This document shows, piece after piece, positions 1-30,314 of a DNA stretch of 30,314 nucleotides. This DNA comes from Candidatus Peribacteraceae bacterium (lineage in GTDB: Bacteria > Patescibacteriota > Gracilibacteria > Peribacterales > Peribacteraceae): positions 1 to 30,314 of the forward strand of contig JAQUNQ010000001.1 in the NCBI GenBank assembly GCA_028717505.1, read 5' to 3'. The notes under the pieces are model-generated. The model searched no databases and was not told where the DNA came from. It saw only the letters and a list, made by a program, of their open reading frames with translations. A program made the translations under genes and the position numbers. Position 1 is the first letter of the stretch. The number at the start of each line of letters is the position of its first letter.

Positions 1-56
1 AGGCGTGAATAAATCCTCCCGTCTTTTTTGTCGGGGCTTTTTTTGAATATTCCTCT

Positions 57-290
57 TCAGAAACCCTCGAAGAGATAGCCCCATGTATCACTGTTCGGGA
101 AGCTCCAGGTTGTTCCCGTGTCCGCGAATCCTCCGATGTCGATCGCCCAATTCCCTCCTCCGCCATCCTCGGAGGACAACGGAAGATCCTCGAAGAGGAA
201 ATCCCATGTCTGGGCGGAAGCCCGAGTCGGGCAGACGAGTGAGAGGGAACCTATCAGGGCCACAGAAGCGATGAATGACCGAACAGCCAT
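57..290 (-). CDS. Small secreted acidic, aromatic-rich peptide (77 aa), unknown function
   Basis: Starts MAVRSFIASVALIGSLSLVCPTRASA (signal-peptide-like, A-S-A cleavage). The mature 51 aa carry a repeated TW-x-x-LFE-x motif. ATG at 290 is 6 nt after a TACATT box, favouring it over ATG 305. Confidence 0.65.
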   Translation of the reverse strand: MAVRSFIASVALIGSLSLVCPTRASAQTWDFLFEDLPLSSEDGGGGNWAIDIGGFADTGTTWSFPNSDTWGYLFEGF

Positions 291-357
291 AGAATCAATG
301 TACAATATTTTATAAATTGATCAAAGACCTCGGAGACAGTTTTCAAAGAATAAAAAT

Positions 358-377
358 AGACGCCCCGAGGGGCGTCT
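358..377 (-). terminator. Rho-independent terminator of the SLH protein gene
   Basis: AGACGCCC-cgag-GGGCGTCT hairpin followed on the minus strand by ATTTTTATTCTTT, just past the stop at 401. Confidence 0.8.
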
Positions 378-400
378 GTTCTAGGAGGTGATGGAAGAAA

Positions 401-2218
401 CTACTGCCCGAAAACGGACATCGAGTTCTTGATAATCTTTGCGGTCTCCGCCCTGTTGATCGGCGCATTGGGGCGGAAGGTGGTCTTGCCGTCATCCCCG
501 GAGACGATGCCGGTCAGAGTAGAAGCTTCGATGGCTCCGGCATGCGCGGTGCCCGCAGAGACGTCCGAGTACACGCCGCCCTGAGCTGCCGGGATCGTCT
601 GGCCAAAGGCCTCAAGGACGATCTGCAGAACCGCTCCGCGCGGAGCGGGGGCATTCACGTCCAGAGAAGGATCCGCGAAGAGGGAAACCCCGCGCTCCTC
701 CAGAGCAGCGATGTACCCCGCGGACCATTGTCCCTTTGCGGAGCGATTTTTCGGGGAGTTGCTCGACAGTTCCAAACCTGCTGCCTCCACGGCCATTTTC
801 GCGATCTCCGCGAAGGTGACGTTGTTCCCAGGTTTAAATTCTCCCGTTAGGTTGCCCCTCGCATCCTTGTAGCCCGAAACGATCCCTTCTGCGACAAGTG
901 CATCGACGTACATTGCGAACCATTCGCTCACCGGGACATCCTTGAGCACCACTGATTTCCCCTCGATGGACACCTGGAGATGACCTCCCACCTGCGGCAG
1001 CGCGCTTTCTGCTGCACCACCGACCGCTTCGTTGCTTGCACTGACAGTCGTCGTCTCTCCACCTCCGCGCCGTCCGCCCCCTCCTCCCGTCGATGTCGTC
1101 GTGGTCGTGGAAGCGGTCGTTACCGTCACGGACGCCTCGTCGTTATTCGCCCCTGCATCCTGCTGGTCCGTGTACGTGAAGGTCATCGTGCCAGCGGCTG
1201 TCAGCTCGAGGTAACCGTTCTGGGAAGCCGGAACCACGTTCGTCGAGCCCCAGATCTGGATAGAACCTCGGAAGATCCCGGAGGTCTTACTCGTTTCGGT
1301 CAGGGTTACCGTCTCCATATCGGAGCCGATCACCAGCGATCCCGTAATGGTATCCAATGCCGTTCCATCGATGTTTTCATCACTATCTGTTACGGTGAGG
1401 GAGACGTAGTCGCCCGGCACGAACGAGGTCTTCTCGGCGGCGAAATCGACATCGGTCATCAGGACGTTGGTGGCTGTGTGCTCGATCTTGCCCGTGTTTT
1501 CCGTGAGAGTTCCGTAGTTGATAATGGTGGCCCCTGTGGCATAGATCGTGTACGAATCGAGATCGAGTGTTGCTCCGGTATCGATCTGCAGTGTCCCTGT
1601 GATGCTCTGATCACTGGTCAGCGTCAGACTGGTAGTGGATCCCACTGTCAGATTTGTCAGAGGATTATTGCTGGTATCGAGTGTCTGGGTTGTTCCATCA
1701 AACACCACTGTACCCGTTGAGACGAATACGGCATCGGCGCTGATTGCCATGCTCCCAGACAGCGTGAGCATGTAGTCACCGATTCTCACAATGCCTCCCG
1801 TCTGCGTAAAGTCGCCATTAAGGGCGATGTTGTTGGTTTCCGGTCCGATGAGCCGGCCACTCCCCATGCGGATACCCGATGTTCCGACGGTGATTGACCC
1901 TGTTCCCAGAAGGACGGAGCCCGTCCAGACTTCATTGAGAATCATTCCTTTCACGTTTACGTCGCTCCGCATCTGTACGGTGGTACCGCTGAAGCTCATA
2001 ACAGCTGTGTCCGCCGATCCCGGTGCGGCCGAGCCAGGCGCTCCCCGTTGCACCGAGGACCAGTTCGTGGGTTCCTCGAACTGTGTGCTGTTCTGCACAC
2101 CACCGACCCAGTAGAAACTGGCTGCTTCCGCTCCTGCGATGCCGAGAACGGAGCACAGGAGAGAAACAGAGAGATACGTCCAAACTTTCCTCTGAAGGAA
2201 ATACTTGTATTTTTCCAT
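401..2218 (-). CDS. S-layer homology (SLH) domain surface protein (605 aa)
   Basis: Signal peptide MEKYKYF...AEA/ASF; Gly/Thr-rich beta-repeat N-region; LTVTDSDEN...TLTETSKTSGIFRGSI module; T/G linker; C-terminal SLH repeats (DVPVSEWFAMYV...GIVSGY, FKPGNNVTFAE, YSDV, FRPNAPINRAETAKII). Confidence 0.85.
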   Translation of the reverse strand: MEKYKYFLQRKVWTYLSVSLLCSVLGIAGAEAASFYWVGGVQNSTQFEEPTNWSSVQRGAPGSAAPGSADTAVMSFSGTTVQMRSDVNVKGMILNEVWTGSVLLGTGSITVGTSGIRMGSGRLIGPETNNIALNGDFTQTGGIVRIGDYMLTLSGSMAISADAVFVSTGTVVFDGTTQTLDTSNNPLTNLTVGSTTSLTLTSDQSITGTLQIDTGATLDLDSYTIYATGATIINYGTLTENTGKIEHTATNVLMTDVDFAAEKTSFVPGDYVSLTVTDSDENIDGTALDTITGSLVIGSDMETVTLTETSKTSGIFRGSIQIWGSTNVVPASQNGYLELTAAGTMTFTYTDQQDAGANNDEASVTVTTASTTTTTSTGGGGGRRGGGETTTVSASNEAVGGAAESALPQVGGHLQVSIEGKSVVLKDVPVSEWFAMYVDALVAEGIVSGYKDARGNLTGEFKPGNNVTFAEIAKMAVEAAGLELSSNSPKNRSAKGQWSAGYIAALEERGVSLFADPSLDVNAPAPRGAVLQIVLEAFGQTIPAAQGGVYSDVSAGTAHAGAIEASTLTGIVSGDDGKTTFRPNAPINRAETAKIIKNSMSVFGQ

Positions 2219-2369
2219 GCGTAAGGGGGGGGTAGTCGGGGGAGATTCTCCCGTATCTCTATGATTTGCTGCAATATCATTGCTCTTGCTACATAACACA
2301 ATTGTGACAACGTAACGGTTGAGCGGAACACACCATAAGCGAAGTATTTTTTGGATGCTGATTGACGAA

Positions 2370-2409
2370 GCCATGAGCGAGTCCCGCATGTGCGGGACGA
2401 GTCGAATGG
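2370..2409. repeat. tRNA-associated palindromic repeat, family 1 (CCATTCGAC...CTCA), copy at tRNA-Ile
   Basis: Reverse complement of 2374-2409 matches 21812-21847 at 35/36 nt; internal hairpin GTCCCGCA/TGCGGGAC; begins with the tRNA CCA. Confidence 0.85.
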
Positions 2410-2483
2410 TGGGCGAGGGTGGAATTGAACCACCGACCGCGGGCTTATAAGTCCCGTGCTCTAACCAACTGAGCTACTCGCCC
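2407..2483 (-). tRNA. tRNA-Ile (anticodon UAU)
   Basis: GGGCGAG-TA-GCTC-AGTTGGTTA-GAGC-A-CGGGA-CTTATAA-GCCCG-CGGTC-GGTGG-TTCAATT-CCACC-CTCGCCC-A-CCA. Cloverleaf is intact except an A31:G39 mismatch. Confidence 0.9.
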
Positions 2484-2492
2484 ACGAAAGAA

Positions 2493-3845
2493 CTATACCA
2501 TTTTTCGGACGAACTCCCTCGCCTCGCTCTTCTTCGTCACCTCGCCTTTCACCTGTGCGTCATGCAGCGCAGCGATGATCTGCCCTACTTTCTCTCCGGG
2601 GGTGAGCCCGAGAATTGCCATGATCTCATCACCGGAGAGGAGCTGCTTGGCCGGACGCGGATGGGCATCGAGAAACTGGTGATAATCCCGCAGAATCTCC
2701 CCGTACAGGGAATAGTCCTGCGGGTCCGTCCCCGCGATGTCGAGCCAGAAGAGCTCCGTCAGCTCATGGAACCACGGATGGTGGTACCAGTGCGCCTTCC
2801 GCTCGGGGGGCATCTCCTGAAAGAAGCCCATCATCATATGATGCTCGATGAGCCAGCTCACCTTGGTGCGGCGCCGCGCAGTGCACTGAAGGCGCTCTAG
2901 GACCTCACTCGCAATTTTTGCAGAAATGGGCGCGTGGGCATCGAAGCGGATGCGCTCCTGCAGCGAGAAGGTCGTCGCCTTCCCCACATCATGGAAGAGC
3001 GTGGCGATACGCACGTCGATGGCGTGCTCGGGGAGAAAGGAACGGAGTGCCAGCAACGTGTGGTCCCACACGTCGCCCTCGTGGTGAAAATCCTTCGGCT
3101 GCGCGATGCCCTTGCAGGCGTAGAGCTCGGGTGAAATGTATTGCAGGATGCGTGTTTCCCAGAGGTCCTCGTAGGCGCGATCGGGATGAGGAGTGAGGAG
3201 CATCTTCTCCATTTCCCAGAGCTTCCGTGCGCCGGAGAGCCCCTCCGCGAGCGCCGCCTGCTCCTGCAGCGCCCGGTACGTGTCCGGATGGTACTGGCCG
3301 TCGAGGAGGGCGCGGAAGCGCACCACGCGCAGGAGGCGCAGGGCATCGTGCTTGATACGCACACCCGGCTCCCCGATGAAGCGGATCATGCGTTCGAGGA
3401 GATCATCTTCTCCGTGAAAGGGGTCGTAGAGATCGCGTGAAATCGGATTGAAGTATATGGCGTTGACAGTGATATCCCGCCGCTTCGCGTCCTGGCCACG
3501 CTTCCCGAAGACCACCGCCTCGGGGTGTCGCCCGTCGGAAGCCTCATCATCCTCACGGAACGTCGTCACCTCGAAGTTGAGGCCTTTGAGCCGCACGATG
3601 ACGCTCCCGAGAGCCTTCCCGGGGGAGCCGACAGTATTCGTGAAGATCCTCAATACTTCGTCGGGCAGGGCCTCCGTCGCGATATCGATATCCTTTGGTA
3701 TGTTCCCGAGAAGCATATCGCGGACCCCTCCCCCAACCCACCATGTGTCAAATCCTGCATCAGTGAGCCCCTCCACGATCTGGTAAGCGAGCTCGCCCTG
3801 CTTCGACGCGAGCGCCTGATTCATGATGTCTTTCGAGAGAGACAC
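2493..3845 (-). CDS. cca: CCA tRNA nucleotidyltransferase / poly(A) polymerase family with HD domain
   Basis: VGGGVRDMLLG, DIDIAT, EVTTFR, DAKRRDITVNA, DALRLLRVVRF; HD region HHEGDVWDHT...LFHDVGK. GTG start 6 nt after TATACT. Confidence 0.9.
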   Translation of the reverse strand: MSLSKDIMNQALASKQGELAYQIVEGLTDAGFDTWWVGGGVRDMLLGNIPKDIDIATEALPDEVLRIFTNTVGSPGKALGSVIVRLKGLNFEVTTFREDDEASDGRHPEAVVFGKRGQDAKRRDITVNAIYFNPISRDLYDPFHGEDDLLERMIRFIGEPGVRIKHDALRLLRVVRFRALLDGQYHPDTYRALQEQAALAEGLSGARKLWEMEKMLLTPHPDRAYEDLWETRILQYISPELYACKGIAQPKDFHHEGDVWDHTLLALRSFLPEHAIDVRIATLFHDVGKATTFSLQERIRFDAHAPISAKIASEVLERLQCTARRRTKVSWLIEHHMMMGFFQEMPPERKAHWYHHPWFHELTELFWLDIAGTDPQDYSLYGEILRDYHQFLDAHPRPAKQLLSGDEIMAILGLTPGEKVGQIIAALHDAQVKGEVTKKSEAREFVRKMV

Positions 3846-3865
3846 GGACGAAGTATATCGCAGAC

Positions 3866-4117
3866 CTACTTATAGATACATTTGAGAATGAGTAAGGATG
3901 CTGCCATCAGTAATTCCACGATGGTGGTCAGGACAAACGGCATGCTGCCGATGCCGACTCCATATGCGATGCACAGGATCAATCCGGTCTGATATAGAAT
4001 CATCCAAGGAATGGAAATGTCCTTGGTCGATTTTGTCTTCCAGGATTTGATGACCTGCGGTAACAGGGCGATGGTGATCAATCCACCTGACACATATCCG
4101 AGCAATTCAAGATACAT
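3866..4117 (-). CDS. SemiSWEET (PQ-loop) sugar transporter (83 aa)
   Basis: Three hydrophobic helices and the signature LLPQVIKSWKTKSTKDIS. Confidence 0.9.
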   Translation of the reverse strand: MYLELLGYVSGGLITIALLPQVIKSWKTKSTKDISIPWMILYQTGLILCIAYGVGIGSMPFVLTTIVELLMAASLLILKCIYK

Positions 4118-4211
4118 AGAATGAAGAGGAACAAATGACTTTGTCCAATAACTGACCGCGCCAACAATAGCATTCCGTCATGCGCTCTGCACCATTCGGT
4201 ATACTGGCATT

Positions 4212-4307
4212 ATGTTTCGTTTCATTGCTGCCTCTCGGCTTCGCCACAGGTGGTCGCGACCGCCGCGGCTTCGCCCGGGACAACTCGCAGATGTAGACTG
4301 CATTTAA
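4212..4307 (+). CDS. Putative leaderless 31-aa small ORF upstream of nfo
   Basis: ATG 6 nt after TATACT (4200-4205); MFRFIAASRLRHRWSRPPRLRPGQLADVDCI*. No homology evidence. Confidence 0.3.
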   Translation: MFRFIAASRLRHRWSRPPRLRPGQLADVDCI

Positions 4308-4321
4308 ATTTTGTGATTGCT

Positions 4322-5146
4322 ATGTTGCGCTTTGCCGTTGCAGGCACTCCCCACTCCACTCCCGCTCCGGGGGGAACCGTGGAGGGCCTGATTCGGGCAC
4401 ACAAACTCGGCATCACCGCCATGGAGATCGAGTGGGTCCAGAATGTGCCGAAGAGTCCGGAGCGCATGGCGGAGATCCGCGAGACGGCAGAGGAACTCAA
4501 TATCACTCTCACCGTGCATGCGCCCTACTTCGTCAATCTGAATTCCCCGGACAAGGCCAAGCTCGCCGCAAGCAAGAGGCGCGTGCTCGATGCCCTCTCC
4601 ATGGCCGAGCTCTGCGGGGCCCGATCCGTCTGCGTACATGCGGCATTCAACCTCGGCCTCCCGCCGGAGAAAGTTTTCGACAGTGTCCGGCACGCGACGG
4701 AGGACATCATGAAGAACAAGAGCAAGGTCTTTCCTCGTGTGAACCTCGCCTACGAGACGATGGGCAAGGCTTCCCAGTTCGGGACGCTCGAAGAAGTCCT
4801 GAAGATCAGCAAGGAGTTCGGCAACTATCCCTGCGTGGATCCTGCGCACATGCATGCCCGCACGAACGGTGCGATCAATTCCGCGAAGGAGTGGGAGGAG
4901 ATGTTCGATCTCTACGAGAAAATACTCGGCAAGAAGTCCCTGAAGTCCATGCACATGCACTACTCCGGCATCGCCTACACGACGAAGGGTGAGCGGATGC
5001 ACCTGCCGCTCCGGAAGAGCGATGCGCGGTGGAAGGAGTTTCTGCAGGTTCTGAAAAAGCGGAAAATCGAAGGCATCGTGGTGTGCGAGTCACCGCTCCT
5101 CGAGGAGGACACGCTCCTCCTCCGGAACACCTTCGCACGGCTCTGA
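4322..5146 (+). CDS. nfo: Endonuclease IV-like TIM-barrel AP endonuclease, archaeal-type (274 aa)
   Basis: MLRFAVAGTP, TVHAPYFVNLNS, YETMGKASQFGTLEE, CVDPAHMHAR, HMHYSGI..GERMHLPL, VVCESP motifs. Confidence 0.8.
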   Translation: MLRFAVAGTPHSTPAPGGTVEGLIRAHKLGITAMEIEWVQNVPKSPERMAEIRETAEELNITLTVHAPYFVNLNSPDKAKLAASKRRVLDALSMAELCGARSVCVHAAFNLGLPPEKVFDSVRHATEDIMKNKSKVFPRVNLAYETMGKASQFGTLEEVLKISKEFGNYPCVDPAHMHARTNGAINSAKEWEEMFDLYEKILGKKSLKSMHMHYSGIAYTTKGERMHLPLRKSDARWKEFLQVLKKRKIEGIVVCESPLLEEDTLLLRNTFARL

Positions 5147-5184
5147 TTGATCGGTATACTTTCGATCACATTCCCTTCTCTTCT

Positions 5185-6213
5185 ATGAACATCGCCATCA
5201 ACGGATTCGGGCGCATCGGGCGTCAGGCGCTGCGCATCGTTCTCGAGAAGCACCCCGATGTGCATGTCGTCGCCATCAACGATCTCACGGACGGGCCGAC
5301 GCTCGCGCACCTCTTTGAGTTCGATTCTACCTACGGCCGTTTCGATGCCGAGGCAGGGTTCAAGGACGGGAAGCTTTCGACGAAGCACGGAGATATCGTC
5401 CTCACGGCGGAGAAAGACCCGTCGCTCCTGCCACACAAGGACCTCAAAGTGGATATCGTGCTCGAATGCACCGGGAAATTCACCAAGCGCGAGGAGGCGG
5501 CTTTGCACCTCAAGGCCGGTGCCAGGAAAGTCATCATTTCCGCGCCCGGAAAGGATGAGGTGGATGGGACGTTCGTGATCGGCGTGAATCACGAGACCTA
5601 CGATCCGAAGAAGATGCATGTGATCAGCAACGCCTCCTGCACCACGAACTGCCTCGCGCCGATGGCCAAGGTGCTTCAGGACTCCTTCGGCATCACGTAC
5701 GGTCTCATGACGACGATCCACAGCTACACGAACGACCAGAAGCTGCTCGATCTGCCGCACAAGGATCTCCGGCGCGCACGGGCCGCAGCGATCAATATGA
5801 TCCCGACGAGCACCGGCGCGGCGAAGGCCATCGGGCTCGTCATTCCGGAGCTGAAGGGCAAGATGAACGGAGTCTCCATCCGCGTACCGACCCCCACGGG
5901 CAGCATTACGGATCTCACGGTCGTGACGGCCAAGCCGACAACGGTGGAGGAAGTGAATGCTGCTTTCGAGAAGGCGGCGAACGGCAGCATGAAGGGTATT
6001 CTTGGCTACGAGACGCGCCCGCTCGTTCTGCAGGATTACGTGATGGATCCGCGCAGCTCCATCATCGATGCTCCGCTCACCCAAGTCATCGGTGGTTCGA
6101 CGGGGCTCACCACAGGCGGCACGCTCGTGAAGACCTTCTCGTGGTACGATAACGAATGGGGCTATTCGAACCGCCTCGTGGAGCTTGCGGAGTACATCGG
6201 GAGGAAGCTGTAG
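5185..6213 (+). CDS. gap: Type I glyceraldehyde-3-phosphate dehydrogenase (342 aa)
   Basis: NIAINGFGRIGR, catalytic SNASCTTNCLAP, RVPTPTGS, SWYDNEWGYSNR. Confidence 0.97.
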   Translation: MNIAINGFGRIGRQALRIVLEKHPDVHVVAINDLTDGPTLAHLFEFDSTYGRFDAEAGFKDGKLSTKHGDIVLTAEKDPSLLPHKDLKVDIVLECTGKFTKREEAALHLKAGARKVIISAPGKDEVDGTFVIGVNHETYDPKKMHVISNASCTTNCLAPMAKVLQDSFGITYGLMTTIHSYTNDQKLLDLPHKDLRRARAAAINMIPTSTGAAKAIGLVIPELKGKMNGVSIRVPTPTGSITDLTVVTAKPTTVEEVNAAFEKAANGSMKGILGYETRPLVLQDYVMDPRSSIIDAPLTQVIGGSTGLTTGGTLVKTFSWYDNEWGYSNRLVELAEYIGRKL

Positions 6214-6295
6214 TTTCCATGCTTCAGAACAGATTTCGTGGCTCCATGGAGCCATAGATTGGCGCAAGTGCTTTTCAACCCTCCCTGGCTGCGGC

Positions 6296-8203
6296 TCATT
6301 TGTCCTCCTTCTTGTCCTTCTCGTCCACGACTTCCGCATCCACGACTTTTCCCTTCTTTTCCTTTCCATCCTTTTCGTCCTTTCCTTCTTTCTTCTTCGC
6401 CTCCTCGTAGACGATCTTCCCGATCTCCATCGCCTCCTCACTGAGTTTTTCGGTCGCCTTTTTGATGTCCTCCGATGAGGCATCCTTGTTCTTCAGGAGA
6501 TCCTTGAGCTCGTTCATGCGGGTATTCACCTTCTTCTTCAAATCATCGGGGATCTTGGCGTCGTGCTCACGCATCTGCTTCTCCAGGTTGAAGACGAGCG
6601 CATCGGCGGAGTTCCGGATGTCGATCGCCTCACGCTTCTTCTTGTCCTCCTCCGCGTGCACCTCGGCGTCCTTCTTCATCTGCTCGACTTCGTCTTTGGA
6701 GAGGCCCGTGGAGCCCTTGATCGCGATGTGCTGCTCCTTGCCGGTACCGAGGTCCTTGGCCGTCACATGCAGGATGCCATTCGTGTCGATGTCGAACGTG
6801 ACCTCGATCTGGGGAACGCCGCGCGGAGCGGGCGGGATGCCGTCGAGAATGAAGCGGCCGAGGGACTTATTGTCCGCCGCCATCTCACGCTCGCCCTGCA
6901 CCACGTGTACCTCGACGGACGGCTGGTGATCCGCAGCCGTGGAGAAGATCTGGCTCTTCTTCGTCGGAATCTTCGTATTGCGCTCGATCACCTTCGTCGC
7001 GACGCTCCCGAGCGTCTCGATGCCCAGGCTCAGGGGCGTCACGTCCACGAGCACGATGTCCTTGTGGATGTCGCCGCCGAGCACGCCTCCCTGCACCGCG
7101 GCGCCGATCGCCACGACTTCATCCGGATTCACACCCATGTGCGGATCGCGACCGAAGAGCTCCTTCACCTTCTTCTGCACCGCCGGCATGCGCGTCATGC
7201 CTCCCACGAGCACCACCTCGTGGATGTCGCTCATCTTGAGCTTGGCATCCTTCAGCGCGTTCTCGCAGGGTTGCACCGTCCGTTCAATGAGACTCTCGAC
7301 GAGCGTCTCCAGCTTGGCGCGGCTGAGCTTGATCGCGAGGTGCTTGGGACCACTACTGTCCGCCGTGATGAACGGCAGATTGATCTCCGTCTGGGTCGCC
7401 GAGGAGAGCTCGATCTTGGCCTTCTCCGCCGCCTCGCGGATGCGCTGCATGGCGATCGCGTCCTTCTTTAAGTCGATGCCTTGATCTTTCTTGAACTCCT
7501 CGAGCATCCACTCCACGATGCACTGATCGAAATCATCGCCGCCGAGGTGCGTATCGCCGTTCGTCGAGATGACTTCAAAGACGCCCTCACCGAGGGCAAG
7601 CACCGACACGTCGAACGTGCCTCCCCCGAGATCGTACACGACAATCGTGTGCTCGTGCCCCTTGTCGAGACCGTAGGCGAGCGCGGCAGCCGTCGGCTCG
7701 TTGATGATGCGCACCACCTCCATTCCCGCAATCTCGCCTGCCTCCTTGGTGGCCTGCCGCTGGGAGTCGTCGAAGTACGCGGGCACCGTAATGACCGCCT
7801 TCTCGACCTTCGTGCCCAGATAGGCTTCGGCATCTCTCTTTAGCTTCTGGAGCACCTGCGCGCTCACTTCCTGCGGGAGCATCTTCTTGCCATTCACCTC
7901 CATGACCGTGCGTCCTTCCTTTCCCTCGATCACTGGAAAGGACATGCGCTTGGCCTCTTCCCTGACCTCATCATAACGACGTCCCACAAAGCGCTTGGCG
8001 GAATACACCGTACTCTTCGGATTGGTCACCGCCTGCCGCTTGGCTGTCACACCCACGAGAATTTCCCCGTCATCTTTGTAGGTGACGACGGAAGGCGTCG
8101 TGCGATTGCCTTCTGCGTTCGCGATGACGACGGGCTCGCCGCCCTCGACGACAGCAACGCAGGAATTTGTGGTCCCGAGGTCGATTCCAATGATTTTGGA
8201 CAT
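6296..8203 (-). CDS. dnaK: Molecular chaperone DnaK (635 aa)
   Basis: [72 protein letters not shown]. Confidence 0.98.
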
Positions 8204-8205
8204 AG

Positions 8206-9609
<1,404 letters not shown>

Positions 9610-9697
9610 GCTCACACAATAATCCACTATTCATGCAATGCCACCTCAAAAAGGGTCGTTGCGGCCAAACGAGCAGGGGGTACACTTCCCTACCGCT

Positions 9698-10549
9698 ATG
9701 CCGCATCGAACCCCCACTCCAAACTGGTGGACGGGAATCTCCGTCCTCTTTGTCCTCTTTTCCCTTTTCACTGCTGCCTCTGCGCAGGATTACTTTGATC
9801 CGTGCAAAGGGGGTGGCTGCACGGGTGGTCCGACTGATCCCAGCGGTGCCTGCTGTTTGAAGGAAACAGGAGGTCCCGGAGGCACGCACGCCTATGCAGC
9901 TCTGAATATTTCCGGAGCAGCTGACTGCACTCTCGCAGGTGCCAAGGCCATCATTGGCAGGGACATGCTCGATACCGTCTGGTATGAGAACAGGAACGCC
10001 GCCGTCACGGCTATCCGGCTGACAGGCGGACTCTCTTGCGTCTATTCCCCCCCGCAATCCAGTGCTGCCGCGGAGGAGAGTTCTTCCGAGAGTTCCGGCA
10101 GCCCCGCCGTGTGTGGAAACGGCACCCCGGAACTTGGCGAGCAGTGCGACACAGGAGCGAACAACAGTAATTCTCTCCCCGACCACTGTCGCTCCACTTG
10201 CCTCCTTCCCTTCTGTGGAGACCAGGCGACAGACAGTAACGAAGAATGTGACGATGGAGCCGCCAACTCCAATGAGCCCGATGCCGCCTGCCGCCCGTCC
10301 TGCCTGCTGGCGTTCTGTGGCGACGGCGTCATTGATCCCGCACGGGGAGAGGAATGCGATCCCGCATTCAGTGGGACTGACACATGCACGGACATCTGCA
10401 CCGAGATAGTGGGAACCTCCGGTGGACCTGTCTATTTCGCACCGGGCAATCCCACCGAGATTGAGGAGGTGTACAAGAACCTGCTGAATGTCTTCCTCAT
10501 GGGGCTCACTTTCCAGCTCTCGAATGCGCTGGGAATCCCTCTGCAGTAG
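9698..10549 (+). CDS. Secreted Cys-rich protein with Myxococcus-type cysteine repeats (DUF4215-like; 283 aa)
   Basis: Signal peptide ending AASA/QD; three CG(N/D)xxxxxxE(Q/E)CD repeats (CGNGTPELGEQCDTG, CGDQATDSNEECDDG, CGDGVIDPARGEECD). Confidence 0.75.
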   Translation: MPHRTPTPNWWTGISVLFVLFSLFTAASAQDYFDPCKGGGCTGGPTDPSGACCLKETGGPGGTHAYAALNISGAADCTLAGAKAIIGRDMLDTVWYENRNAAVTAIRLTGGLSCVYSPPQSSAAAEESSSESSGSPAVCGNGTPELGEQCDTGANNSNSLPDHCRSTCLLPFCGDQATDSNEECDDGAANSNEPDAACRPSCLLAFCGDGVIDPARGEECDPAFSGTDTCTDICTEIVGTSGGPVYFAPGNPTEIEEVYKNLLNVFLMGLTFQLSNALGIPLQ

Positions 10550-10564
10550 AGAAGGGAGTTTCAT

Positions 10565-13129
10565 TCATTGACTGCTTGACTCCCGGGCGGAGGGCGAGTG
10601 CCTGTGGAGGTATTTCATCAGCTCAAACCAGGAGATGCTGAGCAGCCCTGCCGCGATCGCAAGCAAGAGATCCCAAACACTCAAAGCTGCGAACTGGAAG
10701 AGGCGTCGTAACATTGGCTGAGAGAGGATGCACACGAGTACGGCAGCTGCCCCCCCGATGACCCACCAAACTGCCGGATTCGGTGCGCGGACGCTCTCGA
10801 GGACCATTCTCGTGCGAGAACGATTGGCGAGGATGAGACCGATGTTCGCAATGACGAGTGTCGCGAAGGTCAGAGCTCGCGCCTCGGGAACGATGAGACC
10901 GTGTGAGAGGCTCGCTCCGAATACGAGGAGCACGATGCCAAGGACGACGAACCCCTGGAGGAGGCTCAGGAGCAGCAGGGTCTTCCTGAACATTGGCTCG
11001 CGGGGGTTCCGCGGCGAGACGTGCATGATATTCTGTTCTTCCGGCTCCATTTCGAAGACAACGGAACAGGCAGGATCGATGATGAGTTCCAGAAACATGA
11101 TATGAATAGGCGACAGGACAAGCGGCCACTTGAGCGCGATTGGGATGAGAGAGAGCCCCGCGATAGGCACGTGAATCGCGATGATGTAAGCCATGGCATT
11201 GCGCAGGTTCTCAAATATTCTCCTGCCCATGCGCACGGCCTGCACGATAGAGGAGAAATCGTCGTCCACAAGAACGAGCGCCGAAGCCTCTCGCGCCACA
11301 TCCGTTCCCCTGCCTCCCATGGCCACTCCGATGTGCGCGGCCTTGAGGGCGGGCGCATCATTCACGCCATCCCCCGTCATGGCAACCACCTCGCCTGCCT
11401 GCTTGAAGGCGGCGATCAGCCGCAACTTCTGTTCGGGGACGATCCGCGCAAAGACCGTCGTGTCCTGAATGCGCCTCTGAAGCTCCGCATCATCCATCGT
11501 CTCGAGCTCCTTGCCGGTCATTAATGCCCCCTCCCGGTAGAGCCCGATTTTCTTCGCGATGGACTCTGCGGTCGTGGGATGGTCGCCGGTGATCATAACC
11601 ACGCGAATCCCCGCCTCTCTGCATTCCTGGATGGCTGCGGGAGCCGTGGGGCGGATGGGGTCCGCCAGTCCCATCAAGCCGAGGAAGGAGAAGGAGAAAT
11701 CATGTTGTTTCCCGGGTAAGTCCTGCTTCCGGAACTCCGCTTTCGCAACTGCGAGAACCCGCAGTCCTTCACGGGCCATGACATGAATATGATCACGGAT
11801 GGTTTTCATTGTGTCTTCATCGAGGTGGCAGAGATCCATGATCGCTTCCGGTGCCCCCTTAGAGGCGATAATGTACTCTCTGCCATTTGGGGATTTCCAA
11901 ACCTCCGACATCGCAAGGAGCTGTGGGGAGAGCGAATACTCGCGCACGAGTGTCCAATCAGAATGAAGATGGTGCGTCCCCTTCAAAAATTCCTCGCCGA
12001 GGCGCTTGAATGCCTTTTCCATGGGATCGAACGGGTCGCTCTGACTCGCGAGAATGCTGAACTCGATGATTTCATGGAAATCCTCGGGGAGTTCGCTCAG
12101 GGAGAGTGGATGCTCGATCAGTTGCTTTCCGGCCACGATCTGATCCACAGACATGGTGTTGAGCGTGAGAGTACCAGTCTTATCCACGCACAGTACCGTG
12201 GTGGCTCCGAGCATCTCGACAGCCGGGATCCTTCGGGTGAGCACTCCTCGCTTGGAGATTCGCCAGGCACCCAGCGCGAAGAAGATCGTGAGGACGACGG
12301 GGAATTCCTCGGGCAGCATCGCCATGGCGAGGCTCAAGCCCGCAAGGAATCCCTCAAGCCAGTGCCCCCGCGTGAGACCGTAGAGCACCACGACAAAGGC
12401 ACAGAGTGTCGCTCCGATGATGGAAATCTTCCGCACAACAGAACGGATTTCTTTCTGAAGGAGCGTGTCCTCGGTCTCCAGTGTCTGGAGCGCTTTCCCG
12501 ATCTTGCCAATTTCCGTTCGTACGCCAGTCGCCGATACCCTGCAGGTTCCTTTTCCCGATACCACGAGGGTGCCCGAGTACACCACAGGCCTGTCGTCTC
12601 CTCCCGGTCTTCCTGCAACCTCCTTGCCATTCCACACGGCCTTCCTTACGGGGACGGATTCTCCCGTCAGGAGCGATTCGTCGACAGAGAGGTTCGTACA
12701 AGAGAGGATGAGGCCGTCCGCCGGAACCCTGTCCCCCTCGGAGAGGAAGACGAGATCGTCGCGCACAACCTCTTTTCCCGGAATGCGCAGCCGCTGCCCT
12801 TCCCGCAGAACGAGCGCGCGGGGGCTGGAGAGATCCCGGAGGGCCTCGAGCGCACGCTCAGTCTTCTGCTCCTGGTAGATCGTAATTCCCATCACCATGA
12901 AGACGAAGGCGAGGAGCATCAATGCCTCCTCCCTGTCCCTGAGGAGGAGGTAAATCGCCCCACAGGCAACGAGGAGCAGGAACATCGGTTCCCGCACCAC
13001 ATCGAATGCAATCGAGAGGACGCTGCGTTTCTTCGCGCTCGGGAGTTCATTGAGTCCATCGACGAGGAGACGTTCCTTCACTTCCTGAGTCGTGAGGCCG
13101 TTCATCGTCGTTGCATTCATGAGGTTCAT
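10565..13129 (-). CDS. Cation-translocating P-type ATPase (type II, Ca2+/PacL-like)
   Basis: TGES, PEE, DKTGTLT phosphorylation site, KGAPE, MITGD, MTGDGVNDAPAL; multiple TM helices. Confidence 0.95.
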   Translation of the reverse strand: MNLMNATTMNGLTTQEVKERLLVDGLNELPSAKKRSVLSIAFDVVREPMFLLLVACGAIYLLLRDREEALMLLAFVFMVMGITIYQEQKTERALEALRDLSSPRALVLREGQRLRIPGKEVVRDDLVFLSEGDRVPADGLILSCTNLSVDESLLTGESVPVRKAVWNGKEVAGRPGGDDRPVVYSGTLVVSGKGTCRVSATGVRTEIGKIGKALQTLETEDTLLQKEIRSVVRKISIIGATLCAFVVVLYGLTRGHWLEGFLAGLSLAMAMLPEEFPVVLTIFFALGAWRISKRGVLTRRIPAVEMLGATTVLCVDKTGTLTLNTMSVDQIVAGKQLIEHPLSLSELPEDFHEIIEFSILASQSDPFDPMEKAFKRLGEEFLKGTHHLHSDWTLVREYSLSPQLLAMSEVWKSPNGREYIIASKGAPEAIMDLCHLDEDTMKTIRDHIHVMAREGLRVLAVAKAEFRKQDLPGKQHDFSFSFLGLMGLADPIRPTAPAAIQECREAGIRVVMITGDHPTTAESIAKKIGLYREGALMTGKELETMDDAELQRRIQDTTVFARIVPEQKLRLIAAFKQAGEVVAMTGDGVNDAPALKAAHIGVAMGGRGTDVAREASALVLVDDDFSSIVQAVRMGRRIFENLRNAMAYIIAIHVPIAGLSLIPIALKWPLVLSPIHIMFLELIIDPACSVVFEMEPEEQNIMHVSPRNPREPMFRKTLLLLSLLQGFVVLGIVLLVFGASLSHGLIVPEARALTFATLVIANIGLILANRSRTRMVLESVRAPNPAVWWVIGGAAAVLVCILSQPMLRRLFQFAALSVWDLLLAIAAGLLSISWFELMKYLHRHSPSARESSSQ

Positions 13130-13200
13130 GAAATAATGGGTACGTCATTTCATCGTAGCCGAAAACCACCGCACTTCAAGTATCGCCAAAGATTCGAAGG

Positions 13201-13252
13201 CCCTGAGGGCCTCTCGGGCCCGAAGGGGAGCAGCCGCGCTCTGTCGAATGGG
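13201..13252. repeat. Family-1 palindromic repeat, divergent copy downstream of tRNA-Phe
   Basis: Minus strand CCCATTCGAC...CTCAGGG has the same termini as 21811-21850; GC-rich interior differs. Confidence 0.6.
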
Positions 13253-13269
13253 TACCAAAAGAACCATCG

Positions 13270-13296
13270 CGGCGAAGCGGAGCGAAGCCGGATGGT
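13270..13296. repeat. Family-2 repeat (ACCA-TCCGGCTTCG-x-CTTCG) abutting tRNA-Phe CCA
   Basis: CGAAGCCGGATGGT (13283-13296) is identical to 21782-21795. Confidence 0.7.
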
Positions 13297-13368
13297 GGCC
13301 CAGGCCAGGATCGAACTGGCGACACCTCGCTCTTCAGGCGAGTGCTCTACCAACTGAGCTACCGGGCC
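13293..13368 (-). tRNA. tRNA-Phe (GAA), G at position 37
   Basis: GGCCCGG-TA-GCTC-AGTTGGTA-GAGC-A-CTCGC-CTGAAGA-GCGAG-GTGTC-GCCAG-TTCGATC-CTGGC-CTGGGCC-A-CCA. Confidence 0.95.
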
Positions 13369-13423
13369 ACAACGTCGGCGGAGAGCATAGCAATTCTTTC
13401 TCAGGCAGAAAAGGAGAGATTCA

Positions 13424-13452
13424 TTGAGTCTCTCCCGCCATTTCTGTAGCAT
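13424..13452 (+). promoter_or_regulatory. Probable promoter of tRNA-Ala
   Basis: TTGAGT (13424-13429)-N17-TAGCAT (13447-13452). Confidence 0.45.
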
Positions 13453-13463
13453 GTCGTCACTCT

Positions 13464-13539
13464 GGGGCTGTAGCTCAGTTGGTAGAGCGCCGCATTCGCA
13501 TTGCGGAGATCAGGGGTTCGAATCCCCTCAGCTCCACCA
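13464..13539 (+). tRNA. tRNA-Ala (CGC)
   Basis: GGGGCTG...CCGCA-TTCGCAT-TGCGG...AGGGG-TTCGAAT-CCCCT-CAGCTCC-A-CCA; G3:U70 alanine identity pair. Confidence 0.95.
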
Positions 13540-13541
13540 CA

Positions 13542-13570
13542 CTTCGCTCGCTATGGCGAGCTTCGCGTGA
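13542..13570. repeat. Family-2-like CTTCG-hairpin-CTTCG unit after tRNA-Ala
   Basis: CTTC-GCTCGC-tatg-GCGAGC-TTCG begins 3 nt after the CCA. Confidence 0.55.
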
Positions 13571-13629
13571 AGAGCCACGTTCTCCCGGCGCCCTCTTCTT
13601 CTCGTCCTTTATTTGCTTATTTAAAATGT

Positions 13630-13660
13630 ATTTGCTTAATTAAGCAAATTATATTATAAT
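13630..13660 (+). promoter_or_regulatory. vanW promoter with 20-bp perfect palindrome over the -35 box
   Basis: ATTTGCTTAATTAAGCAAAT (13630-13649) is self-complementary; TTGCTT (13632-13637)-N17-TATAAT (13655-13660). Confidence 0.75.
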
Positions 13661-13681
13661 ATACGACGAACACAAAAAACC

Positions 13682-15079
13682 ATGAAGAAAAACAAAAATA
13701 AGCACTATCTCGGCGTTCCCCTCGCGCTCCTCGGCATCGGATTTTTCTTTATTTTCGGGCCCACGCGTCAAAGTTCCTTCGGCAGTCCGGCCTTCGATTA
13801 CCGCTCGGGCTTCGCGCTGCATTTCGGTAATGTCGCAGCGTTGGCCTTCATGAGGGAAGAGCCTCCCCCCTCCTCTCCTTTCGTGAGAGTGGCACAGCGA
13901 CTCCAGAGGAGACTCGCACAGCATCAACTCGTTATCCCCCCCCTGTCACAGCTGGTCTCGGCGCTCGAGGAGCTCCGCTCCCTCCAGAGACAACGTGTTG
14001 TTGTCGCGCTGGAGACGGCAACAAATCCTGCCTATGGACGCTGGGAGGTGAATCTTCAGAAGTATCCCTCCTGGATATCTCCTTCCTTCACGGAAACGGA
14101 GGCGCACTTCCGTCTCGATGAACAGCGCATGCGCGACTATCTCATGCGGGAAGGAATTGAGGGAGTGATTCCGCCGAAAGGCATCACGCTCACTGAGGTA
14201 AAGCAGGAGAAAGAAATTCAGCGTGTCATCACCGACGATATCGCGCGTGCGGGGTATGTCGCCAATATCCCGGAAACGGTGGAGATGCTCTCCTCTGCGC
14301 TCACCCAGGGCGTGGGGAGCGGAGCTCTGCTCCTCACGGAAAGCGGCGGGCCGATCCACAATACCTCCGGACAGGACCTCGGCGCCCTCACGCTGCTCGG
14401 CACCGGACGCTCGGACTTCCGCGGCTCACCCGGAGCACGCATCTCCAATGTTCAAAAAGCTCTCCGCGAGCATGTGAGCAATACGCTCGTGCCTCCCGGT
14501 GCCACCTTCTCCTTCAATGCAACACTCGACGGACCGGTGACGGAGAGCCGCGGATGGAAGCTCGCCAAAGTCATCTTTGAAGGGAGTGAGCTCCGCATGG
14601 CGCCCGGCGGGGGCATCTGCCAGGCATCCACGACCGTCTTCCGGGCAATTGTCTCGGCGGGTTTCACGGTGCAGGAGCGCGCAAACCACAGCCTCTACGT
14701 GTCCTACTACGAGAAATATGGTGTCGGCATCGACGCAACCGTCTTCCCCGGGCAGCAGGATCTCACGTTCGTCAACGACTCCGGCAATTACCTCCTCCTG
14801 CAGGCCTATGACGAAGGGACGGAAGCAGTGGTGAATATTTACGGAACGCCGGATGGCAGGATCGTGGATCTCCGGGGCCCCTTCTTCGCAGGGAGAGAAC
14901 CGGCAGATTTCTCCTATGCGGGACGCAACAAGCTGAAGGGGAATGAAATTGCCTGGGTCCAGAACGTCACTCGTGCAGATGGAAAGGTGGAGCAGAACGT
15001 CATTATCTCGCGCTACACGGGGATGCCTGCCTCCATCCCGCGGAAGTATGCCCTCCATGCGAGTGCGATCGGGCAGTGA
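13682..15079 (+). CDS. VanW family cell-envelope protein (465 aa)
   Basis: N-terminal TM anchor; VanW domain FSFNATLDGPVTESRGW...GGGICQASTTVFRA...ERANHS...GIDATVF..QQDLTFVND. Confidence 0.88.
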   Translation: MKKNKNKHYLGVPLALLGIGFFFIFGPTRQSSFGSPAFDYRSGFALHFGNVAALAFMREEPPPSSPFVRVAQRLQRRLAQHQLVIPPLSQLVSALEELRSLQRQRVVVALETATNPAYGRWEVNLQKYPSWISPSFTETEAHFRLDEQRMRDYLMREGIEGVIPPKGITLTEVKQEKEIQRVITDDIARAGYVANIPETVEMLSSALTQGVGSGALLLTESGGPIHNTSGQDLGALTLLGTGRSDFRGSPGARISNVQKALREHVSNTLVPPGATFSFNATLDGPVTESRGWKLAKVIFEGSELRMAPGGGICQASTTVFRAIVSAGFTVQERANHSLYVSYYEKYGVGIDATVFPGQQDLTFVNDSGNYLLLQAYDEGTEAVVNIYGTPDGRIVDLRGPFFAGREPADFSYAGRNKLKGNEIAWVQNVTRADGKVEQNVIISRYTGMPASIPRKYALHASAIGQ

Positions 15080-15214
15080 TAGAAAGGGACAAGGGAAATC
15101 CATTGACAACGCGTCGTATTAACAGAGTGATGTGCGAGGTGCCTTCACAAAAATTTCACTGGCAATCAAAGTCCGATCGTCTATACTGGCCGCACTCATT
15201 TCCCTTCTTTTTCT

Positions 15215-15952
15215 ATGTCTATGCAACAGGATCCCGCGAAGTTTTGGTTCGGCCTCTCGATGGTGCTCATCGGAGTGATCGTCGGCTTCACGGCCGCCAA
15301 GACGGTCAACTTCTCCGGTTCTCTGCCGTCTCCGACCGGTGTCGCACAGCCGAAGCAGCCGACAGCCGGAAAACCGACGCCGAGTTCCGCCGCCGCCCCC
15401 GACGCGCCATCGGTGCAGAATGTGCAGGTGCCTGACGCGAAGGAACACCTCCGTGGAACTGCGAACGCGCTCATTACCATTATTGAGTACTCCGATCTTG
15501 AGTGTCCCTTCTGCGCCCGCGTCCATCCGACCATCAAGCAGGCCGTCGATGATTACGACGGCAAGGTGAACTGGGTCTTCCGCCACTACCCGCTCTCCTT
15601 CCATGCCAATGCGCAGAAGGCGGCTGAGGCAACGGAGTGTGCAACGGAGCTGGGCGGCAACGATAAATTCTGGGCAATGACCGACATGCTCTACGAGAAG
15701 GGTTCGGATAACTCGCAGCTCGGCGCGTACGCGAAGGCCATCGGTCTCAATGAGGCTGCCTTCAAGACCTGCCTGGACAGCGGAAAGTTCGCGCAGAAGA
15801 TCGACGACATGATGCAGACGGGCGTGGATGCCGGTGTGCAGGGAACGCCGGGAAACATCATCTACAACAACAAGACGAAGGCGGCGGTCATGGTGTCTGG
15901 CGCGCAACCGATCGCGAACTTCAAGACGGCGATTGACGGTCTCCTCAAGTGA
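15215..15952 (+). CDS. DsbA-family thiol:disulfide oxidoreductase (245 aa)
   Basis: N-terminal TM, Pro/Ala linker, EYSDLECPFCAR (CxxC), WVFRHYPLSFH, GVQGTPG cis-Pro loop. Confidence 0.9.
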   Translation: MSMQQDPAKFWFGLSMVLIGVIVGFTAAKTVNFSGSLPSPTGVAQPKQPTAGKPTPSSAAAPDAPSVQNVQVPDAKEHLRGTANALITIIEYSDLECPFCARVHPTIKQAVDDYDGKVNWVFRHYPLSFHANAQKAAEATECATELGGNDKFWAMTDMLYEKGSDNSQLGAYAKAIGLNEAAFKTCLDSGKFAQKIDDMMQTGVDAGVQGTPGNIIYNNKTKAAVMVSGAQPIANFKTAIDGLLK

Positions 15953-15973
15953 ACATCTCAGATAATGCAATGG

Positions 15974-15998
15974 AAAGGCGGCTTCGGCCGCCTTTTTC
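15974..15998 (+). terminator. Rho-independent terminator after dsbA
   Basis: AAAGGCGGC-TTCG-GCCGCCTTT-TT. Confidence 0.88.
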
Positions 15999-16075
15999 AT
16001 GCTGAGGAAGATATCATTTCCAGATTTACTCTCCCCAAAAGTCCGCTAAAATGAGCTGCCATTTCTCATCGACTT

Positions 16076-17089
16076 ATGCGTGCGCTCCCCCTCGGTCTCG
16101 CACTGGCTTCCCTCCTGCTCCTCTCCTGCGGCGCAGAAACGCCGGACGAACTGGAGACGATACCGGCCAATGGCCAGGAGGCCTTCTCCTCTCCGCAGGA
16201 CACCTCTTCCGGCACGCAGATCATTGAGACGCACAATGTCACCTACACGGGCATCGTGCGCCCGGCAGGGATCAGCATCTACATGGAAGGCAGCCACAAG
16301 ATGGAGCTCCCCGATAATCGCTTCATCCTCCTGGAGAGTGCGAGTGTGGATCTCAACGGGTACGTGGGCGAGATGGCAGAAGTGACCGGCTCCCTTCGCC
16401 CAACCGTGGAGGAGGGTGGCATGATCATGCGTGTGGAGAAGATCCGGCTCCTCGCAGGTTCCTCGTCGTCTGTTTCCTCTCTCTCCTCCTCTCCTCCCTC
16501 CTCAGCCACCCTTTCCTCAAAGGCATCCTCGGCGCCCTCTCCCGCCATCCCTGCCTCCTCCGCTGCGGGGCAGGCAAAGACTCCGACTTCCCCTGCCTCC
16601 TCGGCAGCAAAGCTCAGCAGCGCTTCCCCCGTCTCCTCGAGCGAGCCTGAAGAAGAAATAGAACGGACAGAGACGCCGACTTCCCCCGCTTTCCAGGCAC
16701 GCGTGACCTCTATGGCCAAGCAGAACCTCTCCGCGGAGAACTGGACGCAGCAGTACTGCACGGAACACATCGGCTTCTGCATGCCCGTCCACCGCAACTG
16801 GTGGTACAAGTCCTTCGGGACCACGACCTCTGCCCTCTGGCACGTCGAGGTCAGCTCGGAAGAAATCCAAAGCATAGGGGATGGCCCCATCGTCGTGAGC
16901 CTCGTCTCCGGATCCGTGGCGGCGAAGCACGCGACGGACGGGCAGGTCCGCGCGCAGGGGTCGCTCATCATCGCCTACCGCGAGTGGAGCGGCAACCAGC
17001 ACTTCGAGATCTCCGCTCCCTCTGCACTGGAAAACGCCGTGAGCTACATTGCAGCCAATCTCAAGGCAAACGAAGTGCCGCAGCCCTGA
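16076..17089 (+). CDS. Putative lipoprotein with Ser/Pro/Ala-rich linker (337 aa)
   Basis: Lipobox-like LLLLSC; globular N-domain, low-complexity S/P/A linker, C-domain with YCTEHIGFC Cys pair. Confidence 0.75.
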   Translation: MRALPLGLALASLLLLSCGAETPDELETIPANGQEAFSSPQDTSSGTQIIETHNVTYTGIVRPAGISIYMEGSHKMELPDNRFILLESASVDLNGYVGEMAEVTGSLRPTVEEGGMIMRVEKIRLLAGSSSSVSSLSSSPPSSATLSSKASSAPSPAIPASSAAGQAKTPTSPASSAAKLSSASPVSSSEPEEEIERTETPTSPAFQARVTSMAKQNLSAENWTQQYCTEHIGFCMPVHRNWWYKSFGTTTSALWHVEVSSEEIQSIGDGPIVVSLVSGSVAAKHATDGQVRAQGSLIIAYREWSGNQHFEISAPSALENAVSYIAANLKANEVPQP

Positions 17090-17134
17090 GCGTCAACCCC
17101 TTTCCACCCCCTTTTGGTCTGGTAGGATAGCGCC

Positions 17135-17713
17135 ATGCCATTCTTCACGTATTCGGCGCACGGATCGGACGGGAAGATACAGGAAGGCACCATCGATGCC
17201 CTGAGTCTGCAGGCGGCACGCGAGGCGCTCCGGGAGATGCGCCTGGAGCCCGACACGATCGAGGAGAAGGCCCTCGCAGGGCAGGAGTTCCCTCCCATGC
17301 CGTTCGAGCGCGAGAGCACCGCTGCCCCCGACGCCCCCTCCACGACGCCAACGGAAGTGTCTTTCTCCCCCGTCGCCCCCCCGCCGGAACTCCCATCAGC
17401 CGATACTCCAGCCGAGCCGCTCTATTTCCCTCTCCTTGATACGCTCCGCCTCTATGCGGGCTGGCTCGTCGCCTGGTACTTCCTCGTCTACGCCGTCGGC
17501 TCCTACCAGTATCAGCGCTCGCTCCCCTTCTCCATTCCCTACGTGGAGGGGCTCTTCCTCTCCCCGCTCGTCCTGAGCTTCACGCTCGCCGCCTATCTCT
17601 TCCTCGTTCTGACAGGCATCCACCGCAAAGGACACGGCGGCTTCCTCAGCGGACTCCTCCTCGCATTCGTCGGCGTTGCTGTGTTTCTCCTCTACCGGCG
17701 GAACGTGCTCTAG
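17135..17713 (+). CDS. Membrane protein with PilC/GspF-like N-terminal motif (192 aa)
   Basis: MPFFTYSAHGSDGKIQEGTIDALSLQAAREALREM resembles PilC N-termini; then a Pro-rich linker and about three TM helices. ATG 6 nt after TAGGAT. Confidence 0.7.
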   Translation: MPFFTYSAHGSDGKIQEGTIDALSLQAAREALREMRLEPDTIEEKALAGQEFPPMPFERESTAAPDAPSTTPTEVSFSPVAPPPELPSADTPAEPLYFPLLDTLRLYAGWLVAWYFLVYAVGSYQYQRSLPFSIPYVEGLFLSPLVLSFTLAAYLFLVLTGIHRKGHGGFLSGLLLAFVGVAVFLLYRRNVL

Positions 17714-18372
17714 AGGCCGAGCTGCTTGCGGATCTCCTCCGCCTGTTGCGTTTCCTGCCCGCGCGCTTTCTGCTGCTGGGAGATGGCCTGGAGATCCTTC
17801 CAGTCCTCCACATGCTTCTCCTCGAGCCGCTTGAGCTGCAGGAGGTGCTTCGGGCTCAACTCCGCAAACTTCTTCTTCTCCTCCTCAAGGATCTTCTGGA
17901 GTTCGTCGATCTGGAACTGCGAGAGCTTCGGAATGGCTTGAATAATCCTCCACTTCTCGTCACGGGTGAGGGAGATGCTGCCACGAAGGAAGGTGAGGAA
18001 CTTCTGCTCGTCGAAGTTGGTTTCCGGATGGGTCGGCACGGGAATGCCCTCGTTCGAGAGCGTGACGGTGATACTCCCGAACCGATAGTTGCCCACCTCG
18101 CCGAGGATGCGGAGATCTTCATCGTCATAGCCCATCTCCTTCGTCGCAACGGTGCCCGGCGGGGGCGGAGGCGGACCGGCGTCCGGCGGCATTGCGCCGG
18201 CTGCTCCGTCCTGCTGCCCTGCCGCAGACTGCTGCGCCTGCGGAGGCGGGGGGGGAGGCGGGGGGGGAGTGCCGAAGACTTGCGTCGGGTCGAGTCCTCC
18301 TGCCGGGATAGGATCCCCTGGACGGGGTGGATTGGCCTGATCGGAAGGCGGCGGAGGAGGAGGGGTCGCCAT
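17710..18372 (-). CDS. Hypothetical protein, Pro-rich N-terminus plus helical C-domain (220 aa)
   Basis: Protein-like composition, poly-Pro tracts, helical domain FDEQKFLTFLRGSISLTRDEKWRIIQAIPKLSQFQIDEL; TACACT box 8 nt before ATG. Confidence 0.8.
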   Translation of the reverse strand: MATPPPPPPSDQANPPRPGDPIPAGGLDPTQVFGTPPPPPPPPPQAQQSAAGQQDGAAGAMPPDAGPPPPPPGTVATKEMGYDDEDLRILGEVGNYRFGSITVTLSNEGIPVPTHPETNFDEQKFLTFLRGSISLTRDEKWRIIQAIPKLSQFQIDELQKILEEEKKKFAELSPKHLLQLKRLEEKHVEDWKDLQAISQQQKARGQETQQAEEIRKQLGL

Positions 18373-18437
18373 AGAAAAAAAGTGTACGTCTGGATCAGTC
18401 TAGCAGCGCTTCGTAGCCTGACAAACGGAAAATCACC

Positions 18438-20474
18438 TTACACAGCGAGCGCCTTCTCCGCCGCCCTGCGTGCCCGGACGATGAATTCCGGACTCCAGAA
18501 AGAGCCGATGAGCCTGTCGAAGGCCACGCCACTCTGGCGTGTGCCGAAGAGCTCCCCCGGCCCCCGGATCTTCAGGTCAATTTCCGCGAGCAGGAAACCG
18601 CTGTCATGCTCCTCCATCGCCTTTAGGCGCACCGAGCGCGCCTGCTCGGGCGTGGTGGTGAAGAGGAAACAATGGCTCTGGTGCTCGCCCCGCCCCACCC
18701 GCCCGCGGAACTGATGGAGCTGCGCGAGCCCGAAGCGCTCCGCCCCCTCGATGAGCATGACGGTCGCATTCGGGACATCGATGCCCACTTCGATGACGGA
18801 CGTGGAAATGAGCAAATCGAAGGCACGCTCCTTGAAGAGGCGCATGACTTCCGTCTTCTCCTGCGCCGCCATCTTCCCGTGGAGAATGGCGATCCGCCGG
18901 TGCAGAAAGCTCTCCTTCAGGCGCTTCTCCTCCGCTTTCACGCTCTTCACATCGAGCATCTCCTCATTCCCGGATTCCTCGATGAGCGGGCAGATGACGA
19001 AGACCTGTCGCCCTTGTCCGATCTCATGATCGATGAAGCGTTCCACGACGACGCGCTCCCCGGGGGCGACGACCTTCGTGTGGATCTTCTGGCGGTGCCC
19101 GGGCTTCTCGAGGAGGACGGAGAGATCATGATGCCCGAAGGCCGTGAGTGCGAGCGTGCGGGGGATGGGCGTGGCGGTCATCGCGAGGAAGTGCGGACTC
19201 CCCTTCTCCTGCAGGCGCTGGCGCTGCTCCACGCCGAAGCGATGCTGCTCATCCACGACGACGAACTTAAGATCGCGGAAAGACACGCTGTCCTGAATGA
19301 GCGCGTGCGTGCCCACGAGGAGATCGATGAACCCCTCGCTGAGATTCCGCTTGATTTTCAGCGCCTCCTGCGGAGGGATGGAGCCCGTGAGGAGCGCTAC
19401 GACGGGCGGCAGGCGGCGGGCAGGAACCGATTTCCCCACTGCGCGTTCCTGTTCGAGGAACGTGTGGAACTTGAGGAGCAGCCTCCCCATCGTCTCGACG
19501 TGCTGCCGTGCGAGCACCTCCGTCGGCACCATGAGTGCACACTGGCCCCCGTGGTAGAGCACGTGCGCGATCACGGCCGTCGCTACGAGCGTCTTGCCGG
19601 AACCGACGTCCCCCTCGAGGAGGCGCGACATCGGCTCGGGCTTCTCCATGTCCCGCAGGATCTCGTAGATAGCGATCTTCTGGCTTCCCGTCGGGGTGAA
19701 GCGGAGTGACTGGAAGAAGAGCTTCATGAACGCGGCATCCATGGGAATCTTCAGCCGCTCCTGCCGCGCCCCCTGCCAGTCACGCTTGCGTTCGAGTGCG
19801 GCCATCTGGATCCGGTACATCTCCTCGAAGGCGATGCGCTGCATGGCGCGCTCCACCTCTTCCGGCTTCTCGGGGAAGTGCAGCGCCCGGATGGCATCCT
19901 TCCGCGAGAGGAGCCCCTCCTCGCGGATTACGGGCTCCGGGAGTGACTCGGAGAGCTGCTCGATGGCCTCTTTCACGAGGACCATCTTCTCGCGGAGCCA
20001 CTTGGTGGAGATGATATCGTGCTGCGGGTAGATGGGCACGAGCCGGCCCGCATGGACGAGGGGGCGCATCCCGGCCTGCTCGAACTGGGGACTCTGCATC
20101 TTGAGCTTATAGCCCTCCTCAATCAGCTTCCCCGTGAGCACCACCTCCCCGCCCTCGCGGAGCATGCGCTTCACGTGCGGCTGATTGAACCAGACGATCT
20201 CCGCCGTCGCGCCATCCGTGTCGATGAAGCGCGCAGTGACGAGGGACTTCCCCCGTCGTGTCCGGATGAGCTTGATATTCTCCACGGTTCCGCGAAGCGT
20301 CACCTTCGCATCGAGCGCCGCGGTCGCAAGCGTCTGGATCTGGCTCAGGTCCTCGTGGCTCCGTGGGAGGTAGAGAAGGAGATCCTCCACCGTCTTCAGG
20401 CCCATCCCTTCGAGGGCCTGCCAGTGCTGCGGCGTCGTGCGCAGAACATCCTTGAGGGGCGCGGAAAGTTGCAC
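18438..20474 (-). CDS. recG: ATP-dependent DNA helicase RecG (678 aa)
   Basis: DLLLYLPR, RLLEGDVGSGKT, VGTHALIQ, VVDEQHRFGVEQR, MTATPIPRTL, LHQFRGRVGRG, DLKIRGPGE. GTG 6 nt after TATACT. Confidence 0.97.
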   Translation of the reverse strand: MQLSAPLKDVLRTTPQHWQALEGMGLKTVEDLLLYLPRSHEDLSQIQTLATAALDAKVTLRGTVENIKLIRTRRGKSLVTARFIDTDGATAEIVWFNQPHVKRMLREGGEVVLTGKLIEEGYKLKMQSPQFEQAGMRPLVHAGRLVPIYPQHDIISTKWLREKMVLVKEAIEQLSESLPEPVIREEGLLSRKDAIRALHFPEKPEEVERAMQRIAFEEMYRIQMAALERKRDWQGARQERLKIPMDAAFMKLFFQSLRFTPTGSQKIAIYEILRDMEKPEPMSRLLEGDVGSGKTLVATAVIAHVLYHGGQCALMVPTEVLARQHVETMGRLLLKFHTFLEQERAVGKSVPARRLPPVVALLTGSIPPQEALKIKRNLSEGFIDLLVGTHALIQDSVSFRDLKFVVVDEQHRFGVEQRQRLQEKGSPHFLAMTATPIPRTLALTAFGHHDLSVLLEKPGHRQKIHTKVVAPGERVVVERFIDHEIGQGRQVFVICPLIEESGNEEMLDVKSVKAEEKRLKESFLHRRIAILHGKMAAQEKTEVMRLFKERAFDLLISTSVIEVGIDVPNATVMLIEGAERFGLAQLHQFRGRVGRGEHQSHCFLFTTTPEQARSVRLKAMEEHDSGFLLAEIDLKIRGPGELFGTRQSGVAFDRLIGSFWSPEFIVRARRAAEKALAV

Positions 20475-20577
20475 GAAGGCAGTATACCGTCAGGCCTACC
20501 AAGCCAGCACCTCTGTCCCTTGTCAGCCCCGATTCGTTGCCGCAGCCCCCTTGAGATGGGAAAATTGCCTTATGCGT

Positions 20578-21051
20578 ATGAAAACTCTCCCCCTTGCCCT
20601 CAGTGCCGCTCTTCTGGCCCTCTCCTTCACTGCACCCGCATTGGCCGCCGATAGTGACTCCTCCGGGACGGGCTCCACCCTTCCGGTCACTTCCCCGGTG
20701 GACGAGGATCTCCAGCGTTTTGAAGATGAGTGCCGCTCACGCTTCAATTTCGGTCAGGGGGATCTGCAGGGACAGGGAGCCCTCCTCTTCAAGATCCGGG
20801 AGTGCGTCAATCAGCTGCAGCAGGAGAAGCGGACGGCCGAGAAGCGGGAGAAGGAACGCGAGCGTCTCCGACTCAGAGAGGAACGGGAGGCAGTGAGGCG
20901 CGCGAACATCTCCGCGCGGATGCGCCATGGCTTCGAGGCGTCTGCAGAGCGAAATGCCCTGAGGCTCCGTGGACAGGGACGAAGTACAACCCAGAGCCGC
21001 GACCCCAAGGTCTACCTGAAGATACGCAGGAGTCTGCGTTCCACGCAGTAA
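20578..21051 (+). CDS. Secreted hypothetical protein, coiled-coil and Arg-rich (157 aa)
   Basis: Signal peptide MKTLPLALSAALLALSFTAPALA; two Cys; charged helical C-half. Confidence 0.7.
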   Translation: MKTLPLALSAALLALSFTAPALAADSDSSGTGSTLPVTSPVDEDLQRFEDECRSRFNFGQGDLQGQGALLFKIRECVNQLQQEKRTAEKREKERERLRLREEREAVRRANISARMRHGFEASAERNALRLRGQGRSTTQSRDPKVYLKIRRSLRSTQ

Positions 21052-21090
21052 AGCATGTTTATCTTCGGAAGAAGGCGGTATGATGGAAAC

Positions 21091-21747
21091 ATGGAAGAAC
21101 TCCTCGATGTGTATGATCTGCAGGATCGCCTGATTGGCGTGGAGGAGCGCTCAAAGTTCTACCGCGAGATCGAGGCGGAGTTCAAAGCAAAGAGGAAGAT
21201 CACGAAGAAGGTGAAGACCATCCGCGTCCTCCTCATGAATTCGCAGGGACGCGTCTACGTCCAAAAGCGCAGCCTCATCAAGATGCACAACGCGGGCCTC
21301 TACGACAAGACGATCGGCGGACACATTCTCCATGGTCATACCGTGCACGTCACGCTCGTGAAGGAATGCGCGGAGGAGCTCGGCATCCCCGCGGTCATGC
21401 TTCCGGATGACGAGTTCGCCCGCGCCGTCACCTCGACGAACCTCGGCATCATCGGCATCTTCAAGAAGACGGAACTCGTCACGCATTACCCCTCCGTCCG
21501 GAAGACGAAGGAGGAGGATATCCTGCAACCGTTCATCAATACCTTCATCATTGGCTACTACGACGGAGCCATCCGGTTCTGTGACGGAGAGTCCTCCGGC
21601 ATCGAGGTCTTCGGTCTCCCGGAGCTGCGGGACGCCATTCTCAAAAATCCCGAGCGCTACACGGACGACCTGCGTCACTTCATCGAGAAATATCAGCAGC
21701 ACATTATTCCCGTCAAAAAGATCAAGATTCCTCCTGCGGAGGTGTGA
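21091..21747 (+). CDS. Nudix hydrolase, IDI type-1-like (218 aa)
   Basis: ELLDVYD...IG; YVQKRSLIK...GLYDKTIGGH; variant Nudix box GHILHGHTVHVTLVKECAEELGI. ATG 6 nt after TATGAT. Confidence 0.8.
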   Translation: MEELLDVYDLQDRLIGVEERSKFYREIEAEFKAKRKITKKVKTIRVLLMNSQGRVYVQKRSLIKMHNAGLYDKTIGGHILHGHTVHVTLVKECAEELGIPAVMLPDDEFARAVTSTNLGIIGIFKKTELVTHYPSVRKTKEEDILQPFINTFIIGYYDGAIRFCDGESSGIEVFGLPELRDAILKNPERYTDDLRHFIEKYQQHIIPVKKIKIPPAEV

Positions 21748-21766
21748 TGTTTCGAACAAACATCTC

Positions 21767-21811
21767 GGCGTAGTCCGCAGACGAAGCCGGATGGTCGGGG
21801 CGGCGCGACTC
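21767..21811 (-). repeat. Duplicated 3' end of tRNA-Pro plus family-2 repeat
   Basis: TGGTCGGGGCGGCGCGACTC at 21792-21811 equals 21927-21946; followed on the minus strand by TCCGGCTTCG-tctgcgga-CTACG-CCG. Confidence 0.85.
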
Positions 21812-21929
21812 CCATTCGACTCGTCCCGCACGTGCGGGACTCGCTCAGGGTAAACTTCTCGTCGCGCTTTCGTTCTCACGACAGTGTGGCTTGCCATGAG
21901 TGAACGAACGGAGTGAGTGAATCGAATGG
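21812..21929. mobile_element. Non-autonomous REPIN/MITE-like mini-element at the tRNA-Pro 3' end
   Basis: Terminal inverted repeats CCATTCGACTC (21812-21822) / GAATCGAATGG (21919-21929), 10/11 match; two inverted family-1 units; flanked by a 20-bp direct repeat of the tRNA end. Confidence 0.65.
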
Positions 21930-22003
21930 TCGGGGCGGCGCGACTCGAACGCGCGACCTCCTGCTCCCAAAGCAGGCACTCTAGCCAACTGAGCTACGCC
22001 CCG
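21927..22003 (-). tRNA. tRNA-Pro (UGG)
   Basis: CGGGGCG-TA-GCTC-AGTTGGCTA-GAGT-G-CCTGC-TTTGGGA-GCAGG-AGGTC-GCGCG-TTCGAGT-CGCGC-CGCCCCG-A-CCA. Confidence 0.95.
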
Positions 22004-22098
22004 GTCATGCGTAGGATACAGCAAAACTTCTGTTGTGTGGCTAGAGCGCATTTTGTTTCGCATTGCTCGCCCCGGTTGCTCGTAGGAGACAGCAAAAC
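21997..22098. repeat. 31-bp direct repeat of the tRNA-Pro 5' end and promoter
   Basis: 21997-22027 vs 22068-22098, 26/31 identical, 71-bp offset. Confidence 0.7.
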
Positions 22099-22114
22099 GA
22101 AGGTCCCGAGGGTA

Positions 22115-22501
22115 CTAGAGATTTCCCTGCGGTGCGCGGTCGTCCCCGCTGCCGAAGCGCCGCTCGTAATCTGCCTTCTCGAACTCCGTGCCGGTCTTGA
22201 GCTTCTCCTTCTCCTGCCGCGCGATCTGGTCTTCCCTGTCCCACTGCATCTTCTTCTGGCACCAGTTGCCGAACCGCTGTGCGGTGAAGACGAGCTTCCC
22301 CTTGCTCAGGCACCAGTCGATGCAGCGGTCCACCTCTGTGGTCATCCCCGAAATGCGCCCGAAATAGCGATGCACCGTCAGGTAGAAGTGCTTCGGTTCG
22401 GACTTCTGGCATTTGAGGCCCACGAGCGCACAGGCATCCTTGGCATGCGCTGAGAGCTTCTCAGCGAGACTGATCTCCGCGCTTGTCAGTTCAATGGGCA
22501 T
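22115..22501 (-). CDS. Hypothetical protein (128 aa)
   Basis: C-terminal part of the 22115..23311 frame, starting MPIELT; protein-like and fills the gap between tRNA-Pro and the divergent gene. Confidence 0.7.
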   Translation of the reverse strand: MPIELTSAEISLAEKLSAHAKDACALVGLKCQKSEPKHFYLTVHRYFGRISGMTTEVDRCIDWCLSKGKLVFTAQRFGNWCQKKMQWDREDQIARQEKEKLKTGTEFEKADYERRFGSGDDRAPQGNL

Positions 22502-22672
22502 AAGGTGGTTCAATAGTAGGCAAAGCACTTCTGCCGAACAAGCACTGAGAAACGCACCCTTCCTGCAAATTTCCGCTGGCATTCTGCTATCGCGCACCGA
22601 ATCCTCCGAAAAATACAAGTGCGAACCGCTTCCGCACTCACTAGAATCGGCACGACTTTCCCCTCTTTCTCC

Positions 22673-23872
22673 ATGCGACGCCCTCTCCCCCTTATCCTCG
22701 GTGCGACTCTCCTCTCGCTCCTGGCTCTGCCGGCTCTCGCCGCCACGCTGCAGGGTGAGGAGAATCTCACGATTACCAGCCCCATCCGTGATAATGCCTA
22801 TCTCGCCGGGTCGAATGTGACAATTGATGAGCCGGTGAGCGGGGACCTCCTCGTCGCCGGCGGCGAAGTGACCGTGAACGCGGGAGTGAAGCAGGACATT
22901 CTCGCGGGAGCCGGCAACCTCTACATCGAAAATGACGTAGGAGGCGACCTGCGCATCGCAGGCGGCCAGGTGCGTGTCCATTCCACTGTGCACGGCGACC
23001 TCGTCGTGGTGGGAGGGACCATCGATATCCGCGAAGGAACCGTGGTGGAGGGGGATCTGCTCGTCGCCGGCGGGGATATTCGCATCGCAGGAACGGTGAA
23101 CGGCACGACGTATGCGCGTGGCGGCAACGTTCTCTTTTCCGGCATCACCAAAGGAAAGACGGATCTCCGCGCTGGCGAAGTAACCGTGAACGGTTCCGTG
23201 GATGGCCCGGCGGTCCTCGCAGGAAAGAAAATTGCCCTCGGCCCGCAGGCCAAGCTGATGAGCGGCGTGCGCTACTGGCTCCCCAAGGCACAACCTCTCT
23301 CGGGGAAACAAATTCAGGGCGAGATCATGTATGACCCCTCCCTCACGAATGCCAATCTGGAATCGGTATCAGAAGCGGGGAAGACGGGCTTCGTGGCTGC
23401 CGTCGCCGGCATCAGCATCATTGTGGTCCTCTCGGCCGCCCTCACGATTCTCCTGCTCCTCCTCCTCTCCAAGACCTTCTTCCCCGATGCCGCTCGCTCC
23501 CTCCTCCGGCATCCGTGGTCCAACCTCCTCTACGGATTCCTGTACTTCGCCGCGACGCCCGTCGCAGCACTCCTCTTCCTGATTTCCATCATCGGTGCCC
23601 CCATCGGTCTCCTCATCATCATGACCTATGCGTTCACCATCGTCTTCGCCAAGCCGCTGACGGCTGTCCTGCTCGCACAGGCCATCGCGCTCTACTACAA
23701 GAAGTCGTGGGGCAAGCCCGTTCTCTTCTGTATCGCTCTGGCTCTCTACCTCGTCCTCAAGATCGTGAGCTTCGTCCCGCTCGTCGGATGGCTGCTCTGC
23801 GCGGCCGCCGTGCTCTTCGCCTTCGGCGCCCTCATCACCACGAAGTGGGCGAGATTTGCGAAAATCCGCTGA
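22673..23872 (+). CDS. Secreted beta-helix (bactofilin/polymer-forming-like) repeat protein with C-terminal multi-pass membrane domain (399 aa)
   Basis: Signal peptide MRRPLPLILGATLLSLLALPALA; repeated (V/I)xGD(L/I)xxAGG units; several C-terminal TM helices. Confidence 0.8.
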   Translation: MRRPLPLILGATLLSLLALPALAATLQGEENLTITSPIRDNAYLAGSNVTIDEPVSGDLLVAGGEVTVNAGVKQDILAGAGNLYIENDVGGDLRIAGGQVRVHSTVHGDLVVVGGTIDIREGTVVEGDLLVAGGDIRIAGTVNGTTYARGGNVLFSGITKGKTDLRAGEVTVNGSVDGPAVLAGKKIALGPQAKLMSGVRYWLPKAQPLSGKQIQGEIMYDPSLTNANLESVSEAGKTGFVAAVAGISIIVVLSAALTILLLLLLSKTFFPDAARSLLRHPWSNLLYGFLYFAATPVAALLFLISIIGAPIGLLIIMTYAFTIVFAKPLTAVLLAQAIALYYKKSWGKPVLFCIALALYLVLKIVSFVPLVGWLLCAAAVLFAFGALITTKWARFAKIR

Positions 23873-23899
23873 ACGCCCTCCCGTCATCTTGTTTCTTCA

Positions 23900-23938
23900 G
23901 CCATAGGCCCTGAGCACGACGTGCTGAGGGCTTATGGC
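23900..23938. repeat. Long imperfect hairpin upstream of clpB
   Basis: GCCATAGGCCCT-G-AGCAC-gac-GTGCT-G-AGGGCTTATGGC; no U-tail. Confidence 0.55.
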
Positions 23939-23978
23939 TTCAAGCTTACCGCTCATTTTTGCTATACTGCATGGTGCT

Positions 23979-26582
23979 ATGGACTTTAACCGCTACACCA
24001 CCAAGGCCGCCGAAGCCATCCAGGGCACCATGGAGCTCGCGCACGAGCTCAGCCATCAGGCGCTTACGCCGCTCCACCTGCTCCTCGTGCTCGCGAAGCA
24101 GAAGGAGGGGCTCATCCCTTCCCTCCTCCAGAAGCTGGAAGTGGAGCCGGAGGCGCTCGCGGACGCCCTGAAAGCGGAACTGCGAAAGCTCCCGACAGTT
24201 GCGGGCGGCGGACAGGCCTACCTCACGCCGGAGCTGAAGAAAGCACTCGACAGCGCGGAAACCGAGGCGGGGAAACTGCAGGACGAGTACATCGCGACGG
24301 AGCACCTCCTCCTCGCGCTCGTCGAGCAACCGGAGGTGAAGAAGCTCCTCCCCGTCGCCAAACCGGACCTCCTCAAGGCCCTGAAGGCCCTCCGCGGCAA
24401 CCAGCGCGTGACCGATCAGGACCCGGAAGGCAAGTACCAGGCTCTCGAGAAGTACACGCAGGATTTCACGGCGCTGGCGCGGAGCGGGAAGATCGACCCT
24501 GTCATCGGCCGGAACGAGGAAATCCGCCGCATTCTCCAGATCCTCTGCCGCAGGACGAAGAATAACCCCGTGCTCGTGGGGGAGGCCGGGACGGGCAAGA
24601 CCGCGATCGTGGAGGGACTCGCGAAGAAGATCGTGGACGGCGACGTGCCGGACACCATCAAGGGCAAGCGCATCCTCGCGCTCGACCTCGGGGCGCTGAT
24701 CGCGGGGACGAAGTACCGCGGGGAATTCGAGGACCGCCTGAAGGCCGTCATCAAGGAAATCGAGGGCTCCGAGGGGAATGTCATCCTCTTCATTGACGAG
24801 CTCCACACCATCGTCGGTGCGGGCGCGGCGGAGGGTGCCGTGGACGCGGGGAACCTCCTCAAGCCGGCGCTCGCGCGCGGGAAGCTCCGCACCATCGGGG
24901 CCACGACCCTCAAGGAATACCGCAAGTACGTGGAGAAGGACGCGGCCCTCGAGCGGCGCTTCCAGCCGGTCATGGTGGAGCCGCCCTCCCTCAAGGACGC
25001 CATCTCCATCCTCCGCGGCATCAAGGAGAAGTACGAGGTCCACCACGGCGTGCGCATCCAAGACAACGCCGTCGTGGCGGCCGTCACACTCGCCGACCGC
25101 TATATCGCGGACCGCTTCCTGCCCGACAAGGCGATCGATGTGATGGATGAAGCAGCCTCCGTCCTCCGGATCGAGCTCGACAGCAAGCCGACGGAGCTCG
25201 ACCGCCTCGACCGCCAGATCCTGCAGCTCACCGTGGAGCGCGAGGCGCTGAAGAAGGAGAAGGACGACGCTTCCCGGAAGCGCCTGAAGGAGATCGAGAA
25301 GGAGCTCTCGGAGCTCAAAGAGGAGCAAAAGGCCCTCACCGCGCGCTGGGAGAACGAGAAGAAGGTGATCGACGTCATCAAGGAGTCCGGGAAGCAGATC
25401 GATGGGCTCCGCGAGGAGAGCGCGCAAGCCGAGCGGCGCGGCGAGCTCCAGAAGGTGGCGGAGATCCGCTACGGGAGAATCCCGGAGCTCGAGAAGAGGA
25501 TCGCGAAGGCCAAGGCCGATCTCGCGAAGATCCAGAAGGAGAACCCCATCCTCAAGGAGGAGGTGACCGCCGAGGACATCGCGCGCGTGGTGTCCCGCTG
25601 GACGGGGATTCCCGTGGCGAAGATGCTCACGGAGGAGACGGTGAAACTCGCACAGATGGAGAAGCGCATCGCCGAGCGCGTCGTGGGGCAGGAGCAGGCC
25701 ATCAAGGCGGTCAGTAACGCCATCCGCAGGAGCCGCGCCGGCATTCAGGAGGAGAATCGCCCCATCGGCTCCTTCATCTTCCTCGGACCGACGGGAGTCG
25801 GAAAAACAGAGCTCGCGAAGGCCCTCGCGCAGGAGCTCTTCAATGACGAGAACCAGATCACGCGCATCGACATGTCGGAGTACCAGGAGAAGCATTCGGT
25901 CGCCCGCCTCGTGGGCTCCCCTCCGGGCTACGTGGGCTACGAGGAGGGCGGGCAGCTCACGGAAGCCGTGCGGCGCCACCCCTACACCATCGTGCTCCTC
26001 GATGAGATCGAGAAGGCACATCCCGAAGTCTTCAATATCCTCCTGCAGGTCCTCGATGACGGCCGGCTCACGGACTCCAAGGGCCGCACAGTGAACTTCA
26101 AGAATGCCGTGATCATCATGACCTCGAACCTTGGGAGCGATTACCTGGCCAAGTTCGCGGAGGAGGGCGGCGACCGCAAGGAGAACGGAGAGATCCTGAA
26201 GGCCGTCTTCTCGCCGGAGGGCGCCATCCAGAAGATCCTGAGGGAATTCTTCCGGCCGGAATTCCTGAACCGCGTGGACGACATCATCGTCTTCCATGCA
26301 CTCACCCGTGAGCAGATGAAGGAGATCACGAAACTGCAGATCGCGCGCGTCTCCGCCCGACTGCAGGCGAAGGGCATCGCGCTCGACGTGAAGCCGAAAG
26401 CCCTCGAGCACCTCGCCTCTTCGGGCTACGACCCCGTGTACGGCGCGCGGCCCCTCAAGCGCCTCATCCAGAACACCATTCTCGATGAGCTCTCCCTCCA
26501 GATCGTCGAGGGAAAGGTCCGGGACAGCGACACGGTCACTGTGGACGAGAAGGGCGGAAAAATCTCCGTGCTGAAGAAGTAA
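23979..26582 (+). CDS. clpB: ATP-dependent chaperone ClpB (867 aa)
   Basis: N-domain, Walker A GEAGTGKT and [14 protein letters not shown], coiled-coil M-domain, [32 protein letters not shown]. Confidence 0.97.
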
Positions 26583-26596
26583 TTTCCTCCGCAAAT

Positions 26597-27247
26597 GTGT
26601 TATCACTCCATACGCAAGACTTTCGGGCCATCATCTGTGATTTGGATGGAACATTGTCGGATACGGAAACGCTTTTTGGCGATGTATTAATCACCACCTG
26701 CAAAAATTACTACAATATTGCCGTTTCAAAGGAAGAAGTGCTGCAAAACATGGGGCTGAGCACGGAAGATTTCTTTTTGAAAGTATTTGCGTCACATAAC
26801 CTTCAGTATTCCGCTGACGAGGCAAGGAAGAGACAAGCACACGAATATCACCGGCGTCTCCGTGCAGAAGCACGTTTTATGCCAGGAGCAAACGACTTCA
26901 TCTTAATGCTCAAAAAAACCCGTTTACCTCTGGGCTTGGTAAGCGGTTCCTCACGCAAAGAAATCGGGATAATTTTGAAGAAGTTGGAGATTACTGATCT
27001 CTTCACAACTGTCGTGAGTTGCAAGGAATTGCAACGAAGAAAACCCGACCCGGAGGGATATCTCCTTGCAGCCAAACTCCTGAATGCACCCCCTCAAAAC
27101 TGTCTCGTATTTGAAGACACACGTTGGGGTGTACAAGCCGCAAAGAATGCAGGCATGTTTTGTGTCGGCGTTCAACATATAAAAGATCAAGACCTCTCAT
27201 CTGCAGATGTGAGACTCAATAATTTGTTGGAATTTGTTTTTGAGTGA
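26597..27247 (+). CDS. HAD-family phosphatase (beta-PGM/CbbY-like; 216 aa), AT-rich
   Basis: ICDLDGTLSDTE (motif I), RRKPDPEGY, LVFEDTRWGVQAAKNAGM. Confidence 0.88.
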   Translation: MLSLHTQDFRAIICDLDGTLSDTETLFGDVLITTCKNYYNIAVSKEEVLQNMGLSTEDFFLKVFASHNLQYSADEARKRQAHEYHRRLRAEARFMPGANDFILMLKKTRLPLGLVSGSSRKEIGIILKKLEITDLFTTVVSCKELQRRKPDPEGYLLAAKLLNAPPQNCLVFEDTRWGVQAAKNAGMFCVGVQHIKDQDLSSADVRLNNLLEFVFE

Positions 27248-27254
27248 TGCGCCG

Positions 27255-27713
27255 CTAGTGGCTTCTTCGTAAGTGATGGAGGGCGATCCCCGCGGCCACG
27301 GCGACGTTGAGCGACTCCTTCCTCCCGTGCATCGGAATGTGCACGATGTCATCGCAGAGCCTGAGGAGCTCCTTCGGGACCCCCAGCACTTCATGCCCCA
27401 CGATCAGACACACCTTGGACGACGGCTGATACTTCGTGAGATTGACCGCCTTCTTCGCCTGCTCCAGCGCCACGATGGTCCACCCCTGCTTCTGCAGCCT
27501 CGCGATGACCTTCGCCGGGTCGGGGCACTGCTCCCACGGCACGGACGTCTCCGCTCCGAGTGCCGTCTTGCTGAGTTCGCGCCGCGGAGGCGCGGCCGTG
27601 TAGCCCGTCAGATAGAGCTTCTCCACTGCGAACGCATCGGACGTGCGGAAGAGCGACCCCACATTCCAGAGGGAGCGGATATTGTGCGCGAGGAGAAGGA
27701 TCTTCCAGGTCAT
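27255..27713 (-). CDS. SpoU/TrmH-family RNA methyltransferase (152 aa)
   Basis: HNIRSLWNVGSLFRT, IVGHEVLGV, IPMHGRKESLNVAVAAGIAL. Confidence 0.9.
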   Translation of the reverse strand: MTWKILLLAHNIRSLWNVGSLFRTSDAFAVEKLYLTGYTAAPPRRELSKTALGAETSVPWEQCPDPAKVIARLQKQGWTIVALEQAKKAVNLTKYQPSSKVCLIVGHEVLGVPKELLRLCDDIVHIPMHGRKESLNVAVAAGIALHHLRRSH

Positions 27714-27733
27714 GCGCGGAGTAGAATACAGCG

Positions 27734-28225
27734 GTGCCCGTCTTTTCGCCTCCCGCAAACTTCGTTCCCGGCACCATCGAGCGCCTGCTCAAGGAAAGTT
27801 ATACGAGCATGCAGCCCCAGATGACGGAAAAGGAGTGGAGGAAACTCATGAAGATATTCGAGGATTTCGACCATGAAGTCGCCACCCATCCGGAAGTCGC
27901 CCGCTGCACGTTCGTCACGGAGGAAGACGGGCTGCCCATCGGACTCGGCTCTTTCGACCCCCGCCAGCGGCCCGCACTCGGCCTCATCGGGCACAATGTC
28001 CTCCTGCCGTCCGCCCGCGGGAAGGGGTACGGAAAATTGCAGCTCCAGGAAATCCTCAGGCGCATGCAGTCGCTGGGGATCAAAAAAGTGCGCGTCTCGA
28101 CGGGAGAGCACCCCTTTTTCACCGCCGCGCAGAAAAATTACGAATCCGTGGGCTTCCGGGAGACGCGCCGATTCGTCGACGAAAAGTGGTCTTCAGGACA
28201 AATTGAATATGAGATGGAGTTTTGA
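27734..28225 (+). CDS. GNAT family N-acetyltransferase (163 aa)
   Basis: VLLPSARGKGYG acetyl-CoA motif, AAQKNYESVGF. GTG 6 nt after TAGAAT. Confidence 0.85.
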   Translation: MPVFSPPANFVPGTIERLLKESYTSMQPQMTEKEWRKLMKIFEDFDHEVATHPEVARCTFVTEEDGLPIGLGSFDPRQRPALGLIGHNVLLPSARGKGYGKLQLQEILRRMQSLGIKKVRVSTGEHPFFTAAQKNYESVGFRETRRFVDEKWSSGQIEYEMEF

Positions 28226-28232
28226 CCCCCTC

Positions 28233-29477
28233 TCACGATATCCGTTCGAGCGTGCTCGCGTGCGGATTTGCAAAAATTTCCAGCACTTCCGGACGGAGGA
28301 GTTCCTTCTCGCTCATGCCTCGGCAGAGGTAGCAGATGCCTGTCTCGCTCCCCTGCCCCAGCGCGCCGGCACCGGTATCCGGCTCATCGCGTCGAAGGAG
28401 TGTCACGGCATTCTGCAGCGGGGAACGGTCGAGCGCGACGAGCTTCTTCTCCGCACTCTCCCACCGGAAGAACGCGCCACCCTTCTGCACGATGGCCGTC
28501 TCCTTGTTCGGATTGAAGAGCGCGAGGTGTGTGAGGATGCTCTCGGGCGATTTCTTCCCGGGAGACAGGTACTTGAGCTGCGTGAGCTTCAGGCCCGGCA
28601 CCAGACGGTGAGCGGCTTGCTCCACCGTCCGTTCCTCGTTATTCGTGATGATGGTCCCGACGAAGATCTCCACGGGCCGCTGCTTCCTTGCAGCAATCTT
28701 CCACTCCCCTCCCCTCTGCCCGGCGACCTTGCCGCCCCGTTGCCCCGCCGCCTTCTTCCCCTCGATCCACCGCTTCATCGAAGCAAAGTACGGGTCGCCA
28801 TTCGGCGTCCGCTCGGGGTGCGGCATGAGCGCGACGACGTTCCCGGCCGGATTGCAGAGGCCGGCAATGGCGAAGGTCGAGCCATTCGGTGTCACGACGG
28901 GATCATCCGCCGCCACCTTCCCCTGCGTATCGCAGTAGGAGAAGGCCATCTGCCCGTTCTCCTTCAGATGCTTCCAAAGATCCTTGTCCTTCGTCATGAA
29001 CCTCCCCTCTCCGTGCGCGATGGGCAGGTGCATGGTGCCCTCCCAATCCGACGTGGCGCAGCGCTCCCGCGTGCAGGTGGGAGTGATCCATACCCACTCA
29101 TTGATGAAGCCAACCGCCCCGCCTTTGATGGCATTGCGCGCAAGGCTCATCTTGAGCCCCCGATCGAGTGGAATGAGCCCACTCTCCACGAGCATCTGCG
29201 CCCCGTTGCAGTTCCCGATGATCACCTTGCCCCGCTCCGCCTCCTCGTGGAGAAAAGCGAAGAGCGGATCGCGCGCGGCGACCATGCCCGACCTGCCGCG
29301 ATCCTCGTAGCTGAAGCCGCCCGGCAGGAAGTAGCCGTTCACGTCCGCGAGCTGTTCCCGCGCGTCATTCCACTTGAAGAAGACCGCCTCCATCCCCGCG
29401 CGCTTCACCGCACGGAGAGATTCCACTTCACAGTTGTTGCCGGGAAAAGAAATGATGGCGATGCGGGGCTGCTGCAC
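28233..29477 (-). CDS. purQ: Phosphoribosylformylglycinamidine synthase subunit PurQ with long C-terminal extension (414 aa)
   Basis: SFPGNNCE, LPGGFSYEDRGRSG, GNCNGAQML (catalytic Cys), PIAHGEG, ALMPHPER; about 170 extra residues follow. GTG 6 nt after TACAAT. Confidence 0.9.
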   Translation of the reverse strand: MQQPRIAIISFPGNNCEVESLRAVKRAGMEAVFFKWNDAREQLADVNGYFLPGGFSYEDRGRSGMVAARDPLFAFLHEEAERGKVIIGNCNGAQMLVESGLIPLDRGLKMSLARNAIKGGAVGFINEWVWITPTCTRERCATSDWEGTMHLPIAHGEGRFMTKDKDLWKHLKENGQMAFSYCDTQGKVAADDPVVTPNGSTFAIAGLCNPAGNVVALMPHPERTPNGDPYFASMKRWIEGKKAAGQRGGKVAGQRGGEWKIAARKQRPVEIFVGTIITNNEERTVEQAAHRLVPGLKLTQLKYLSPGKKSPESILTHLALFNPNKETAIVQKGGAFFRWESAEKKLVALDRSPLQNAVTLLRRDEPDTGAGALGQGSETGICYLCRGMSEKELLRPEVLEIFANPHASTLERIS

Positions 29478-29546
29478 ACAGCTATTGTATCAGCTTCTTT
29501 CCCTCTCTCTCCACACTATTCATCCGCAAACTCGCACCAGAAATTC

Positions 29547-30044
29547 TCAGTGGGGGGTCTCTCGCGTGTCGTTGTCAGGGAGCTTGAACGTCCATTGACG
29601 ACTTCTGTCTATTCCCGCGAGTTCGAGAATGACGGCGGAGAATTCTGTGGAAAGCTGTCGCAATTCAGGAATAATCGCGCTCCTTCCTTTCCGCTCAGAC
29701 AAATATAATTTCAAAATCTCACCGACTCTCCCTCGAATCTGCGCCTCTCTTTGAAGCAGTTCCTGCGAACGTGCGGCTTCCCAAGTCCCTTGGAGCAGCC
29801 CTGCCACTTCATCACTGGGAGGACAATTTGTGGGCACATCCAATTTTGGATCAGTGCAATGCTCTGCAAGGGAGCGATCAACTATCGCTTGCCTGACTCT
29901 GAGAACAGAGAAAAAGGTTTCGCCGTCATACATCCTCCACCCCAATGTCGGTACGCCGGTGAATAGTTGTTGGAGAGAAGTTTCGACAGGGTGATATCGA
30001 GTCTCATACACATGCTCGAAGAGCGCATGCAACTTTTCATCCAT
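29547..30044 (-). CDS. Hypothetical protein (165 aa), lower GC
   Basis: Open frame filling the frr-purQ gap; ATG 6 nt after TATTAT; no recognisable motif. Confidence 0.6.
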   Translation of the reverse strand: MDEKLHALFEHVYETRYHPVETSLQQLFTGVPTLGWRMYDGETFFSVLRVRQAIVDRSLAEHCTDPKLDVPTNCPPSDEVAGLLQGTWEAARSQELLQREAQIRGRVGEILKLYLSERKGRSAIIPELRQLSTEFSAVILELAGIDRSRQWTFKLPDNDTRETPH

Positions 30045-30117
30045 ACCAAAATAATATACTAAAAAGTGTTTTCGTCAAATCCTCTCTTTAGAAAGATTAC
30101 AGGTTTTTCTGCCACGC

Positions 30118-30314
30118 TTAGACCGTCATGACTTCCGGTTCTTTCTTCTTCTTCGTCTCCTCAATCGCAACGTCCGCCTTGTCCACGAGCTTCTGAAGCT
30201 CCTCCTGCTGCGGAAAGCGGGCGTCCTCGTCCTTCTCCTCCGCCTTGATCTTGTCCAGCACCACCTGCCGCTGCTGGCGGACGGAGACCTTTGCCTCCTC
30301 CGCGAGCTTGTGGA
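30118..30314 (-). CDS. frr: Ribosome recycling factor, 3' part (truncated by window)
   Basis: My translation HKLAEEAKVSVRQQRQVVLDKIKAEEKDEDARFPQQEELQKLVDKADVAIEETKKKKEPEVMTV* matches the RRF C-terminal pattern (AEEA..VR...D...EDD...Q...QKL.D....KE.E.M). Confidence 0.85.
   Translation of the reverse strand, partial: HKLAEEAKVSVRQQRQVVLDKIKAEEKDEDARFPQQEELQKLVDKADVAIEETKKKKEPEVMTV

Follow-up and report, generated by a model that had tools for sequence, protein, structure and literature searches.

What are the short hairpin repeats that begin on the CCA ends of tRNA genes in a Peribacteraceae genome, and how did they come to be there? The window analysed here is a stretch of 30,314 nucleotides from Candidatus Peribacteraceae bacterium (contig JAQUNQ010000001.1). 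A sequence-only reading of this window had described four related palindromic units beside tRNA genes, and had proposed that they are either REP/REPIN-like elements that target tRNA 3' ends or signals for processing or termination in the tRNA trailer. All four units were recovered where they had been placed, one of them as a degenerate member. An Rfam search of the window returned four tRNAs and nothing else. The relevant features are the following.

2371..2409, minus strand: family-1 unit of type A (ending CTCATGG) that opens with the CCA of tRNA-Ile(UAU) as its first three bases and encloses the hairpin GTCCCGCA-CA-TGCGGGAC.
2407..2483, minus strand: tRNA-Ile(UAU) gene, CCA encoded.
13201..13251, minus strand: degenerate family-1-like unit, starting 42 nt downstream of tRNA-Phe.
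13264..13292, minus strand: family-2 trailer directly behind the CCA of tRNA-Phe(GAA), given as context for the layering of repeat families.
21761..21790, minus strand: family-2 trailer, TCCGGCTTCG-hairpin-CTACGCCGAGATG, lying beyond the 21-nt repeat.
21791..21811, minus strand: 21 nt that repeat the 3' end of tRNA-Pro exactly and in direct orientation (from G57 through A76, and one base more), the same as 21926-21946.
21812..21850, plus strand: family-1 unit of type A' (CTCAGGG then TAAACTTCTC), inverted; right end of the mini-element.
21851..21893, minus strand: inner part of the mini-element, with the ends CAAGCCAC and GAGAAGTTTA.
21894..21929, minus strand: family-1 unit of type A that forms the mini-element's left end and starts on the tRNA-Pro CCA; its interior lacks a hairpin.
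21927..22003, minus strand: tRNA-Pro(UGG) gene, CCA encoded.

The family-1 unit was defined by the pattern CCATTCGAYTC-[hairpin]-YCRCTCAKGG and is 35-43 bases long. The units at tRNA-Ile and tRNA-Pro start on the tRNA's own CCA, as had been read from the sequence. Two units 19 kb apart, at 2371-2409 (minus) and 21812-21850 (plus), are 39 nt each and 95% complementary, in agreement with their description as near-identical. The unit at 13201..13251 shares only its termini, CCATTCGAC and CTCAGGG, around an interior of 35 nt, and gave no match at E<10 in a profile search built from the other copies. It was therefore counted as degenerate.

Comparison with related genomes revealed that the ends of the unit are fixed across genera, whereas nearly every genome has a perfect hairpin of its own in the interior. 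There were 38 different interiors among the 41 units compared. The interior folded with z < -2 in 29 of these 41 units, and the stem varies by paired substitutions while the flanks are identical across many genera. The term palindromic applies to the interior hairpin. The two conserved termini are complementary over CCAT/ATGG only, and in the fold test of the 41 units some, including the copy at tRNA-Pro, had no interior hairpin. Copies within one genome often have the same hairpin (for example in G049, G115, G005, G133 and G097), suggesting recent copying; the source genome has two interior sets, one beginning GTCCCGCA in two copies and one with CCCCGCATGCGCGGGG in four. The TTCGAYTC of the unit has a plain resemblance to a T-loop. 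Two structural ideas were dropped. The first, which took the unit for a copy of tRNA positions 54-76 interrupted by a hairpin, predicts a hairpin-less 23-nt form, which is absent from the source genome. The second, a helix between the flank CGA and UCG, left the linked change of C..G to T..A unexplained.

Many further copies were found. The source genome (1.07 Mb, Peribacteraceae, CPR) contains 11 exact pattern matches and 121 related genomes contain ~218, the unit being present in 68 of these 121 members of the family and in 19 of 220 genomes from other families of the class. The reversed pattern gave 0 matches in every genome searched, which rules out a chance origin of the matches. Eight of the 17 profile matches at E<1 in the source genome start exactly on a tRNA CCA, and four more lie no further than 120 nt downstream of a tRNA, as does one weak match (E=7.8). 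For 30 loci taken from 30 other genomes, the first CCA of the unit was the CCA of a tRNA or tmRNA in 23 (21 called tRNAs, one tmRNA and one tRNA cut by a contig end). CCA-anchored units are always on the tRNA strand. The proposed tRNA anchoring thus stands as a strong concentration on tRNA 3' ends but is not strict, because 5-6 copies in the source genome follow protein-coding genes. Units also occur behind genes in mosaics with other palindromes.

Occupancy of tRNA genes differs between genomes. Among ~19 relatives with a readable tRNA-Ile(UAU) trailer, the unit was found only in the source genome and in G022, and tRNA-Pro(UGG) trailers vary among 19 relatives. The orthologous tRNA-Ile(UAU) and tRNA-Pro(UGG) genes of relatives are mostly without a unit, and the set of tRNAs that carry one changes from genome to genome. 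Such variable occupancy speaks for gain or mobility rather than for a processing signal that stays in place.

The same data bear on another possibility, a host signal located in the 3' trailer of the tRNA and perhaps taken from an element. In this view the unit, as RNA, would pair its UGG with the CCA of the tRNA around a stable hairpin and thereby direct an endonuclease, stop transcription or protect the genes downstream. Such a signal would lie precisely at the CCA and in the orientation of the tRNA in every case, as the anchored units do, and identical flanks with a stem that changes by paired substitutions are what is expected of a selected structure. The exact conservation of the flanks across genera would be consistent with a host function too. 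When tRNA-Ile and its unit were folded together as RNA, the CCAU of the tRNA paired with the AUGG of the unit, with a z of -4.1 for the whole molecule. As the sequence-only reading had noted, no T run is present behind tRNA-Ile or tRNA-Pro; nor does one follow the units in the window, which in this differ from intrinsic terminators, GC-rich hairpins with a U run behind them. Against a host signal are the differences in carriers among orthologous tRNAs, the copying suggested by shared hairpins, the existence of inverted copies and of copies behind protein-coding genes, and the insertion of the tRNA-Pro unit ahead of an older trailer (see below). Further, a hairpin immediately after the CCA would impede exonucleolytic trimming. 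We therefore disfavour a processing or termination signal and regard it as unlikely.

The tRNA-Pro locus preserves an insertion. Here the unit and its inverted copy form a 112-nt mini-element. Behind it come the 21-nt copy of the tRNA's 3' end and the family-2 trailer, in this order. In the relative G014 this trailer lies directly behind tRNA-Pro(UGG), which makes it the older one, displaced by the insertion; adding 133 nt to the empty site of the G014 type gives the filled site. The arrangement was repeated on an independent contig of the source sequencing run, and no empty form was found among the contigs of that run. The insert has inverted ends of ~36-39 nt that are partly alike (same termini, different interiors), giving it a MITE-like shape, and as DNA it folds into a long hairpin (z = -2.1). 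A non-coding insert of ~110 nt with the same ends is present at three different tRNAs, since CAAGCCAC and GAGAAGTTTA also end the inserts behind tRNA-Leu(UAA) (contig C130) and tRNA-Gln(CUG) (contig C6). A unit with an inverted unit was seen at about 9-12 of 36 loci.

Direct repeats of the tRNA 3' end measure 21 nt at tRNA-Pro, 20 nt at tRNA-Leu(UAA), 19-20 nt at tRNA-Gln (three copies) and 18 nt at tRNA-Ile(GAU). On contig C6, fragments of tRNA-Gln enclose a low-GC stretch in which there are two unknown ORFs. The tRNA-end repeat is missing at most family-1 loci of relatives, unlike the fixed-length target-site duplication of a MITE, and the 20-21-nt repeat is thus not a general signature of insertion.

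Repeats that run from G57 to the CCA have the usual geometry of tRNA attachment sites. The units and repeats could accordingly be attL/attR scars left by tyrosine-integrase islands or phages whose cargo was later deleted, and both the 18-21 nt repeats at tRNA-Pro, tRNA-Leu(UAA), tRNA-Gln(CUG) and tRNA-Ile(GAU) and the C6 stretch between tRNA-Gln fragments are consistent with this. However, three different tRNAs carry one and the same non-coding insert of 110 nt, with the same ends each time, and most copies of the unit have no repeat of the tRNA end. The source genome, which is 96% complete, has a single weak, partial PF00589 match (contig C51, 33 bits), away from these loci, and the gene that accompanies the unit in relatives encodes a GIY-YIG nuclease and no integrase. 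Integrase scars are therefore a very improbable explanation.

The link to a GIY-YIG nuclease is both physical and phyletic. At four loci of relatives (L150, L157, L160 and L162), a pair of units is followed by a UPF0213-like GIY-YIG ORF, and for at least 17 of the nuclease genes listed in relatives a unit lies 110-250 nt upstream on the same strand. This subfamily was found in 34 of 121 genomes, with 1-2 copies in each. Units were present in 29 of the 34 genomes with the nuclease gene compared to 39 of the 87 without it (Fisher p = 4e-5, the relatives not being independent); these 39 genomes have units and lack the linked gene. GIY-YIG had been named as one candidate partner of the repeat, and adjacency and co-occurrence both support it. 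No variation was seen in the catalytic residues Y, Y, G, R, H and E, and the nearest solved structures to the nuclease are the UPF0213 proteins 1zg2 (E = 2e-14) and 1ywl. To our knowledge, small UPF0213-type GIY-YIG proteins have no assigned function. GIY-YIG enzymes cut by hydrolysis and have no strand-joining activity of their own. The linked subfamily is absent from the source genome, where four of the five GIY-YIG genes lie directly behind tRNA genes; the best match, 36% identical, is the GIY-YIG gene behind tRNA-Glu(UUC), and the layout there is related to the arrangement of a unit and a single-domain GIY-YIG gene in relatives.

A HUH enzyme of the RAYT type had been another candidate, with the units as REP/REPIN sequences moved by a Y1 transposase. 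Short hairpin repeats, some in inverted pairs and some in mosaics with other palindromes behind genes, would suit this proposal, and the source genome does encode one Y1_Tnp-like domain. This single PF01797 gene (contig C34, 4435-5598) is a fusion with another domain. Neither family-1 units nor hairpins border it on either side, and the gene linked to the unit in relatives is the nuclease. We also know of no tie between REPs and tRNA CCA ends. An origin by RAYT has the lowest probability of the explanations considered.

Likeness to REP/REPIN-RAYT systems is one of organisation: each genome has one or two protein-coding copies and, next to them, many short hairpin copies without a gene; there are inverted pairs, and several repeat families are combined in mosaics. 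In contrast to these systems, the family-1 partner is a hydrolytic GIY-YIG nuclease whereas RAYT is a HUH enzyme with a covalent link to DNA, and most family-1 copies are on tRNA or tmRNA CCA ends. Another parallel is offered by the Ssn nucleases, which cut single-stranded DNA next to the NTS/SRM repeat (Chenal et al., Nat Commun 2025, PMC11893778). Both combine a single-domain GIY-YIG gene of ~85-100 codons with a hairpin repeat that has oriented non-palindromic flanks, both have many further repeat copies in the genome, and the hairpin core TCCCGCA..TGCGGGA of the source genome is similar to the NTS core. However, the published SRM motif is not enriched in the source genome (9 matches compared to 11-15 in block-shuffled sequence) and none of the matches is a family-1 unit. 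The nearest structures of the family-1-linked nuclease are UPF0213 proteins, tRNA is nowhere mentioned in PMC11893778, and family 1 has fixed flanks and a variable hairpin where NTS has the reverse.

Free-standing GIY-YIG homing endonucleases of T-even phages, notably SegB in a tRNA gene cluster (PMC2330249), also invite comparison. As with Seg, GIY-YIG genes are found among tRNA genes and spread is presumed to occur by a break and repair from the filled copy. Seg proteins are larger and have separate DNA-binding domains, whereas the proteins described here consist of the nuclease domain only. We know of no hairpin end modules, gene-less copies or tRNA-end repeats associated with Seg genes. 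With islands and casposons, family 1 shares insertion at tRNA/tmRNA 3' ends, where a direct repeat preserves the gene, and repeated insertion that leads to arrays, as at tRNA-Gln on contig C6. It differs in having no integrase or Cas1, in its non-coding inserts of 90-130 nt, in the occurrence of one and the same insert at different tRNAs, and in that most copies lack a repeat. The 112-nt tRNA-Pro insert is, like a MITE, a small non-coding element with terminal inverted repeats, but the linked gene encodes a nuclease and no transposase, and repeats of 18-21 nt are found at some loci only. Our search of the literature on GIY-YIG proteins with tRNA or UPF0213 found no description of tRNA-docked cassettes, and no published description of a nuclease-linked tRNA-end hairpin element was found in the literature searched.

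Collectively, these results suggest, with a probability of roughly 0.6, that the family-1 copies are non-autonomous and derive from a nuclease-associated selfish element whose docking place is the tRNA-like 3' end. The unit would be the end module of this element, docking at the T-arm, acceptor strand and CCA of tRNA-like genes. The element would take three forms, a solitary unit, a unit and inverted unit of ~110 nt, and such a pair with a GIY-YIG gene of ~85 codons behind it; those in the window would be gene-less. By analogy with Ssn/NTS, we propose that the fixed flanks and hairpin are the site recognised by the single-domain nuclease on unwound or single-stranded DNA. Copies may then move when a nuclease break at the end of a tRNA gene is repaired by copying from a filled site, and the tRNA would stay whole, its 3' end being either abutted or regenerated by the element. 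Whether this amounts to an undescribed class of mobile element is a more tentative matter, for which we put the chances a little below even. Such a class would combine a hairpin end module with a nuclease-domain-only GIY-YIG protein, recognise any tRNA-like gene, including many tRNA species and tmRNA, by its 3' domain, settle on the CCA with no harm to the gene, seed gene-less copies for the nuclease to serve in trans, and be spread across a class of CPR bacteria and, together with other GIY-YIG subfamilies, across many phyla.

If this is true, small UPF0213-type GIY-YIG proteins would gain a concrete role and a candidate DNA site. Site-specific single-strand nucleases of the Ssn type are of interest as tools, and a family in which the flanks are fixed and the hairpin is free may therefore be useful. 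The effects would extend to annotation (tRNA fragments, false ORFs, breaks of contigs at tRNA genes), and the tRNA gene fragments in CPR genomes would be explained. With families 1-3 taken together, about 20 of the 45 tRNA genes found in the source genome would bear selfish repeats on their 3' ends, and the tRNA/tmRNA CCA end would be a general landing site for a nuclease-linked element that has neither integrase nor transposase.

The sequence-only reading had described four related palindromic units, here called family 1. All four were found in their places in the window, which makes up the whole of contig C1 (assembly of 1.07 Mb in 131 contigs, 60% GC, 96% complete) and contains tRNA-Ile(UAU), tRNA-Phe, tRNA-Ala and tRNA-Pro(UGG):

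2371-2409, minus strand, 39 nt: family-1 unit behind tRNA-Ile
13201-13251, minus strand: fourth family-1-like unit, only the termini kept
21812-21850, plus strand, 39 nt: inverted family-1 unit near tRNA-Pro
21894-21929, minus strand: family-1 unit beginning on the tRNA-Pro CCA

The units at 2371-2409 and 21812-21850 are 95% complementary, but that at 13201-13251 shares only its termini and was missed by a profile built from the other copies. Thirteen copies from this genome, when aligned, gave the consensus CCATTCGACTC, variable interior, TCGCTCA(T/G)GG. The term palindromic holds for the interior hairpin only; the termini are mutually complementary over just CCAT/ATGG, and the tRNA-Pro copy has no hairpin. 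Type A units lie at tRNA ends and have the terminus CTCATGG, then CAAGCCAC or TAAACCAC; type A' units have the terminus CTCAGGG, then TAAACTTCTC, and are inverted or remote from tRNAs. The flanks also showed a linked change among the units examined from this genome and from relatives' loci: GACTC occurred with TCGCTC in 40 units and GATTC with TCACTC in 7, four units were mixed and the opposite mix was absent. Although the two positions change as a base pair would, no helix accounts for this, and the change may instead mark two element lineages.

A profile search of the genome (cut-off E<1) returned 17 matches, eight of which start exactly on a tRNA CCA. The tRNAs concerned are Ile-UAU, Pro-UGG, Ser-CGA, Met, Arg-UCG, Ser-GCU, Leu-UAA and, in part, Tyr; a variant of the unit is present at Glu-UUC. 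Four further matches, most of them inverted, fall within the 120 nt after a tRNA, and a weak match (E=7.8) behind tRNA-Ser(GCU) represents a fifth downstream copy. Since the genome has ~31,000 CCA triplets and 45 tRNA genes, this placement cannot be due to chance. Five to six copies lie behind protein-coding genes, amid mosaics of other palindromes.

To relatives we applied the pattern CCATTCGRYTC-N(10-22)-YCRCTCAKGG, with the reversed pattern as control. Of 121 genomes from the family, 68 had it (~218 matches), as did 19 of 220 genomes from other families of the class; the control gave no match in any genome searched. When 30 loci were sampled, one per genome, the unit began on the CCA of a called tRNA in 21, involving many tRNA species; one further unit was on tmRNA and one on a tRNA truncated by the contig end. 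The proposed wider family enriched at tRNA ends was thus borne out in both searches. Flanks were identical across genera, whereas 38 of 41 interiors differed; most interiors were perfect hairpins (z below -2 in 29/41). A hairpin was often common to the copies inside one genome, which points to copying within genomes. The suggested mobility was likewise supported by comparing filled and empty sites: orthologous tRNA genes were mostly empty, tRNA-Ile(UAU) carried a unit only here and in one relative (G022) among ~19 with a readable trailer, and tRNA-Pro(UGG) trailers varied among 19 relatives. The gene for tRNA-Ile(UAU) itself (window 2407-2483; loci L177-L195) is kept in 19 or more of the 24 genera sampled, and is therefore a trait of the family, not a peculiarity of this genome.

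On the tRNA strand, tRNA-Pro is followed by a type A unit, a 43-nt spacer, an inverted A' unit, a 21-nt repeat and a trailer of a second repeat family, family 2. The 21-nt repeat exactly copies the tRNA 3' end, from G57 to CCA plus one base. In relative G014 the identical trailer lies immediately behind tRNA-Pro, so the window site corresponds to the G014 state with 133 nt inserted. An independently assembled contig of the source run showed this tRNA-Pro arrangement too. The same insert, inner ends included, recurs behind tRNA-Leu(UAA) with a 20-nt tRNA-end repeat; tRNA-Gln(CUG) is followed twice by the right end only plus the repeat. Between these fragments, a low-GC stretch of contig C6 (3340-5100; ~30-43% versus 60% for the genome) holds two ORFs of 175 and 264 aa, neither with a Pfam match. 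The first is bracketed by tRNA 3'-end copies, each preceded by a family-1 right end, and the second lies past the last copy. The proposed route by which copies move is breakage of a tRNA gene at its end, followed by repair from a filled site; the tRNA-end repeats at some loci would be either the homology for repair or its product.

A GIY-YIG nuclease had been among the suggested partner genes, and a subfamily was found beside units in relatives. Four loci (L150, L157, L160, L162) share one order: type A unit, inverted unit, A-rich stretch, then a GIY-YIG ORF 84-86 codons long. At L157 (genome G069, ~1115-1935) the first unit is docked on the CCA of tmRNA, indicating that the target is the tRNA-like 3' domain and not tRNA genes as such. 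The linked subfamily occurred in 34 of 121 genomes, in one or two copies apiece, and at least 17 of the listed genes had a same-strand unit 110-250 nt upstream. Units were present in 29/34 genomes with the gene versus 39/87 without it (p = 4e-5, the relatives not being independent). Catalytic residues are invariant, and the closest solved structures are UPF0213 proteins.

The linked subfamily is absent from this genome; the same layout is seen behind tRNA-Glu(UUC) with its nearest paralog here, at 36% identity, and four of the five GIY-YIG genes of this genome are directly behind tRNA genes. One, behind tRNA-Gly(UCC) (contig C57, 1375-1590), is probably a copy in decay; it contains an in-frame TGA and precedes a 13-nt tRNA-end repeat and a family-2 trailer. 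Other subfamilies in relatives have 18-20-nt tRNA-end repeats on both sides (L007, L032, L040), and one of these has a same-strand tRNA directly upstream in ~52 of 80 loci from many phyla.

At least two trailer families exist besides family 1, and the three jointly occupy ~20 of 45 tRNAs. The start motif of family 2 (TCCGGCTYCG-hairpin-..CGCCGNGAT) occurs 39 times in this genome, 11 times on tRNA CCA ends, and the window has family-2 trailers at 13264-13292 and 21761-21790; family 3 (CGTAAAATCGCTCGC..GATCACGTGGCGC) follows tRNA-Trp and two tRNA-Met genes. Duplications also affect 5' ends: tRNA-Gln(CUG), tRNA-Trp and tRNA-Met have a second copy of their first 16-19 nt, placed 60-70 nt ahead of the intact gene (C6 3068-3145; C17 5286-5364; C107 1712-1802; C2 1-102), with short motifs common to the inserts and the breakpoint in the D-loop. 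In relative G004, downstream of tRNA-Ile(UAU) (L179), the 3' part of the tRNA is partially copied in tandem, the same 50-nt piece with a GTCCGCC..GGCGGAT hairpin preceding each copy.

Another suggested partner, a HUH transposase of the RAYT type, was rejected on direct check, as was an integrase. The Y1_Tnp (IS200/RAYT-like) domain found on contig C34 (4435-5598) is unflanked by repeats; it forms the N-terminus of a 387-aa ORF whose remainder, judged by sequence, looks like an NTP pyrophosphatase. The nearest worked example is Ssn, a GIY-YIG enzyme that cuts single-stranded DNA beside the hairpin of its NTS repeats (PMC11893778). That paper makes no mention of tRNA (PMC11893778), and the published Ssn motif is not enriched in this genome (9 hits, against 11-15 in shuffled sequence). 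A host role as a tRNA trailer signal is less likely for the family-1 unit and matches its distribution less well than a selfish repeat does. One or two coding copies beside several gene-less ones, fixed flanks, hairpins that turn over yet are shared within genomes, and varying orthologous occupancy are together consistent with a selfish repeat that is associated with a nuclease and has non-autonomous copies on tRNA-like 3' ends. No description of tRNA-linked GIY-YIG cassettes was found in the literature. New here are a conserved end module of two types, its occurrence on tmRNA, its tie to one nuclease subfamily, and hairpins that are common within genomes and divergent between them.

Follow-up and report, generated by a model that had tools for sequence, protein, structure and literature searches.

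Casposons are driven by Cas1 and target the 3' end of tRNA genes, with duplications of 14-15 bp. Ssn nucleases bind hairpin repeats in single-stranded DNA and cut approximately 7 nt 5' of the palindrome; IS-like mobility of the gene and its repeat unit was raised only as a hypothesis in that work, and its main text mentions neither tRNAs nor target duplications (Chenal et al., 2025, Nat Commun; PMC11893778). Phage T4 carries segB, a free-standing GIY-YIG homing endonuclease gene, within a tRNA cluster (PMC2330249). Here, we analyzed a window of 30,314 nucleotides from a 1.07-Mb Candidatus Peribacteria-type MAG with 45 tRNAs, in which a hairpin repeat, F2, follows the CCA end of tRNA genes. We consider, with a probability of roughly two in three, that F2 is the structured end-module of small insertion elements belonging to cassettes that encode GIY-YIG nucleases of 79-91 aa. 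We found no description, in the literature searched, of such an element inserting right after the tRNA CCA with a target duplication of 16-22 bases.

The nearest published system to F2 is Ssn/SRM. In both, a single-domain GIY-YIG protein of about 80-95 aa (79-91 aa here; about 90-100 aa is the size that defines Ssn) is encoded with hairpin repeats of 20-50 nt that have conserved, oriented flanks and occur in multiple copies in the genome, and the repeat type is paired with the protein lineage. The inner hairpin on the F2 side, TCCCGC..GCGGGA, also resembles the core of the Ssn NTS, TTCCCGCG..GCGGGAA. By contrast, a second, outer stem that is conserved encloses the F2 hairpin, the repeats form an inverted pair located 5' of the gene, and copies sit at tRNA CCA ends with long target duplications. 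The published SRM motif was matched by none of 42 F2 units and was not enriched in this genome (9 matches versus 6-13 in dinucleotide shuffles). Casposons resemble F2 in tRNA 3'-end insertion, terminal inverted repeats and unusually long target duplications, but F2 elements measure 66-500 nt instead of kilobases, their duplication is longer and variable, and no match to Cas1 (PF01867) was found in the genome. T4 segB and the cassettes described here are alike as selfish GIY-YIG genes among tRNA genes; the cassettes differ in their hairpin repeats, their non-autonomous derivatives and their position behind many differing tRNAs, and in proteins of 79-91 aa that are nearly all catalytic domain, which leaves no room for a separate DNA-binding domain. 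The mobility of gene and repeat unit was left open for Ssn (PMC11893778), whereas the F2 repeats show marks of insertion events, namely defined inverted ends, long target duplications and serial insertions into a duplicated target. These marks make the question testable, as to the cut site of the enzyme and the reason for the choice of tRNA ends.

Repeats at tRNA ends in the window

The tRNA-Phe(GAA) gene (13293..13368, minus strand; ARAGORN, Rfam tRNA) is one target, its CCA abutting an F2 unit of the form TCCGGCTTCG-CTCCG-CTTCGCCGCGA plus TGG (13264..13292, minus strand). Without this TGG, which pairs with the CCA of the tRNA in the fold, the unit spans 13292..13267 on the minus strand. It is a minimal form whose inner hairpin is nearly absent, and a similar short form was observed after a displaced tRNA-Phe 3' end in another genus (G021, locus L014). 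A family-1-like unit (TTCGAC...hairpin...CTCAGGG; 13200..13248, minus strand) follows after CCCA, about 20 nt past the F2 unit.

At the second locus, the intact tRNA-Pro(TGG) (21927..22003, minus strand; ARAGORN, Rfam tRNA) is followed after its CCA by a 115-nt family-1 mini-element in which a spacer separates a forward from an inverted unit (21812..21926, minus strand). Next come 20 nt that directly repeat the 3' end of tRNA-Pro, from the T-loop to the CCA (21792..21811, minus strand), and a canonical F2 unit, TCCGGCTTCG-TCTGCGGA-CTACGCCGAGA (21763..21791, minus strand), which is the old tRNA-Pro trailer, now displaced. The 20-nt copy is the target sequence duplicated when family 1 inserted. 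Since the displaced 3'-end copy keeps the F2 unit, and since in genus G014 (locus L067) tRNA-Pro(tgg) is followed directly by the same F2, family 1 arrived later at this locus, as a sequence-only reading of the window had proposed. The interior of the mini-element recurs after tRNA-Leu(taa) on contig C130 and, in part, after tRNA-Gln on contig C6.

The trailer of tRNA-Ala(CGC), CA-CTTCG-CTCGCTATGGCGAG-CTTCG-CGTG (13540..13569, plus strand), was compared by sequence and fold. It has the loop-hairpin-loop plan of F2, and relatives carry kindred CCA/xCCTTCG hairpins after tRNA-Ala and other tRNAs. Because the TCCGG leader and the GCCG tail are absent and the outer stem differs, this copy is a variant, nearer to a sister repeat type, and not canonical F2. 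The sequence-only reading had placed it in family 2; the CTTCG-hairpin-CTTCG trailer is indeed present, but the assignment to F2 proper does not hold. All the trailer sequences quoted in that reading were recovered (Phe and Pro-copy trailers on the minus strand, Ala on the plus strand), as were the 14 nt ACCATCCGGCTTCG identical at the Phe trailer and the duplicated Pro end, and the order by locus (family 2 then 1 at Phe, 1 ahead of 2 at Pro, 1 only at Ile, 2 only at Ala). Canonical terminators are used by the organism, for example near position 15965.

Structure of the F2 unit

F2 reads CCA/TCCGGCTYCG, a variable hairpin, then CTNNGCCG-N-GA, and the unit is an imperfect palindrome whose first base is the base after the CCA of the target. 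In the fold shared by approximately 42 distinct copies, TCCGGC pairs with GCCG-N-GA, with N bulged, to form an outer stem, which in many copies is lengthened by pairing of the CCA with TGG. A 3x3 pyrimidine loop (TYC opposite TNC) follows, then a closing G-C pair and an inner hairpin of variable sequence. In an alignment of 23 copies, four pairs of the inner helix showed compensatory changes, and 99.3% of cells paired versus 32-45% when the partners were slid.

Such co-variation would also be expected if F2 were a host-selected RNA structure of tRNA precursors, acting in 3'-processing, stabilization or termination and inherited vertically, with the nuclease genes merely inserting nearby; a trailer whose TGG pairs with the tRNA CCA would then sequester the 3' end. 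However, the F2 units have no downstream T-run and none was flagged in the terminator scan, even though this organism uses canonical terminators, so that F2 does not qualify as an intrinsic terminator.

Association with tRNA genes and distribution

Taken alone, the pentamer CTTCG, found 5807 times in the genome, carries no meaning. The 10-mer TCCGGCTYCG occurs 39 times, 10 of them with hairpin and tail; the remaining 29 have neither hairpin and tail nor an adjoining tRNA, and look like chance matches, mostly coding. Every one of the 10 structured copies with a CCA prefix lies at a tRNA end, eight directly after the tRNA CCA and two after a duplicated tRNA 3' end; a looser pattern gives 12 copies. 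Among 26 genomes of the bacterial family, the structured pattern far exceeds chance (137 matches versus 15 for the reversed control). These results confirm that a second family of repeats is associated with tRNA 3' ends and dispose of the generic UUCG-hairpin alternative, given the tRNA enrichment and a TCCGG leader common to many loci.

About 120 F2 copies were found in 21 of the 26 genomes, behind differing tRNAs in differing genera. Of 24 genera sampled in the family, 18 have the CCA-prefixed motif, which was absent from all 16 genomes sampled in other families of the same class. Metagenome contigs resembling other phyla hold F2-like copies. F2 is thus spread over the whole bacterial family and is no local deposit. 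In the genome under study, about half of the 45 tRNAs carry a trailer of this kind.

The same tRNA types carry F2 in several genera (Pro, Ser, Thr, Leu, Gly, Val), with conserved outer sequence. This recurrence, seen for Pro(tgg) here and in G014, for Phe here and in G021, and for Ser and Thr, could reflect host-level selection. By contrast, orthologous tRNAs vary between F2, family 1 and no repeat, identical copies of 25-41 nt stand behind differing tRNAs and in differing genera, and F2 units also occur inverted and away from tRNAs, within or next to rRNA genes and where a GTPase gene begins, with target duplications. Taken together, these observations make a host RNA structure an unlikely origin for F2.

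Inverted pairs and target duplications

Inverted F2 pairs of 66-120 nt lie between direct target duplications of 16-22 nt, at times longer, at tRNA and non-tRNA sites. Their ends are TCCGGCTTCG ... CGAAGCCGGA. The pair at a tRNA-Ile on contig C53 of this genome has a duplication of 18/18, and others were found at Pro-ggg (21 nt), Leu-cag (16/16), Val-cac (15/16), Gly-tcc (20/21, three serial copies) and Cys (22 nt), as well as on metagenome contigs at Pro-tgg (19/19) and Ser (16/16, twice). At tRNA genes, the duplication left by the short elements extends from the T-loop or T-stem to the CCA. One non-tRNA site covers the initial 26 nt of a GTPase gene, and others lie within or beside rRNA genes; the non-tRNA targets share no obvious common hairpin. 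Most copies of F2 are lone units without duplication, and no empty-versus-filled pair of one site was seen among close strains. Classical IS and MITE elements have terminal inverted repeats and a fixed short target duplication made by a DDE transposase; here, inverted ends and duplications are both present, the latter variable (13 to about 35 nt).

Islands that integrate into tRNA genes classically show a duplication from T-loop to CCA, and F2 units with their duplications could be read as decayed attL/attR scars of such integrase-driven islands. The duplicated segment, however, matches each of many differing targets and varies in length, and is therefore made on insertion rather than borne by the element; moreover, the elements measure merely 66-120 nt, and the genome holds one weak partial match to a tyrosine recombinase and no serine recombinase. 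We regard att scars as a very improbable origin.

Without dedicated transposition, break repair or replication template-switching could carry copies of the elements between CCA ends by way of CCA microhomology; the polymerase would stall at hairpins, and the nuclease would contribute a nick at most. Such copying would accommodate a left junction that always follows CCA or TCA, a variable duplication, frequent lone or one-ended copies and coding cassettes without duplications. On the other hand, the right boundary is sharp, ...CGRAGCCGG(R/G), and mirrors the left end, which a random switch-back would not give. Template-switching is accordingly a highly doubtful source of these elements.

Link with small GIY-YIG nucleases

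The nuclease part of our preferred reading draws on the small GIY-YIG genes near the repeats. In this genome all four such genes are located immediately 3' of tRNAs, as are 13 of the 29 that were sampled from relatives. The ten genes located at most 250 nt after an F2 pair all fall in one clade, where none of the 32 others falls; support for this clade is moderate (UFboot 91, aLRT 56), rising to 99/97 only together with its sister clade. These F2-linked genes sit behind Gly-gcc, Gly-ccc, Gly-tcc, Thr-cgt and Leu-taa, and the same F2 cassette occurs behind at least five tRNA species. Beside the gene, the F2 repeats are found on the 5' side only, directly upstream, as an inverted pair. Other GIY-YIG clades go with family 1 or with further hairpins, so that repeat type and nuclease clade travel paired behind differing tRNAs. 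Genes of these other clades are bordered by direct target duplications. Those at tRNA genes measure 13, about 40 and about 65 nt, and another, within a 5S rRNA gene, measures about 52 nt.

The proteins measure 79, 86 and 91 aa and PF01541 spans nearly their full length; the only other Pfam match is a borderline, overlapping T5orf172 on two of them, and NCBIfam gave no match. Among solved proteins, the closest are SLX1 (E 2.5e-4), a structure-specific nuclease, and UPF0213 BH0048. To judge from these matches, the cassette proteins are tiny single-domain GIY-YIG proteins, probably SLX1/Ssn-like nucleases.

The co-occurrence of the repeats with a small nuclease gene, GIY-YIG or HUH, had been put forward as a check. 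It is borne out for the GIY-YIG genes, while no HUH enzyme accounts for F2. REPIN-like doublets moved by a RAYT, a Y1_Tnp HUH transposase, would have the inverted layout seen here: like F2, REP and REPIN are short imperfect palindromes, single or in inverted doublets, genome-wide and tied to a small nuclease gene. CGTAG is present on the complementary strand of F2, the genome has one RAYT-like gene (C34:5152-5520), and many relatives have several copies of about 150 aa. But the RAYT-like gene is not flanked by F2, the partner of F2 is a GIY-YIG nuclease, and the number of F2 units does not follow the presence of Y1_Tnp: G023 (99% complete, 4 contigs) has 18 units, some with fresh-looking duplications, and no Y1_Tnp match, while G006, G016 and G024 have 2-5 Y1_Tnp genes each and no F2. 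F2 differs from REPIN further in its target-site duplications and its strict CCA target; to our knowledge, insertion by a Y1 transposase leaves no target duplication, which disfavors this reading. We therefore give REPIN-like mobilization very little probability.

Putative insertion mechanism

If F2 is an end-module of nuclease-linked insertion elements, two inverted units would constitute a non-autonomous element of 66-120 nt, and the coding cassette would comprise the inverted pair, a -10 box and the GIY-YIG gene. From the spacing, the nuclease would bind the hairpin extruded in single-stranded DNA and nick at a fixed 8-10 nt 5' of it, at the CCA/T junction. In a tRNA gene, the T-arm hairpin lies about equally far from the CCA end, on the opposite strand, and may be the natural target; nicks staggered between T-loop and CCA end would account for the long duplication. 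Lone units, including the two in the window, would be remnants, either old or one-ended, that are maintained or regenerated at tRNA ends. Since no target duplication was detectable for the cassettes with an F2 pair and a GIY-YIG gene, movement of the coding form is putative, and the gene may simply adjoin its own recognition site, like a free-standing homing endonuclease gene.

A broader scheme, which we put forward tentatively and consider possible rather than probable, is that Ssn-type nucleases drive an undescribed mode of insertion in CPR and several other phyla, with a single-stranded hairpin as ruler, a nick 8-11 nt beside it, T-arm mimicry, and families 1, 2 and others as co-evolving ends. 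If true, the likeness of the T-arm to the hairpin would explain why the CCA end is targeted and why the 16-22 nt from T-loop to CCA are duplicated. F2 and family-1 elements would explain much of the non-coding DNA near tRNA genes in these very small genomes; for annotators, the conserved tRNA trailers and partial tRNA copies found here are best treated as element scars, not genes.

Relationship between families 1 and 2

The two families had been described as independent systems deposited in succession, and the independence was not upheld. Both have the inner hairpin GTCCCGCAnnTGCGGGAC and a spacing of 8-9 nt from the CCA junction, they agree in insertion site and in long target duplications, and the nucleases that accompany them form separate clades of a single GIY-YIG family. 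Because all of these are held in common, families 1 and 2 are sister lines of one system. The family-1 unit directly after tRNA-Ile(TAT) in the window (2371..2406, minus strand; sequence and fold) has the same inner hairpin as several F2 copies.

Trailer repeats in the window and their enrichment at tRNA ends

The sequence-only reading had described two repeat families behind the tRNA genes of the window, and its description of the trailers was accurate. We define the families as F2 (TCCGG leader, variable hairpin, tail) and family 1 (TTCGAC...CTCAGGG). The trailers agree with the reading, including the 14 bases identical between the tRNA-Phe and tRNA-Pro loci. On the minus strand, tRNA-Phe (13293-13368) is directly followed by the F2 unit TCCGGCTTCG-CTCCG-CTTCGCCGCGA (13292..13267), and a 20-nt duplicate of the tRNA-Pro 3' end (21792-21811) by the unit TCCGGCTTCG-TCTGCGGA-CTACGCCGAGA (21791..21763). 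Between this end copy and the real tRNA-Pro gene (21927-22003, minus strand) lies a 115-nt family-1 element, also on the minus strand, with inverted family-1 units at both ends. A family-1 unit and no other repeat was found at tRNA-Ile(TAT), and tRNA-Ala carries CA-CTTCG-hairpin-CTTCG without the TCCGG leader. An Rfam search of the window returned four tRNAs above the family threshold and nothing else.

We then considered the genome of the window (G000; 1.07 Mb, 60% G+C). The pentamer CTTCG occurs 5807 times genome-wide and alone carries no meaning. The 10-mer TCCGGCTYCG occurs 39 times; ten copies have a hairpin and the CTNNGCCGNGA tail, and all ten lie directly after a tRNA CCA (Pro-cgg, Ser-gga, Ile-gat, Gln-ttg, Phe, Val-tac, Val-cac and Gly-gcc) or after a duplicated tRNA 3' end (Pro-tgg and Gly-tcc). 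The remaining 29 have neither hairpin and tail nor an adjoining tRNA. Variant trailers were observed at Tyr, Lys-ctt and Ala. Structured copies in G000 are thus confined to tRNA ends, as expected for the tRNA-targeting family first proposed and not for generic CTTCG hairpins.

Fold of the F2 unit

Every F2 copy that we folded adopts a common structure: an outer stem pairing TCCGGC with GCCG-N-GA (N bulged), often extended by pairing of the tRNA's CCA with a downstream TGG; a 3x3 internal loop with TYC opposite TNC, followed by a closing G-C pair; and an inner stem, 3-12 bp long and variable in sequence among copies. In an alignment of 23 copies, 99.3% of inner-helix cells pair, compared to 32-45% when the 3' partners are slid, and four inner-helix pairs show compensatory changes. 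Since these copies were chosen on their outer sequence alone, their inner pairing was observed independently of the choice. On the complementary strand, the loop (GNA opposite GRA) could form tandem sheared G-A pairs, and the active strand could therefore be either one. A terminator scan flagged no F2 unit and no T-run is present 3' of the units, so that a function as intrinsic terminator was rejected.

Insertion signature

A frequent F2 layout consists of a forward unit, a spacer and an inverted unit ending in ...CGRAGCCGG, so that the ends of the element are inverted repeats (TCCGGCTTCG ... CGAAGCCGGA). These F2-pair elements measure 66-120 nt and have direct target repeats on both sides. 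Duplications were found at tRNA-Ile-gat in G000 (contig C53; 18/18) and, in relatives, at Pro-ggg (G019; 21 nt), Leu-cag (G014; 16/16), Val-cac (G004; 15/16), Cys (G023; 22 nt) and Gly-tcc (G041; 20/21), where three serial copies are each preceded by the tRNA 3' end or its remnant. In metagenome contigs they occur at Pro-tgg (19/19) and at two Ser sites (16/16 and 16/16). At tRNA genes the duplication begins either in the T-loop or in the 3' T-stem strand and runs through CCA. Non-tRNA sites with a CCA or TCA end carry duplications of 16-26 nt; at a translational GTPase gene, the first 26 nt are duplicated and the start stays intact.

Family-1 elements share this signature, with duplications of 20 nt at the tRNA-Pro of the window and 20 nt at tRNA-Gln (contig C6 of G000). 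Moreover, in G014 a unit identical to the displaced F2 trailer of the window lies directly after tRNA-Pro(tgg). Together with the 20-nt duplication around the family-1 element, this supports the proposal that family 1 arrived after F2 at tRNA-Pro. The sequence GACGAGAAGTTTACCCYGAGCG, inside the 115-nt element, is found again behind tRNA-Leu(taa) and tRNA-Gln(ctg) (window 13150-13260; C6 and C130 of G000). The 3' end of the tRNA-Gln gene is repeated twice in succession behind it (C6:3317 and 4213), indicating serial insertions.

The strongest rival explanation is a host RNA function of F2, which its covariation and its recurrence behind the same tRNA types would favor. However, as a main explanation it fits poorly with inverted copies, non-tRNA sites, target duplications and identical copies behind different tRNAs, nor are the units terminator-like, and we consider it unlikely.

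Small GIY-YIG genes travel with the repeats

Among possible mobilizers, integrase scars, casposons and retro-elements were rejected because searches of G000 found no reverse transcriptase, Cas1 or serine recombinase, and only one weak piece of a tyrosine recombinase. HUH enzymes, also suggested initially, were considered as RAYT and do not account for the distribution: no Y1_Tnp gene was found in G023 despite its 18 F2 units, and F2 does not flank the only RAYT-like HUH (Y1_Tnp) gene of G000 (C34:5152-5520, minus strand). The open frame of this gene is continuous with a downstream RdgB/HAM1-like pyrophosphatase sequence (394 aa), and it contains an internal hairpin with an 8-bp stem; relatives have at most 10 such copies of ~150 aa each.

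The other nuclease type suggested for a co-occurrence check gave a positive result, as both F2 pairs and family-1 units accompany small GIY-YIG genes. G000 has four, all just 3' of tRNAs on the same strand. An F2 inverted pair precedes the gene after tRNA-Gly-gcc, family-1 units precede that after tRNA-Glu, and a third hairpin family, which also trails two tRNA-Met genes, precedes that after tRNA-Trp. The gene after tRNA-Gly-tcc (C57:1375-1590, L033) lies within an insertion that ends with an inverted family-1 unit and a 13-nt duplicate, followed by the old F2 trailer; this gene has an in-frame TGA but no start codon in frame, and probably represents a copy in decay. A TGA within small GIY-YIG genes recurs among relatives.

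Each of the 26 genomes of the bacterial family has several of these genes (maximum 15 per genome), and for 13 of 29 sampled a tRNA lies upstream at a distance of no more than 350 nt. In a maximum-likelihood tree of 42 proteins, the ten genes that follow an F2 pair at a distance of at most 250 nt group in a single clade, which contains none of the 32 others (UFboot 91, aLRT 56; 99/97 jointly with its sister clade). They follow Gly-gcc, Gly-ccc, Gly-tcc, Thr-cgt or Leu-taa, and the -10 box and start codon lie no more than ~13 nt past the inverted F2 unit. Members of the sister clade are preceded by related CCA/xCCTTCG hairpins, and family-1-linked genes belong to other clades. The two families are thus better described as sister lines of one GIY-YIG-linked system than as the independent systems initially proposed.

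The proteins (79-91 aa) match essentially only the GIY-YIG catalytic domain, and an NCBIfam search gave them no family name; among proteins of solved structure, the closest are SLX1, a structure-specific nuclease, and BH0048, a UPF0213 protein. Target duplicates of 13-65 nt also bracket GIY-YIG genes of other clades, in one case within a 5S rRNA gene. There (L202, G009:C24:13500-14700), a third-family cassette (CGTAAAATCGC...GATCACGTGGCGC) follows ...CTACCA with a ~52-nt direct duplication, and the 5S gene has an F2 unit immediately outside it. At five loci of relatives (L013, L018, L021, L040 and L042), GIY-YIG genes of another clade that do not adjoin tRNAs are flanked by TGTCAYCCTGAGCG..GTCGAAGGRTGACA palindromes, which are the family-1 core without tRNA context.

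In the F2-pair coding cassettes, we looked for a target duplication past the GIY-YIG gene and detected none. The gene may home beside existing F2 sites, the short pairs alone transposing, or these cassettes may simply be old copies. Lone units make up the majority of F2 copies.

Comparison with Ssn/SRM and proposed mechanism

Ssn nucleases are single-domain GIY-YIG proteins that bind oriented NTS/SRM hairpin repeats, exclusively in single-stranded DNA, and cut ~7 nt 5' of the palindrome; gene type is paired with repeat type, and IS-like mobility was put forward only as a hypothesis (Chenal et al., 2025, PMC11893778). F2 would work like an SRM. In contrast, the published SRM motif matches none of 42 F2 units and is not enriched in G000, and was rejected as the identity of F2. 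The main text of that study mentions neither tRNA nor duplication, and our literature searches on GIY-YIG combined with tRNA targeting or with palindromic repeats, on UPF0213/YhbQ and on repeats of Peribacteria yielded no description. Relative to the searchable literature, tRNA CCA ends as target and the insertion signature are therefore new within the Ssn/SRM kind.

Position, structure, inverted ends, target duplications and co-travel with one nuclease clade are all observed for F2. From these we infer that the nuclease would recognize the extruded F2 hairpin and nick at a fixed distance. In F2, the inner helix invariably lies 9 nt 3' of the CCA/T junction; the distance is 8-9 nt in family 1. 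In a tRNA gene, the T-arm hairpin of the antisense strand is 11 nt away from the CCA boundary, which would make such a gene a natural look-alike target. The observed 16-22-nt duplication would follow from a second nick, placed in the T-loop.

Distribution in relatives and other phyla

Of 24 other genera of the bacterial family, 18 carry the CCA-prefixed motif, whereas all 16 genomes sampled from other families of the class gave no match; reversed-motif controls gave 0-1 match per genome. Without the CCA prefix, the structured pattern gave 137 matches vs. 15 for the control in 26 genomes of the family (maximum 22 per genome). The preceding tRNAs differ among genera (Leu-taa, Gly-tcc, Val-cac, Thr-ggt/tgt/cgt, Ser-cga/gga, Leu-cag/caa, Pro-tgg/ggg, Cys), and copies of the short TCTGCGGA form that follow different tRNAs, in at least eight genera, share 25-29 identical nt. 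In G023 (L207/L208), an F2 unit starts an insertion in conserved domain IV of the 23S rRNA gene, and an inverted unit lies ~25 nt 3' of the 16S rRNA end.

Scans of viral and metagenome contigs added 95 CCA-prefixed copies with the canonical fold, 21 of them directly after tRNAs, and, in GC-rich contigs, a second F2-like class whose tail is GCCGTGACAAGC; some members of this class sit antisense in a tRNA T-arm after ...GATCGAACCA. A 596-Gb genome scan without the CCA prefix gave, among the matches listed (mostly GC-rich genomes), F2-like hairpins in Acidobacteriota, PVC-group and Planctomycetota MAGs, and a search of 8 kb around these listed hairpins found no GIY-YIG gene. We conclude that F2 is both widespread and old.

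At seven loci in GC-rich, non-CPR-looking metagenome contigs (L265, L267, L283, L285, L334, L358 and L384), F2-like pairs with the GCCGTGACAAGC tail are nested within a larger palindrome (TGGCAGCCGGGACGGCTGCCCCA / F2 ... F2inv / TGGGGCAG...), which appears to be a related high-copy repeat of other phyla. Finally, a 19-20-nt palindrome, CCTGCCTGCCGGCAGGCAGG, was observed in several genera (L014 in G021, L022 in G020, L039 in G006 and L205 in G010) within the T-loop or D-arm of displaced tRNA fragments or the loop of an F2 hairpin, and looks like a separate tiny insertion aimed at hairpin loops.

Follow-up and report, generated by a model that had tools for sequence, protein, structure and literature searches.

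A 135-bp unit inserted at the 3' end of a tRNA-Pro gene belongs to a widespread family of small gene-end units with a conserved hairpin module

Behind an intact tRNA-Pro(UGG) gene of a Candidatus Peribacteraceae bacterium lies a 135-bp unit that we read, at about even confidence, as a miniature non-autonomous gene-3'-end insertion cassette of a widespread family, whose folded site, formed by a helix P1 and a module M, would be recombined with the target in trans. The family displays insertion polymorphism, a common architecture, covarying helices, a conserved module, a foreign copy of a gene end and, in some units, cargo. The unit is contained in the 30,314-nt stretch of DNA analysed here, called the window (positions 1 to 30,314 of contig JAQUNQ010000001.1, assembly GCA_028717505.1). 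The source genome, obtained from a landfill metagenome, is 1.07 Mb long, has 60% G+C and is 96% complete; a UGA-recoded genome is present in its class, named Peribacteria MAGs carry CPR-type units like its own, and the genomes of its relatives are small. The ends of tRNA genes are classic landing sites of mobile DNA.

Results

The tRNA-Pro(UGG) gene is followed by a displaced copy of its own end

The last 20 nt of the tRNA-Pro(UGG) gene (21927-21946), GAGTCGCGCCGCCCCGACCA, are exactly repeated at 21792-21811 (Table 1), and the match becomes 23 of 24 nt once the next four bases are included. The interval between the copies (21812-21926, 115 nt) contains no ORF of its own, and together with one copy of the repeat it makes 135 bp. 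The second copy is composed of the last GA of M and of the displaced tRNA nt 59-76, which provide the 3' strand of P1 and an unpaired acceptor strand. By chance, a stretch of 30 kb should contain about 4e-4 exact repeats of 20 nt [(3e4)^2/(2 x 4^20)]. The first-pass annotation of this DNA had described a 20-bp duplication of the tRNA 3' end around a non-coding 115-bp interval with minimal cargo, and an att-like insertion whose repeat runs from the T-loop to CCA; all of this stands.

Table 1. Features of the tRNA-Pro(UGG) locus, in window coordinates.
Feature	Coordinates	Strand	Basis
tRNA-Pro(UGG), intact	21927..22003	(-)	ARAGORN; Rfam tRNA 66.4 bits
Left copy of the 20-nt direct repeat (tRNA nt 57-76)	21927-21946	(-)	
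Left arm, degenerate reversed 'family-1' hairpin unit	21894..21926	(-)	sequence; trailer comparison with other tRNAs; fold
Spacer (CAAGCCAC...), unconserved across the family	21868..21893	(-)	no conserved positions upstream of P1'
P1' (GCGCGAC), tRNA nt 59-65 in inverted form; makes the 5' strand of helix P1	21861..21867	(-)	covariation
Module M	21810..21860	(-)	alignment A1; P2 pairing; covariance model R1
Displaced copy of tRNA nt 59-76, including CCA	21792..21809	(-)	sequence; repeat; trailer comparison
Native tRNA trailer, 'family-2' hairpin (TCCGGCTTCG...CGCCGAGATG)	21752..21791	(-)	trailer comparison; empty-site contig

An independently assembled 1792-nt contig of the source run covers 21300-21952 with 0 differences, hence the structure is no artefact of binning or scaffolding. 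The empty site that had been proposed as a check was found in a 151-nt contig of an unrelated freshwater metagenome, a single, short, low-depth contig probably from a relative, in which 21790 is joined directly to 21926 and 135 bases are skipped. This contig identifies the 'family-2' sequence past the second copy, seen as a trailer from the start, as the native trailer of the tRNA. The same type of trailer was also present behind many other tRNAs of the genome (170 nt compared for each of the 45 tRNAs). No circular or excised form was seen among the assembled contigs examined, in which rare variants are invisible.

The interval had also been credited with transposon-like terminal inverted repeats, which was borne out in part. 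First, the right arm (21812-21850) shows 95% complementarity with the unit at 2371-2409, which follows tRNA-Ile, and the arms pair in the RNA minimum-free-energy fold (z = -2.9), the left arm with 21812-21822. Second, the left arm is degenerate: it has in common with the right arm only the outer 11 nt (CCATTCGATTC versus GAGTCGAATGG, 10/11) and an inner CTCATGG, and together with the CCA of the tRNA it is complementary to the 3' end of M. A homologous left arm exists in the element at tRNA-Leu(UAA) (contig C130). The degenerate inverted doublet of hairpins occurs at tRNA-Pro and tRNA-Leu of the source genome and is absent from Flavobacterial units, where no left arm was found. The inverted left arm is a trait of the source lineage, not of the whole family.

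P1', M and the displaced gene end form a common layout

A search for similar structures at other tRNAs had been proposed. The same layout was present at four further tRNA sites of the source genome, tRNA-Gln(CUG) twice, tRNA-Leu(UAA) and tRNA-Pro(GGG), as well as in other genomes, and in the source genome P1' matched its own tRNA each time. The two tRNA-Gln(CUG) copies are separated by 830 bp of 30% G+C DNA, the unit behind tRNA-Pro(GGG) is truncated, and tRNA-Ile(GAU) carries a family-2-based analogue with an exact 18-nt copy. Invariably, P1', which copies tRNA nt 59-65 (at most to nt 69) in inverted form, comes first, then M, then the tRNA sequence from nt 59 to the gene end. The element had been interpreted as a combination of tRNA-att targeting with a REPIN structure; the targeting is retained, and the defining part proved to be one-sided, made of P1', GAGAAGTTTA and the hairpin P2.

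M reads GAGAAGTTTAYCCYGAGC, a variable part and YCGARGGRA, and is 31-60 nt long; the minimal 31-nt form accounts for 73 of 133 distinct instances, and longer forms have a variable hairpin in the apical loop. At tRNA-Pro, M consists of the invariant GAGAAGTTTA, helix P2 (CCCT/…GGG), tandem GAG/CGA motifs that flank a variable hairpin of 18 nt (GTCCCGCACGTGCGGGAC), and ...GTCGAATGGGA as the closing part; it scored 54.3 bits (E = 2e-12) against covariance model R1. M is always in the sense orientation relative to the tRNA. Up- and downstream of M no conserved promoter or motif was detected, only A/T richness.

Pairing was analysed in alignment A1, which contains 111 distinct instances. Little or no variation was seen in A1 at the GAGC/CGA flanks and at the ten bases that separate P1' from P2, a conservation that is partly by construction in the columns of the exact 18-nt pattern on which A1 was anchored; the covariation of P1, of the 3' strand of P2 and of the closing motif is independent of this anchor. 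Helix P2 (YCCY/RGGR plus a G:C pair) was 99.5% paired, with one pair being U:A in 85 and C:G in 23 instances (n = 111), and helix P1 was 79% paired, with double changes at seven of its eight pairs (n = 111). The covariation score was 0.438, compared with 0.211 ± 0.010 in shuffles (0/500) and at most 0.17 for slid partners. In conclusion, the two helices P1 and P2 are backed by covariation.

P1' is specific for its cognate tRNA, with which it forms 5.5 contiguous pairs versus 2.8 in shuffles. In other members the pairing comprises up to 11 Watson-Crick pairs and reaches nt 69, therefore P1' is an inverted copy of the target rather than a copy of the T-stem 5' strand of the tRNA itself. On the tRNA-sense strand of P2, 49 G-U-type pairs were counted versus 0 A-C mismatches, with three unpaired cells overall, an asymmetry that points to a folded single strand rather than to a duplex protein site. 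The strand bias of P1 was weak (48 wobble pairs versus 36 A-C mismatches). Within the units, the displaced copy showed no enrichment of a 5' acceptor-strand partner (5.37 versus 5.40 in shuffles).

M is widespread, patchy and of low copy number

The 19-nt M pattern was found in 12 of 61 relatives, which as kin are not independent, and a reversed control pattern gave 0 matches. In a sample of 151 genomes spread evenly across the phylum, covariance model R1 detected M in 12, belonging to at least nine families. An exact-pattern scan of species-representative genomes returned at least 120 public contigs with M, mostly from Flavobacteriia; Peribacteria, Woesebacteria, Curtissbacteria, Parcubacteria, TM6, some Gammaproteobacteria and other MAGs were also among the listed matches, and everywhere among these the layout was the same, behind at least 15 kinds of tRNA. 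Like all these counts, the number of copies per genome comes from samples: it was 1-6 in Flavobacterial and 4-7 in CPR carriers. Among the cultivated carriers are Mariniflexile fucanivorans DSM 18792, Olleya aquimaris DSM 24464, Aequorivita lipolytica Y10-2 and Christiangramia sabulilitoris HSMS-1.

A previous copy of the tRNA end was present at most 200 nt upstream in 126 of 154 listed instances. The period was shortest in Aequorivita (57 nt) and reached about 137 nt, there were up to five tandem copies, and unit sizes clustered at 57-140 nt. The repeat is 15-24 nt long or more and sometimes includes the terminator; an intrinsic terminator lies between tRNA and M in many Flavobacterial units. 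IMG/VR (2.9 million viral contigs) gave four M matches, and a viral origin of M was rejected since only two of them were real, the other two being coding coincidences.

When the window and ten carrier loci were compared with Rfam 15, only tRNA and rRNA were matched, at gathering as well as at permissive thresholds (E up to 10), and word and literal-sequence searches of the literature returned no description of the family. The suspicion that the system is undescribed holds so far as Rfam 15 and the searchable literature reach. By eye, M shared only partial word matches with hammerhead, hairpin, twister and pistol cores and with k-turns, and the same was true of dif/Xer arms, IncP nic sites, DnaA boxes, boxA, SRP RNA and RNase P CR-III.

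Units are polymorphic between species and M is conserved

In Mariniflexile, tRNA-Thr(UGU) and tRNA-Tyr lie behind a recombinase-like gene at an orthologous locus. One unit is present at this locus in four species, and eight have a precise empty site, where the tRNA is directly followed by the sequence that trails the second copy in the carriers. The unit is a true insertion. Among the four carriers M is 90-97% identical and the spacer 40-72%, a difference that shows M to be under purifying selection. A collapsed remnant of a larger island, the other origin suggested by the first-pass annotation, fits poorly with this selection and with the short distance between gene-end copies.

In Mariniflexile and at several other loci the unit is situated between co-oriented tRNAs of one operon, and one contig has it in the spacer between 16S and 23S; M is therefore transcribed at such sites.

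The gene-end copy derives from a gene and can be imported

The repeat contains CCA only where the tRNA genes of the lineage encode it, and both the Flavobacterial copies and the corresponding genes are without CCA, which shows that the copy is one of the gene and rules out the mature tRNA as its template. An origin by reverse transcription from mature tRNA, with an 18-nt copy resembling a primer-binding site, was rejected on the same ground.

One match of R1 lies directly past the stop codon of a protein gene, glmS (TIGR01135, 644 bits). This site has an M-like module (TAAGTTTTGCCCTGAGCGCAGTCGAAGGGCA) and, right after it, a second A-K-S-V-T-V-K-stop, i.e. the last seven codons and the stop codon of the gene. 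The two glmS ends differ at five positions, all synonymous. As differences are synonymous only, the repeat was not produced at insertion and one of the gene ends must be imported. Judged from these sequences, the cassette brings its own gene end.

The location of M in operons raises the alternative that M is a structured RNA co-transcribed with tRNAs, in which a conserved 31-nt module would be combined with a T-stem-like helix and an acceptor-strand mimic. It might act in cis or in trans, for example as a processing element or a decoy for RNase P, RNase Z, the CCA-adding enzyme or some other universal factor that binds tRNA, or be a small ribozyme; the partial tRNA copy would be part of the function, and spread would occur via gene transfer and homologous recombination through tRNA flanks. 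Invariant unpaired bases, covarying helices and an apical hairpin of variable length are the usual signature of an RNA motif, and an RNA would also account for the constant sense orientation, for the transcribed sites between co-oriented tRNAs or in the rRNA spacer, for the G-U pairs of P2 on the sense strand only, for the maintenance of M while the spacer drifts, and for the failure to find a mobility enzyme (see below). We nevertheless consider it unlikely. The distribution is patchy and of low copy number, with presence or absence among congeners, tandem arrays and units with cargo; the recoded gene end and the M-like module at glmS are hard to reconcile with a tRNA-specific role; many Flavobacterial units have an intrinsic terminator before M; no Rfam family or ribozyme class matches; and the displaced acceptor strand has no pairing partner in the unit.

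Some units carry genes

Two AT-rich ORFs without a known family are located inside M-bounded units of the source genome. In a relative, an M-bounded unit encodes an AbiTii abortive-infection protein, and in a proteobacterial MAG (locus L087) another encodes an 80-aa GIY-YIG nuclease. At L087, a gene-less neighbour unit has the same last 31 nt or so of spacer before M (CCTGCTGGACC…GGAT) as the gene-bearing unit. On contig C57 a GIY-YIG gene is broken, and behind it come a degenerate M and a 12-nt copy of tRNA-Gly. The tRNA-Pro unit has no GIY-YIG gene.

No candidate enzyme is linked to M

A search for an associated integrase or nuclease had been suggested. Searches of the source genome, of relatives and of M loci identified no recombinase, transposase or nuclease that could be linked to M. 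In the source genome (96% complete), no TnpB (PF07282), RT or RtcB was found, and the only integrase match was one weak PF00589 fragment on another contig.

In about 150 M loci, 12 tBLASTn matches to integrases were obtained. Nine of them correspond to a syntenic recombinase-like gene upstream of a tRNA-Thr operon, and three to real islands at the same hot spot (L069, L109 and L156), beside M arrays. Adjacent integrases were rejected as the source of activity, as the nine are syntenic genes, the three islands merely share a hot spot and most M loci have no adjacent integrase.

These three loci nevertheless bear on a reading in which the units are cargo-less attL/attR sites or cis-mobilisable remnants of tyrosine-integrase islands, and M is an arm region for integrase or excisionase. 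The geometry is the standard one, with a regenerated tRNA, a displaced fragment and a repeat from the T-loop; tandem arrays resemble accretion at att sites; true integrases are found beside M arrays at the three loci; and the flanks of tRNA genes are integration hot spots (tycheposon preprint, 10.1101/2020.12.28.424599; for tRNA-gene islands, see the Islander paper, PMC4383910). We regard this origin as quite improbable, because the clustered unit sizes form no decay series from kilobase islands, most M genomes have no nearby integrase, and only two of 2.9 million viral contigs gave a real match. Moreover, P2 covaries in a hairpin-like manner with strand-asymmetric wobble pairs, and P1' repeats nt 59-69 in inverted form at a distance of 31-60 nt and is not a core-type site at a 7-nt overlap. 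To our knowledge, the conservation of integrase arm sites does not even reach across genera, whereas M is near-identical across phyla.

A RAYT (NF047646, 112 bits) is encoded in the source genome as a fusion with RdgB, and the Y1 match of the genome corresponds to this RAYT and not to IS200; the genome also contains about 20 dispersed hairpins that have P2 only. M was present in G034 (100% complete, 5-7 copies) and in G027, in both of which no Y1_Tnp was found, and Y1 was found in 17 of 26 genomes of the family that are without M. As co-occurrence does not discriminate, Y1/RAYT was rejected as the enzyme of M. Small GIY-YIG genes are positioned directly downstream of tRNAs in 3/3 cases in the source genome and in about 19/30 in relatives. 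GIY-YIG genes exist in all M-positive relatives but also in 61% of the M-negative relatives, and a P2-like module was found within about 250 nt of a small GIY-YIG gene in only one case of 46; in spite of the strong tRNA linkage, GIY-YIG was therefore also rejected as the enzyme of M.

The same data bear on whether the unit is a REP doublet moved by RAYT, or a gene-less derivative of a GIY-YIG cassette, with the copy of the tRNA end as a by-product. We find this very improbable. The RAYT-RdgB fusion, the P2-only hairpins, the inverted arms of the tRNA-Pro and tRNA-Leu units, the GIY-YIG genes right behind tRNAs and the GIY-YIG gene in M-bounded units at L087 and, degenerate, at C57 would all fit. 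Neither form explains the M-bearing genomes where Y1 was not found and the M-less ones that have it, the Flavobacterial units without an inverted left arm, or the near absence of P2-like modules beside GIY-YIG genes, which are themselves common in M-negative relatives. In addition, we know of no 18-24-nt gene-end copies made by REP/RAYT or IS200-type movement.

Discussion

We return to the reading of the unit as a gene-end insertion cassette. Its targets would mostly be tRNA genes, with the joint in the T-loop between nt 58 and 59. The cassette would be composed of four parts: a replacement 3' gene end, which keeps the gene intact; a free spacer able to hold cargo; P1', an inverted copy of the first 7-11 target bases past the joint; and the conserved module M. 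After insertion, M would adjoin the original, displaced gene end, with which P1' pairs, so that M would form a large structured 'loop' on a T-stem-like helix. By analogy with an integron attC site or an IS200/IS605 end, M and P1 may constitute a folded single-strand recombination site, in which a guide-like strand pairs with the target and fixes the joint. We infer that the chemistry takes place on this folded single strand, that a putative protein acting on folded M is supplied in trans, and that the family may be active at present. Since the same target bases follow both junctions, one pairing could be used to excise a unit, to insert it again and to build tandem arrays.

Several observations count against the cassette reading. 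No recombinase, transposase or nuclease is linked; the assembled contigs showed no circular or excised form; the strand asymmetry seen in P2 is weak in P1; M resides in transcribed operons, where an RNA function would equally explain conservation and covariation; the gain of a matching P1' and gene end upon a change of target is not explained; and the near-identity of a 31-nt motif across phyla is puzzling in the absence of a dedicated enzyme. A related idea, which we hold to be possible though on the unlikely side, is that M and P1' are the cis core of new guide-bearing, gene-end-replacing cassettes that use a widespread host activity or their own catalytic fold. A folded single strand would pair its inverted target copy with nt 59-69 of a tRNA gene, or with the final codons of glmS, and thereby fix the point of strand transfer, and the cassette would bring a spare gene end as it inserts. 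If true, this would explain how M could spread in Bacteroidota, Patescibacteria and further phyla although it has no dedicated gene.

The units share properties with several known systems. As in the islands and prophages that tyrosine integrases insert into tRNA and tmRNA genes, and in cis-mobilisable elements that have no integrase, an element-borne 3' end regenerates the gene, the displaced direct repeat begins in the T-loop, arrays build up at one site, and some elements have cargo such as defence genes. Unlike these islands, the units measure 57-140 nt, most of them neither contain an integrase nor have one nearby, and a protein gene end (glmS) is also a target; a hairpin module conserved across phyla adjoins the displaced copy, and an inverted target copy precedes the module. 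P1' and its partner are 31-60 nt apart, whereas an integrase core site has inverted arms around a 6-8-bp overlap.

Like integron cassettes, the units form arrays of small elements with optional cargo and no recombinase of their own. An imperfect palindrome ends each of them; its inner parts are conserved, its central hairpin varies and some of its bases stay unpaired, and the outer 3' strand of the stem comes from the target side of the joint, as in attC. The hallmark of integrons is an IntI and attI platform; M units are anchored instead at the end of a tRNA or glmS gene, and their outer stem is target-specific, in contrast to the common GTTRRRY of attC. R''/R' boxes (RYYYAAC/GTTRRRY) were not evident in M by eye, and the likeness to attC is architectural only.

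REP/REPIN-RAYT and IS200/IS605 palindromes are likewise short non-coding hairpins with conserved bases 5' of the hairpin foot, strand-specific folding and a 5' 'guide' that pairs beyond the hairpin, and a RAYT is present in the source genome. REP and IS200 elements are usually high-copy and without gene-end duplications, whereas M has 1-7 copies per genome; for REP/REPIN sequences a RAYT would be expected in every carrier genome, and M occurs in genomes where no Y1 was found. The units differ from IS200/IS605 or TnpB-associated omega RNA in that PF07282 is not matched and a duplication is present, and from DDE-type MITEs, which have TIRs and a target duplication of fixed length, in that the repeat varies from 15 to 24 nt or more and, at glmS, was not made at insertion. 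Residence beside tRNA genes is shared with GIY-YIG homing genes, of which the segB gene of phage T4, encoding a free-standing GIY-YIG homing endonuclease in a tRNA cluster, is an example, and a few loci have GIY-YIG inside an M-bounded unit; the tRNA-Pro element is gene-less, and most GIY-YIG cassettes have neither M nor a copy of the tRNA end.

These results have consequences for genome annotation and for the biology of the carriers. Partial tRNA copies from such units confuse predictors of tRNAs and of islands. The trick of replacing a gene end is used here by units 100 times smaller than islands, with a 31-nt module that is conserved from Flavobacteria to CPR bacteria and is in no RNA or repeat database. 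If M has a host function as an RNA, it would be a widespread, unannotated tRNA-linked RNA motif; if pairing of P1' with the target sets the point of insertion, it would be a new and very compact form of nucleic-acid-guided site choice. The units build arrays of variable copy number within tRNA and rRNA operons, and they can bring small cargo, such as abortive-infection and nuclease genes, into very reduced genomes.

Duplications on both sides of tRNA-Pro and hairpin modules behind tRNA genes

Both sides of tRNA-Pro in the window carry duplications, the 5' side as well as the 3' end. The 5' block is 31 nt long, consists of 24 nt of upstream sequence and nucleotides 1-7 of the tRNA gene, and has a second copy 71 nt upstream (84% identity). 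This duplication looks like the counterpart of the 3' cassette (the 115-bp insert followed by a 20-nt copy of the tRNA end), from a different element family.

Nearly every tRNA gene of the source genome (G000) is trailed by one to three hairpin modules, which belong to three families. The encoded CCA pairs with the first module in families 1 and 2, and GAGAAG precedes the right-hand arms in all three families. About 20 hairpins that have only P2, the inner helix of the conserved module M, are scattered through G000.

Coordinates of the features (C, contigs of G000; L, extracted loci)
Feature	Location	Strand	Remark
5'-side duplicated block of tRNA-Pro	window 21997-22027 and 22068-22098	minus	
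Inverted D-arm copy of tRNA-Pro (GCGCTCTAGCC)	window 22038-22049		between the two 31-nt blocks
Hairpin modules noted in the window	2371-2409, 13201-13292, 13540-13580		
M-like module behind glmS	C32:1473-1532 (L223:173-232)	minus	
Low-G+C island behind tRNA-Gln	C6:3341-5090 (L031)		
RAYT-RdgB fusion gene	C34:4435-5598 (L171:784-1947)	minus	
GIY-YIG genes of G000 (L172-L174)	C2:19518-19757, C17:4710-4985, C57:1372-1596		

Other loci and elements

The stop codon of glmS, the classical attTn7 gene, is followed without a gap by an M-like module, after which the last seven codons and stop are present once more. This copy differs from the functional end at five positions, all synonymous; the locus is a gene-end replacement.

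The G+C content of the tRNA-Gln island is 30-45%, compared with 60% genome-wide in G000; its two ORFs (175 and 264 aa) had no family match in Pfam or PADLOC. An additional degenerate copy of the tRNA-Gln end lies at C6:11014-11031.

L156 (IMGVR_UViG_2778261482_000001), from a Flavobacterium-like genome, is an integrase element of 13.7 kb. It is bounded by 60-nt repeats, each made up of a tRNA end and a terminator, and just inside one end lies an M unit whose copy of the tRNA end has diverged; either the island inserted into the displaced copy that belongs to an M unit, or it carries such a unit along.

In G000, a single 387-aa frame joins a REP-associated tyrosine transposase (RAYT) domain (NF047646, 112 bits; HUH and Tyr motifs both present) to an RdgB/Ham1 ITPase, an unusual fusion partner for a RAYT. 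In G057, a relative from the same class, a UGA-recoded genetic code of the Gracilibacteria type is suggested by the 5-10 in-frame TGA codons of each IS200-like gene.

GIY-YIG genes beside tRNA genes

Small GIY-YIG genes, which encode the catalytic domain only (79-91 aa), stand immediately 3' of tRNA genes and in the same orientation, in all three cases in G000 and in about 19 of 30 in relatives (L175-L204). In one case (L177), a copy of the tRNA-His end stands after the GIY-YIG gene. There are 1-10 copies per 1-Mb genome. These genes look like a selfish gene family resident in tRNA flanks.
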